Positions 1-64,000 of a stretch of DNA of 64,000 nucleotides are shown in pieces. Numbering within the stretch: the first letter of the stretch is position 1; each line of letters starts with the position of its first letter. The stretch comes from Cladosporium halotolerans. Lineage: Eukaryota. The DNA lies in NCBI RefSeq assembly GCF_011745625.1, contig NW_027191457.1, positions 930,001 to 994,000 of the forward strand, in the 5' to 3' direction. Made by a program: the position numbers and the translations under genes. Under the pieces are notes generated by a model. It made no database searches. It saw only the letters and a program-made list of their open reading frames with translations, and was not told the origin of the DNA.

Positions 1-1165
1 CGAGCCAATGCCTCGTGGCCTCGTGGTTCGCGACGCGTACGTCTCAAATTGAGATCTCCTACCTGTGGGTGTTCTTCTCGACCGGCTGCGAAATGGCAAC
101 GAATATGAACAATTTGAATGCCTTCCAAAGAGTATGTTCCTGAGAGACATATCGACACACCAGCGAACCTTAACTCCCCACACATCGGCTCCGGCAATGG
201 CGGGGAGGCTCCAGAGCTCGTACCGCACGACCCTCGAAATCTGCAGGCGATAAGGTTGAGGTCGTGGTCCTCTTCATGTGTGAGGTGCTCGCTTTGGTAA
301 AGGCAGTGAGCATAGTCTCTCTCAGCCATTCCTCGAAGGTCTTTGAAGGTCGTCGTTCGGAGGACCACGAGCATTTTCGCACTGGCATGGACGACCGAGC
401 TTTATGAATGGCGGATGCACCACACGACGTATACTACAGCGATCTTGAGGGTCTCAAATCGTATATACTCACTGTTTGATTGGTAGGATACCAGAATTAG
501 TAAAACAGAAGCTGTGCAGAATCCAGCCACACATGAACTATTATTTCCACAGATTCTCATCGCCATTGAGCCATGCTCAACGCCAACTCGACATCAACGA
601 GAAATGGCGGTGCCTAAAAGGATTGATAGCAGACAAATCGTTTCGAGGCTCGACGCAGATGAGTTAAACGTACCTGATACGACGCAGGAGGGTTGGCGGT
701 AGAGATTGTGAGAGAGACCCGACGTTGGCTTCATTGGGGATGTGTGCATGTTGTAGCATCTGGCAGTGTCCTCATGCAGAGTACACGAGAACCTTGCCAA
801 ATTGTGCCACCGGTGCCTGAGTACGTATGTAGGGTGCAAAGGGCTTTTTCCAACAGCAATGATCTATCACATTGACTTAAGTGGGTCGCCAGCGCTACAG
901 TAAGACGAAGGAAGCGCTAACCAGAAGAGTGATGAAGACGGGCATCGACCGCCTTTGTCTGGCGTTTCACATGTCACTACTCTTGTGAAACTGTCCTGAC
1001 GACTCTTGTGCCATTGACTCAGATCACAGCACGTGATATCACGGCGTGAAGCCTTATTTGCCGCTCGACTTGCGCGGTCGTTCCTTCTTATTGCAAGACC
1101 CACAGTACCTTCAGTCATACAGATTGATCGGAATACTCGACACTCCCTCGAGCTCATTTAGAAAC

Positions 1166-1918
1166 ATGGCATCCGAACTCACGGTCCTCAAACAGCCAGT
1201 TGCAGTTCGACCAGAGCACGTTTGCTCTCACACCACGACTTTTCGTGTGAGGCAACATTGCCTTAGCTGGTCCTTCGGTGATTTTACCGTCACGGAGACT
1301 CCCCAAGCCGACTCATCCTCTTCATCCTCCCCACTGTTTACCGTGGACGGCAAAGCTGGCTCTTGGACTCAAAGGCGCGCGGTACGAGATGCTTCCGGTC
1401 TACCAGTTTTCGATATGCGACGCAAGAACGTGGGGGCAACGTGGTTTGTCGAACTTCCTGGAGGCAGTTCTCCCCTTATCACGCTCGCGCCTCGGCGAAA
1501 CGACATGAAAGACAGGTTAGACGTCTACGTTCACGGTGAAGAAGAAGTCAAGCTGGAGGTGCGCGGCCTCGACGTCTGGAAAAAGGTCACTCACGTGTAC
1601 CTCGACGAACGCCTGGTCATGGTTGTGAAGCTCGTTAACTTGCTCTCTGTCTACGTGCCATTTCTCAAAGACAATCAGTGGGATGTGCGCGTCTCCCAAG
1701 GAATGGACGCCTCGCTCGTACGTCAAGTTGTCTTTCACTTCGTGGTAGTTCCTTATTCGGCTCGCTGACATCCGCGACAGGTCCCAGCGATCATGGTGGT
1801 CCTTGCTGCAAACATGTACGACAGCAGCCTTTTGGTGACTGGCTCATCAGCTACTGGACAAGAAGGCGCGGCAACAGCAGGTGCAAGCGGCAGAGCTACC
1901 GGTGACAGCGGGAAATGA
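1166..1918 (+). CDS. LURP-one-related / tubby C-terminal-like (scramblase-fold) protein; intron 1718-1780
   Basis: ATG 1166. Typical LOR pattern (SWSFGDFTV, LFTVDGK, VRDASGLPVFDMRRK, VSQGMDASL). GTACGT donor, GCTGAC branch and CAG acceptor. Exon 2 gives VPAIMVVL and ends at TGA 1916-1918. Confidence 0.75.
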
Positions 1919-2451
1919 TCCTTTCGATATGGGGGGTTCGAGGCATCCAAATCGGCAAAGGGCTAAGCGTAGAAACCGAGTACGGTTGGAAGGAGGGCAG
2001 AGCCTGATGTCTGTCCGCCTCAATGACAGCCACGCGATCTTCCTACGGGCTTTCTTGATCTTGAATTCGAAAGATTAGTCTGTCTTATAGAATGTTAGCT
2101 CTATGTTTCAGACACTCACTCTTCAAAAATATTCCTCTGATGTTGATACTGCTCGAATTAGAGTTTAGGAGTACAGGGTAGAAAAGCATCTTGAAGATCG
2201 TCAGACATGTGGCGCAAAATCCGCCGATTGGGGCGCTGATCGACCCTCGAAAAGTGGCCGTGAGTTGGCGCTTCTGATGTCACTCCAGGTGAGACTTGGA
2301 TAGCATTCCCCTCTCTCCATTCTGCCGACCTCTGCAGACTTAGCGATTAATATAATTAGACTTGGGTGTCTCAGAATACACGTTTGCAACCTTCTGTCGC
2401 TCGCCGTCTTACTACAAGTATAAATCGAACCGCGCATCACATTCTCGAAAC

Positions 2452-3729
2452 ATGGCTACGACTCCAGACAAGAAACGCCGATTGAGCAGCATCTTTGGCA
2501 CTAAGAAGAACAAGGACGGAGCTCCCTACAACACTCACCATGAAGCAAATCCTTCCACAAGTACTGCAGGCCAGTCCGACTCGGCCTACGCAAGTAGTGC
2601 TCACCCATCATCTAAGAGAAACTCCCACGCGGAGATTGTACCTATGGAAAACAATGGCAGTATCGAAGGTGTGAGTCCAGATCGCAACCTTGCTCTGAAC
2701 AGAAACACCGGACAGGTCGTCGACGATGATACCGGTCAAGTCGTCACAACCACCACGACCACCACAACAACGACCACTACGACTACAGGCGGCAAGAAGA
2801 ACACTCAGGTCCAAGTCAGTACCGAGAAAGACGGACAACCCGTGTTAGCCGAAGCGCCAGGCGACATACCTTCGAGAAGCAACACAGCATCTCGCTCGCC
2901 CGGGCCACCTGTAACCAATGCTACGGGCCATTCGCCGGTTGGTTATCCGCCTCAATCGCATTCTCCTGCCAACAACGCCGCTCCTTCACAATCTTATGCT
3001 CCTCCACAATCGTATCCTCCGACCCAAGCAGACTCAGGCGCCGTCCCTGTACCAGCGCGAAACCCCATGCGCGAACGCGAACCCATGGATCCAGTCAGCC
3101 CTCTACGTCCCAATTTCAGCTATCCGAGCAGGTCGGACCTGCACAATGAGCCTATGCCGCAAGGTGGACCACAATCCAAAGGCACATTTGCCAACCTGAA
3201 GGCGGCGGCTCAGGGCATTCACGTGAGCAATTCTTCTCTGTCATTCGTAAGATATTTTTCTAACCAAGCATCACAGGGCGTCGGCGAAACCCTTCGCGGC
3301 ACGCTGAACAACGAAATCGACTCTCGCTTCCCCCGCAGCGACAGCCAAAAGGCATCCGCCGCGAATGCCAAAAACCAGGCCGTGATCGATGGCGGCAACC
3401 AAGAGATGGCGCGCCTCAGTCTCCACCAATCGAACGACGGCAGCTATGCGCGATCACCCGGCTCTCACGAACCTGTGCCTTCGCAGTTGACTCCTGGGCC
3501 GCCTCAGCAACAGCAACGATATTATCAGCCGCAACAAGACTATCAACCATCACCACAACCCCATCCTGAGCCAACACACAGTTCTTACGGAGGAGGTAAT
3601 ACAATTGGCATGAATGGATCCAATAAAGAGATGAGCCAGGTCCCGCCTTCATTCTCGCCTGAGTCGAGCGCGCCGGAGCAGAAAAAGGGATTAGGGCTAA
3701 GGAAACTGATGAAGCGGAGGCCGGCATAA
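2452..3729 (+). CDS. Conserved-type fungal hypothetical protein, mostly disordered, with poly-Thr tract; probable intron 3223-3276
   Basis: Long ORF from ATG 2452. Removing a GTGAGC...CTAAC...CAG intron joins LKAAAQGIH to GVGETLRGTLNNEID. Confidence 0.75.
   Translation: MATTPDKKRRLSSIFGTKKNKDGAPYNTHHEANPSTSTAGQSDSAYASSAHPSSKRNSHAEIVPMENNGSIEGVSPDRNLALNRNTGQVVDDDTGQVVTTTTTTTTTTTTTTGGKKNTQVQVSTEKDGQPVLAEAPGDIPSRSNTASRSPGPPVTNATGHSPVGYPPQSHSPANNAAPSQSYAPPQSYPPTQADSGAVPVPARNPMREREPMDPVSPLRPNFSYPSRSDLHNEPMPQGGPQSKGTFANLKAAAQGIHVSNSSLSFVRYFSNQASQGVGETLRGTLNNEIDSRFPRSDSQKASAANAKNQAVIDGGNQEMARLSLHQSNDGSYARSPGSHEPVPSQLTPGPPQQQQRYYQPQQDYQPSPQPHPEPTHSSYGGGNTIGMNGSNKEMSQVPPSFSPESSAPEQKKGLGLRKLMKRRPA
2746..2787 (+). 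repeat. ACN codon repeat encoding 14 Thr
   Basis: aca acc acc acg acc acc aca aca acg acc act acg act aca. Confidence 0.9.
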
Positions 3730-4066
3730 ATGAGGACTTTGTCTTGGTATGGCGAATGGCGATGCATTACGATTTCTTCTGAAGTACACGAGTTTGGCGC
3801 AGATTCTGTTGTTAATATTTGCCAATATTGGAACACAAGCGGCACGAATGAATGGGTGACTTTTCGCACATGGCTACATTACTGTTATGTTATGCTTCTC
3901 ACATATCATGTATATACTAATAACATTTTATGACTGACATCTGCGACACTCATTCCGTTGGATACGTACGTCTCAATACCATTAGCATGCGAGACCTCCC
4001 AGTGAAGGATTCTGTGCAATGTTTTCGAACCTTTCGTCTACCACAACTTGTAACTTCCCGTGTGCA

Positions 4067-5329
4067 TCACGAGACACCACCTCTTGCCCCAGCACTGCTT
4101 TCCCCACCACACTCCATCTCATCAACCCTAACCAACGCCTCTCCTTTTCCGCCCTCCTCCCTCTCCCCCTCAACCTCATCCACATATCCATCCTCCACAT
4201 CCTCTTCCTCCCTCACGTTCACCGCCCTCCATCTCTCTACCCGCCTCCTCCAAGGCCCGTAGCACGCCCAAGCCACCAGCCCAAACACCACAAAAGCCCC
4301 ACAAACCGCCCCGCCAATAACATCATACGCATCGCCTGCCCTCTCCACACCCCTCCAAAACCCTCCCTCCAGATCCGGCCGCACCGCCAGCACCATCGTT
4401 AACAGCTGCAGCACGCCGATCGCCAGCGCGACGGCCACCGTCACCCCCGTCAGCACGGCCTGGTAGTACAGGACCGCGATCTCGTCGCTCGCCAGCCGCG
4501 CGGACGCGTACAGCGACATCATCGCCGCGCCGTCCGCCGTGTCGAGCATGCACATCGCGGCCGTGAAGAGTACGGGGAAGATCAGGATCAGCCAGATCGA
4601 GGTGCCGCGCGAGGCTTGGATACTGCTGAGGCCGAGGAGGGCGACTTCGGAGGACGTGTCGAAGCCGAGGCCGAAGAGCACGCCGAGCGGGTACATTTTC
4701 CAGGGGCGGTCGATGAGGTGGAAGAGCTTTTTGAGGAGCGAGGTCATGCAGCCGCCGGCGGGGAAGAGGGTGTTGGAGTCGGCTTGGTGGGAGGTGGGGG
4801 TTGGGGAGCGGATGGCGGTTTGCAGGGCGCGCAGGATCTTGTAGAGGATCCAGGCGTTCATGGCGCCGAGGATGATGAGGAAGGCGGAAGAGACGGAGGA
4901 GCCGATGATGCCGCCGATTGAGGAGAAGGAGTCGAAGCGGTCGCTGATGGCGGCGGAGCTGGCGGCGACGACGATGGAGGTTACGATGACGATCGTGCTG
5001 TGGCCGAGGGAGAAGAAGGTGCCAACTGTGACGGGGCGTTGGCCGGAGGCGACGAGGCGCCGGGTCATGAGGTCGATGGCGGAGATGTGGTCGGCGTCCA
5101 GTGCGTGGCGGAGCCCGAGAGTGTAGGCCAGGACGGCTGTTGAGACGAGTGAGGTGTGAAAGTGGAGGACGATGCCGCATGCGATCCAGACGAGGATATT
5201 GACGAATACTAGGAGGAGGACGATGGCAATCGCCGGCCCTGGCAGACGGCGAAGGTATGGGATCCGCTCATGACAGGCACTCGCTTTCTTTCGCATGCGG
5301 TGGACAATAGGTGGTTTCGTGTTTTCCAT
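4067..5329 (-). CDS. NIC1: High-affinity nickel permease (NiCoT/HoxN family), intronless
   Basis: NiCoT signatures GLRHALDADHISAID, FFSLGHSTIV and GVLFGLGFDTSSE, plus multiple TM segments. ATG at 5329 (the ORF track start is non-ATG). Confidence 0.93.
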   Translation of the reverse strand: MENTKPPIVHRMRKKASACHERIPYLRRLPGPAIAIVLLLVFVNILVWIACGIVLHFHTSLVSTAVLAYTLGLRHALDADHISAIDLMTRRLVASGQRPVTVGTFFSLGHSTIVIVTSIVVAASSAAISDRFDSFSSIGGIIGSSVSSAFLIILGAMNAWILYKILRALQTAIRSPTPTSHQADSNTLFPAGGCMTSLLKKLFHLIDRPWKMYPLGVLFGLGFDTSSEVALLGLSSIQASRGTSIWLILIFPVLFTAAMCMLDTADGAAMMSLYASARLASDEIAVLYYQAVLTGVTVAVALAIGVLQLLTMVLAVRPDLEGGFWRGVERAGDAYDVIGGAVCGAFVVFGLVAWACYGPWRRRVERWRAVNVREEEDVEDGYVDEVEGEREEGGKGEALVRVDEMECGGESSAGARGGVS

Positions 5330-5683
5330 GTTGATTTTGTGCCTCCCGCAAAGCAGCACCGGCTGGGCGTTACTTGAACTTCGTATCCGGTAAGATGGTG
5401 TACCAGCGATGGCCTTGGCCGCCAGGTCACGCCCCTCGCTACGCAATCTTCAGATCTTGTTGCTGCTCAAGAAAACCGGCGCCACTGAGGTGAGAAGACT
5501 GCTGCCGATAAAAGTAGAGCTCCCAGAGGGTGGGTCGCGATAGCGGTGCGGGGCACCAGCCGGCGAAAGTCAAACGGTGCTGTCATCATTCGGCGAAAAC
5601 AAAACGCCGACCAGGATCAACAAGCACATCATTTGACGAATAAGATGAATGCTTGTGTACGCGCCATGCGATGACTGTTCTTA

Positions 5684-7074
5684 TCAGTATTTGGCTACAC
5701 ATAAGCTGGCGTTCGTGCCGCCGAAGCCGAAGCTGTTGGTGAGCGCGACATTGACGGCGTGCTCCTGAGCCACTTTCGGCACATAGTTGCAGTTGAAGTA
5801 CTCTGAAGGGTCTCCGGGCTGGTCAAGGTTGAGTGTTGGTGGCATAATACCCTAGAAATTGTCAGTTGCTTCTTTGCTATATTGTCTAGGTTGACTTACA
5901 TCGCGAATGGCCAGGATGGTGAAGATGGCTTCGACAGCACCCGCTGCGCCTAAAAGATGGCCTACGGCACCCTTCGTGCTGCTGATATTAATGTCCGAAG
6001 CTTTCTGTTTGCCATTGCCTTCCAGCAGCAGACGCTTCACTGCTTTGTTTTCAGAAGCGTCGCCTAATGCTGTGGATGTCGCATGCGCGTTCACATAGTC
6101 TACATCACGCGGCTCAATCTGGGAATGTCTCAAGGCGCTTCGCATCGCCAAGTATGGTCCTTGTCCGTCTTCGCGTGGAGTCGTCATGTGGTGAGCGTCG
6201 GATGATAGACCGTACCCTTTCACTTCGGCATAGATATTGGCGCCACGGGCTTTGGCGTGCTCCAGCTCCTAAACGGCGTCAGTCAGCTCAGCATGGCAGA
6301 GGCCTCGAATAGGTTACTGACCTCGAGAATGACCACGCCAGCTCCCTCTCCGATCACGAATCCTGCTCTCTGTCGGTCGAACGGACGTGACGAAGATGTA
6401 GGATCATCGTTCCAATCTGTCGACAGACTCCTCGCCCTCGCAAATCCGGCGATAGCAAGCGGATGAATGCAAGACTCTGCACCACCCGCAACCATGACGT
6501 TCGCGTCTCCAAAGGCGATCATCCGCGAAGCATCGCCAATCGCATGCAGTCCCGTGGTACAGGCCGTAGTTGCCGCATGATTCGGGCCCTTGAAGCCATA
6601 ACGCATCGAGACGTGCCCAGCCGCCAGGTTGATGAGCAGCCGCGGCACAAACAGTGGGGATATCTTACGATAGCCGCCTCTGTCGAATGCAACGGAGGTG
6701 CTGTAAGCCTCGTCCAGATTACCTATTCCAGAACCCAGCGTGACACCCGTCATCTCCAGATCCTCGTCTTTAGTCGGGTGCCAGCCGGCGTCTTGAAGCG
6801 CCTCGTGTGCGGACGCAACTGCATACTGCGCGAAGAGGGCCATTTGCCGCTCTTCGCTGGCCGGCAGCCAGTCTTTTGCTTGCCAGCGGCCATCGTCGCG
6901 GCTACCTAGCGGAACGAGGCCTGCGACGCGGCTGGGGAGAGTTACGAATTGCGGCCCTCTGGTGATAGTCGAGACAATCCCGGACTGGGAGTCCAGGAGG
7001 CGTCGCCATGTTTGTTTGATGCCGGCTGCGAGCGGCGTCACTGCGCCCAGGCCGGTCACTACGACTCGTCGCAT
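5684..7074 (-). CDS. CEM1: Mitochondrial 3-oxoacyl-ACP synthase (KAS II type); introns 6269-6321 and 5852-5899; about 429 aa
   Basis: [10 protein letters not shown] start, TACTTG catalytic Cys, [21 protein letters not shown] and NSFGFGGTN. Both introns are canonical and keep the frame. Confidence 0.93.
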
Positions 7075-7543
7075 CGCATGCCAATTCTTTTCGGACTTTC
7101 GACTTAAATACAAAAGGAGAGATCGACCTGGCGGATTATGAGTGTTTTGAACGATTTCAAGATCCAAACAGATCGGCAGGCGACGAAGTTCGCGGAGTTG
7201 CGCCGGTTTTGCGGAGAGCTTCGCGTGCTTCGGCTCTCCAGCGCGTCTCGAGCGCGTCCACCCATCCATGGACCTTCCAACAACTCCGTTCGGTACACAG
7301 GACGTAAGTCTCAACATTGTTCAAAGATCATTTCATTCAAGTTCCCGTACTGATATCCCAAGGAATCCCGAAGACAAACGCCTCCGCCATCATGACAGAA
7401 ATTAAGAAGAAGGAAAAACGAAATGCCCCATGCCGTGCCCCAATCCTAACCCGAAGAGCCCCCCCAACCCATCCCATGTATACCAGAATCAAAAACGCCG
7501 CATAAACCAAAAGGAAAAAAGTCCGTTCATCACATGAAGTCGT

Positions 7544-10224
7544 TCATCCAAGCCATCCGTCATCAGCATCATCACCCCTCTTACCTCCAATATCAAGATT
7601 TAGCCGCGGCAGAGCCTCGACCGCAACCTCGCCCAGCTGCGGCGGCGCCTCTTTCTTCTTCCTGGGACTCTGGCTCCTGGCCCGCGCGGCCTGCTCTTCA
7701 ACCGCAGGACCCTCGCGCACGAACTTCGTGTCCCATCCGTCTTCCACCGCGGCGGCAGCCCACGCGCGCAGGCCGTCGTGCACGCCGGAGTAGAATTTCT
7801 CTTTGCAGGTGCGCAGGGTGTTGCCCATTGTTTTCTCGAAGCCGCTGGCTTTCAGCTCGTCGCGCAGGGTGTTGCGGGCGGGTGCTGAGGGCAGCGAGGC
7901 GATCAGGCCGTTGAGAAGGTCGAGGTTTGCGGTCAGGTATGTAGTCGCATCCCATTCTACGCCGCCGATGTAGGGCGCGGCGGGGACAGGAGGCCGTAGG
8001 CCAGGGAAATGGCGCTGGGTGTAAGTTGTTGCGAGCGATTTCTCGCGATCTGCAGAGCTCTCCGGGTTCTCGGCAGCTGCACCAGTTTCGGATCCGGCGC
8101 TATCAGGTCGTTTGGGTAGCGGAACGACATTGAGGTGGTGCAGGAAGATCCAGAAAACTTCTTTGGTGACATTTGTCACTTCCTGGCACCACAGCTTGTA
8201 TGGACGCGGAACCTGCATTCCCAAGACGAAGTCGACCGGTTTCTCGACCTCTGCTTTCTTAGGCTCGCCGAGGTAGGTGAGGATCTTGCGAGCTCGTTGC
8301 TCCAGCTCACCGGCGGACGAGTTGAGAGGAGCTGCAAGGTATGTGACTATACTGTTGTCAGTGGAAAAGCTAAATAACAAAATTGGAGGTACAACTTACA
8401 AAGGACGTTGGCAATGATCGTCCGAGTAGTGTACTCAGCTGGTCCCTTCTTTTCCTCATCAAACACCATTCCCAGCAAGGCCGGGAACAGCTCGTCCGCC
8501 ACTGTCGCCAGCTCCGCCAAGGCCCTCTCAGTCGTGCACAATCCCTTCAAACAAAGTAGCGTCTCGTGCAGAAGCTGGTCCTCGTGCTCTTCACGCCATT
8601 CAATTCCCATCAACCGGTGTAGTAGACCGACGACTTCAGTCATGCCACCTTGCGAGATGAATGTGTCGACCCATGCCACCGTCTCGTTGCGCAGAAGGAT
8701 ACGCAGCTTATGTAACCTGCCGACCTCCACCTTTGTCGGATCCTGATTCTTCCGCAGATAAGTGATGTATTCACTCGCAGCGGGAGTAGCGTGTCCGCGT
8801 CTTCCCCATGAGCTACCAGTGGGAGTAGTCGGCGCGCTGGAATCGCCCATCGAGCCTCCCTTCGGGATGTTGATCGCCATCGATTGCACCTTGCTCCTTG
8901 AACGAGGTTTCTTCGACGGCGAGCTATCACCGCTTCTCTTGTCGCCTTTTGAGAACGTAAAAGTCCGGCTCCTTGCTCTTGAACGCTTAGTCGACTTGCT
9001 ATCATCCTCTGCAAGCCGGTGCTGCTCCAGACTCTCCTGCGATCCCGCCGCTACTGGAGTTTCCATGGAAGATCTGTCGGCGTTCTTCGCACCCTGATCT
9101 TGCCTGACAAAGTCCGCCTTGACTCTCAGAGTCAGCGTCCTCATCCTCTCCCGCATGGGTTCAGGCACGTTCCTCGAGGCGAGCACAGCCTCGAACTCCG
9201 CATCCACGGTCTTCTGATCCAGTGCTGGCTCCTCTTTGGCCGGAGTGCCTTTAGCCTTACCCTGCAAAGCGGCCACGGCAGCCATCACTCTTGCGCCTCT
9301 TTTCGGAATGGTAAGCTTCTCTTTCGCAGCCGGCTGCTCCTCACTGCCTCCGCTGCAAGTCCGGTCGGAATGGCGGTGAGGCAGTGCCGGTCTATCCATA
9401 GCGGCACGACGAGCCTCCTCCCTACTAGGGCGGCGGGCGCTGTCGACAGATCTTCTTGAATCCATACTGGCTCGGGCACTGCTGATTTTACGGCTAAGAC
9501 CTCCGGCGAACCCGTCCGTCGGGACGATGACGGTGCTCTGCGGTCGACTTCTGATGGCAGGTCTGAGACTCGGGGCATCCGCGGTGTGTCCGTTGAAATT
9601 GCGCTGTTTGCTCGGCGAGTAGTCTCTCGGAGTGTACCTGGAGATCTCGTCCTGCACGCTGCTGTCCCGCTTGCTCTCTTGCGACCCACGAGAGACGTGG
9701 TTCTCTGTCGACGCGAATTGGGCCCAGATCGGGGTGTCCGCGGGCTCGACTGCTGAGATGGGAGGTGTGGTATTTTCCTTCTCGTAAGCCTGCGACTGCG
9801 GTGCGTAGGCGAGGTCGCGGGTCGAGCGATTCATCTTGCCGAACATGGCGGAGAGGCTTGTAGAGGACTTGCTCTTTTTGGGCTTGTCGTTTTCGTTCTT
9901 GTTCGGAGAGCGTGAGCCGTACTTGCCGGTCCCGTACAACTTGCTCGATCGCTTAGAAGGCGAGCTGGGCGGGGACTGCGCATTGAGATGCCGCTCGCCG
10001 AGGACTCGAGACGTCGAAGCATGCGGGTGGTCAGGTGGGAGGAGTGGGACGGTCTGCGTGTGGCTCCCGCCATGCATCATGTTGGTAGAGTTCGAGGGTG
10101 TCAGGTCAGGCGAAACCGGGCGGGACTTCGAAGACACGAGAGACTTGAGGAACTTGGAGCTCTTGTTCCGGCGGTGTTGGGGCCTGTCTGGAGTGGCAGC
10201 ATGATGTTCTTGAGGCGTCGTCAT
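7544..10224 (-). CDS. Formin GTPase-binding (Drf_GBD / armadillo-like) domain protein without FH1/FH2; intron 8347-8399; about 875 aa
   Basis: GBD-like segments VDAEFEAVL..RNVP..MRERMRTL..KADFV and LHKLRILLRNETVAWVDTFISQGG..LLHETLLCLKGLC. A GTAAGT...CTGAC...TAG intron joins ORFs 8347-10224 and 7544-8380. Confidence 0.8.
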
Positions 10225-10745
10225 CCTGCGGGTTAGTATGTCGGAGGAGTCAAGTCAAGCGATACAAGTCAATGTATGCTTTCGATCTGCCTTGGGTTCG
10301 ACCGTCTTGGGCGTAAGGCGGCGTGCAGATGTATAGGCATTGCTGGACTCGGTGACGATGTGTTTTGCCAAGGCGTTGCTAGGGGGCAACGCCTCGCCGT
10401 CGGCTGGATCTCACGCGCCAGCGCATTTCCCATGCAAGCCACCATGCCTGCGCGCAACGGCCGACACCGACAATGCTATTCTCCACAGTCAGTGCGTCAG
10501 TGCGTTGGCGGTCAGAATGGTTGTTCTGATGATACTAGCTCTAGTACCCGCTTCTGGTTCTTGAGGCTTCGTTTACTGCGATGGATGCACAGTGGAGATA
10601 AGGCGGCCTTTACGCAAACCTTCTCCTCAAGCTGATCGCCGTACCGTCACGTCATATGCGCGCTGCGTTATTAGAAATACCAGAACACGCAACTCCAGGC
10701 AGGTAGATGTTCTTTTTTTTGTCCACTGAAACCACAGTATACGCA

Positions 10746-11606
10746 ATGCCCGCACCTACAGCAGTCTTCAGCGCAGGCAAGAATGCCCTCATCACCGGCG
10801 CCGCTTCAGGCGTCGGCCTCGCAGTAGCAAAGCTATGCGCATCGCATGGCATGAATCTCCATCTGGTTGACAACAATGCCTCCCTCCTCGGCGAAGCCAA
10901 GTCAAAACTCACCGGAAAGGGCTCTCTTGAGACCCACGAAATGGATGTATCCTCTCTGAAAGATTGGAACAGCCTTCAATCGCAGCTGAAAGACACCAAG
11001 CTCGACTTCCTGCACCTCAACGCCGGCATTGGCGCCAAAGGCGACTGGACGGACTCGGCGTACTTTCACAAGATCTTCGACGTCAACTTCTACGGCGTCA
11101 TCAACGGTATCAACACCTTCTTCCCGCACTTCGAGGGCAACAGCTCCGACGCCAAGGCAATCGTCATTACGGGCTCGAAGCAGGGCATCACCAACCCACC
11201 CGGCAACCCGGCTTACAACGCTTCCAAGTCGGCGCTGAAGACCATCACCGAGCACCTGTCCTTCGACCTCGCCAAGTCCTCGCCGTCAACCAGCGTTCAC
11301 CTCCTGGTGCCGGGCTGGACGTTCACGGGCCTGACCGGCGGCGGCGGGACCAAGACGAAGCCCGACGGCGCCTGGTCCGCCGAGCAGGTTGCCGACCATC
11401 TGTACAAGAAGATGGACGAGGGCAAGTTCTACGTGATGTGCCCCGACAACGACGTCGATTGGGAGACGGACCGCAAGCGCATGATGTGGACCATGGGCGA
11501 CGTGGTGTACGAGCGTATGCCGCAGAGCCGGTGGAGGGAGGAGTACAATGATGAGGCTGCGAAGACTATGGATGGGATGAAGTTGGGTGCAAAGCAGGGG
11601 CAATGA
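10746..11606 (+). CDS. Short-chain dehydrogenase/reductase
   Basis: TGAASGVG cofactor motif, LNAG and catalytic YNASK; intronless. Confidence 0.9.
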   Translation: MPAPTAVFSAGKNALITGAASGVGLAVAKLCASHGMNLHLVDNNASLLGEAKSKLTGKGSLETHEMDVSSLKDWNSLQSQLKDTKLDFLHLNAGIGAKGDWTDSAYFHKIFDVNFYGVINGINTFFPHFEGNSSDAKAIVITGSKQGITNPPGNPAYNASKSALKTITEHLSFDLAKSSPSTSVHLLVPGWTFTGLTGGGGTKTKPDGAWSAEQVADHLYKKMDEGKFYVMCPDNDVDWETDRKRMMWTMGDVVYERMPQSRWREEYNDEAAKTMDGMKLGAKQGQ

Positions 11607-12193
11607 GTTCGTTCGTGAAGACGAATCACATTTGCTAATGGGTCAAATGATAGACGAACACGGTACGGATCAGAATAGTACCCGACATTTGGTCTATAAT
11701 TCTGCCACCCATGTGCATCTGTCTTCATTCCATTCCAAGCAGTCATTCAAGAGAGGTGACGATGCGCCTCCGAGGAAAACCACGCTTTGCACCTAGACAA
11801 AACTTCGAGACAGGCTCGACGAGGATCCTGGTTGTCGTTGTACTCGAAGCTCAGTAGTTCTATGTTGGAGGTTTCAAGACTAAGTCGTCCACATGAAGGC
11901 CTTTCGACCAGATAAGTGAAATACGAGGCCGGCGAGGAAAAGGTTTTCGTGATTTGTTACACTCCTGTCCGATTTAGATGCAATCATTCGAGGTCTCAGC
12001 GGTGCGCATGAACGGCAGGTTGAAAATGTTCGAAGTAGAAGGAAATGAAAAGGTTCTCGTTCTCTCTCGTAAAGACAATGGGTATCGTATTTCATGCTCC
12101 AGCATGCTCTGGCAGGTCAAATGCAACTTTTATGTCCGTGACTCCGTCTCCATCTCCTCCATCGTAAGAGAGTCCCTCGCTTCTCTCCATCGC

Positions 12194-12433
12194 TTATGAA
12201 GGGAACTGCACCGGGAAGCACTTCTCCTTCGTCCAGGCATCGCTGTGCGTCGAGGCATGCTGCTCGAGGATCTTGAGGTTCTCGGCCACGAGGTCCTTGC
12301 GGCAGAAGTTGCAAATCGTCATCTCCTTCTTGGGCTTGACGGGCGTGCCGTTCTTGTGCACCTGGACACGAGTGCCGGCGGCGTCGGCCTTCTTGTGCTC
12401 GCGGGCGATGCGGTCTTTCTTGGTGATAGGCAT
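12194..12433 (-). CDS. Small basic C2H2-like zinc-binding protein (ZNF706/DUF1909-like), 79 aa
   Basis: Basic N-terminus followed by CxxC...HxxxH...CFP. Strongly biased codon usage and a C/A-rich leader. Confidence 0.7.
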   Translation of the reverse strand: MPITKKDRIAREHKKADAAGTRVQVHKNGTPVKPKKEMTICNFCRKDLVAENLKILEQHASTHSDAWTKEKCFPVQFPS

Positions 12434-14293
12434 GGTGAAGGGTTGTTTGGTGCTGCTGGGCGTTTTGGTTTGTCTTAGAGGTGTTTGGTTTGATGTGTGG
12501 TCGAGGTGAAGTGATTTACTGGAGAGAAAGGAAGTTAGAGTTCTAGATTGATTGAAAGAATGAAAGAGACCCTCACCACAGCGCAGAGAGATAGGCGGGG
12601 CTGGGGAAATTTCCTATGGCGGGAGTCGAGAGCCTGGGCGTAGATTCAAGCACGGCTGTCATCACGTTGGACCCGAGCCAGCGGGTCCGGATCGTAAGCG
12701 GATCTCCACGTGCATGGAAGTTACTTTTGGAAGGAAAATGGTTGCTATGCGCTTTGCTCTTTCGATGAAGAGCCTTCACACTCTGCAATGCATGACAAGA
12801 CGACAGTCTCTGACCAGGTTAGCCGTAGGAGCTACGCACTCTGGCGTCAACTATACGAACAATGTCCTTGCAATGATGTATTCTCGTCAAGAGTCGCTTC
12901 TGCACCGGCGAGAGAAAGCTGAGGAGTGAGATTTGAACATTCGAGGTTAGCAATGAAGCCTCAAATGGCATTGAAGATCCATCTTGGTCTCATAGTAGCA
13001 TCTCAAAAAGCGGTTCGGGTCCGTGGATCTCACTACAAGAACGACCGATCAGGGACGCCAAAGCCATTCCGCCGAAGGGAATCATTCCCACGATCAACTT
13101 GATAATACCATTGGAGAGAAGAGAGAAGTTCACACTTTGTAAGACAAATAGCGACTGACGAGTACAAGCAAACCAGTCTTGTGGCCGACTTATGAAGGGC
13201 TCTCTCATTGCGAATTATGCTTTAATTTATTCGTGCGATGCAGTCAAGTGCTTAGAGACCTATTGCGTCAGTTTAGAGACGTCTCATACTCTGAGCAACG
13301 AAGACTTATAGCATCATGGCATGTCCGTTGAGTCTTGGTTGACCATTGACGGTGAAGGACCTGGTATACAGCGCCCATGCGTTCCTCAAAGTGAGGTCGC
13401 AATGCCTGGCAGCTTGTAGGAATAGCGAAAATCCTGGTTACTGATGTTGACTGCAGAATTGATTGCTCAAATGAAGGCGTGAAAACGTCTAGCAATGAGC
13501 TTTGCTGTGAGACATGAGACAGCTCGATCGTTGTTGTCTATCTGCAGGAATAAGCCAGGTAGAAGTGTGAAGAAATTCAGGGCCATGAGGACGATTGGTC
13601 GTCGGAAAAGATCTCATTGACTGTATGAATATCAAGTAGATATGAGTATCTTCATCGAAATCGTCTCATTTTTCTGATTCGAAAGAGTACCCGTATGGCA
13701 GTGTTGGATGCGCGATCACACGCCAAGTGCGCGACAGCAAAGTGCAAGGAGTGGCAGCGGGAGAGGAGGAGCCTTCGAGGAGACCAGGCGTTGGCGCTAG
13801 CAAGCGGCGATGTGCACCCGTGCCGCAACCCGCGTCGCGAACAGTCGGCATGGACGTCAGGTCTTCGGCGACCAAGGCACCCCACACAAATGGCCCTTTC
13901 TTCTCTGCCTCTTGCTTGCATACCTCCCTCTCCGCGACCACGCCCTCCACCTCCCTCCTCGTCCGCGCCATCAACTTCCTCCATCTTCCACCGTCCACGC
14001 GCATCCTCGCGTCCCTCCCACGCGACTGACCCATTGCTCCCGGATCGTCACCTCGACCCTGGCTAGCGCAAACTTCCTCCTACGCGCGTTTGCACCGACT
14101 TCTCTCACCGCCGACGCGCGTGATCACCGCGACCACTGCGACCTCAACACCATCGACCACGTCAAAAGCAAACAATCAACCAGCTCGAATTGATTGACTT
14201 AAAGCTTTAATCAACTTGGTCGACTTCTACAGATCTGGACGTCCGCGATACCAACCACCAAGCCAGCCCTAGGCTGGTTTGCTTTAAGAAGTC

Positions 14294-17200
14294 ATGGTAC
14301 ACTACGCCGCATGCCATAAAATGTGTAAAGAGCAAGGGCAAAGTTAACATTTGGTTAAGGTCCTCTACAAGCGCAAGCCTGTGACATTTGTCGCGCCTCC
14401 ACAAAATATCAAGGACGACACAGAGGTATGTGCACAACTTGTGCGCAACTAATAAGGGAGAAGCTGACCCTTCTTGTGTCAGGTATGGGTCGTGCCGGAG
14501 ACAAATGAGATATTTCTGGACTACGAAAAATACCTGAAACGGTTCGTTCCACATCCACGACCGGCGAAAGCTTCAAGAGCTAACACTTTGTACAGCTGGG
14601 ACTTCCTCCACCAGGCAAGCACATCGCACACAGACGGATGGAGACCAAGCTACTAACTCTCCGCTAGAAAAAGTTCACCGACGCGATTAACGGAAAGTCC
14701 GGCTTGACCTATTCAGATGCGGTCGCTTCGGAGGTTTGTTTACATGCAAATTGTCCCGTCACGCGCCCCTACTGACACCACCAGCAGAACCAGAGCTTAG
14801 CAGAGATCGAGAATGTCTTCCCCGAAGTGCTTCGCGACCCTATTCTCCGCAAGGTTCAATTCTCGACCATCTCTCGCATGGACGAGCTCGGTACGCTATA
14901 TTGATTCTTACACGCAAGTCCGTTGCTAATGTTGGACTTCTACAGTCAATTGGGTCTATAACGAATTCAAGCGCGAGTTCTTTCCCGGCGAGGATGTACT
15001 GGTCACATTGCAAGACCGCGACCTGACAGCCGGTTCGATCCGCGAAAAAGCGAAATTCCCCATGATCAAGGGTCCGGATGGCTCTGTACAACGCAACGCC
15101 TTCGCTCGCTACTTCGTCCGCCTCCATGACACGCCTGGTGATGAAGCGCTCGTAGACGAACAGCATGTGCGCCGCGACCGCAAGATCTACTCCAAGCTCA
15201 ACCTTCGAGCGTTCCTTAAGAACTCGCTCGAGAGAGAGCCTTACATGCACGCGCCATGGCTGGTCAAGGAGCCTCTGGCTATGCAATATCGCTTGCCGAT
15301 GCAGATCCCGGAACACCTCCTTAGAGACGCACATGTCTTGGCTAATAGGGTACGTCTTTCCCCGAACCGCCCGGCTCAAAACCTGCCCAGAGCCGGGGCA
15401 CCGGATGATTCGTCTGAACATAGGGCTTTGAAAGCTGAGATTGTGCAGGATCAGATGCTCCAGATGAGAGCACCGCGTGGGCGTCAACCTAAACACATGG
15501 CACCTGAGGAGCTTGCGCGCATGCAACAGGAAGCACAGTTACATCCGCAGATGCAGCGTCAAGTAAGTCGTCGCCATCCTACAGCCCCGAACGCATCGCT
15601 GACGAAACAGCACGGCGGAACTCTACCACACCATCCCAATCGCCAGACCATTCCCCAGGCTGTGGCGCCTCCGCCCAAACCTGCTCCTCCTCCGATCAAA
15701 TACCCTATCGAAGACCTCGACATCGAACCGAAGAAGAACGGCGTCTCTCGTCCTCAACTCAAGTTCCTCACAGAGGAGATGGCGCACTTCGTTGCCAGTG
15801 ATCGAACTAAAGGCCTCAACCAGGTGCAGATGGAGACCGTCGGCAGGCTTCTCGAGATCTGGAATACATTGAACGTGCAGTGCGAAGTGTACGAGATCGA
15901 CAGTTTCACCTTCGACGACTTTGTGGATGCTATGGGCTTCACGACCGAGTCCGACAACACCGAATGCCAACTTCTGGACGAGGCATTCTGCGCGGTACTC
16001 AAGCAGCTTGTGAACGACAAGGGTAAGCTGGAAGTCAGTCTGCCGCAAATGCCGGACGAGGATTCGGAGGATGATTCAGAAATCGCCGTCGACGACAGCA
16101 CTGTTTCGACGCCGGTTGCGGACGTCCCTGCTCGATCGACGCGCAGCAGACTCAGTCACGTCGAAAATGCCTCAGAGCAGCCGCAGAGTCCGAACGGAGC
16201 ACCAGCTAAGGTGCACAAGGCGACGGAAGCTTTGGCTGGGTTTGACTGGGCGGAGGCTCTCGGTCAGCGTGACATGGAAGGCGGCAACTGGCAGCTTATT
16301 CTCGTCGGCATCCTCAACCAACTTTCACACGCACCGCACTTCAAGGCCACCTGCGACAAGGTGCTGTCATATCTGGTCCCCCTGGATATGGATCCATCGA
16401 AGGAGAACATCAAATATCAGTTCAAGACTATGGACATCAATCTCCGCGCAGCCGCGCTCCAGCCAATGACAATGCTCTCAGCTACAACGAAAGCCCTCAA
16501 AAAGTTCCTGGAAGATTGTAGTGAAGATCAGACCGAGGTCCGTAAGCGCAAGATGGAATTCCAGCGTGAGAAGAAGACTGCTATGGAGAGCTTGGCTTTC
16601 AAGAACCGCGATCGCGTCGCGGCGCAGGAAGATCTGGCCAAGAAGGAAGAAGCCGAGCTTGTGGCTGCAGGCGAGCTTGCTGAAGCTGCTGCGACGACGG
16701 CAGAGACCAATGGTGGAAGCTCGGAACCCGAAGACGAGGTGTCCGCTGGCCGCCGCTCGTCTCGTAAGCGCAAGCGCGGCGCTGAGATGAGTCCTCAGGA
16801 GAAAGAAAAGAAGGAGAAGGTTGATGCTGCAAAGTCGGCAGCCGACAAGCAGAGGAAGCAGTACCAAGCATTGGTCCGCGACTGCGACGTGCTTAGGCAG
16901 CAGATCCTGGAGCTCGAGGCCGACATCAACGAATGCGACGGCGATCTCCGCGAGGCGGACGTGCAGCGCACGAAGATGCTGGGCAAGGATCGCTTCTGCA
17001 ACAGATACTACTGGTTCGAGCGCAACGGCCAGCCCTTCGGCGGCTTGCCCAACAGCAGCACCGCGCACTACGGCTACGCCAACGGACGTATCTGGGTGCA
17101 GGGTCCGGACAACATGGAGCGCGAGGGTTTCATCGACCTACCGAGGGAAGAGCAGGCGGCATACAAGGCCAGGTTCGGCATGACCGTCCCCGACCGCCGC

Positions 17201-17638
17201 AAGCTGGAGGAAGGCCCGTCACTGCTGATGAGCGCCAACGAATGGGGCTACTACGAGGACCCGGACGTTCTCGACTCTCTCATCGGCTGGCTGGACGACC
17301 GCGGCGAGCGCGAGAAGCGCCTACGCAAGGAGCTCTACGAATGGCGCGACAAGATCGCCAAGTACATGCGCGCGCACAAGGATTTCATGAACAGCGAGGC
17401 GGCCAAGAAGCTCGAGGCTGAGGAGGAGCCTAAGAAGGGCATCGCGACCCGCCGCCAGGCTGAGCAGGAGAAGGCCGAGCTGGGCGAGAGGTGTCTGAGG
17501 TGGCGCAACCTCACGAGCGAGTCGATCAACAAGCACCTGCACTCGGAGAACCCGCCGGCGAAGAGGTCGAAGAAGAACCCGAAGGTTGCCACGGGCGTGG
17601 TGGTGAACAGCCGCGTCAACCGGTCGCGCACGAAGTGA
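14294..17638 (+). CDS. ITC1: ISWI-complex subunit Itc1/ACF1 (WAC, DDT, WHIM/WSD domains). Exons 14294-14296, 14360-14425, 14483-14541, 14596-14614, 14668-14733, 14788-14890 and 14946-17638; the last probably contains introns 15350-15448 and 15563-15610
   Basis: The spliced N-terminus reads MVLYKRKPV...VWVVPETNEIFLDYEKYLKRWDFLHQKKFT..NGKSGLTY (WAC). DDT: LLEIWNTLNVQCEVYEIDSFTFDDF. WSD: LGKDRFCNRYYWF and LIGWLDDRGEREKRL. Confidence 0.9.
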
Positions 17639-18421
17639 TCGTGTCTCCTGCTGGATAAAGCCAGGCAATCTCACCTGAGTTCGACAACGACTGTGTGTGC
17701 ATTGGGAACGGCGTCATGCGTTTTTGGCTCTCGACTTACCTACCTACTCTGGAGCAAAAGATAGATCTGGCGTTTCTGCTTTGAGCGCGGCGTATCGGGA
17801 GTACGATTGCGATCGGAGGATATGGCTTATAACACCTCTATTTGACTTGCGATGCATATGCCCTGGCGCGGCGGAGGCGGATTGTTTGTGCGTACGGATA
17901 AGTCAGTGGATTGATGAAAGTTGATCTCCTGGAGGCACCTGTAGGCGCATAGGCTGGGGGTCGAGGAGAACAAACGGCTCCATTTGTTCTGCGATACTTC
18001 GGTGGAAAATGTAAGCTTATCATGGCAACTTCATTCGACTTCATACGTTTTCCTTATTTTCGTCTAATAAAGTTGGCGCTGTGGCATGAAGCGAGGCGGA
18101 GTTTGGGCCGACCAGCCACGCCAGCCACAGCCAAGCGGGGAAGTTTGATGCAGCTTCCAAGAGCTCCCAGAGCTTCAAGCGTCATCCCGCGCCGGCTGAC
18201 ACCTCGCCCATGCCGCCATGCCGCTACCACCTCGCTTGGTGCCGTCGCTTCTGCAACCCGCGCCGCAAGACTCGGCCAAGCCGGGCGAGGACATCGGTGC
18301 CATGCTTTTGACTTCTTAAAACACTCTTTCGCCTGGCCACACCGACACCCTCAATACCGTACAGTATACTTATCTACCGTGACCCAGCAATGCAGTGTGT
18401 TGCCACTCACTCCCACCAAGC

Positions 18422-19798
18422 ATGCGCACCCTAGCGCTGTACATTGTTATCTTCGGCTGTATCACCGCAGCTCTAATCTTCTTCAGCGCCACGGGCGGTC
18501 CATTCTTCGTAGAGGAACAGTACAACCGCAACAGACCCTCAAAGCCCCAAGGCCCACCCATCTCTCACAGCGAGTCGCACGCCTGGCAGACACAGCGCGA
18601 ATGGATCTACAAATACCCTCGCGACGCCCGCAACTATGGCCTCGATGAGCTGCAGTGCCAGGTCGCTTTCCCGGACCTATACAAGGAAGTCGATCGTGCG
18701 GCTGCGTGGTGGAAGGAACGCGGCGGCGTGACCGAGCGCGAGATCGACGTCGGCTGGCGTGGGGATGGTATCGTGAGGGCCATGATCTACGACAACCAGC
18801 TGTATGTTATCGACGCCCACGGCGTATTCGACCACAATCACCGGCCTAGGGCGCTGGCGACGCTGCATTCGCTCCATCGCGCTGTCACGGCGCACTCGGG
18901 ACCTCTGCCAAATGTTGAGTTTACCATGACGGACCACGATGCGCCCTTGATCGATCAGGAGGATCTAAACCACACCACCTGGGGCTATGCCAGGCTCGCG
19001 CACCAGGAAAACCTCTGGCTCATGCCAGACTTCGGCTATTGGGGCTGGCCCAACGTCGGCCTCCGCAGCTACTCCGAACTCCAGCAAAACCTCGCAGCCG
19101 AAGAAGAAGATTTCCTCGACAAGATCCCCCAAATCGTTTGGCGCGGCGCAGTCGAAGGCCTCGGCTCCCACGACGTACGCGCCGGCCTCCTAGCCGCCAG
19201 CGCCAACCAGCCTTGGTCCGACATCCTGCCCCTCGACTGGAGCAACGCGACCAACATCGCCACCCGCCTCCTCGGCATGGAAGACCACTGCGCCTACCAG
19301 TTTCTCGCCCAGACCGAGGGAAACACCTACTCCGGCCGCCTCAAGTCCCTCCTCAACTGCCACTCCGTCCTGCTGTCGCACAAGCTCTCCTGGATCGAGC
19401 ACTTCCACCACCTCCTGCAGCCCTCCGGCCCGGACCAGAACTACGTCCAGACCAAGCGCGACTTCTCCGACCTCCCCAAGAAGATGCGCTCCCTCCTCAA
19501 CCCCTCCAACATCCTAGCCACGCAGCGCATCGCCGACAACGCACGCGCCGCCTTCCGCGAGCGCTACCTCACGCCGGCCGCAGAGGCGTGCTACTGGCGC
19601 GCGCTGATCCGCGCGTGGGCGGACGTGCAGACGTTCGAGGTGCAGGGGTGGAAGGAGAAGCTCGTTGAGGATCCGACGACGGGGAGGAAGAAGCTGAAGA
19701 GGTCGATGAGGGGCGCGCCGTTCGAGGCGTATGCGATTATGGAGGAGGTGGAGTGGGAGCTGCCGGCGAAGGCGAGGAGGGTTTGTATTGATGAGTGA
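18422..19798 (+). CDS. Glycosyltransferase family 90 (CAP10/KDELC-like), type II membrane protein
   Basis: N-terminal TM anchor; WLMPDFGYWGWP, KIPQIVWRG, EDHCAYQFL..EGNTYSGRLKSLLNC and YLTPAAEACYWRALI. Confidence 0.88.
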   Translation: MRTLALYIVIFGCITAALIFFSATGGPFFVEEQYNRNRPSKPQGPPISHSESHAWQTQREWIYKYPRDARNYGLDELQCQVAFPDLYKEVDRAAAWWKERGGVTEREIDVGWRGDGIVRAMIYDNQLYVIDAHGVFDHNHRPRALATLHSLHRAVTAHSGPLPNVEFTMTDHDAPLIDQEDLNHTTWGYARLAHQENLWLMPDFGYWGWPNVGLRSYSELQQNLAAEEEDFLDKIPQIVWRGAVEGLGSHDVRAGLLAASANQPWSDILPLDWSNATNIATRLLGMEDHCAYQFLAQTEGNTYSGRLKSLLNCHSVLLSHKLSWIEHFHHLLQPSGPDQNYVQTKRDFSDLPKKMRSLLNPSNILATQRIADNARAAFRERYLTPAAEACYWRALIRAWADVQTFEVQGWKEKLVEDPTTGRKKLKRSMRGAPFEAYAIMEEVEWELPAKARRVCIDE

Positions 19799-20498
19799 GG
19801 GGGCTGTTGTCGGATGCATTGACGGGGGTTGTTAGTAGGAAATTTGGGTCGTGTGAGGTGTTTTGTGGGATGCGGTATCAGATGGACCGGTCGCGAGGCC
19901 TGAGTGCATGTTATGTGTGGCGTGTTACTACATTATCTCATGGCTTGTGTTTATTTAATTTACGGAGATATGCGAGTGATAAAGCTCCTTTGATTGCTGC
20001 CAAACCCCTCTCAAGACTGACGCACAGGGCTTCTAGTTCTCTGTATTTGCGAAGCACATGGACGGTAGAACCTCGAGCAGTTGAGCTGCTCGGGTTCTGG
20101 AGGATGACGGCAATGCTTTATCGTTAGGCGGACGCTCCGCTTCCTCATTCACGCTTCTTTCGACCTCAACTTCACCCTGAAGTCGTAATCGCAAAGGCGA
20201 GCGAATGTTACTTCACTTACAACTAAGATTGATCGATATGCTGATCGGACAGAAATTTGCGGGAGCTAGTGGGATGTCCCTCGGGGGACTTGAGTTTGCA
20301 ATTACTTCGTGATTTTTTATTTTGCTTTTCGGCAAGTCCAGTATGACGACCAAAGAGCCCATGGTTTTGGCAAAACATACAGCAGCTGAAGGAAAACCTC
20401 GTCGACAGTAGTTTCGCATCGAAAACAGCTTACTTCCATAACTCCAAGGGGTATCTAAAACAAATGCGAAAGATGCTACGCTAAGCCAATGGCAACGA

Positions 20499-21801
20499 TC
20501 AGACAACTTCTCCCACGATATTCAACGCCTCTCCCAAGATCTCATTCAAAAGGTCCGTAACCCCCAACATATCTCCTGCCGGCCTCAATTGCCCATTCGT
20601 CATATTTAGTGCCCTTACACTGTCCCAATGCCCAGCACCCACCTCCTCCAACCGCCCCATCTGCGACGGCCAAGGCGTAGGCGGATCCTTCCTTGTCCCT
20701 GACGACCCATCCGCCACCGTCCCATTGCTCGCCGGCTGCTCAACCGCACTCTCCGCCCCACCCAGAACAACCTCCCCAACAGCCTTAACCCACATCCACG
20801 GCGACGCCAACCCATCCCCCGTCCCCGCCGCCCAGTATTCCCAGCCAACCGCACACCCAAACGCCGCATACTTCCCCTTCAAACTCCCCAGCACGCCCTT
20901 CAGCACGTCCAACCCTACGAACCCTGAACCCCCATCCCCAGGATTCGTCAAAACGCCCATCACGACTCTGTCCGCCGCCCACTGGCCCCCGGATACTATA
21001 TCCTCGTACATGCCGCTGCTGCTGGCGTCGCCCCAGCCATTGTAGAACTGCGCGTTGTACCAGTTGACCAATTTGCCGTTCGGACGAGAAGGTTCCGTCG
21101 CTTGCGCGTCAAGGTCCAGCGCCGAGAAGCCGTGCAGGCCCGTGCTGGCTGTGTTGGGGAGCAGCGCGGAGGCGACGGGCGCCATGGTCAGGAGGAAGGA
21201 GGAGCCGAGGTCGGCGTGCAGTTGGCGGAGGAGACGGAGGGGCGTGGAGAGGGGGACGCGCTCTTCGATATCGAGGTCGAGGCCTTGGATTTTGTATTTT
21301 TGGAGGATGGAGAGGAGGGGGTCGTAGTAGGCGTGGAACTGGGGGGTGTTAGTTCTGGGGCTTGGATGGGGGAGGGGAGGGGAGGGTGGAACGTACGGAT
21401 GCTTCGTCGCCGCTGAGGCGCTGGTAGGTTCCTGGTGCGGCGCCGCCGAGCATCATCATGACTTTGATGCCGCCGGCTTGCAGTTGGGCGACTTCGGACC
21501 AGAGCGTGTCGTACATGGGGTCGCTGGGGTGGTGGTCGTTGAGGGTGATGTCGCCAGGCTGCTCGTTGAGGTGGACGGCGGAGAGGAGGACGTGGGTCAC
21601 GCCAGTGTTTTCTTGGAGTAAGGGCAGGAGGGAGAGAGGGCCGCCGTTGACGTCTCTGAAGGTTTGGATATAGGCTACTAGGCGTGGTGGTGTGGCGGCG
21701 GTGTTGGATTCATCTTGTGATTGTCGGATTGAGAGGGGAAGGGCCCATGATGTGGCTGTGAAGGCGAGGAAGATAGATAATATGACGTTGAAGGCATACA
21801 T
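20499..21801 (-). CDS. Secreted GH18 chitinase-like protein with C-terminal UBA-like segment; intron 21339-21396; about 414 aa
   Basis: Signal peptide; KVMMMLGGA, GLDLDIEE (21261-21284), WYNAQFYNGWG and GWEYW. The GTACGT...CTAAC...CAG intron keeps the frame. Confidence 0.82.
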
Positions 21802-22581
21802 CGTAATGTATACTCGAAGGGCAAACGAGAGACTATGGAGTTCACAAGGACGGGTGGTTGAATGCTCCCAACCCGGTCCTCAAGCGTATCCAAACACCAA
21901 TTGTGAGTACTGAGAGTAGTGGGAAGCACTGAATAGTGGTCATCGTGGTTGCTAATGTGCCTTCAAGGCCTATAAGTAGTAGACTTGTCTACCGTGCGTG
22001 TATAGCCATCTTTTCGCTTACCTGCCTCTTTGTGGCGTAAATCCGAGACTACAAGCCTTCTGCCGCATAGACAAGTCTGGCCGAGTCAGCTCAAGAAACA
22101 TTGTACTGGCTTTTGGCAGTGACAGATTCATATCTCGAGATGTAGTCCTGCGTGTCTTTGATTGACCAGGCTGAAGAGATGATAGGGATCGCAATGGTGT
22201 TTAGGAGACGCAATGGTTTTCACACATGGTGAATGAATTCTTCTACCCAGTAACGGAACGCTTAAATGTCTTAGATGTGTGAGACAAGATGGTGGGAGAT
22301 GTCTCAGATCTCGGGTGTTTCCTTCTCGAATCCAGCTGGAAACGGGAAATTAGGATGACACCAGCTTGGAGATGCGTGTTCAGAAAATCAGTAGTCACAG
22401 ATCGACGAACCGTTGTCCTCGGATGTTCAATAGAATTTGCATCTACCCACTCCGCTTTCGTTGGCTGGGTCCGGACCGGAGGCTACGTTTCAGATTCTGT
22501 TCATATCTTGGTTCCCAATCCAGGAATTTGCTGTACATATGTGGGCTGCTATATCGGCAACCTCAATTCCTGCGTCATTCC

Positions 22582-24629
22582 TCAGTCGCTCTCAGCGCCA
22601 CCCTTGACCTCACCGTAGCCCTCCTTCCTGCCCCATCCTTCTGTAGCATCAAGACCCTTACTGCTGACCCACAGGAAGTAAGGCTCCTTAAAGTTGTCGA
22701 CGTGGTTGAAGAACCGGCCAAACTCGCCCTTCTCCTCCTCCTCGCTAAACATCCTAGCGTAGATCTCCCGACGCTTGAACTCCTCGATCTTGTCGTTGTA
22801 CTTGTCAAAGCGCAGCGGCTCTCGCTCGTGCTTGGCCGCTTGGATGTTGTTGTAGGAGTCGAATACGGGGCGCTCGAGCATGAGGCCCAGACCGGGGACC
22901 TTCGGGATCGAGTAGCGGGCGTCGGTAAAGGAGTGGGCCATCGTCTTGTCGATGTCGCTGCCGCTACGGACGAGGAGCGTCACCATGCCGATCATCTTGC
23001 GGATCTGGTGCATCATGAAGCTCTGTCCGTGGACCTTCAGGGAAAGCCATTCCGTCTTCTCCTCTTCGGGGCCGTCGCCGATGAGGATGGGCTCCGTGTT
23101 GACCACGAAGGACTTGATATTGCGCTTGGCACTCGGGTCGCGGAAGGTCTTCTGGATCGTGTAGTTGTGGTAGTTCCTGGTGCCGAGGTAGTTGTTGAGA
23201 GCTTGCTGAACGCGCTCAATGCGAGCTTGAGGGATGCGGTAGCGACGCTTGGCGATGTTGTAGGCAGCGCGAACCTTTTTGGATGCCGCGCGCAGACGCT
23301 GAACACGATCCTGCTGGACTCTGTCGATGCCATTGTCTGATGCTGCAGGAGCCTCTCCATCTTTAGCAGGCTCAGAGGCTTCCTCAGTTCCCGCGATCTT
23401 GACCTCGGCGTCGGCAGTGGAAGGCTCGTTGACTACAATGGCCGCCTCTTCTGCCTTCTCTTCCTCGGCTGCGGGCTCACCCTCGTTCGCTTTGTTGGTG
23501 TCGGCGGCAGCCTTCGACGACTGCTCAACGTCTGCATCGGGCTTGGCCGCCTTTGCGCCAGCTTCCTCCTCTCCTTGAATCGCTTTGATGACGTCGTATC
23601 TGATATCCTCGTCAATAGTCTCCAACACGGCCTTGATCTGCTCATCCTCCACGTTCTGCCAGAAATCCTTAACCTCTGCTTGCCTGCTTTCATAACCCTC
23701 GCGGTCACCAGCTTCGTCCGCGAGTCGCTCCAGCTGCTTGGCCATGAAGCTGCTGGGATGAGGGGGCAGAAAAGCCTGAGTCGGTATCAAGTACTCATAC
23801 CACCGAGAATCGCAAGCCTGGTAGCACGAGAAACTTCCTATCGTCCTCTCAATGCCCCATACGCGAATCTGCGGGTGCAGGTTCTCATTGATCTTCTCCA
23901 CAATGTCCTCGTCCTCCACGATAAGCTTCAAGCTGATCATGTTGCCAGCGGCGTGCACACCCTTATCCGTGCGCGCGCATCTGACGAGCGAGGCTTTTTT
24001 GGGATCATCCGCGTTGGCTTTCGAAATAGCACCAGCTTTTACGAATGCTTGAAACAGCTCGCCCTCAATGGTCTCCTCGGTCGGCGAGATCTGCATGCCT
24101 TTGAACCCAGTTCCAGAATATCCAATCATGACAGCGACCTTGCGCTTCGGCTTGCGCCCTTCGGCATCGATCTCTTCCTGAGTGAACTTGGTGGCGTACG
24201 TAGGGTCCTCACCCTGCTGCTGGCGTTGCGAAGAAGCCGCGATTTTGGAGCGCTTGTCTGGATCATTGCGGCTAATGTCAGTCAGTCATCGCGTTCGCCA
24301 AAGCCTTAGTCTTTGGTGTAGCGTATAGCTTACAAATAATCGGCTCTTCCCATATCGCCTTTCTTATGTCTCTTACTGTCGCCATCGGCATGTCGTCCTC
24401 CGCCACGGGAACCATGACGGATACTGTGGTCGGGAAAGCGTCCTTTGCGCTTGCGCTGGTTGTCTCCGTTGGTCGAGGCTTGTTCACCCTCGCCCTCGGG
24501 CTGTTCTGCCGCATTGTCCGCGCTGTTCTCCGGGACTGCTGCAGCGGACCGAGTGTCTGCAGCTGGCGGAGCGGCGGCCTGGTCGATAGCGGCACCAGCC
24601 TCCTCCATGATTGCTGTGGAATGCTCCAT
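22582..24629 (-). CDS. PUS1: tRNA pseudouridine synthase 1 (TruA family); intron 24272-24333
   Basis: GYSGTGFKGMQ, RCARTDKGVHA (catalytic Asp), NYHNYT and GQSFMMHQIRKM. Confidence 0.93.
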
Positions 24630-25123
24630 GTCTGTGGACGGAGACTTAGGTATGTTTGCATTGGTGGGGGCGAAGCGCGGCTTGAAATGCGCAAGTCCTC
24701 AGTCGCAGGAATTTCCGAGCTCCTCAGGTGGAGCAAAGCGGATCCATTCACATGCATCGCGCTAGTGCATCTGCCTTTGCGGGGGCGGCAAGGCCCGCGC
24801 CTCAGCTCTCGAACCAGCCTTGCTCGTCCCGTTCTTTATGCCTCACTGCGAAAGTCCCCGCTCCCATCTCTCTCTCCTCCTCTGTTCCCCAGCAGCGCTT
24901 GATTGCGTCTGTCGACCATATCACGGTGTCCACCTCATCTCCGTACCCGCACGCCATTTTTCGCTTCGTCTAATCATCACTCACCTGACCGCGACTGCAT
25001 CAGCCCATTCACCAGCCTATCCGGTCCTTGCTTGCTTGCTTCAACGCATTTGCGCATTTGTCGCAACACCTATAACTCGACGAGCAAGATAATAAACCTT
25101 GTCGCTCTAGCTTCTGGACCAAC

Positions 25124-26488
25124 ATGGCCGAACTCGCGACGCTCCTCCTGCGAACTATCGCCCGCACCTTCTACCCTACGGAACATGTCCTGCTCATCGA
25201 GGCGCTCATCGTGCACAGCACGCTCTCGGATCAGGACCTCACACATGTCATGGGAATGCAACAGAAGTTTGTGCGCAAGGTCTGTGGGCGTTTAAAAGAG
25301 GACGGGCTGGTGAGCGTGCAGCAGCGGACGGAGCGGCGTACAGACGGCAGTGGAGGTTTCATGTCAGGGTCTGGGAACCAGCCAGGCAAGGAGCGCGTCA
25401 CGCACAGGGACTGGTACTATCTCAACTTCCACACTGCGATTGACAGCGTGAAATACCGCCTGCTTCGGTTGAGTAAGCACGTGGACAGCCTTGGCGCATC
25501 CACGACTGAGAAGAAGGATTTGGTGTGTTCCACTTGCAAGGCGCAATACACCGAGCTGGAAGCTATGGACAGTCTGGATTATGCGACTGGGAACTTCATC
25601 TGCAAGCGCTGTGGGACCGTTCTGGAGCCTGTGGACGAAGAAGATCGCGCCAACGAGAATGAGAGTGTAAAGCGCTTCAACAACCAAGTAGACAAGATCC
25701 GCGGGCTCATGATGCAAATTGACGCCACCAATGTCCCCGAGAACGACTTCGACACGGCACTGTCCAAGCAAAAGCCCATCGAACGCTCAGAGGCCAACCC
25801 TGCCGCTCGGACAGAGATCGTGGACACACCCAACCGCAATCTCCAGAGCACAAAGGGTCTCGCCATCAAGCCAGAGAAAATCTCTGTGCAAGTGCAAGAC
25901 GACGAGACTGTCAAGCGCGAAGCCGAAGAAGCGGAAGCAAAGGCACGACGCGACAAAGAGGCAAGGCAAAACGCCCTCCCCGAATGGATCGTCAAATCTA
26001 CCGTCTCTGGTGATATCACCACCGTTGGCGCGAAAGAAGAAAGGCGAAGACAGGAGCGGGACGCACACCTCGGCGGCGTATCAACGCTCAAGTCCGAGGA
26101 TGCTGAAGACAAGAAGGGCGACAAGGGTGATGAAGATGTCATGGCGGCGTACTGGGCCGAGCTGGCTGCGGCTAAAGAAAAGGAAGCTGCGGAGAACAAG
26201 GAGGAGGACGAAGAGGAAGATGACGATGACGATGACGACGAGTTCGAGGATGTGGATGTGACTGGCGCAAATACACCTGCTGTCAACGGCGCTGGCAGCA
26301 CCGCCGTCTCGACACCTGCCGTCGAGAGCTCCAACGCAACAGACGACGAGCGAGACGCCAAAAGGCCGAGGCTGGACCCAGGTCCCACATCAGGTGTCAA
26401 CGGTGCCTCCACGCCGGTGGTCGCTGAGGGTACGCCGGCGGCTAGCGATGAGGATGAAGACGATGACCTGGAGTTTGAGAACGTGTAA
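25124..26488 (+). CDS. TFA1: Transcription factor IIE alpha subunit
   Basis: N-terminal winged helix (IARTFY...WYYLNF..AIDSVKYRL), zinc ribbon CSTC...CKRC, QNALPEW and an acidic tail ending FENV. Confidence 0.92.
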   Translation: MAELATLLLRTIARTFYPTEHVLLIEALIVHSTLSDQDLTHVMGMQQKFVRKVCGRLKEDGLVSVQQRTERRTDGSGGFMSGSGNQPGKERVTHRDWYYLNFHTAIDSVKYRLLRLSKHVDSLGASTTEKKDLVCSTCKAQYTELEAMDSLDYATGNFICKRCGTVLEPVDEEDRANENESVKRFNNQVDKIRGLMMQIDATNVPENDFDTALSKQKPIERSEANPAARTEIVDTPNRNLQSTKGLAIKPEKISVQVQDDETVKREAEEAEAKARRDKEARQNALPEWIVKSTVSGDITTVGAKEERRRQERDAHLGGVSTLKSEDAEDKKGDKGDEDVMAAYWAELAAAKEKEAAENKEEDEEEDDDDDDDEFEDVDVTGANTPAVNGAGSTAVSTPAVESSNATDDERDAKRPRLDPGPTSGVNGASTPVVAEGTPAASDEDEDDDLEFENV

Positions 26489-26729
26489 AACAACCACGTA
26501 GTTGAGTAGTGCGTGTGCTGCCCATCTACTCTCTCTTTGAAGGCCGTGCAGAGACGGTGCCATACGAACGAGAGAAAACTCTGGTTTCATGGTGTGCTTT
26601 TAGCGTGGCGTTTGGTCTTTGAAATTCTTACAAATCTCGTGGCTGGCGAAAGTTCAGACCAAAGTGCAGGAGAATAAAGGTGTAGCATTTAACCAAAAAC
26701 TCGAATCAATAATACTCTATCAGAACGCG

Positions 26730-29452
26730 TTAACCGCCTATACCCCTCCCAAACCTCTCCGCCTCATCCTCTCTCAACAAACCCCTCCTATCCTCACCTT
26801 CATCTTCAACGTGCTCCCTCAGCGCTCCGCCCTCATGCCCAACACGCCCAACCTCACCCTCATTCAAGACCAGCCAAAGATCCTTCTTCGTCATCAGCCC
26901 TCTCAGCTCTCCACGCGCCACAAACAGAATATACCGCAGCCCCAGCTTCTGGAACATGTCGCTCGTGAGCATCAGGCTCGCCTGCTCGTTCAGCGTGATC
27001 GGCGTCTGATCCATCCACGGGCGCAGGTCGAGCGTCGTGCTCGGGTCCGCAAGCGCCTGGTGCGTGAAAACCGCTTCCATCTCCGCACCGCTGCCGCTGC
27101 CGTCTTCCTGGGTTGACGAGAAACGCGAGAGCGCGTAGCTAAGCTCCGTCCGCGAAATGTAGCCCAGCAGCGTCGGGTCGGCGTGCGACTTGACTATTGG
27201 GAAGCCGCGGAAGCGGTGCTCCTGCAGCAAGCTGCGCAGCGAGGAGATCGTATGGCCTGTCGCGGGCAGGCTGACAAGGTCGTCGGCGCGCGTCATGAGC
27301 TGGCTTATCGGGACGTCGGGCACGGGCGCTTGCGTCGTCTGGTCGAGGTACGGGTAGCCGTTGAGCTGGATCCAGGACTCGTAGATGCCGCGCGCGTGGA
27401 TGGCGTCGCCGATCCATTTTGCAAGCATGACGGCGATCATGATGGGTAGGACGTAGGTTAGCGCGCCGGTCAGCTCGAACATGATCACGACGATTGAGAC
27501 GGTCATGCGCGTTGCGCCGGCGAGGGCGGCGGCGGCGCCGATGACGGCGTACGTGCCGGGGGTCACGCAGGGGATGTCCGGCTCGCAGGCGGCGAAGAAG
27601 AGGGATTTGGGGTGGTTGCGTTGGGCAATTTCGACGATCAGGCCGACGGAGCGGCCGAAGAGGGCGCCGACTGCCATGCTTGGGAGGAGGATGCCGGCGG
27701 GGATTTGTAGGCCAAAGGTGAGGGAGGCGAGCAGGGAGCCGATCAGGGATGAGAGCAGGAGTAGCAGCAGTACGCCTGTGTTTGCAACGCCGGATTTGCA
27801 GAGGCCTAGCTCGTCCGAAGCAATGTCTTTGCACTCTGAGAAGAGGTCTTCGACGAGCTCTGAGCTCTGAGCGCGGAGAAAGGTTACAGGGAAACTGATG
27901 GCGGCTGTTATGAGAGCAACAACCATCACTTCGAAGACTGGGCGGTTGAGAAAAGGGTTTCTGTTCGACTTGCGGATCGACGCAATGCTGAGGTTTGCTT
28001 TGATGAAGAAAGCGCCGTAAAGACCACCAAGAATGCCGATGACTGCGAAAGGTAGCAACTCGAAGGCATGCCACCCGCTGTGGTAAGTGACTTGATAGAG
28101 GACGATCTTGCCAGTGCGGAAAGGGTCGAATGCTTGGAGGGTGACAGCAGCGACCATGGCGCAGACGAAAGAGGCCCACATGGTCTTGTCGGGAAAGTAA
28201 TAACTCAACTGCTCCAGGCTGAAAAGAACACCACCGATGGGTGATCCAAAAGCAACACTGATGCCGCTTGCTGCGGCTGCGGACAATATCTCGCGTTTGC
28301 GTGCCTCATTGCCATTGATGCTTGGGAATAGCTTCATGCAGACATTGGCGCAGCAGCAAGCCACGTGAACGAGGGGACCTTCTTTGCCTAGCCACATGCC
28401 AGATGCTACTGCAAGACACAACCCGATCGATTTGACCGCCAGAGTCCATGCCCCTAGAAAACGTCGGATGACGAAGCCGCCGAGCACAGTTTTGATCTCT
28501 GGAATACCAGACTGCTTCGCGTAGGGAGAGAAGCGGACCACAAGAAAGGAGGCGAGAGTGGCGAAAAGAATCTTGCACTTGTGTTAGGGCAACGGTCATT
28601 GTCACGCAGATGGGGCAGACTTACGGAGAATAGGATGAAAAAGATGTACTCGATGATATATCCCCCTGCCTTGTTACCCAAGCCCATTAAGGCGCCCCAG
28701 CTCCGCCAGTCTTTGCATTCCGCCATGGCATCTTCACCCCAGCAACAGAACGTTTTGTTCAGATAGAATTTGCCTCCGTTTTCAACATTACTGCAGACGC
28801 CGGTCTTCATGTCTCCAAGCCAGTCACTCGCGACATCGATTCCAGCTGCGATTCCTCCGACTGCGAACCCAGTCGCGATTAAGATCAACCAAGATTGACT
28901 TGCGTCCGCTAGGATCTTGAGCTGACCAACGAGACCTGGCGAATTTGTAAAGAGGTGCTGCAAGCGCATGCGCTCTTTACTGTATTCGTATATCCAATCG
29001 ATGGCCGTGAGGTTATCATAGCCAACGCGCCTTCCAGGTCCTTCAACGTACCAGTCCAAGGCGGATGCATCTTTGGTGTCCTGTAGCCCTCCAACGTCTG
29101 CGCTGGTATTCAAATATGAGAGAATCGTATTCGTCGTGGGTGCCGTGTTCATGGGAGGCCGATTGCGCCCGGCCGGTGAAGTAGAGCCATTCCGACTGGC
29201 CGAGAAAGGCGAGGAGAGGAATCTCGACGCGAAGGATGGCTTCGCTGATTTGGCATTGCGTTTGAACGATACCTCCTCGTTTACAAGGCCATCGTGAAAG
29301 GGATCCTCGTCCAGTAGCTCATGCGACTGAAGATCGAGGTTGTCGTCGTCTTCTGAGGTGTGATCTGGCGCGGGCGACGCGTTTGGCGGAGTGCGCGACG
29401 AGGATGCTACGGCGGGCGCATCAGGTGATCGTGAATTTGAGGAGCTCGACAT
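26730..29452 (-). CDS. CLC chloride channel / Cl-/H+ antiporter with CBS domains (GEF1/CLC-3 family); intron about 28572-28624; about 889 aa
   Basis: SGIPEIK, GKEGPLVH, FGSPIGGVLFSLE, PAGILLPS and IVVIMFELTG motifs; C-terminal CBS pair. Confidence 0.93.
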
Positions 29453-29923
29453 GGAGCTGGTGGGTAATCATGGGCACATATTCAAGAAAGTCTACAAAGT
29501 TGCTTGACTTGTGTTATCCCTCCAAGCGTACAGCTACAGCGGCCGAGGGGCTGACGTAGATCATGCGCGTAAGCTCAGTCACGCCTGCGTTTCACTCAGC
29601 ATTAATAGCATGAGGGTCGCTTTTGGTCATTGATTAATCCAACAAAATGAAACAGGCGTTTTGGGCACTCAAGGAAGGTAGATTTGCGTGGTCGCGCTTA
29701 TCATTGCGTGATTCCAGAAGAGATACATCGTAAGAAGGTGTGCTGCCGGTTACACCCTGTGACAATACTTGCAGACGCAAATGCATGACTTGAAGCCCAG
29801 ATGCCCTGGGCAAAATGAAGATAGTTTTATTGTTACAATGATACACTGACCCAAACTCTTGCGTATCAAGACATTTTGAGAACGCCTGTACATTCACCAT
29901 TTATTCCCACATAGCGCAACCGC

Positions 29924-30534
29924 TTACTCCATCTTCGCGACCGCACCAAGACCCTTCATCAGTTCAATCATCTTCTCAGCCTCCTCCTTGGGCACACCCT
30001 CCTTCATCATCTTCGGCGCGCTCTCCACGAACTTCTTCGAATCCACCAAGCTCAGGCCGAGCATAGACTTGATCTCCTTGATGATCTTGGGCTTGGAGCT
30101 GGTATCAATCGACTCCAGCTTCACGTTGAACAGTGTCTTCTCCTCGACCTTCGGCGCGGCCTCCTCGGCCTCCTCAGCAACAGCAGCTGCAGGCGCAGCG
30201 GGACCAGCTGCGGCGAAACCACCCATGGGCATGTCGGGGATGTTAAGGCGAGTCTGTGGCATCGTCAGTGAATAGTCCACGGATCCTTGATGGAATGCGA
30301 TCCTACCTTTAGAGTAGATACCAGGTCCGCAGTCTCAAGAAGGGTCAATTGGCTGATCTGGTCCACGATGCCGGCGATCTTGGGGTTGCTGGGTGCCTCC
30401 GCGGCAGCATCAGTAGACTGCCATCTCCGCGAACTCCTGTAGCTCTGTGCGGCGACGCATCGTGATGTGGTGACGGGCGAAGTTCGCAGGGCGCGGGCGC
30501 ATTGCCTTGCGGCAAACTGGCAGGAGAGAGACAT
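29924..30534 (-). CDS. MNP1: Mitochondrial ribosomal protein L7/L12 (bL12m); intron 30254-30306
   Basis: Arg-rich presequence, IVDQISQLTLLETADLV, Ala-rich hinge and KIIKEIKSMLGLSLVDSKKFVE. Confidence 0.93.
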
Positions 30535-30821
30535 GGTCGATTGCTGTGAGGCGGCGAGGGCGAGTTGAGATGATCGTACTGGTGTGTTTCGCTGCCCTCG
30601 TGCTCTTCCATGGGAGAAAGTCGCGGTGGTGGCTTCCTGTTTAGGTTTGGCGGCTTCCCCTTGCGCTTAGCGCCAGATCGCGACTTGAGGGCCTCGGGAT
30701 TTCCATTCGAGAAAATGTTCTGCAAACCAACAAGCATCTTATAGATGCGTCAAACCGGACCACTCTAATAAATCTTAATTGACGGCGAGGCATACTTGTT
30801 GCCTTCGCAGAGGCCTGCAAT

Positions 30822-33800
30822 ATGGAGTGCACATGGGACTCAAACCTCATGCGCCAGTTGCATGAGCTGCCCGACGATCTAATCGAAGCCATTCGTCTGG
30901 AGAGCAGCCACGAGGAGTATCTGTCGATTTTCACGCGCCGGTGCATCGACCCGCAATACACCTACGCACTTTTTGCATACGCCCCGGATCTCTTTGCGCA
31001 CGTCTGCGCAGATGTTAGACGCCATGGAAGTCTATCAGATTCCGTTGCCACTCTTGGCCGGGTGGTACATTTCGCGCCATATTTCGCACCTTTTGCGCAA
31101 AAGCTTCTGGCGAGCGAGCAATACTCTTTTCAGCGCGGCAACGACACATCAGACGACGTATCCTTCTTGCTCGGAGTCTATCGTCTCTTGAATCACAATC
31201 ATCGAGCTTTCAGCCATCTCGTCGACCCTTCAGTAATCACTAGTCTGCTCCAAAGAAGGGAAAGACCTGTCGTGTACCTTGCAATTCGCATCCTTCAGAT
31301 CATTCTCAGTGGTGCCGATGACTGGTTTGAGGAGATGATTCAACGCTACTTAGGTCGGGATAAGCCCGACAGTCCGATCGACGGCCCCTGGGATGATAGA
31401 ATGATCGACTTTCGGTTTTTGACGCTTTGGGAAGAGGAGCGCGATGAGAGAGTCTATCAGCTTATCCAAGAGGTGCAAAATCAGCAGCAAGATGGCGCCT
31501 CTGGCCGTGTGATTCCAGCGACATGCTTTCATTCGTCGTGCTCGCTCATTGGCGGCATCTTGCTTCCAAGTTTCGTGGAAGCTTCACACTCGCAGAATCC
31601 GAACCCTCTGGTTGAGACACCAGTTGTTGCCCAAAACGTGCGGAGCATTGCCCAGGCTCTCAGATCTCCCAAGCCACTACTTTTGACTGGACTTGCGGGC
31701 TCGGGTAAAACTCTTCTGATCCGCGACTTTGCTGCCAGGCTTGGTAAACTTGATCAGATGGTCACTTTACATCTCAACGAGCAAAGCGATGCAAAGCTTC
31801 TTATTGGAGTATATGCCACCGGTGATTCGCCAGGATCGTTCGTATGGAGGCCTGGTGTCCTCACTACGGCGGTACAAGAAGGTCGCTGGGTCTGCATTGA
31901 GGACCTCGATCGCGCGCCTCAAGAGATCATCGGTTCGCTCTTGCCACTTGTAGAACGTGGCGAGTTGACCATTCCGAGTCGCAAACAAGTCATTCACGCC
32001 AAACAGGGCTTCCGAATCATCGCAACTGCCCGGAGTGCACTAAACCACCGAGGTGAACAGACCAAGCCTTTGGCCCATATGCTTGGGCGTAGACACTGGC
32101 ATGAGGTTCAAGTCACCATGCCGGCGACGGTCGAACAACAAGACATCGCTCTACACTTGTACCCGCCTATCAAGCCCTTCCTCCCGCAGTTTATCACGGT
32201 ATTCGATCGTCTGCAGAGCATGCGCCAAGGCGCAGTTTTGGTGGGTCAAAGCAAAACGGGCGTCTTGCGTCCTATCAGTCCGCGTGATTTGCTCAAATGG
32301 TGCAATCGTGTGACCCACTTGTTGCAGGGCCGCACTTCTTTTACGGGAAGCGATCTCGATAACATTTTCTTGGAGGCCGTCGACTGCTTTGTTGGTGCCC
32401 TACCTGCTGGCGATGCGAAGACCTCCATTGCGAAAGTGATTGCTGAAGAGTTGCACATTGATCCTGAACGCCGCGATTTCTTGCTCACTCAGCGGGATAC
32501 TCGTTATGAGGCTGAGAAGACTCGTATCACTGTTGGTCGCTACTCTCTGCCTCGCTCTCCCGCTGCCAGAAAAGGGAGTCAGGCCCAAAATACGTTTTCG
32601 ACAAATCCGCATACCAGCAGGATGCTCGAGCGTGTTGCTGCAGCAGTGTTGAATAAGGAGCCTCTTCTCCTTGTCGGTGAGACGGGTGTCGGCAAGACCA
32701 CTGCTGTCCAACATCTTGCAACGCACCTGGACAAGAAGCTTGTACCATTCAATCTTTCGCAACAGAGTGAAGCCGGAGATCTTCTTGGTGGTTTCAAGCC
32801 TGTGAACGCTCGATCGCTCATGGTACCTCTGAAAGATGAGTTTGACGATCTGTTCGGCCAAAGTTTCAGTCAAAGCAGGAACCAACAGTTTCTTGATCTT
32901 CTTGGAAAACAGATGATTAAGAGCAACTGGAAGGCGGTATGCAAGCTTTGGCATCAAGCTTTGAAGATGGTCGACCAGCAGCGGCCATCTGCGGAGGCTC
33001 GTCACGGTGAAGGCCCCAGCAAAAAACGCAAAGTCGAATCGAAGAAGAAACCCGATTTTGCAAAGTGGGATGTTTTCGCCGAAAAAGTGGCTGACATGGA
33101 ACACCGCCTTGCGGCTGGGAACGATGGTTTTGCTTTCAGCTTCGTCGAGGGCAACATAGTGAAAGCAGCGCGGAACGGAGACTGGATCCTACTCGATGAA
33201 ATCAACCTTGCTTCTTCCGATACACTTGAGGCTCTGGCAGATTTGCTTGATCCAACCGCACCCTCAATCCTTTTGACGGAGGCCGGAAACATTGAGCGCA
33301 TCGACGCCAGCCCAGACTTTCGCGTGTTCGCCGCCATGAATCCTGCCACCGACGTTGGCAAGAAGGATCTGCCTCCTGGAATCCGTTCGAGATTCACAGA
33401 GCTCTACGTTGATTCTCCAGACAAGGATCTCAAGAGCTTGCAGAGCATTGTCCAGGCTTATCTACGGGCAGAGGCTTCAGCAGATCCAGCAGTGGCTTTG
33501 GATGTCAGCAAATTGTACCAGCGCATCATCGATCTAGCGCAAGACAACAAGCTCGTCGATGGTGCCGGTCAACAGCCCCATTTCAGTTTGCGTACGCTCA
33601 CTAGGACGCTTAGCTACGCTAGATGCATTGCGCCAATGTGCAGTCTGCGCCGTGCTCTTTATGAGGGTATGCAAATGAGCTTCATGACTTTCCTCGATGC
33701 AGAATCTTCGAAACTGGTTCAGCCTTTACTTGAGCAGCACCTGTTTGCCAAGTTGAAGAACACCCGCAGTGAGCTACAAAAGGCTCTGCGAAAGCCAAAT

Positions 33801-36800
33801 GACGAGCACAGCTACGTGCAAGGGTATCCGGGCAGCAAGCATTGGGTTCGCCAAGGAAGGGAGGTGTTGCAAGAGCAACCGCACTATATTATCACACCCT
33901 TCATTCGCAACAACCTTGAGAATCTTGTGCGAGCGTCAAGCACCCGACAGTTTCCTGTTCTTATTCAAGGTCCTACGTCTAGCGGCAAGACCAGTATGAT
34001 CGAGTATCTTGCAGGTCGCAGTGGGCATAAGTTTGTGCGAATCAACAATCACGAGCACACCGACCTCCAGGAGTACCTTGGCACTTACGTCTCAGGCGCT
34101 GATGGCAAGTTGCAGTTCCAAGAAGGTGTCCTGGTCAAGGCCCTCAGAGAAGGACATTGGATTGTCTTGGATGAACTGAACTTGGCTCCGACAGACGTTC
34201 TTGAAGCGCTAAACAGACTTCTTGATGACAACCGCGAGCTTCTGCTCCCCGAAACTCAAGAAGTTGTGCGACCACACTCTGACTTCATGCTCTTCGCAAC
34301 TCAGAATCCTGCTGGCTTGTACGGCGGGCGCAAAACGCTGTCAAGAGCGTTCCGCAATCGCTTCCTCGAGCTTCACTTCGACGATATACCCATCGACGAG
34401 CTGCAAGAGATTCTACACAAGAGGACACAGCTGCCCGATTCTCGATGCAAACGAATCGTTTCGGTCTATCGTGAGCTGTCCGTCCTGCGACAGGAGAATC
34501 GCTTGTTTGAAAGCAAGAGTTTTGCTACGCTGAGAGACTTGTTCCGTTGGGCACTTCGCACCAACGACACGATCGAGCAGCTTGCAGCCAACGGCTTCAT
34601 GCTTCTTGCGGAACGCGTACGGAAGCCGGAAGAGCGCGAAGCGGTTAAGGGGGTGATCGAAAAGGTGATGAGCACCAAGGGGCCAAAAGTCAAGATTGAT
34701 GAGGCTTCTTTGTACTCTAGCGAGAGCCCAGAGATTCAACAGCACATGCAGAACGCCAAGCATCAGGGTGCTGTTTGGACCAATGCGATGCGACGACTGT
34801 ATGCATTAGTATCCAGAGCAGTGAGTAACAACGAGCCGGTGCTTCTGGTTGGCGAGACTGGATGCGGAAAAACTACAGTGTTCCAAATGCTGGCAGATGC
34901 ACTTCGACAAGAGCTACACATCGTCAATGCTCATCAAAACACCGAAACAGGAGACCTGATTGGTTCTCAGCGGCCCGTGCGAAACCGTGCTGCTCTTGAA
35001 GCACAGCTTCGCGGACAACTTTTGGCTGCGCCCGTTCTCAGAGATCACGACATGGCCGCCGCCCAATCAACCGAGGGTCTACTCGAACTCTACGATCGCA
35101 CGTTGCAGTCTCTACAAGCCGACGAAAAGCAACAGTATGAAGCTGGCGCAGTTCATGCTGAGATTCAGTCCAGCTGTGCTCGCTTCAAGGCGTTGTTCGA
35201 GTGGGCTGATGGTAGTCTTGTGCAAGCCATGAAGACAGGAGCCTTCTTTCTCCTTGATGAGATCTCTCTTGCCGATGATTCCGTGCTTGAGCGCCTCAAC
35301 AGTGTCCTGGAACCCTCGCGGTCAATCCTGTTAGCTGAGAAGGGCAGCCTCGACTCCTTCGTAACGGCCATGCCTGGCTTCAAGTTCTTCGCTACAATGA
35401 ATCCTGGCGGAGATTATGGCAAGCGTGAACTCTCGCCAGCTTTGAGGAATCGCTTCACTGAAATCTGGGTGCCTGCGCTCTCTGATCTTGAGGATGTTTC
35501 GTTGATTGTCAGCGGCAAGCTGGCTCCTTCCGTTCAAGGATACTCTAATGCTATGGTCGCTTTTGCGCACTGGTTCAAGGAGCAGTACAATACTTCGGCA
35601 AGCTCTGCTGTCTCTATCAGAGATGTGCTTGCTTGGTCAGAGTTCGTCAACGCTTTCTCACAGATCGATACCGTGGCTGGCGTCGTTCACGGCGCGGCGA
35701 TGGTGTACATCGATACTCTGGGAGCTAATCCAGCTGGCTTGATGACCATGACTGGTAAAAACTTGGAAGCAGAGCGTAGGGCTTGTCTGTCAGCGCTCAA
35801 CAAGCTACTGCGCTCCGACGCGACAGCTATCTACGACACTGACATTGCTGTGACTGTGGATGATAGCAAGGCCAACTTTGGCCCTTTCGCGATCAACCGC
35901 AAATCAGCAGCGTCCGATGCCACGAGCACCTTCAACTTCGATGCTCCGAGAACACGCGCCAACGCCATGCGTGTCGTCCGCGCGATGCAGCTGGCCAAGC
36001 CAGTGATGCTTGAAGGCAGCCCGGGTGTTGGCAAGACAGCTCTGGTCACAGCGATCTCGGCTGTTGCTGGCGTGCCTCTGACTCGCATCAACCTGTCAGA
36101 ACAGACTGACCTTATGGATCTGTTCGGATCTGATACTCCAGTGCAAGGAGAGGAGGCTGGTACATTCGCATGGCGCGACGCACCTTTTCTGCGCGCAATG
36201 AAGAACGGCGACTGGGTTCTTCTCGATGAGATGAACTTGGCGTCGCAATCCGTTCTTGAAGGCCTTAACGCATGTCTTGACCACAGAGGCGAGGTCTTCA
36301 TCCCAGAAATCGGTCAAACTTTTGCACGCCATCCCGAATTCCGGCTATTCGCTGCGCAAAACCCGCACCACCAAGGAGGCGGGCGCAAGGGCCTTCCGGC
36401 TTCTTTCGTAAACCGCTTTACGGTTGTCTATGCTGACTCATTTAGGTCCGAAGATCTTGTCATGATCTGCCAACGCCTCTTCCCTAACCTCCCTCTAGAG
36501 GAAGTTACTAGGGCAGTACGCTTCGTGGACACTCTGGACACTGAAATCGTTCACCGACGACGTTTCGGCGCACAGGGTGGACCATGGGAGTTCAACCTTC
36601 GTGACACTGCGCGCTGGCTTTCCCTTATTCAAGGGCATGGCTTATTGAGCGCCGGAACCTCGCGGGATTTCGTTGACCTTCTCTTCACACAAAGCTTCCG
36701 CAGCTACACTGACCGTGCTCATGTCGCCCAAATTTTTGCTGCTGTCTACGGCATCGATGTCTCTACTGCGGACATAGTGAGCAGCATTTCCAGATCCACC

Positions 36801-39800
36801 TTGCAGCTTGGTGTGGGCATTCTTCCTCGCCACGCCCTTTCTGCTCCTGCCTTAGAGAGGCACGGCTCTACAAAGGTCGTCAGTAAGCATCTGCAAGCGC
36901 TTCAATCTCTCATGGTCGCTGTCCAATGCAGCTGGCCTGTGATACTTTCTGGGCCTTCCGGATCTGGTAAAACAGCACTCATAGAGGGCCTCGCAACTAC
37001 CGTCGGCGCGTCCATCGAGACCTTCGCTATGAACGCTGAAACAGACGCGATGGATCTTGTTGGTGGATACGAACAGGCCGATCCGCTTCGTCAGACGTTG
37101 CAACTGCTTGACGACTTTTGTGACGCCCTGGACAACACATCCAAATCCGCGTTGGTCAACTCGCACGCACATGGGCAAGTGGCTCTTGCTGCGGAATTAC
37201 GTCGCTACAAGGCAACAGCTGCTGTTGATCCTTCAAGTCTGAAACTCGTCGCTCACGTCTTGAAAGAGAACTCGGCGCTTCCAGGAGCCGTGGAGCTCAC
37301 AGAAGCACTCGAGCAGTCAAGCCTGCCGATGGACAAAGCCCGCTTCGTTTGGATTGATGGCATCCTCGTTGATGCTCTTGAAGAGGGCAAGTGGCTGGTC
37401 CTTGACAATGCTAACTTGTGCAGTCCATCCGTGCTCGACCGCCTAAACTCATTGCTCGAGCCAAATGGGTCTTTGATCATCAACGAGCACGTCGCCGAAG
37501 ATGGAACGCCGCGCACTATCCGACCCCATCCAAACTTCAGGATCTTCATGACTGTGGACTCAAGATACGGCGAGCTCTCACGGCCGATGAGAAACAGAGC
37601 ACTCGAGATCCATCTTCTCGAGAGCGAAGCCTCAAGCCCAGACCTTAATCCCTTGCATCCAGAGTCTGCCGTTTCGCGATTCCGTCAATGTAAATCCCTG
37701 GGAGGGATCGCCCAACGAGCTCCGGAATCCTACGCGCCGACAACTCTACTCCAGGATCACCTCGGCATCAGTGACCTCCCGCTAGCCTCCAGATTCGCCA
37801 TTCAACTAACCTCAGGCTTGTACCGTGGTTTCTCTAGTGAATCAGGAGCACAAGTCGCTCAACTCGACAGTGCGTCCAAGTTCAGCAAAGCTCGCGAACA
37901 ACTCGCCGCTTTCTACGAGCTCGCAGTAGGCCAGAAGCAGGTGTCTGCTGACTTTGCACGTGTCCAGGTCAGTTTCGCACCCATATTTAGTAAGTAGCCA
38001 CCAGTAGCTGACGGTAAGTCTTTCTTTTAGACTGTTCACCCTCTCAACAACCAGCCGCTCGTTCAGCAGTCTGAGAGTACTTTTGCATCCGCACTCAACT
38101 TAGGCTTTATGCATGAGCTTCACCAGGAGATCTATGCTGTTGCAGTGGCAGTGCAAGCTATGCAGTCCGATCGTGCCATGGTATCCAAGCTCGTGCGTGT
38201 CGAGCGAACCGCTGCCTCCAAGCGTGATGGCACGGTGAGTACTACGCTTCAGTCAGTCGGAAGTGTTGTGAAAGCTGTCATTGGTCAGAGTGATCATTTG
38301 GAGCTCTCGCCATCGAAGATTGCATCTTTGAAGATCTTTTTCCGCTGGTTGGCTGCGTCGCTACGAAACCTCATCGAAGTCTCTGAGCGTCAAGATCTCG
38401 ACCAAGCCCTGCTGAACGCCAGTTTCGCTATCGCAAGGGACGTATGTGCTCGCCATGTTGATGCAGAGATTCAGGAGGCTCCACTTTTGAAGGAGATCTC
38501 GAACCATCTGAGCTCTGTCACGCGGCAAAATGCTTCAGGCTGGGGCTCTGCAATGGTACCTCTATGGGAGGCACTGAAACCAGCTACACCTCCAAACATC
38601 CAACAGCTAGAAGATTTGCTTCGGCTTGAAAGTATTATTGCGCAGTTCGACCATGCATCAGCGCGCTTCCAGCAGCCTGTGGAAGCGATTTCAGGTCTGA
38701 GGCTGTCGTTTGCACGGGCTTTGAGCAGAGCCAAGGCAGGAGGTACAGATATTGACCAGCTTGCTGAAAAGCTCAAGGAGCTCGTGCCCGTGACGGCCGA
38801 TCAGGAAGGCGAGGAACCGGCACAGATCTCGCCTCATTTCGCTGAGGTCTTTTCAAGAATCACGCGTCACCTGAGCGTGCTTCGGCTTTCAGGTCAGACA
38901 TTCGAGAACACAGAGCTGGCAACCCTGGAGGTATTTGCTTTGCAACCGACCAGAGACTTTGTCTGCGATGCCGGCGGCATGCAAGACCCCTCTAGCGGAC
39001 AGGTCTTTGATTTGCTTCAAGCTGCGGCACGACCGCGGTCCACAGGCTCCGAAAGCCCTGGAAAACGACTCCCCGACATGCTTCTGCACCACCTGACCAC
39101 GAGAAATGTTGTACCCACCGGAAGGCTGGCTCTTTTGGAATCTGAGATGGCATCCCTCGGGAATGTACTCGCTGAAAAGACTCACCTGATCACCGAGAGC
39201 TTGCTGCCCTCGTTGAACAACGGCCTGCGCCAGCTTCTTTCAACGGTTCTGAAAGCTTTGAGCGAGAAGTCAAGGAGCCACCACATCCGCGACGCAGCAC
39301 AAGCTCTGGGCACGATCATCCTTAAGAAGGATGTCAAAGGTCTGAATCACCTCACCTCTTCTCGTGCTATGCCATTGGAGGTGAAGGGCTTCTTTGAATC
39401 CACCGCTTATGTCATTCAACCTCCAAGTACTGAATCAGCAGCTGCGAAGGCGTGGCTCAGCTTTACTACATGTTGTCTGAGGCTGTACCTCCCGGCTTCT
39501 CAATTCGACCCAGCGTTGGAGCCGTTGTTGATGCGCAAGATATTTGACAACGTTACTATTGACCTGACGCGCAAGCTGGCCTCTTTGCGCGACTTCAAAC
39601 TCGCTCTTACAGGCGAGCACACATCGCTCCGCATTCGCATGTTGGAGAACGACATTCAATCACTTGGCTCTCCGCCAGACGCTCTACAGATCTGCCGTCC
39701 TCCGGTCTCAGAGCTTGCTGAACTGCAGATGGACTTTGACGGTCTACGCAGAATTTTGACAGCCATTGAGAAAGACACTTCGATGCTGTTGGATGCCGGC

Positions 39801-42800
39801 GTCTCAGCAAACATTCAGCAGATTCGAAACAGACTTTCTGGTCATTACAGATCCTATGGCGATCTTACAGGGCCCGTCATTGGCCTCCTCAGCTGCCTTG
39901 ACATCTGTCAGTCCCTCTCCCAGGAACATGCTGTTTCCGAAAGCGATTCGCAGCTTGGTTCTCGACTGCAGACTCTCGTGCCGTTCTACAACGCTTCTTT
40001 GGCAGATTGGTCGTCGGATGCTATCATCAACAAGTCCTTGCCCGCTGCCGCAACACAACAGGAGACAGTCTTGTGGCTTGCTACTGTAGCTGCACGAAGC
40101 TGTGCATGGCCATTGGCCGAGGCCGATCAAGAAATCCATGTTCGCCTCGAACAGCAGTTTGCGCGCCTGTATGATCAATGGCGCACAGAGCTCGGCCGTG
40201 ACCAGAGGCAAGAAGCCGCTAAATCCAGCCTGTACAGGTATAGCGGCGAGGCTGAAATGCAGGATGAGCCATCTGCCGAAGATCTCGATGAGCTTTTCCC
40301 TGGTGCTGATAGCGAGACCTCCCGAGCCAAGAAGAGCATTTCGGGAACGCAGGCTCTTGCTACACGTATTGCTGGCTTGCATCGCGAGATCTTTGCTGGC
40401 AGCAAACTGTCCGGAGACACCGCCGTGCACTTGCTCGATGATTTCGTCAAGGTCTGTATGAAGGCTAATGTTGGGGAACATGTCAAATTGGCGATGCCAA
40501 TGCTCCTCTTGCAAATGCAAGATCCCGTTCCGAAACAGCACTACAACATCTACAAGGATACAAATCTCGACCAGGTTCGTAAGCTTGTCGGTCTTCTCAG
40601 GAAGGTGCAAGATCGCTTCAATGAGCTGCACGAGGCTTGGCCAGACCACGCCACTCCGATGGACATCCTCGTTATCTGCGATCAGATCTTGGCAATCGAG
40701 CATGCAGAACCGTTGGTGCGCTTCTTGCCAACTGTGGAAAAGCTGCATGCGACCGTGAATGAGTGGCAAAAGATTGCGAGCAGGCAGTACAGTGCAAAGG
40801 ACAATCTTGAGGCCATCACGGATCTGATTGTCAGCTGGAGACAACTCGAACTTTCGTCTTGGGCAGGCTTGTTCGATGAGGAGACGCGCCATACCCAATC
40901 AGATGCAGCCTCGTGGTGGTTCATTGCTTATGAGACCATCGTTGCTGCTACTGACTCGCTTCCGGACAACGAGGAGGCAATTCAACAACACGTGGTTGGA
41001 CTTCTCAAGACACTGGAAGACTTCTTCCACACATCCGGACTTGGGGAATACCACACCAGACTGGATTTGTTGCGCAACTTCCAGCATCACCTCGCTGCAC
41101 GATCTGTTCAGTCGCAGGCTTTCGCGGCAGTGCACCAGGGTCTTGCCAATTTCATTGCCTACTTCAGCCACTACGAAGGCGCCGTCCAGGAGGCTCTTGC
41201 GACTGGTCGCACTGCCTTGGAGAAGCAGATCAAGGAGGTCATCCAGCTTGCAAGCTGGAAGGATCGGAACATTGAGACTCTTCGCCAGAGTGCCAAGACA
41301 TCTCATCGCAAACTGTTCAGACTGGTCAAGAAATACCGTGTCTTGCTCGCTCAGCCAGTGGCACAGATACTCGCAGCCGGCATCCTATCCCTGCCAAAGG
41401 AGCAGTCGAACTCTACTCCGTCCGTCCAAGCAGCGTTCACGCCTGTCGAGCTCGTAGAAGAGAATGCAGTAGCCTCAGCACTGCAGACATGGGCCAGCAG
41501 ACCGGCAAGATTCCGCAATGTGGCCGCCACCACGGATCTCATCAACAGCAAATGCAAGCCTGTATCCTGGCCTCAAGAGGCTTCTCAGCGCCTCACAGAG
41601 TTCCTCGACGATGTACATGAGTCCATTACTGAGCTTCAGAAGGCAACGCCAAAGACACTTAAGGAAGAGAACAAGAAGCTCGTGAACCATTTGAAGACTC
41701 GGAAGAGACGCCTGCTAGCAGACGTCCTGAAGAAGATCCGCGCCATGGGATTCCAGCACAACCTGAGTCAAGACATTTTGGACTCTCAATCTTCTCTCTC
41801 ACGAGCCTTGTACAAGCTCCATGCGTTGCAGCAAGACACCGATCGACCGGCTCAGAAAGATTCGCAATCTCATCTCCACAAGCTCCTTGGCCTGATGCCA
41901 TCCGTTAGGGAAGGCTCTCGCAAGCACTCTGAGGACCTTACCCCTGCAGAAGCCGCTCGCTGCGCCGTATACCTTGAGAGCGTATTAGCGATGTCGACGA
42001 CTCAACAAGCCAAGCTCTGCCAATTTTCGAAGAGCTCGCAGCACCTGCGAAGCGGCCTGGCAGCATTCGAGACATTCGCAAGCTGCATGCAGCCTGCTTC
42101 AGACAAGTCGGCGCAGAATGCTTTCAGTCTGCAGCAGCTAAAATGTGTGTCGCCAATGCTCGAGACTTGTATGCACCTGGTGCGAGTCCAGTCACACCTG
42201 GCTTCTCGCAACTACCAGCCGGTCATCGATGGTCTGTCTGAACTTGCTGCAAGCTCACACTCTTTCGTCACCCAGATGAGCAATTCTAGGACCATGCCCG
42301 TACGTATTGTCGATGCCGAGGATCTTGCACTCTGGCACAACACCATCGGCGCCTGCGAGCGTGCCACGACCAGCATCACGGCATGGATCGAAGAGTATCC
42401 CGAGCTTGAGTCAACCCTGAGCCAAATGGCAAGATGGCTGCCCGACCAGACGACAAAGCCGCAGCCGAACACGAACAGTGCTGTTTCAGTCTCTCCCAAC
42501 GATTGGACCTCACACGTTCTCGAATTCCTAGACAAGCTCCTCGTCTCCGTGCAGAACCTCGAGAAAGCACTGCCCACCACGCAACCCGACGACAACGAAG
42601 CCGCCTGGCTCCTCCGCGACGAGCACCAGCTCGAATTCGCCTGGAAAGCCCTCGACGTCGACCGCGCCGCGCAGCACGCCGAAACCCTACTCTCAAAGCT
42701 CCAACCCGCCGCCGGACAAGACGGCTCCGCGCTGCGCACCCTGTCCGCCGTGTGCAGATCCGTCTTCCCCCTCCTGCGCGCCTACTCGACCGCAACCGAC

Positions 42801-45479
42801 CAGGTCCTCGACGCCTACACGCAGCTGCACCTGCGCGTCAACCAGATGGGCCACGTGCTCGGCGCGTCGTTCGTCACGCTCGCGCGCGACGGTTTCTGCT
42901 CGCCGCCGGAGAAGTCCGAGGACAGCAAGCAGCAGGACTCCGGCGACGTCGAGGCCGGCACGGGGCTGGGCGACGGCGAGGGCGGCGAGGATATCAGCAA
43001 GGACATTGGCGACGAGGAGGACCTGGGCGAGCTGGCGCAGGAGAAGGGCGAGAAGCGGGAGGATGAGATCGAGGACGAGCAGGATGCGGTTGACATGGCT
43101 GATCAGGAGATGGAGGGTGATCTGGGCGATGCGGAGACGGGGTCGCAGGATGAGGATGAGGATGGTGATGAGGGCGATGAGGGTGATGAGATGGAAGAGG
43201 AGTCTGGGAAGGTTGGGGATCAGGATGATGGGGCGGTTGATGAGAAGATGTGGGATGATGCGAAGAACGAGCAGCAGGAGGATAAGGAGAAGGAGGACGG
43301 TAAGGGCACTGCGCAGGATCAGGAGATGTCTGCGGCTAATGAGGGCGAGAAGGAGGAGGGCCAAGAGGGCGAGGCGGGTGAGGATGGAGAGATGGAGGAA
43401 GAAGAGCAGGCTGCTGGCCCTGATGAGGAGGAAGTGTCGAAGAAGGAGACTGAGGCTGCTGATCCGCATATGCAGGAGCAGGAGAACCTTGACTTGCCTG
43501 AGGATCTCAACATGGACGGCGATGGTGATGATCAGGATGATATCTCCGACGCTGGTTCTATGGAAGAGGACGACATGCCTCCCGACACTGGCGCGCAAGA
43601 TGAACCCGCCGGTGACGCCGATAAGGAAGAGGAGCAGCCTGAAGAAGCAGAGCAAGCAGAGGCCGAAGAGAAAGAAGCGGAGGATGATGCTATGCAGACT
43701 CAGGAGGCTGGCGAAGACGCCGATCCCGAGAACGACCCTGAAGTCAGTGACGATGAGGACGAGAATCTGCTTCAAAACAAGGACACTGAGCTCGACGAGG
43801 CACCCGAAGAAGGCACGACGGAGGGCGAGCAAGGCGCTGGCAAAGACGAGGATGAGCCGCAGGCGCAAGCAGCTGGCGGTGCCAACGCTGACAACAACGA
43901 AACCGAGCCCAACGAAGACGCACAGGCCAAGCAAGACTCTGGTGCACAGAGTGGCGCGAACGAGACCGAAGCAGAACAGCCGTCTGAGAAGTCTGAGCAG
44001 TCCGCTGCTGCACAACGTCAATCCAACTACAAGCAGATCGGCGACGTTCTGGAAGAATGGTACAAGCAACAGCGGGAGATTGAGGCACCCAATGAATCAG
44101 GTGAGGCAGACAAGCAAGAGAAGCAGCAGGATGTCGACATGGCGAACGCCACCTTCGAGCATCTGCCCGACGCCCAAGCCGAAGCCGATACTCAAGCGCT
44201 GGGGACCGCCTCAGCCGATCAGTCTGGTGCTCTGAACGAGGAGACTAGCAAAGCCGTCAACGAGGACAAGGAGATGGAAGATGCGCCTTTCCAGGAGATG
44301 CCGGAAGATGATGAAGAGCAAGAGGATCCTCAAGACAAGCAAGGCGATAAAGATGGCCAGATGGAGCCCAGCGACCAGCTCCCGCAGAGCACCGACGCAA
44401 AGGCCTTTGTGGGTGAGCAGAACAACGCTCAAGACATCGAGATGGGCGAGGATGCACCGCCTAAAGAAATCGACGCCGAAGACTCCGACCACGACGTCGA
44501 AGACATGGACGACCAGCTCCTGCACACGCACATCTCGCGCGAGGACGGACCCGAAGAAATGACAATTGAAGAAGCGCGGCACACCTGGGCCGCGCACGAG
44601 TCCGGCACACGCAACCTCGCCCTCATCCTCACCGAACACCTGCGCCTGATCCTGCAGCCCACGCAGGCGACCAAGATGCGCGGCGACTTCCGCACAGGCA
44701 AGCGTCTCAACATCAAGCGCATCATCCCCTACATCGCCTCCTCCTACAAGCGCGACAAGATCTGGATGCGCCGCTCCGTGCCCTCCAAGCGCAGCTACCA
44801 GGTGATGCTGGCGATCGACGACTCGCAGTCCATGGCCGAGAGCGACAGCAAGCGCCTCGCCTTCGACACCCTCGCGCTCGTCGCCAAGGCCCTCTCCACC
44901 CTCGAAGTCGGCGAGCTCGCCGTCCTCGGCTTCGGCGAGCGCGTCACCGTCGCCCACGACTTCGCGCAGCCCTTCACCTCCGACGCCGGCGCCGAGGTCT
45001 TCAAGAGCTTCAGCTTCGCGCAGACCAAGACCGACGTCCAGCGCCTGCTCGAGGAGTCCCTCGCGCTCTTCCAGGCGGCCCGCCTGCGCGCCGTCGGCGC
45101 CGCGAGCGAGCTCTGGCAGCTGCAGCTCATCGTCTCCGACGGCGTGTGCGAGGACCACCCGCGCATCCGGCAGCTGGTGCGGCAGGCGCACGAGGAGCGG
45201 ATCATGATCGTCTTCGTCGTCGTCGACTCCGCGGCGCAGCAGGCGGACGTGGGCCCGGGCAAGGCGAACGCGCAGAAGCAGAAACAGAGCATCGTCGACT
45301 TGCAGCGCGCGGAGTTCGTCAAGGACGCCAACGGCGAGCCGCGGCTGAATATGGTCAAGTACCTGGACACGTTCCCGTTCAGGTATTATTTGATCGTGCG
45401 GGATGTGCAGGAGTTGCCTGGGGTGTTGGCGGGTGCGCTGAGGCAGTGGTTTGCGGAGGTTGTGGAGTCAGGGGCGTAG
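30822..45479 (+). CDS. MDN1: Midasin / Rea1, dynein-related AAA+ ATPase for 60S maturation; single intron 37968-38030; about 4,864 aa
   Basis: Six Walker A motifs (GLAGSGKT, GETGVGKT, GPTSSGKT, GETGCGKT, GSPGVGKT, GPSGSGKT), a long linker, a D/E-rich region and a C-terminal MIDAS/VWA domain (DDSQSM, VSDG). Confidence 0.97.
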
Positions 45480-46256
45480 ATGAGGTGGGAAGTCTTTCTT
45501 TGCGTTGTTTAGAATGTTATAGTGTTGCATTTTGGGAAGGAGTTTGGGTTTGGTTGGGGTTGGAGTTCTGGGTTTGTAGTATTATGTTTGGACCTGTAGA
45601 ATTGTATCGTTTGTCTTTGTAGACGCTTCATCTGTGATCCTATCAATCGTGTTGATGTTGCAAGTGGGCAGCACACCACTCATCGTCAACAACGATGAAT
45701 CCAACCAACGCACGCCAACGAACCATATAGCATATCAAATTTACACTGGATTTCATGCAAAACCATCAAGAACGTCTTTCGCACGTCTGCGTAACCACAA
45801 CGGTCCCAAGAGACCAATGCGATCGTCTCGAAGAAAGTATGCAGTGGTTGCAAGGGTTAGGGTTGGGGCAAGCGGACAACCTCACTTGGGCGGACAGGCG
45901 TTAGCGGCGGAGTACCCGAGCCAATGAGCGTCGGGCTTGACGAACTAGGAAGGAACGGTTGTCACCCAGCACCATTGGACATGAGAAGGACACTGAGATA
46001 ATCATGTATTACGAGACGAACCAGCGTGACGTGCAACCTTGTTTTTTATTGGTTACAGCGCAGAAAATAGCTCAAGGCACTTCTTTGCAGTCGTTCTACG
46101 AACAAACGCTCAACAGTGATCCTCAGGCATCCAACGAATCAATTAAGCACAGATGCTCGAACCCGGCGCACACTTCCCGAACAAGACAAGCCCACGCGGA
46201 GCCGAAGCGTGCTGCGATCGCGTACAGACCTACCTAACGTTACCTAGCAGAAGCGC

Positions 46257-46298
46257 GCTCTGCTCTGCCCTGCTCTGCCCTGCCCTGCTCTGCTCTGC
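46257..46298. repeat. Pentanucleotide microsatellite (TGCYC)n
   Basis: gctctgctctgccctgctctgccctgccctgctctgctctgc. Confidence 0.9.
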
Positions 46299-47193
46299 TG
46301 CCATGCTGCCACCTGCTGCTCTGAACCTGAACGCCCCGGCCTAGCGCGGGCGCTGGGACCGCGAGTTCGAGGGCCGGCGAGGGCCTGGATCCCTCTGCAG
46401 AAATGCCGATCAGCGCTCGCGTGTCCACTTTCGCTGCGCGCGCGGGTCCTGGTGGGCCGGGAGGGTAGAGAGGGCCGTTGGATGGGCGGCTGGGATCATG
46501 CTTGCTTTGCGAAGGGCTGGTGGGTGATGTGATGGATGGGAGCTGGTGGGGGGCAGAGCAGAGCCGCATGTCGCGGTGGAGGTAAAAGGTGGAGGACAGG
46601 GGGTGTGGGAGGTGTTGCGATGCGCTATCATGCGATGCGGCTTTTTGCAGTAGCATGGAATCGCCTAAATGCACGCACGGCGGCATGTGTCTGCTGGATG
46701 AACGATGAGCCTGAAAGGCAAGCGGCCGGGTAGAAGCAGACTGGCAGAGCAGCAGGACGGGAGCTCACGAGCCACGCTGCTGTTCCCGCACACACTCGCC
46801 CTCCCGCCCGCGCAGCCGCGCGTGGAGTGCGTGAAGCTCGCGTGCGAGGGAGCTGGGTGGAAGGTACCTGAGGCAGTGTACCTATAGCGTTATCGAGTAT
46901 CCAGTCTGTAGGTGTGATGAATGGAATTGTTCGGGAGAGCACACAAGAGGCAGGCTGAGGCTCTGGCGCGGGCAGATTGGCTGAGACCTGCGGGCTGCCA
47001 CCTGCCAGTCGGCTCCCTTGTGCCAGCGCCAACCTGGCCGGGTTCGAGGTGACAGGCTGCGGGCTGCGGGCTGGGGGTTGGTGATTGGGCGGGGAGGGAT
47101 GGACGAAGCCACCTCATTTTAGCGCCCTGGCCACCTCTCCCGCGCCCGGCGCATGCTGGGGACTTGGATGAGGTGTTGCCTGCCTGAGGCGGA

Positions 47194-47235
47194 TGCTGGG
47201 TGCTGGGTGCTGAGTGCTGAGTGCTGGGTGCTGGC
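47194..47235. repeat. Heptamer tandem repeat (TGCTGRG) x6, last copy imperfect
   Basis: tgctggg tgctggg tgctgag tgctgag tgctggg tgctggc. Confidence 0.9.
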
Positions 47236-47947
47236 CGCTGCGCCCGTCCTGCTGTGTGCCCTGCCGCCGTGCCCTGGTGCTGCCGCTGGTGCTGCTAGAG
47301 ACTCTCCCACGCTCGCTCGCCGCGCGCCTCGCTGCGCCGTTGCCCGTCCCGTCGCCGCCGCCGCCCACGTCCAAGTCACGACGCTCTCCGCCGCGCCTCT
47401 GCCACAGCCAGCGAGCGCCTGCTGCCTCTCCGTCGCACTCCTGCGCCTCGTCAGCCATAAGCTACCTACCTTACCTCACGTACAAACACACGCGCCTGCC
47501 CGCCTCGCCCGCCTCGCCCGCGTCTCATCACGTGTCTCCCGCCCACGCGCTTGAAGGTTGCTCCCTCCGCGCTGCAGCCAGCGCCAGCAGACGGAGCTTC
47601 GTCGCGCCTGGCAGCTGGGCCGAGCAAGCGCGACCGCGGCCGCAGACCCCAGCCGAGCAACGTCAAGAGCTCCCGTCGCTCGACCACACATCACAACTCA
47701 CACCACCCTCCACGCCCCGAACCCCCCGCCGCGCCTCGACACCGCTCCGCTGGGCATCCGCTCCGCCTGCACGCCTGCGCCGACGCCCTCCCGCTCGTTG
47801 CGTCGTTGCGCCCGCCCACCGACGCCCGCCCGTCGCTGTCGGCCCTTCTCCGCATCTCGCTGTTCCTGCTTTCTGCTCGCCGTCCAACCTTGCGCGCGAC
47901 TCTCCCAGACACCCACCTGTCCCCGCGTGGACATATCAACTCGCCAA

Positions 47948-49975
47948 ATGAGTACCCAGGCCCCCCCTCCGGCGGTCGGAGGACAAGAAGCAGGTATGCG
48001 TGATCACCACCTTGCGCACGAGCCAATCCTCGGAGCTGAGCGAGAAGCGCTCCCCTTCCGAGATCGCGAACCTCTACTGACACGTTCCACCCAGGCTCCC
48101 TTAACCCTTCGCAAGCACAATCTTCGATCGCCGCGCCTGCCCAGCCACCTGCTGCAGTCGCCGCAGCCCAGGCTGCCGAATCGAGTCGAAACGCTGAGGT
48201 CCCCGGCGCCGGTCCTTCAGCCCAGCCGAGTCTTGGTGTCCCTGGACAAGAGAGTAGCGCGACCGGACTGAGTGGAGTCACCGCGAATGACACCTCTGAA
48301 AATGTGGAGACGGGTTCGAAGCGAAGCCTTACCGGCCGACGAAGAGGCGCGAGCACTGGTAGCAAGCGTTCGAACCGCCAGCTGGGAGGAGATGGCGAGA
48401 AGCAGAGGCCTGGCTCCAGTGGGAGAACACAAGCTGGTTCTGAACCCAGACCCAAGAAAAGAGGCGGACTTTTAGCATTCCTTACTTGCTGCGGTGGCTC
48501 TAGCGAAAACCAAGAGCCGGGCTCCAGAGAGTCTGCTCAGCCCGCAAAACTCCCCACGACAGCGTCGCAGCCGACAAGGGCGAGGCAGAACCAACAACAC
48601 CAAGAGATTCAGCCGCCAAATGCCAGCGCAACCAACACCAGTGCCGATGGGTCCAAGGAGGTCATTGATGAGAAGGCTGGCCAGCAGCCGAAACACAATG
48701 GACACCCGACCGCCGCACCGATCTTGCCGACGCCTCCAGCGGATTCGGAAAGGCACCCCCAAGCTGTGGTGCAGCCTGAAAACCCAGTCCCCAGCATCCC
48801 ACCCGGCCTCAATTCAGTTCAACCCAACCCTGAAGTCCAACCACTCACTAGAGAACGACAAGATCTCCAGCCTGAGGCACCCACGACTGGTCCTCCTCAC
48901 ATTGACACAACACAAAGGACCGTCGCACACGATGCAAAACCCAATCACTCAAACAACCCACAGATCGGCGTAATTGCACCCACACCTATCGTTTCGCAGC
49001 AAGAAGAAGAAGAAGTTGAGGATGATATAATTCAGGACCGAACCCCCGAGCAAGCCGCACGAGACACGGATATTGAAATGTCTGATTCTGGACCCTCAAT
49101 ACCGCTAGGACCCAACGATGTACCGCAAAACCCTGAAGTTGAGACCACGACGCGTGAGCGACGAGGTTCATCAAGTTCGTCGAGCCGGATAGATCTCCCA
49201 CCTCCGCCACCTTTGGCCGAGCGACAAATACAACATCAGCACGGTGATACCGCTGTCGCTGGTGGTGCTGTCGCTGGGACTGGTGTCCTTGCTGCCGGAG
49301 CGGGTTTTGCGGCACAAGAAAGCGGTCATGACCTTAGCGCAGTGTCAACTCCCGAGCAAACTCAAAAGTGGCTGCTTCCGCCCATACAACCCCAGTTCAG
49401 TGGCAAGAAATGCTTAGTCCTGGATCTGGATGAGACGCTGGTCCACAGCAGCTTCAAGGTACGGTTACCCTCATATTCTCGTTCCCAGATCCCATGCTAA
49501 CGTCGCTTGATAGATCCTCCACCAGGCTGACTTTACTATCCCGGTCGAAATCGAAGGCCAGTACCATAATGTCTATGTCATCAAGCGCCCCGGTGTTGAC
49601 GCCTTCCTCAAACGGGTTGGCGAGATTTACGAAGTCGTCGTGTTCACCGCCTCTGTATCCAAGTACGGCGACCCTCTTCTCGACCAACTCGACATCTCCG
49701 GCTCTGTACACCACCGTCTTTTCCGCGAATCATGCTACAACCACCAAGGAAACTACGTCAAAGATCTCAGCCAAGTCGGCCGACCGCTCGGCGAGACAAT
49801 CATTATTGACAACTCCCCTACATCCTACATCTTCCACCCGCAGCACGCTGTCCCGATCTCTTCTTGGTTCTCCGACGCCCACGACAACGAGCTTCTGGAT
49901 CTAATCCCCGTGCTGGAAGACCTCGCTACCGCCGACGTCCGGGACGTCAGCCTGGTGCTGGACGTGGCGCTGTAG
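47948..49975 (+). CDS. PSR1: HAD-family CTD small phosphatase Psr1/Psr2; introns 47994-48094 and 49459-49513
   Basis: [17 protein letters not shown] (DxDxT), KRPGVD, FTAS and [10 protein letters not shown]. Splicing exon 1 (MSTQAPPP...) puts it in frame with ORF 48304. Confidence 0.92.
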
Positions 49976-50135
49976 GATTTCGCCGCGAGCTGCCAGCGAC
50001 GCGTGCAATAACAACAACAGTTAACGGGTTGACGAGAGGTGTTTACAGGAAAAGGGCCATCAAAGTATCAACAACCATCACCACCAAAAGGAAACGAATC
50101 ATTTTTGTCTTTACAACAATCAGTACTGTCAGTCA

Positions 50136-50538
50136 AGAGAGAGAAAAAGACGAGAGAGAGAGAGAGAGACAGAGAGAGAGCGCGGCGAGAGCAAAACGAA
50201 AAGCATCGAAACCACCACTCCGGTTCTTTAACCCTCATCTTGTTTAATTGCGAGACCCGTCTGTCGCGCGCCGTGGGCCTGGGAGTGGAGTGGAGTGGAG
50301 AGGTGGGAGACTCGAGCGAGCCAGGACTCGCAGAGCTGCCACACTCTTCTCTTTCTCCTTTCTTTCAGAGACCAACCGGCAGGGACATTATTTCATCGGA
50401 TACCCTTCGGATCAGAGCGAGCCTGCCTTGTCGTTTCCCTTACACTTAGACAAAATATCTTGTCTTCTTCTTCTTCTTCTTCCTTTTCTTCCTTCTGTGT
50501 TCTCATTTGTCGCTGGGAACCTCGGTTTTTTTTTTTTT
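50136..50538. repeat. Microsatellite cluster downstream of PSR1: (GA)n 50136-50180, (GAGTG)3 50283-50297, (TCT)n 50463-50482, T13 50526-50538
   Basis: Directly visible simple repeats. Confidence 0.85.
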
Positions 50539-50937
50539 CGTCTTCGCCTTCCTTCTCATTCTTCTTTTCTTGTCATTGTCATCATGTACAGAGTATCTAA
50601 CCCTGTGTCACCTCTTCGCTTATTAGCCATATCGTGAGAGAATGGGAATACTACGTGGGTTTTATTGTATCGATTTTGTGGAATTTCTGCTGTGTTTCGT
50701 GTCTTGTAACTTGTGACGGTGATTTTGTGGCGGATGCAGGGATATGGAAATTTGAGCTTCGGTTTGGATTCCGTGCTGTTTTGTGAGGATGTGTTCTCAT
50801 CGCTCATGAGAGGTGAGGGAACGCGTTGAATGAGAGGTAAGATACAATGCTGGGCCGACGCTTCTGTTGTCATTACCTATTCAATACCCTCCTTTTGCGT
50901 ATATTGTCTATCGTACACGCTCACCCTCTCACACAAC

Positions 50938-52542
50938 CTACCCCCTCTGCGCCCTATACCCCCTCTCCTCCGCCCACCTCTTCTCCACCAACTCCGCCAC
51001 CTCCCTCCCGTAAACCTCCTCCGGCTCCTCGTCCCCCTTCAGCACCCTCCTCTCATGCGCCAGCATCTCATCCTTCGTAACACAAACCAGCTCGTCCAAC
51101 CCCACCCTCACAGCCTTCTGCCCCTCCGTCCGCGTATCCACCCACTCCCCCCTCGGCTTCCGCCACCTCACCAGCGCCAACCTACTCGTCAGCCCGCTGA
51201 TCGCGCTCCTGCCCCGCCACACCTCGTCAACAAGATACCCCACGTCCTCCGCATTGACCGGGATCCGCAAGCCCGTCGCGTCGAAGCCAGGAATCAAACT
51301 GCGCGCCAGCCTCTCTTCCAGCCCCTGCAGCTGCGCCAGGATCCCGTCGTACATCTTCTCCCGCCCCTTGGAGGAGATGTACTCCCCGTGCCCTGGGTAG
51401 GACGCCAGAGACAGCATGACGTGGTTCGCGGCGCAGAGCCCGAAGACGGCGGGCATGGTTCCCAGGACCGGCAGGATGCGCGCGCGGAAGGACGGCAGGA
51501 TGCCGAGTTCGCTGGCGCTGCCGGAAGCGTACTGCTCTTCGGGCAGCGGGAGGAGCTGCGCTTTGCCCGGCGCGGTTTTTTCGCTGCTGTAGATGACGGG
51601 GATGCCGGCTTTGACGCCTTGCAGGCGCAGGCGGCGCCGCGTCGAGCGCGACAGCGGGTCGTCGGTCGAGGCGCTGATGTCGCCGACGAAGACGCGCGTG
51701 GGGTCCGATTTGCAGCCGGCGCCCATGGAGGAGATCACCGGGAGGGAATGCGAGTGGCAGTAGGCTAGGAGGGCGACTTTGCTGTCGATGTTGTCGATTG
51801 CGTCGATGACGAAGGAGGGGGTTTGCGCCGGGGAGGACGAGGAGGAGGGCCAGGGACCCAGGAGGGTGGAGGAGGCTTCGGCGGAGTACAGCTGGTTGAC
51901 GGCGTCGAAGTGCGTCCAGGGCACGATCTGCTCGAGGCGGCGCTGCAGGCAGGCGACTTTGGGCGTGCCGACGTCCGCGAGCGTGGCGACCGCGTGCCGG
52001 TTGAGGGAGGAGAGGGTCACTTGGTCGAAGTCGATGAGGCGGATTTTGCCGCAGCCTGAGCGTGCGAGGGCCGCTGCTGCGTGCGAGCCGACGCCGCCGC
52101 AGCCGACGATGATCACGAAGGCGTTGCGCAGGGCGTGCAGGCCTTCGTCGGTGAGGAAGACGCGGTTGCGCGCGAGTTGTTCGAGGATCAGCGCTTCGTC
52201 GTAGTCGCCTAGGCGCGCGCGGCGGGCGAGCGCGATGCCGCGTTCGTCTTCTTTGCTGAGGGTTGAGGAGTCTTCTGTGCGTGGTGCTGCGCCGCCGAAG
52301 TCGTTGATCTGGGATGGTGTTAGTGATCATTGATCGATTGATGTGTCTGGGGTGCGAAGTTCAAGTACCTTTTCGACATCATGCTTCGAGCTCGCATCTG
52401 GTATCGATCCTTTCAGATCGTGTATACTGTACCATTTCTTCGCATTCTGCAGCCCTATCACGGCGCTGGCGGCGAGGGCGCCAGATACCACGGCCGTCAG
52501 GCCCAAAGAGAGCCTAGGCGAGTCCTGTATCCATGATGACAT
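50938..52542 (-). CDS. TCD2: tRNA threonylcarbamoyladenosine dehydratase (Tcd1/Tcd2, ThiF/E1-like); intron 52309-52368
   Basis: N-terminal TM anchor; LILEQLARNRVFL, IVGCGGVGS, IDFDQVTLSSLNRH, DAIDNIDSK, SSMGAG and ILPVLGTMPAVFG. Confidence 0.88.
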
Positions 52543-52907
52543 TGTGCACAGCACTGCCTGGGAGTTTATCCAAACACATGCGCGGTTTATGCACGTCAAG
52601 CGAATATTTTTAGAACTTTCGATGTGAGGTCGTCTCTCAATTCTGGGGCCGCCCGCCGCCAGCCTTGCGCCGCCAAGGCGTTGCGTCGGAGGGCGGAGAC
52701 AAGACCAAAGTAAACGTAGCTTCACCTTTGAGCTGCAGCCGCCTTTGAAGCAGCCGTCTCGCACACGACCTCCTGCAGGACTCTGTCCACCCACTCCTCC
52801 TCCGGACTATTTGCTTCACTGGGAGTGGCCGCGGGCCTTTGCTTATGATCTGAGCACGATATTTCGCATTTCCCTTCAGCCTTTCCCGACCTCCACACTG
52901 CATCATC

Positions 52908-53929
52908 ATGCTCCTTTCCTTGCAGCGGGGTCTCTCCTTGCTGCTGGCAGCATGGGTGTCCTTCGCGTACGCACAAGAGTCCGACGTTAAGTCGATTCCT
53001 TTGCGCACTCATAGTTTGGCTCAGGTTGGTTTATTAGAATGCTATGGACATGCAATGCCAGGGAACGGATCGCTAACCCATTTGCACAGCCCTACCTCGA
53101 CTCCGACCTTCAATCGCGATGGTTCGATTTCGGCGGCAGCACAGTAATCCGCGCCGACCAATACATTCGCCTGACCGGCTCCCACCCCTCCGAGGCAGGA
53201 TGGCTCTACTCGCGTGTCCCGCTCACCGCGACGAACTGGGAGGTAGAATTCGAGTTCAAGATCCACGGTTCTGGAACACTGTTCGGTGATGGCATGGCGA
53301 TGTGGGTGACGAAATCGCGCGCGGAGGAAGGTCCTGTGTTCGGCATGCGCGACGAGTTCGAGGGCCTCGGCATCTTCTTCGACACCTACAAGAACAACCG
53401 ACCCGGCGTCGTCTTCCCATACGTCATGGCGATGGTCGGCGACGGCAAGACCAAGTACGACCAGGGCAACGACGGCAAGGCCAACGAGCTCGCGGGCTGC
53501 TCCGCACGCGGCATGCGCAACGCCGACTTCCCCACCCGCGCCAAGGTCACCTACTTCCAGGACAAGGAGCTGACCATGGACTTGATGTACAAGAACGAAG
53601 ACGAGTGGACGCGCTGCTTCCAGATCCCGGACATCAAGCTGCCCTCCGTCTCCTACCTCGGCTTCAGCGCCGAGACCGGCGAGCTCAGCGACAAGCACGA
53701 CATCATCAGCATCGACACCAAGAACCTCTACTCGCCCTCCGGCCAGACCAGCACCGGCTCCGCGGCGAAGAAGGACTACAACCGCAACAAGTACCGCGGC
53801 ACCACGCCGCCCAAGGAGAGCGGCGGCTGGTTCTGGTTCTTCATGAAGTTCATCATCTTCGGCCTGTCGGTCACTGGTGCTTATGTTGGTTTCACCATTT
53901 ACCGTAGCCGGAGGAGGGACAGATTCTAG
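52908..53929 (+). CDS. Legume-like (L-type) lectin cargo receptor, VIP36/Emp46-47 family; intron 53025-53089
   Basis: Signal peptide; FGDGMAMW, GLGIFFDTYKN and YLGFSAETGELSDKHDI; C-terminal TM with a short RRRDRF tail. Confidence 0.9.
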
Positions 53930-55419
53930 ATGTCGTGTTTGTCAAAAAGCGGTCATGACGGAAACCCATTTGCTTGAGCGTATTTTCGTATTTGTTCAAT
54001 AAGAATCCACCAAAATCTAAAGTACTCTTCTCCGTGACTTTACACCAGGTGATGGTATTGACTGGATGTGTCAATTGCTTGACCTAGCCAAACACTCGCT
54101 GAGCGAACATGCTGGGGGCACTCGAGTTCCAGCTGTCTCGTGAAATGATACTTGACGATTAGCGATATACTGAAAAGATGCTCCCGTGCAAGATGTCTGT
54201 CTCTGATTCGATCTGACGATAGCTCCGAAAGTTGAAATCATCAAGGTCAAGGCACCCTGGCTGTTTCAAGCGCTGGCGGAGAGCTGATCCAGGTCACAAG
54301 CTTTCGGCCCGTTCCCGTGACGTGCATACCCGAGAACGCGCCAGGCTGGTATCAAGAGCTACTTTCGTACCACCTGCTTCCAACTTCACTCACACACGCG
54401 AATGGCGAGCAGAAGCAGCACGGTAGGTCAACACAAACTCCATGCCCAGGTTGTCACGAGGAGTCGCTCACTGACCATCACCTCAGTCCAAACCGATGAA
54501 GGAAACAAGTCACGAGCTAACAGGACCCGATCTCGCCTGCGCGTAGCCGCTGCATGGGTAGTTCCTCGCCGTCGTTTGCGACGGCAACATGCGGCTACGC
54601 AAAGGCGCAGACAGTGGCTGACCTTGAACAGATGTCCTACGGTACTATGGACGTCGCTTGCTCTTCTCGATCGCCGCGTGTGGCGACGTCAGCTTCGGAC
54701 TCTCTTCAATCTGGCTTTCCGGCCTCTTCACTTCCACGTCTGGCATTTCTGCACAGCAGACCGAGCGGCCTGCCAAACGAAGCGTGTCAGCACTATGGCG
54801 CGCTCAGGACGAGAAAGTAATGCACCTAGTGGGCTGGCTCTTGTTTTTCAAGGGTGAGCTCGCGAAGACGACCCAAAAAAGATAGTTTTCAATCGGAGCA
54901 GCGCGCTTGCTCCGCTTTGCGAGGCTGGTCGGTCGGACTGTGAGGACTGCAGGTGTGAGGCGCTGGGCGTTTGGGAGCCGGCGAGTCTGAAGCGAGGGAG
55001 AGGAAGAAGGTGTCCGTCATCTTATCTTGTCCGGTGATGATCAACTGTATCAAAAGTCAAAGTTGTAGGCAGCCGGCGGGCGGGCTCCTTCGTCACTGGA
55101 GGGGTTGCGCGGTCTGGTTGTCGTTGAGAACGTAAGAGAGCTAATCTGAGGACACATTCTTGACGGACACCTTGGAGGGTATGTAGCATTTCCGTAGGCG
55201 CGTAGCCGATCATACTTGAAAAATCACCACTGTCACTCTGAAACTGCGCAAATATTTGATATGCAATAAAATCTTCATTGCGACTACCTACCTGGCTATC
55301 CACGACCACAAACCTTCTCACTGACCTCACCATAAAGCAAGCCTGTTCTTTTACCGATCACAAAGCTCCTGATCCGCTGCCCAACACTCAACATCATCCT
55401 TCGCCACCTCTCCATGCCC

Positions 55420-56610
55420 TCAAAAAGTAGCCACCCTCCTATCCCTCATGACCCTACACCTCTGCCCACACCTCGCATGCCCACAAATCAGCCGCGAGCA
55501 CACAGCCTGCTCCACGATCGTCTCGCTGTCGCACCGGCAGCACGTCCACCGCTTGCACCAATTCCACGGGACGTCCGGGCGCGAACTGCCGCTGAGCGGC
55601 GACGCCCATACAAGGCCTGGCAGGAGATGGGCGTTGATCGGCGGCGGCAGGACTTTGATCGGGTTGAGAAAGCGGTGTGGTTGGGCGCGCTGCTTGTCGC
55701 GCGAGAGGAGAGGGTGCTCGGTTGGGGCGTCGGAGTCGGAGCTGGAGCTGGAGTCGTTGCTGTCGCTGATGCTGCTGGTAGATCTTGGGCGGGTCAGGCG
55801 GTTGCGGCGAGGCGAGGGTTGAGATCCGGCGGTGGGCGTTGCGCGGGGGATTTTGGGGCGGGTCGGGGTTGGTGGGTCGGGGGTTTTCTTTTTGAGGGTG
55901 GCCCGGGTGCGTGGCGTGATGCTCGGGGAATCTGTTGTTGCTTCCGCTTTCGAAGGAGAGTTGGATTTGGTCTTGCTGGGCACGTCGACGGGCTCAGTGT
56001 TCTCGCTCACGGCCGAGTCGCTGCGCTGCTCTCTTCTTGACTGTGAGCGGGTGGTCCGTGGCTGGTGGAGGGCGTCGCCGGCGTCAGGCTCGAAGATTGC
56101 TGAGCGAGGTGGGTCTGCGCTCCTGCTGCGCTGGTGTGCTGTCTTCGATGGCTGAGTCGAGTGGATCATTTCGAAGTCGACCCCTTCCACGGTGCGAATG
56201 GTGGGTTTGATTGGCGGTGGCGGAGCATCTTCTTTCTTCGCTTCAGCAGGCGGAGCGATATCCTGGCTGCTCTCGAAAACTTCCGTAAAGGCAGCGATCT
56301 TGTTACGCGATCTCAGTGACCTCTCGTCAGGGTTTGACATGGTGGCTGCGTTGGCCGCAGGAGCTCGGCGCTTGTAACGGTCTAAGAGAGACTTCGAAGG
56401 CGAGCGGCGAGTAAGTTGATCGGGCTTCGGCGCTGTGAGGTACACAGGGGGTGGTGGCGTGGGAGTGAGGTCTTCTTTGCTGGTCTTGCCGGACAAGTGA
56501 AGATGTTCAAGAGCCGCGACGAGCGGCGAGGATGCGTCGTGCGCTTCGGTATTCGGGTTCTTGTCACTCAGTGAATGCTTGCCGATGCGCTTTCTGAGCG
56601 ACGGTGCCAT
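55420..56610 (-). CDS. Hypothetical Ser/Pro-rich protein with C-terminal Cys/His cluster
   Basis: 396-codon ORF from ATG 56610, ending WNWCKRWTCCRC-x9-C-x4-CGHARCGQRC. Confidence 0.7.
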   Translation of the reverse strand: MAPSLRKRIGKHSLSDKNPNTEAHDASSPLVAALEHLHLSGKTSKEDLTPTPPPPVYLTAPKPDQLTRRSPSKSLLDRYKRRAPAANAATMSNPDERSLRSRNKIAAFTEVFESSQDIAPPAEAKKEDAPPPPIKPTIRTVEGVDFEMIHSTQPSKTAHQRSRSADPPRSAIFEPDAGDALHQPRTTRSQSRREQRSDSAVSENTEPVDVPSKTKSNSPSKAEATTDSPSITPRTRATLKKKTPDPPTPTRPKIPRATPTAGSQPSPRRNRLTRPRSTSSISDSNDSSSSSDSDAPTEHPLLSRDKQRAQPHRFLNPIKVLPPPINAHLLPGLVWASPLSGSSRPDVPWNWCKRWTCCRCDSETIVEQAVCSRLICGHARCGQRCRVMRDRRVATF

Positions 56611-57042
56611 GTTGACTAAAACGGTTGGTGACCTGTAGGGGATGCCTGACGATGCTCGTGACAGAGAATGCTGAATCAGTGGCTGCGGCTGAGGCAATGT
56701 GAATTTTTCAAAGACTCGGTAAGAGTGAGGTGAGAAAGTAGTGCAGAAGAGCGAGCTTTAAGGTTCCAAGGTTCCCACTCAAGCGCGGGCGGGTAGTGAG
56801 GTGAGGTTCGCGCGATGTGTGCAGTGACTGCGCGCGACTTTCACGTGATAGGAACCGCCAGCAACGAGCTGGAGCTTTCTCGCGATCGAACCATCTCGAG
56901 CACGAGGGTCAGCGCGCGGGGGCATGCTTAAAGATTTGCATTGTGTCATGGAGAAAAGAAGGGTATCTCGTTGGGTGGATTATACTTTGGATATTACACT
57001 TCTTACTCCGCCAACTGGACGAACCGGAGCCCTGGTATTCAT

Positions 57043-57627
57043 CTACGCCGACAGCATCTTGAATCCGCTCCAGCCGACCATGCCATAAAGACCGATCTGG
57101 AACAGCCAGAAGGGAGCACCAACGAGTCTGCCCTTGCCGTCGTCCCTGTCCGCGCGAGTGTATCCAATGGCGTACGCGATCCTCGACAGAATCCAACCAA
57201 CACCCATAATGCTCGACGCGACCGGGTACCTCAGACCAGCCACCAGCAGCGCAGGGATGAAAGACGGAGCGTTCTCGAGGAAGTTTCCGTGGGCTCTCTG
57301 GGCGCAGTTGAACAGGTACATCTTCTTCTTCTGCTCGGGGGTAGCAGCGCTCATGTCGCTGTTCTCGGCGTACTGCTTGGGGTACATGATGCCCGAGGGC
57401 TTGCGGAAGACTCCGACGCGGCCTGCGTGCCAGAAGCCAACCTGGTGTGGATTATTAGACCTTGGTTCGTGCGGGAGATCAGTCGTGGGATAGGTCATAC
57501 GAAGAAGGTGCTGGCGGCAGTGAGGAGGACATAGCTGTGAGGATTGTCAGTTGCCGAATGACTGGAAGTGAGATGCTTCGAATTTGACGTACCCATACTC
57601 CTGGGGAACGGAGATGTTGACAGACAT
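57043..57627 (-). CDS. MGST3: MAPEG family microsomal glutathione S-transferase 3; introns 57535-57592 and 57442-57500
   Basis: Spliced start MSVNISVPQEYGYVLL; FNCAQRAHGNFLEN and RIAYAIGY..GR motifs. Confidence 0.9.
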
Positions 57628-58290
57628 GTTTGCTGATGCTTAGATAACTATACTGGTGTATCGAGGGGTATCAATGGCTGTATATGTAGACATACTAAGA
57701 TACTGCCTGCGGACTTAACCGTCTGTTCTTCATAAGCTAGGGGCCGGCAACGGACCCACGGTTCATCTGCCGACTCCGGGCTTCCGTTATGCACGGCATA
57801 ACTTGCACAAGGCATCTCTGCCTTGTCATATGGTACTTATCAGACAGACCAACACTTAGCAGTTATTCTATGGAGGTCGTGAGGTCAGCTCACGAGGGGA
57901 AGTACGATTGGAAACAAAGTACTGCACTCCCCTGTCGGCGCGCACCGTCCCGATGCATGAAACGCTTACTCCTCCCTGCTCTTCGTCCCAGAACGGTAAG
58001 CAGCTGATGGCGACATTGGGATGGCTAGTACCCTAAACCCTACTTGACTTCTACAGTAGGGCAGACGGCGTTCAAAGGGTTGTCGAAAGTTTGGCTTTTG
58101 CCGTCTGTGGGCAGTTTGACAAAGCAGCGAGGTTTTAGACTGGAGAAAGTGCTGCGTAACGAACCTTGGGCGCGATGTAGGAGCACAGAAGACGCTTGTG
58201 TAACAGCACTATGTATATCATACAACTTCGCTCGAATTCATAATATGGTACAAGTAGGCTTCAAAGCCAGGGCGAAGCCAGTGCCACCTA

Positions 58291-59228
58291 TTACCACTCC
58301 TGCACCTCACCTTCTCCCTTCCCCCGGATGCTGTCATTTGCCCAGTACTTTCCAGTCACATCTCCAATGTCACCAAACGCAAGACGCAACGGAATCGTAG
58401 CACCCTGCTCTGGAGACTTGGGCGGCCGTGAGCCAACAAGCTGGCCCATGTCAGTCGCGACCCATCCCGGACAGCAGCAGTTGATGGTAACCCCGGGGTG
58501 TTGCCTGGCGAGCATCGCTGTGAGAGCGGTCACGAGCGCTTTGGAGACGCTGTAGCTGCGTTTGGGCGTGCCGAAGCCTGACGCCTCTTCATTGCCCTCT
58601 TCTACTGATTTGACAAAGTCGTTCGCGATGTCGTCTAGAGTGTCCTTGGTGGCGTGAGGATCTCGGAACCGCGCTTGGATTTCAGGGCTGTAGAATCTGA
58701 GCTGCGAGGCGATGGAAGAGAGGTTGACGATACGGCCGCGCTTGGATAGTAGAGGGATGAATGTTTGGCACATCTTGAAGGCAAATTAGCTGGAATGCCA
58801 AATCTGGCTTTGCGAATGAAGACTCACGTCCAGCATGCTGGTGTAGTTCACATCCATGGTTTTCCTGGCGTTTGCGGCGCTATACTCGTTGTCGAGATTG
58901 ACGCCGGCATTGTTGATGAGTACGTCCACACTGCCATACTGCTTGACCTCTTCGGCAAAGTCGCTCACACTTGAGTGGTCCGAAATGTCAAGTTTGGGGT
59001 ACAGAACGCTTCGAGTGGCGTGTGTGGATTGAAAGCCCAAATCTTGCCCGGAGCGTGTGGCCGCGAAAAGCTTCACTGGCGACACGTTGGGCTCTGTTGT
59101 GAGGATGCGTTGGCAGATGGCGCGACCAATTCCACGGTTCTGTTTGTTCGTTAGAGAGTGGGTCTCATGGCGTCCAGGATGGAGGGCAATACCGCGCCAG
59201 TAACGATTACGACTTTGGGCGTAGCCAT
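58291..59228 (-). CDS. Carbonyl reductase-like SDR; introns 59140-59192 and 58774-58827
   Basis: Splicing restores TGANRGIG; DVLINNAG, RIVNLSS, YSVSK and CCPGWVATDM. Confidence 0.9.
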
Positions 59229-60299
59229 TCCGAAGCAACGCTCTTTTTAGATCGACTGAAAATCGATTGGACAAGATATGGAGAGAGTTACGTGGGAACT
59301 TGTAGATTGTAAAGCAAAAGAGAAGGATAATAATTACTGCGTTGGCATCTGCGACCGTGTCGGATCAACATTCAATGATGACATGCAAACCCTTGAAATT
59401 GCCAAGACTTGAGTGGATTGCTCGGTTTTGGCTGGTGTGTTTTAATCGCAGCACAACAGCATTCTACGAACCTAGGCCCTTATATGTCCATAACGAGGCA
59501 TCGCAGAAAGGTAGAAATGGAATGTTATCGTAATGTTGGTGCTGGTAAACATGTGGAAAATGCCGGCTCATGATCGCGCTGCGTGGATGCGTTCACTTCA
59601 TCAAGCAGTGGAGATGATATGCGTGCATATAAGAGCGGAAAGGGAACAAGCTTCAGTCTTCAGTCTGCACTGGTCGTCTCACTGGAGCAGACTCAACATT
59701 GTGCAAGCTACATGATATCATATGCCTTTCCTGCGTATTTTCAGAACAGCTCTGCGTTGCATAGAAAGGGTTTCTGTGCGCATCAAGAAACCAAAGCAAT
59801 TGAGCGGATGGACCATCTGGCGAAACCAGAGAACCATTTTCGATCAATTGTCGAACAACCGCTGTCTGACGGCAGTTCTTGCTTCAAATTTGTCGTGGGG
59901 CTCTTTGGAATCAACCGGCTGCAGTTACCACAGCCACTTCTACACACTTGCTTAAACTCGCAAGCTGTACGATTCCGTACAGAGACAAACCAATCCTGGT
60001 CGACCATGCGGCAGGCCGAGCGACACGCAGCTCGTTCGTCCAGGCCGGATATAATTGTGAAAGTGACTCTCAGCAGTTAGACGGGTGCCATGATCGTAGC
60101 ATTGCCACAAAATGCTCCGTAGCCAGGCCAAATCCAGACGAGCCAGACGAGTTTGCCGTGATGAGGTAGTCGGAGCCTTTGGCCTTACATGAGAGTTTCT
60201 GCTCGACATTTGGACGTCACTGTTTGTTCACTGCCCTCCTCCAAGCGCTGTCGAGTATTAATTCCACGATTGCAGCACTGTATGCCGCCTCTTGCTCTC

Positions 60300-60578
60300 T
60301 CAATCTTCCACACTTGGCTTATGGCTATCGTTGAAAGTAGGCCCCTCCTTCCAGAAACCCGCACTTTGTGCGATGGAGCGCACGACTGTTTGGTGGTTGA
60401 GGAGCGTGGCGATGCCGATATCAGCCAGCAAGACGACGGCGAGACCTTGCGCGACCAGATAGCCCATCACTCGTGGATTGGGTGGAGGAGTTTGCTGCAG
60501 GCCAAGAAAGGTACGACGCTGGAGGCGTGGATGGCGGGCATGCGTGATGCCCAGGCCGTTGATCAGTCGTGGAGCCAT
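60300..60578 (-). CDS. Putative 92-aa single-pass mitochondrial membrane microprotein
   Basis: Acid-free Arg-rich N-terminus ending RRTF, then a hydrophobic segment (VMGYLVAQGLAVVLLADIGIATLL). Divergent from DRS2. Confidence 0.55.
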   Translation of the reverse strand: MAPRLINGLGITHARHPRLQRRTFLGLQQTPPPNPRVMGYLVAQGLAVVLLADIGIATLLNHQTVVRSIAQSAGFWKEGPTFNDSHKPSVED

Positions 60579-61136
60579 CGGAGCTGTCGGTAATTGGTGT
60601 CTATAGCGCAAAGCAATGGCAGGAGGGAGGCCGAGAGATTATATGTGGAAGGCAACTCGGCTGCGATGCCGAAGCAACGGCAGTCCCGCAAAGGGCGATG
60701 CACGTGGCACTTCCGCGAGGCAGCTCTGGCAGGCCAAACGCCCGAGAGCCGCCGTGCGCGAAGCTGTCGTGGCTGTGTCCCGTAAGCGTGCTGTCGCATC
60801 GACCTAACCACTGCTGCCCTCCCCAATTACGCGCGTACCGGAGCAAGGCATCGACTGCCTGCGCGAAGCCACTGCACAATTGCTTTCCCACGGCGCAATA
60901 CAACACTCGCTCAGAAGCGACCGCGACAAACCCGCCCCTCTCCGCGAGACCCTGGACGACGTTGGCGCGCCGCTACGCATTGGGTGCCTGGGACCTACGT
61001 ACGACTCCTGCCGAATACACCGAACCGATCACGATACGTACGGAGTTGAGAAGACACGCCGCGCTGCGAGAGTTGATGGTTGCGCAAAGGTGTTCCTGAA
61101 CGGCAGGCCCGCAACTACCAGCAAGGCCTGCCCACG

Positions 61137-64000
61137 ATGTCGGGGAGGCCGGAACGCCCGCAACGACCTGGCCATGACGACCTGCTCGGACTTGACGACA
61201 ATAACGACGCTTTGTACAGTAGTGGACAACCGCCGCCTGTAGGAGATCAGGACCTTTTGCACGAATACAACATTTCGAACTCGAGCACCGCCCCGCCGCG
61301 CGTCTCGACATCTCACGATGACTTTGTCGGAGCCAGCTCGACATCTGGCCTGCCGGGCGGGCCAGGACATGCGACTTCAGGCTCCGGGTCAAGTCTGCAG
61401 CCGCCCATGCTGGGGTCGGGAGGGAGGAAGTTCTCGCAGACTTCGGAGCTGAACAATTACCAGCGGTATTCTGACTTCGACGACAATATCAGCGATTCAA
61501 ATTCCGTTTCTGGAGGATATTATGCGGCAGGTGGAGGGATTGATGAGGACAATGTGCCGGGCCTTCCGCTGAACAACAGGGGCAAGCACAGGAGCCGGAA
61601 TAGCATTCTGAGTCTTGGTGGTGGCATGGTTGGAAAGATGAAGAACACGCTTGGTATGGGACCGCAGTACAGCGAGATGGATCTGCCGCTTACGGAGCAA
61701 AATGCTGCCGACCATCGTGCTGGTAACGCTGGAAGCGGTGGAGTGGATACTGTGAACGACCTCACATCTGGACAACCACAAACGCGAACAACACCAGGCT
61801 CGAAGTTCAAGTTCGGCCGAAGCAAAGTCGACCCAGCTACTCTTGGCCCTCGTATCATACACCTCAACAACCCGCCCGCGAATGCGACGACGAAATACGT
61901 TGACAATCACGTCAGCACAACCAAATATAACATCGTCACGTTCTTGCCGAAATTCCTCTACGAGCAGTTCAGCAAGTATGCCAACTTGTTCTTCTTGTTC
62001 ACAGCGATCATCCAGCAGATCCCCAATCTCAGTCCTACAAATCGATACACCACCATTGTACCTCTAGGAATCGTGTTGCTTGTGTCAGCACTCAAGGAAA
62101 TCGTCGAGGACAACCGAAGGAGAAGCCAGGACCGGCAACTGAACAATTCCCCTGCAAGCGTTCTGAGGGGGTCTAGGTTTGAACAGGTCAAATGGATCGA
62201 CGTCAAGGTTGGCGACATCATTCGTGTGGAATCTGAAGAGCCGTTCCCTGCGGACATTGTTCTGCTCGCTTCGTCTGAGCCCGAAGGCCTGTGTTACATC
62301 GAGACCGCTAACCTAGATGGCGAGACTAACTTGAAGATCAAACAAGCCATTCCGGAGACATCGCACCTGGTGTCTTCCGCGGAGCTTAGCCGCCTGGGCG
62401 GACGAGTCCGCTCCGAACAGCCAAACAGCTCCCTGTACACATATGAGGCTACCTTGACAATGCAATCTGGCGGCGGCGAGAAAGAACTCCCCCTTCAGCC
62501 AGACCAGCTTTTACTCCGCGGCGCCACCCTCCGTAACACTCCATGGATTCAGGGCGTCGTTGTCTTCACTGGTCACGAAACGAAGCTCATGCGTAACGCC
62601 ACTGCCACACCCATCAAACGTACCAACGTAGAGCGCACGGTCAACACTCAAATTCTGATGCTCGGCGCTGTGCTCATTATCCTGTCGCTAATCTCATCGG
62701 TGGGCGATATCGTCATTCGCAATACGATCGGCGGAAAGCTATGGTATCTGGAATACGAGAATGTCAACGGTGCTCAGCAATTCTTTGCCGATATCTTCAC
62801 CTACTGGATTCTGTACTCCAACTTGGTTCCAATTTCCCTGTTCGTCACTGTCGAGATCATCAAGTACTATCAAGCATTTTTGATTTCCTCGGACTTGGAC
62901 ATCTACCATGACAAGACTGACACGCCAGCAAATTGCCGAACCTCGTCTCTTGTGGAAGAACTTGGACAGGTCGAATACATCTTTTCCGACAAGACCGGAA
63001 CCCTCACGTGCAATCAAATGGACTTCCGGCAATGTTCGATTGGCGGCATCATGTATGCGGAGGAAGTTCCAGAGGACCGAAGAATCATTGGCGAAGATGA
63101 AAGCGGTACCGGAATCCACGACTTCAAAGCTCTGGAGAAACACAGGCATGGCAGTGATAATGCTGAACGCATTCATCAGTTCAACACACTGCTTGCTGTT
63201 TGCCACACGGTCATCCCGGAGACATCTGCCGAAAAGCCAGGCGTCATCAAATATCAGGCCGCTTCGCCCGATGAGGGTGCTCTAGTCGAAGGTGCAGTCT
63301 TGATGGGCTACAAGTTCGTCGCGCGTAAGCCTCGAGCTGTCACTATCGAAGTTGGCGGGCAGGAATGGGAATACGAGCTTCTTGCTGTCTGCGAGTTCAA
63401 CTCCACCAGGAAGCGTATGAGTACGATCTTCCGCTGCCCCGACGGCAAGATTCGTGTTTACACCAAGGGTGCCGATACTGTGATCCTGGAACGACTGCGC
63501 GTGCATGACGATGTTGTGGAGAAGACACTATTGCATCTCGAAGAGTACGCTGCCGAGGGCCTTCGAACACTCTGTCTTGCTGTCCGCGAAGTCTCTGAGA
63601 GCGAATTCAGGGAATGGTACGACGTGTTTAACACTGCTGCGACCACGGTTTCTGGTAACAGAGCCGACGAACTTGACAAGGCTGCCGAATTGATTGAGCA
63701 CGACTTCACTTTGCTCGGTGCCACTGCCATTGAGGATAAATTGCAGGACGGCGTACCTGACACTATTCACACTCTCCAAACCGCTGGCATCAAGGTATGG
63801 GTGCTTACAGGTGACAGACAAGAGACCGCCATCAACATCGGCATGTCTTGCAAGCTCATCTCCGAAGACATGTCGCTGCTCATTGTCAACGAGGAGTCAG
63901 CCGAAGCCACTCGCAACAATATCCAGAAGAAGCTTGATGCTATTCGATCGCAACACGCAGGCGGCATCGAGATGGAGACCCTTGCACTGGTCATCGACGG
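61137..64000 (+). CDS. DRS2: P4-type ATPase phospholipid flippase, 3' truncated by the window; missing from the ORF track
   Basis: The frame from ATG 61137 reads MSGRPERPQRPGHDDLL...DNHVSTTKYN, NLDGETNLK, SDKTGTLT (Asp at 62988), KGAD, LGATAIEDKLQDGV and WVLTGDRQET. I saw no introns. Confidence 0.95.
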   Translation, partial: MSGRPERPQRPGHDDLLGLDDNNDALYSSGQPPPVGDQDLLHEYNISNSSTAPPRVSTSHDDFVGASSTSGLPGGPGHATSGSGSSLQPPMLGSGGRKFSQTSELNNYQRYSDFDDNISDSNSVSGGYYAAGGGIDEDNVPGLPLNNRGKHRSRNSILSLGGGMVGKMKNTLGMGPQYSEMDLPLTEQNAADHRAGNAGSGGVDTVNDLTSGQPQTRTTPGSKFKFGRSKVDPATLGPRIIHLNNPPANATTKYVDNHVSTTKYNIVTFLPKFLYEQFSKYANLFFLFTAIIQQIPNLSPTNRYTTIVPLGIVLLVSALKEIVEDNRRRSQDRQLNNSPASVLRGSRFEQVKWIDVKVGDIIRVESEEPFPADIVLLASSEPEGLCYIETANLDGETNLKIKQAIPETSHLVSSAELSRLGGRVRSEQPNSSLYTYEATLTMQSGGGEKELPLQPDQLLLRGATLRNTPWIQGVVVFTGHETKLMRNATATPIKRTNVERTVNTQILMLGAVLIILSLISSVGDIVIRNTIGGKLWYLEYENVNGAQQFFADIFTYWILYSNLVPISLFVTVEIIKYYQAFLISSDLDIYHDKTDTPANCRTSSLVEELGQVEYIFSDKTGTLTCNQMDFRQCSIGGIMYAEEVPEDRRIIGEDESGTGIHDFKALEKHRHGSDNAERIHQFNTLLAVCHTVIPETSAEKPGVIKYQAASPDEGALVEGAVLMGYKFVARKPRAVTIEVGGQEWEYELLAVCEFNSTRKRMSTIFRCPDGKIRVYTKGADTVILERLRVHDDVVEKTLLHLEEYAAEGLRTLCLAVREVSESEFREWYDVFNTAATTVSGNRADELDKAAELIEHDFTLLGATAIEDKLQDGVPDTIHTLQTAGIKVWVLTGDRQETAINIGMSCKLISEDMSLLIVNEESAEATRNNIQKKLDAIRSQHAGGIEMETLALVID

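Follow-up and report, generated by a model that had tools for sequence, protein, structure and literature searches.

A C/A-to-G/T strand polarity at the 3' ends of Cladosporium halotolerans genes as a strong case of fungal gene-end skew reversal

The GC-rich islands within which the + strand of a Cladosporium halotolerans contig turns from C/A-rich to G/T-rich are a sharp, unusually strong case of the gene-end skew reversal already in print for fungi, as the available sections of that report describe it (McLean and Tirosh, 2011; PMC3315797). The islands probably represent the 3'-proximal part of a polarity carried by each gene rather than free-standing hotspots. Given that the skew is seen at fourfold-degenerate sites, in 3'UTRs and in an intron, a strand-asymmetric process of mutation, repair or fixation is its likeliest type of cause.

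Experimental procedures

The window, that is, the whole stretch of DNA analysed, comprises 64,000 nt of the forward strand of Cladosporium halotolerans (GCF_011745625.1, contig NW_027191457.1, positions 930,001–994,000). Raw contrast was calculated as (G+T)-(A+C) in the 300 nt to the right of a point versus the 300 nt to its left, and 50 shuffles inside 2-kb blocks, with a window-wide maximum of 0.197, served as the null. The silent-site null consisted of 500 synonymous-codon shuffles per ORF, with 60 codons taken on each side, in 21 ORFs; the ORFs with the centres at 11400 and 53800 were unscorable in this way, their turns being too close to the ORF end to leave 60 codons beyond them. Fourfold-site composition of the arms was pooled over 11 islands, the positions of turns were tested within ORFs of at least 300 aa, and the first and last codons were compared at fourfold sites in every ORF of the window with 250 aa or more. 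Two further gene sets were taken from metagenome contigs of filamentous ascomycetes, namely 73 distinct orthologues of the ThiF-family gene (54–81% identity) and 74 other, unrelated long ORFs from the same contigs.

Results

Reality and extent of the turns

An earlier note on this DNA had listed 16 turn centres, and the pattern is real: nine of them (4500, 7770, 19590, 21050, 27150, 42880, 45100, 51450 and 55600; contrasts 0.20–0.38) lie above the maximum of all 50 local shuffles, the other seven (11400, 12300, 17400, 22900, 30150, 53800 and 57300) having contrasts of 0.12–0.19. Raw contrast also revealed a strong turn at 46347 that was absent from the list, and the window holds 10 strong turns in its 64 kb. 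The centres at 12300, 30150 and 57300 are weak and were not matched to any gene end. The same note had proposed two checks, at fourfold-degenerate sites and against synonymous-codon-shuffled sequence, and the switch survives both. The composition of the pooled arms is given below; in the shuffles, p was at most 0.002 in six of the 21 ORFs (turns at 4540, 7729, 19613, 43014, 51345 and 55614) and 0.016–0.026 in three further ones (17396, 21013 and 26084), the remaining 12, including those with the centres 22900 (p 0.08) and 27150 (p 0.07), being non-significant. GC3 reaches 0.90–1.00 in the island cores, and nine of the 10 turns measured have GC-rich stretches 0.5–1.4 kb wide, the tenth, at 46347, being 2.2 kb wide. 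The islands and one reverse turn are as follows.

4138..5218, - strand: NicO nickel-transporter island (ORF 4067–5449; Pfam NicO); turn ~4540, 470 nt upstream of the stop; contrast 0.30; codon-shuffle p=0.000; C3 reaching 0.90 upstream and G3 0.77 downstream of the turn, where GC3 is 1.00
7330..8077, - strand: 3' end of ORF 7544–8395; turn 7640–7730; contrast 0.24; p=0.000; 3'UTR (7330–7544) C/A-rich on the + strand, with a coding-strand keto skew of +0.42 and +0.36 in the first 200 nt past the stop
10977..11606, + strand: 3' part of a short-chain dehydrogenase gene; GC3 0.83–0.97; raw contrast weak (0.15); G3 turn only in the last 30 codons (last bin C3 0.07, G3 0.63)
16910..17988, + strand: 3' end of a DDT/WSD-domain gene (stop 17638); turn about 17350–17400; p=0.026; GC3 0.83–0.97; raw contrast only 0.12; transcript contig ends at 17988
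18544..19950, + strand: GT90 glycosyltransferase island (stop 19798); turn 19584; contrast 0.32; p=0.000; G/T-rich arm reaching about 150 nt into the 3'UTR
20499..21700, - strand: island of an unnamed gene; turn about 21050; contrast 0.33; p=0.016
22660..23300, - strand: weak island at the 3' end of a pseudouridine synthase gene; contrast 0.12; p=0.08; clear C-rich, GC3-rich arm (GC3 0.83–0.97), G-rich arm barely formed
26730..27800, - strand: 3' end of a CLC chloride-channel gene; turn 26950–27150; contrast 0.20; p=0.07; C3 up to 0.77, then G3 0.47–0.63 with C3 0.06–0.10
42501..43500, + strand: internal midasin island; turn about 42960, 2.5 kb ahead of the stop; contrast 0.22; p=0.000; the sole island away from a gene end
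44410..45600, + strand: terminal midasin island (stop 45479); turn 45200–45370; contrast 0.23; GC3 0.93–1.00; 3'UTR (45480–45600) G/T-rich, keto skew +0.60
45700..47113, - strand: island of a short gene; turn 46347; contrast 0.24; GC 0.68
47113..48000, no strand: reverse turn (G/T to C/A) at 47291, flanked by the 5' ends of two divergent genes, each C-rich on its own coding strand; contrast -0.22; GC 0.73; the GC-richest stretch of the window (peak GC 0.76)
50927..52326, - strand: ThiF-family (tRNA t6A dehydratase) island, spanning the whole gene; turn about 51370, 430 nt ahead of the stop; contrast 0.22; p=0.002; skew -0.88 to +1.00; GC3 0.8–0.93
53375..53950, + strand: 3' end of an L-type lectin gene (stop 53929); turn about 53820, 80–110 nt ahead of the stop; contrast 0.19; GC3 0.93–1.00; change of codon endings visible in the sequence itself
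55270..56220, - strand: 3' end of an unnamed gene (ORF 55420–56757); turn 55617; contrast 0.38; p=0.000; 3'UTR keto skew +0.32 and +0.26

Silent-site and non-coding composition

Fourfold sites of the upstream arms consist of C.58, G.24, A.10 and T.07 (n=751), those of the downstream arms of G.56, C.19, T.18 and A.07 (n=523), and those of the background of C.31, T.29, G.21 and A.19 (n=2787). Twofold sites behave likewise, with C/T counts of 209/16 upstream versus 93/79 downstream and G/A counts of 107/68 versus 185/18. The flip extends to A and T, with A/T counts at fourfold sites of 78/55 upstream versus 38/94 downstream (odds ratio 3.5, p 1e-6). At the same turn points, the contrast at codon positions 1+2 is mostly small and, accordingly, amino-acid composition does not explain the switch. 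The GT90 gene, for which a change of codon endings around 19570 had been claimed, bears this claim out in its counts before and after that position (CTC 21/1, GAC 10/1, AGG 0/5; GAA 7/0 versus GAG 3/10; GCC 12/1 versus GCG 1/9).

The skew is also found in non-coding sequence. Two flanks singled out previously have the composition ascribed to them, 7330–7530 being C/A-rich (A.37, C.31, G.15, T.16) and 45480–45600 being G/T-rich (G.36, T.42, C.06, A.17). In the first 100 nt past the stop, the 3'UTRs of four of the 13 genes examined show a keto skew of +0.3 to +0.6, which, in the genes with such a 3'UTR, fades by 200–300 nt. An intron inside a C-rich arm (21341–21396) has C 0.59 and G 0.07, and the composition of seven introns outside the islands is near neutral. 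Runs of at least three G number 151 in the arms versus 190 +- 9 expected from same-arm shuffles, indicating that G is spread site by site, unlike in clustered hybrid-forming terminators. Selection for RNA fold-back, previously mentioned as an alternative, is rejected, and RNA folding shows no excess.

Association with gene ends

The view that most centres lie in the 3' part of genes holds: 17 of the 25 turns in long ORFs fall in the last third (p 4e-4), at a median of 206–257 nt from the stop, and there is about one turn per gene. The reverse turns lie in spacers with a GC content of 0.45–0.56 or, at 47291, between diverging 5' ends. Since reverse-complementing a C/A-to-G/T turn gives the same turn again, genes on either strand produce the same + strand picture, and every gene with a C-rich body and a G-rich 3' end thus yields one island. 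On its own coding strand, the gene body is C-rich with A over T, the silent sites are nearly pure G+C across roughly the last kilobase of the gene, and the G-rich, T-over-A end occupies the last 80–600 nt of the coding region and about 100–200 nt of the 3'UTR. Fourfold sites show C.38 and G.24 in the first 100 codons, and C.22 and G.41 in the last 60. About 12–13 of the roughly 20 genes in the window carry the feature; in the NIF phosphatase, TFIIE, unk2356 and LOR genes the G-rich end is slight or absent, and in convergent gene pairs a strong island is often present in one partner only. In the 14.7-kb midasin gene, the first 11 kb are flat, and the antisense ORFs at its internal island matched no Pfam family.

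The polarity in other ascomycetes

Among the ThiF orthologues, 66 of 72 have more C than G at the fourfold sites of their first 150 codons, and 52 of 65 have more G than C in their last 82. The turn point ranges from codon 51 to codon 434 and therefore keeps no fixed distance from a terminator. Of the 74 unrelated ORFs, 61 have a higher skew in the last 60 than in the first 100 codons (p 1.7e-9), with a weaker A/T flip in the same direction as in the window (p 6e-4). Across other ascomycete contigs, GC-rich C/A-to-G/T turns again contrast with GC-poor reverse turns (50 versus 20, p 2e-8, with some near-duplicate loci included). Divergence between strains is mosaic, ranging from 0.06% to 4% across neighbouring segments, which shows that these lineages recombine.

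Discussion

The strand-asymmetric process put forward in the earlier note is supported in its general form, whereas the specifics that it favoured, meiotic hotspots and replication origins, find no support. The turns are not independent but occur about once per gene, with reverse turns between genes, and the same polarity from 5' C to 3' G in many ascomycetes argues for a process anchored to the gene instead of meiotic hotspots specific to a lineage; the termination-linked alternative in the same note is nearer the mark. A mutation or repair pressure that is unequal on the two strands and linked to the transcription unit might act on every type of site and change its sign between the zone of elongation and that of termination, possibly through a switch in the strand that is exposed or repaired, or through antisense initiation at the 3' end of the gene. 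Its main effect would be that the coding strand loses T upstream and A downstream, changes that would also raise G+C where the two zones overlap.

Two other explanations fare poorly in the window. That the turns are an artefact of protein composition or ordinary codon preference is very improbable: three poorly conserved genes do shift at positions 1+2 (K12 contrast +0.33 to +0.50), but synonymous shuffles are beaten in six of 21 ORFs at p of at most 0.002, the effect peaks at fourfold sites and extends to 3'UTRs and an intron, and the G/T-ending codons of the 3' arms take the place of the C-ending ones favoured by the background genes of the window. Bacterial origins and human skew domains are C/A-rich to the left and G/T-rich to the right, and turn points acting as replication origins, with a G/T-rich leading strand on each side, would match this polarity. 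Origins are, however, spaced by tens of kilobases and skew domains span many kilobases. With 10 strong turns in 64 kb, arms of 0.1–0.9 kb, amplitudes of +-0.4 that are far above replication skews, and all strong turns inside coding regions and tied to gene ends, we reject replication initiation sites as scarcely credible.

The internal midasin island, 2.5 kb inside its gene, is a difficulty for a per-gene polarity, and the restriction of both arms and of the GC3 rise to ~1 kb in long genes would be accounted for more simply by a process that spreads from a point. We give only a small chance to the islands being footprints of a process that begins at one point and proceeds from it in both directions. 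Candidates for such a point would be a site of breakage and repair and a bidirectional transcription start in the 3' part of the gene, with A:T driven to G:C on the strand running away from it. If so, the published gene-end skew would be the blurred genome-wide average of discrete sites, and the turn points could be read from the genome as a map of these sites.

Focal recombination, in which the turn marks a site of repeated meiotic or mitotic breakage within the 3' part of a gene, is unlikely, although it deserves some weight. Repair near the break would favour G:C, unequally on the two strands, so that the outward strand turns G/T-rich, whether the cause is G.T mismatches carried by the invading 3' tail or errors in repair strands synthesised away from the break. 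Consistent with this, GC3 peaks at 0.93–1.00 at or near the turn and declines on both sides, long genes have local arms, midasin contains an internal island, GC-rich turns contrast with GC-poor reverse turns elsewhere as well (50 versus 20), strain divergence is mosaic, and the polarity would fit newly made repair strands together with repair of T.G heteroduplexes; damage to single-stranded 3' tails, by contrast, would yield the opposite polarity. The related Zymoseptoria has LD hotspots inside exons, but its GC-biased conversion is weak or absent, according to the available part of the study (PMC5844332). Furthermore, the turns are tied to gene 3' ends at about one per gene, the G skew of several genes climbs up to the stop rather than fading outward, and the polarity recurs in nearly all relatives, in unrelated genes and, as far as its accessible sections go, in the fungal survey (PMC3315797).

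An adaptive origin, whereby silent and untranslated sites are selected for the behaviour of the transcript or of transcription, strikes us as improbable. In a tightly packed genome, avoidance of C at the 3' end might pace RNA polymerase, or a G-rich non-template strand might aid termination through RNA-DNA hybrids; C-avoidance is in print as one of two hypotheses in the sections at hand of McLean and Tirosh (PMC3315797), and G-skewed 3' ends of human genes have been tied to termination (Ginno et al., 2013, as cited in the available part of PMC4911931). The anchoring to genes, the widely conserved direction and the end of the G/T arm about 100–200 nt past the stop, roughly at the expected transcript end, would all suit such selection. 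Yet G runs are fewer than in shuffles (151 versus 190), RNA folding is not in excess, about a third of genes lack the feature, the turn point drifts widely between orthologues, and a GC3 of 1.00 over hundreds of bases would require selection at almost every silent site. We retain the transcription-unit-linked mutation or repair pressure as the preferred reading.

Gene-end skew reversal in fungi was published in 2011, no cause for it has yet been generally accepted, and only four other papers in the literature searched contain the phrase 'opposite GC skews'. To this the window adds near-saturated GC3, the A/T flip and the internal midasin island. With GC3 of 1.0, C3 or G3 of 0.9 and turns seen gene by gene, it makes a good test bed, offering individually visible turn points instead of weak averages for comparison with maps of RNA, hybrids, recombination and mutation. 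The islands distort statistics of codon usage, GC3 and selection, and need to be taken into account when genes are predicted and GC-biased gene conversion is tested for in these fungi.

Comparison with known systems

The closest precedent is the survey of McLean and Tirosh (2011, BMC Genomics 12:638; PMC3315797), the available sections of which describe fungal genes whose GC skew has opposite signs at the 5' and the 3' end, with data that include Aspergillus, Fusarium, Neurospora, Pyrenophora and Stagonospora. The bias is seen there at fourfold sites, shifts amino-acid use and affects many genes, though not every one; GC skew falls as GC content rises, and A/T skew is flat along genes. As in these sections, the window has a C-biased 5' part and body and a G-biased 3' end at fourfold sites, the bias reaches the 3'UTR and is common to many genes and related species, and GC skew is negatively tied to GC content (rho -0.14). 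By contrast, the effect in the window is locally far stronger (C3 or G3 reaching 0.9 and GC3 reaching 1.0), is confined to about 1 kb in long genes, includes an A/T flip and has one island internal to a 14.7-kb gene. The same sections deal with genome-wide averages and do not mention GC-rich islands, antisense transcription or recombination. A 2005 study, in the part available (PMC555766), reports a C-rich coding strand near gene starts, which parallels the C-richness of the diverging 5' ends around 47291 and of the first 100 codons; however, the strongest C-rich arms of the window immediately precede the 3' turn, at distances from any gene start that reach 12 kb.

Human genes whose 3' ends carry a GC skew connected with termination and RNA-DNA hybrids (Ginno et al., 2013, as cited in the available part of PMC4911931) resemble the window in the G-rich non-template strand at gene 3' ends and in the gene-dense surroundings, but G is unclustered in the window and a mirror-image C-rich arm lies upstream; for hybrid-prone regions of budding yeast, the same part reports no GC-skew pattern (PMC4911931). 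Finally, yeast GC3 peaks, attributed in the accessible portion of the source to GC-biased gene conversion at recombination hotspots (PMC2997560), and the exonic LD hotspots of Zymoseptoria (PMC5844332) recall the ~1 kb silent-site G+C peaks inside genes of the window. Nevertheless, GC-biased gene conversion as described in these portions is strand-symmetric, whereas the peak in the window has a C half and a G half and is tied to the gene end.

A recurrent strand switch at silent sites

The forward strand of the window repeatedly passes from C/A-rich to G/T-rich sequence. These turns lie in GC-rich islands with a C/A-rich arm upstream and a G/T-rich arm downstream, and the earlier note had named 16 such centres. 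For each position, G+T minus A+C was computed in the 300 nt on its right and in the 300 nt on its left, and the contrast was set against 50 shuffles within 2-kb blocks, in which the largest value was 0.197. Nine of the 16 centres (4500, 7770, 19590, 21050, 27150, 42880, 45100, 51450 and 55600) exceeded it, bearing out the recurrence of the switch, and the remaining seven had contrasts of 0.12–0.19; the same scan returned a strong turn at 46347 that was absent from the original list.

The switch had also been said to affect synonymous sites, and this claim held under a refuting test that the earlier note itself had set, in which synonymous codons were shuffled 500 times in each of 21 ORFs and 60 codons were scored on each side of the turn. 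The third-position switch was beaten in at most one of the 500 shuffles in six ORFs (turns at 4540, 7729, 19613, 43014, 51345 and 55614), and three further ORFs gave p values of 0.016–0.026; the other 12 of the 21 were non-significant in this test, including two with turns too near the ORF end for 60-codon scoring. At the third-position switch points, the contrast at codon positions 1 and 2 was mostly near zero. The effect is present at fourfold degenerate sites, as tabulated below, and our recount of codons in the GT90 glycosyltransferase gene and of two non-coding flanks agrees with the earlier one.

Table. Composition of silent sites in the island arms
Fourfold sites, upstream arm (11 islands pooled, n = 751): C.58, G.24, A.10, T.07
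Fourfold sites, downstream arm (11 islands pooled, n = 523): G.56, C.19, T.18, A.07
Fourfold sites, background (n = 2787): C.31, T.29, G.21, A.19
Twofold pyrimidine sites, C/T: upstream arm 209/16, downstream arm 93/79
Twofold purine sites, G/A: upstream arm 107/68, downstream arm 185/18

In the island cores, GC content at third positions (GC3) is 0.90–1.00, with third-position C (C3) of up to 0.9 upstream and third-position G (G3) of up to 0.9 downstream, and A and T flip between the arms together with C and G (odds ratio 3.5, p = 1e-6). The skew extends 100–200 nt past the stop codon, in 3′UTRs; one intron within a C-rich arm has C.59 and G.07, and seven introns away from the islands are near neutral. 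No class of weakly constrained sites escapes the pressure. Upstream, it is mainly T that is lost from the coding strand and downstream mainly A, so that where the two zones overlap both bases are gone and GC3 reaches 1.0. CpG depletion was not found in the island cores (observed/expected 1.0–1.3), and both G-run or quadruplex-like clustering in the G arms and C-run clustering in the C arms were under the shuffle level.

Turns are anchored to the 3′ parts of genes

The fungal DNA of the window is compact, its G+C content is 55.8%, and its long ORFs encode ordinary eukaryotic domains recognized by Pfam.

Table. Long ORFs of the window by Pfam domain
NicO transporter, minus strand
Ketoacyl synthase
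GT90 glycosyltransferase, plus strand
DDT/WSD protein, plus strand
Pseudouridine synthase
TFIIE-alpha
CLC channel, minus strand
Midasin, plus strand, two ORFs, 30783-37997 and 38031-45479
NIF phosphatase
ThiF-family enzyme (tRNA t6A dehydratase type), minus strand, 50927..52326
L-type lectin, plus strand
P4-ATPase

The ThiF-family ORF has 97% identity to an unnamed protein and 82% to its top named match, from Cladosporium fusiforme, with identities of about 70–73% to other Dothideomycetes. The midasin frame is interrupted once, at 37997-38031, between ORFs of 2404 and 2482 codons; the break is presumably a short intron, the rest of the 14.7-kb gene being intron-free. Contigs of X11, a sequence run (labelled 'DNA?') of a related strain, omit six GT..AG stretches of 48–99 nt on the plus strand within 14295-15611 and, at 24271-24334, a single CT..AC stretch of 62 nt. 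Spliced transcripts would show such gaps, which place six introns in the DDT-domain gene, all in its 5′ part and none in its last 2 kb, and a seventh in the pseudouridine synthase gene. Two stretches of lower GC content (0.41–0.50), 11700-14200 and 56800-60500, in which ORFs are short or none reaches 150 codons, probably hold multi-intron genes; the weak centres at 12300 and 57300 fall within them, with no gene end matched to either.

Genes on both strands pass from C3-rich to G3-rich in their own 5′-to-3′ sense, with the turn 80–600 nt ahead of the stop codon. Such runs are found on the minus strand in the NicO gene, the 7544 ORF, the 20499 gene, the CLC and ThiF genes and the 55420 gene, and on the plus strand in the SDR, DDT, GT90, midasin and lectin genes. 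A C/A-to-G/T stretch is its own reverse complement and, consequently, a C-early, G-late gene looks alike on the plus strand in either orientation. Among ORFs of at least 300 aa, six of the eight turns in the window lie in the last third, two in the middle third and none in the first, and the corresponding counts for 17 turns on other fungal contigs are 11, five and one. Combined, 17 of 25 turns fall in the last third of the ORF versus 8.3 expected (p = 4e-4), at a median distance of 206–257 nt from the stop codon.

Reverse turns, from G/T to C/A, lie in GC-poorer spacers (4037, 7233, 26690, 45671, 50914 and 55206), and one more, at 47291, separates two divergent genes whose 5′ ends are C-rich. 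Since turns fall in the 3′ parts of genes and reverse turns in spacers, the islands, approximately 15 over 53 kb, correspond to roughly one for each gene and do not form a set of independent points. The 5′ parts of the diverging pair are covered by the GC-richest stretch of the window, 46187-48387 (peak of 0.76 in 200 nt); each gene is C-rich on its own coding strand, and several ORFs overlap there in different frames, so that the gene models are tentative.

In long genes, both arms and the rise in GC3 are limited to about the last kilobase, and the first 11 kb of midasin are flat. A second midasin island lies 2.5 kb inside the gene, and no nested or antisense gene visible to Pfam was found under the midasin islands, none of the three long ORFs checked having a family. 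About one-third of the genes, among them those for NIF phosphatase and TFIIE and those designated unk2356 and LOR, have no clear G-rich end. Judged by eye on few genes, convergent or tandem orientation of the neighbours gives no clear rule for the islands.

The pattern in relatives and related strains

The same polarity was found in a sample of 80 metagenome loci with a ThiF-family orthologue (54–81% protein identity; 73 distinct orthologues). At fourfold sites, 66 of 72 orthologues have more C than G over their first 150 codons and 52 of 65 have more G than C over their last 82, with the best change point at a median of codon 377 of 462 (range 51 to 434). In 74 other long ORFs on the metagenome contigs, the first 100 codons have a fourfold composition of C.335, G.19, A.247 and T.228, and the last 60 one of C.22, G.319, A.208 and T.253. 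Toward the end the skew increases in 61 of the 74 (p = 1.7e-9), with a small shift in A and T that follows the window in its direction (p = 6e-4). An annotation-free scan of these contigs, which counts a few near-duplicate loci twice, placed strong C/A-to-G/T turns in locally GC-rich DNA (+5.7 points, n = 50), whereas the DNA around reverse turns was GC-poor (−3.8 points, n = 20; for the difference from forward turns, p = 2e-8). By the method of the 74-ORF comparison, the values for the window are C.43 and G.325 over codons −160 to −60, against C.22 and G.41 over the last 60. The window shows the general pattern strongly. In its four nearest relatives (78–81%), the islands are weaker and the turn lies 50–90 codons further downstream. 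The pressure is anchored to genes and conserved in direction, with a variable position of the sign change. In three pairs of related metagenome contigs, from lineages with weak islands, there was no positive relation of divergence to skew or GC (rho for skew −0.02 to −0.28).

Assembled contigs of four related strains were also compared with the window over 14001-28600, and their divergence is a mosaic that would confound a comparison of islands with gene bodies by segment: X11 has one difference in 22601-24271 and 78 in 16044-17988; a second run, X4, has 64 in 19616-21360 and 49 in 22996-28600; and X4 and a third run, X5, diverge by 3.7–4.1% over 18779-21424 and by 0.8–0.9% over 21362-28600. 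This mosaic suggests recombination or introgression among lineages of this species group. X4 and X5 have several assembly breaks at or near islands (19616, 21360, 22795-23172). Short GC-rich words at 19553-19599, 22976-23030 and 26200-26241 match other related-strain contigs at depths of up to 350–500, and are probably low-complexity coding motifs common to many genes.

Possible causes

Amino-acid and ordinary codon-preference effects are ruled out as the source of the switch by the synonymous shuffles, the fourfold composition and the skew in 3′UTRs and an intron. We consider it rather probable that the islands, taken as instances of a published fungal pattern (discussed below), arise from a strand-asymmetric mutation or repair process coupled to the transcription unit, the sign of which would switch from the elongation zone to the termination zone. 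The strand-asymmetric process proposed in the earlier note is likely, but its free-standing meiotic or replication hotspots fit poorly with turns that are gene-anchored and number about one per gene. Initiation of replication, in particular, is contradicted by the density of the turns, the length of the arms and their position.

The main rival, a focal break-and-repair process in the 3′ parts of genes, would accommodate the local extent of the arms, the peak of GC3 where the strand turns and the internal midasin island, and the polarity would be that expected of repair synthesis or of T.G heteroduplex repair on an invading tail. We nevertheless regard it as unlikely, given that the turns are anchored to gene ends, that the G skew is still climbing up to the stop codon and that the same polarity recurs across a wide fungal survey, as described in the available text of PMC3315797. 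An adaptive cause, whereby the islands would pace or terminate RNA polymerase, appears quite improbable: hybrid-forming terminators would need clusters of G, whereas G is unclustered (151 runs versus 190 expected), and the one island folded, that of GT90, does no better than shuffles. Selection for RNA fold-back of the arms, also raised in the earlier note, is rejected on the folding of the GT90 island (751 nt), with a z-score of +0.56 and 16 of 20 shuffles folding at least as well; a search for inverted repeats between the arms of four islands gave no more than two short pairs, of 15 and 20 nt, which look like chance matches.

Comparison with known patterns

In the literature on strand asymmetry at recombination hotspots or on GC3 and skew gradients along fungal genes, we did not find split C/G islands described. 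According to the available text of McLean & Tirosh (2011; PMC3315797), almost all the fungi examined show a coding-strand bias toward C at the 5′ end and toward G at the 3′ end, and the species set includes Aspergillus, Fusarium, Neurospora, Pyrenophora and Stagonospora; this skew affects fourfold sites and amino-acid use and correlates weakly with expression, and GC content and GC skew are negatively related. The same text offers two hypotheses, namely, mutational regimes differing by transcription phase or avoidance of C at transcript 3′ ends, and a term search found no occurrence of either antisense transcription or recombination in PMC3315797. In budding yeast, hybrid-prone regions are described without a GC-skew pattern in the consulted part of PMC4911931.

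The islands very likely represent the pattern of McLean & Tirosh (2011), from which the window nevertheless differs in several respects. About one-third of its genes lack a clear G-rich end, midasin has a second, internal island, and in long genes the arms and the GC3 rise are restricted to approximately the last kilobase. Furthermore, A and T flip in the window, whereas A/T skew is flat in the available text of PMC3315797, and the switch is locally stronger, with silent sites almost saturated. As an instance of a known fungal pattern, the window is new and exceptionally sharp.
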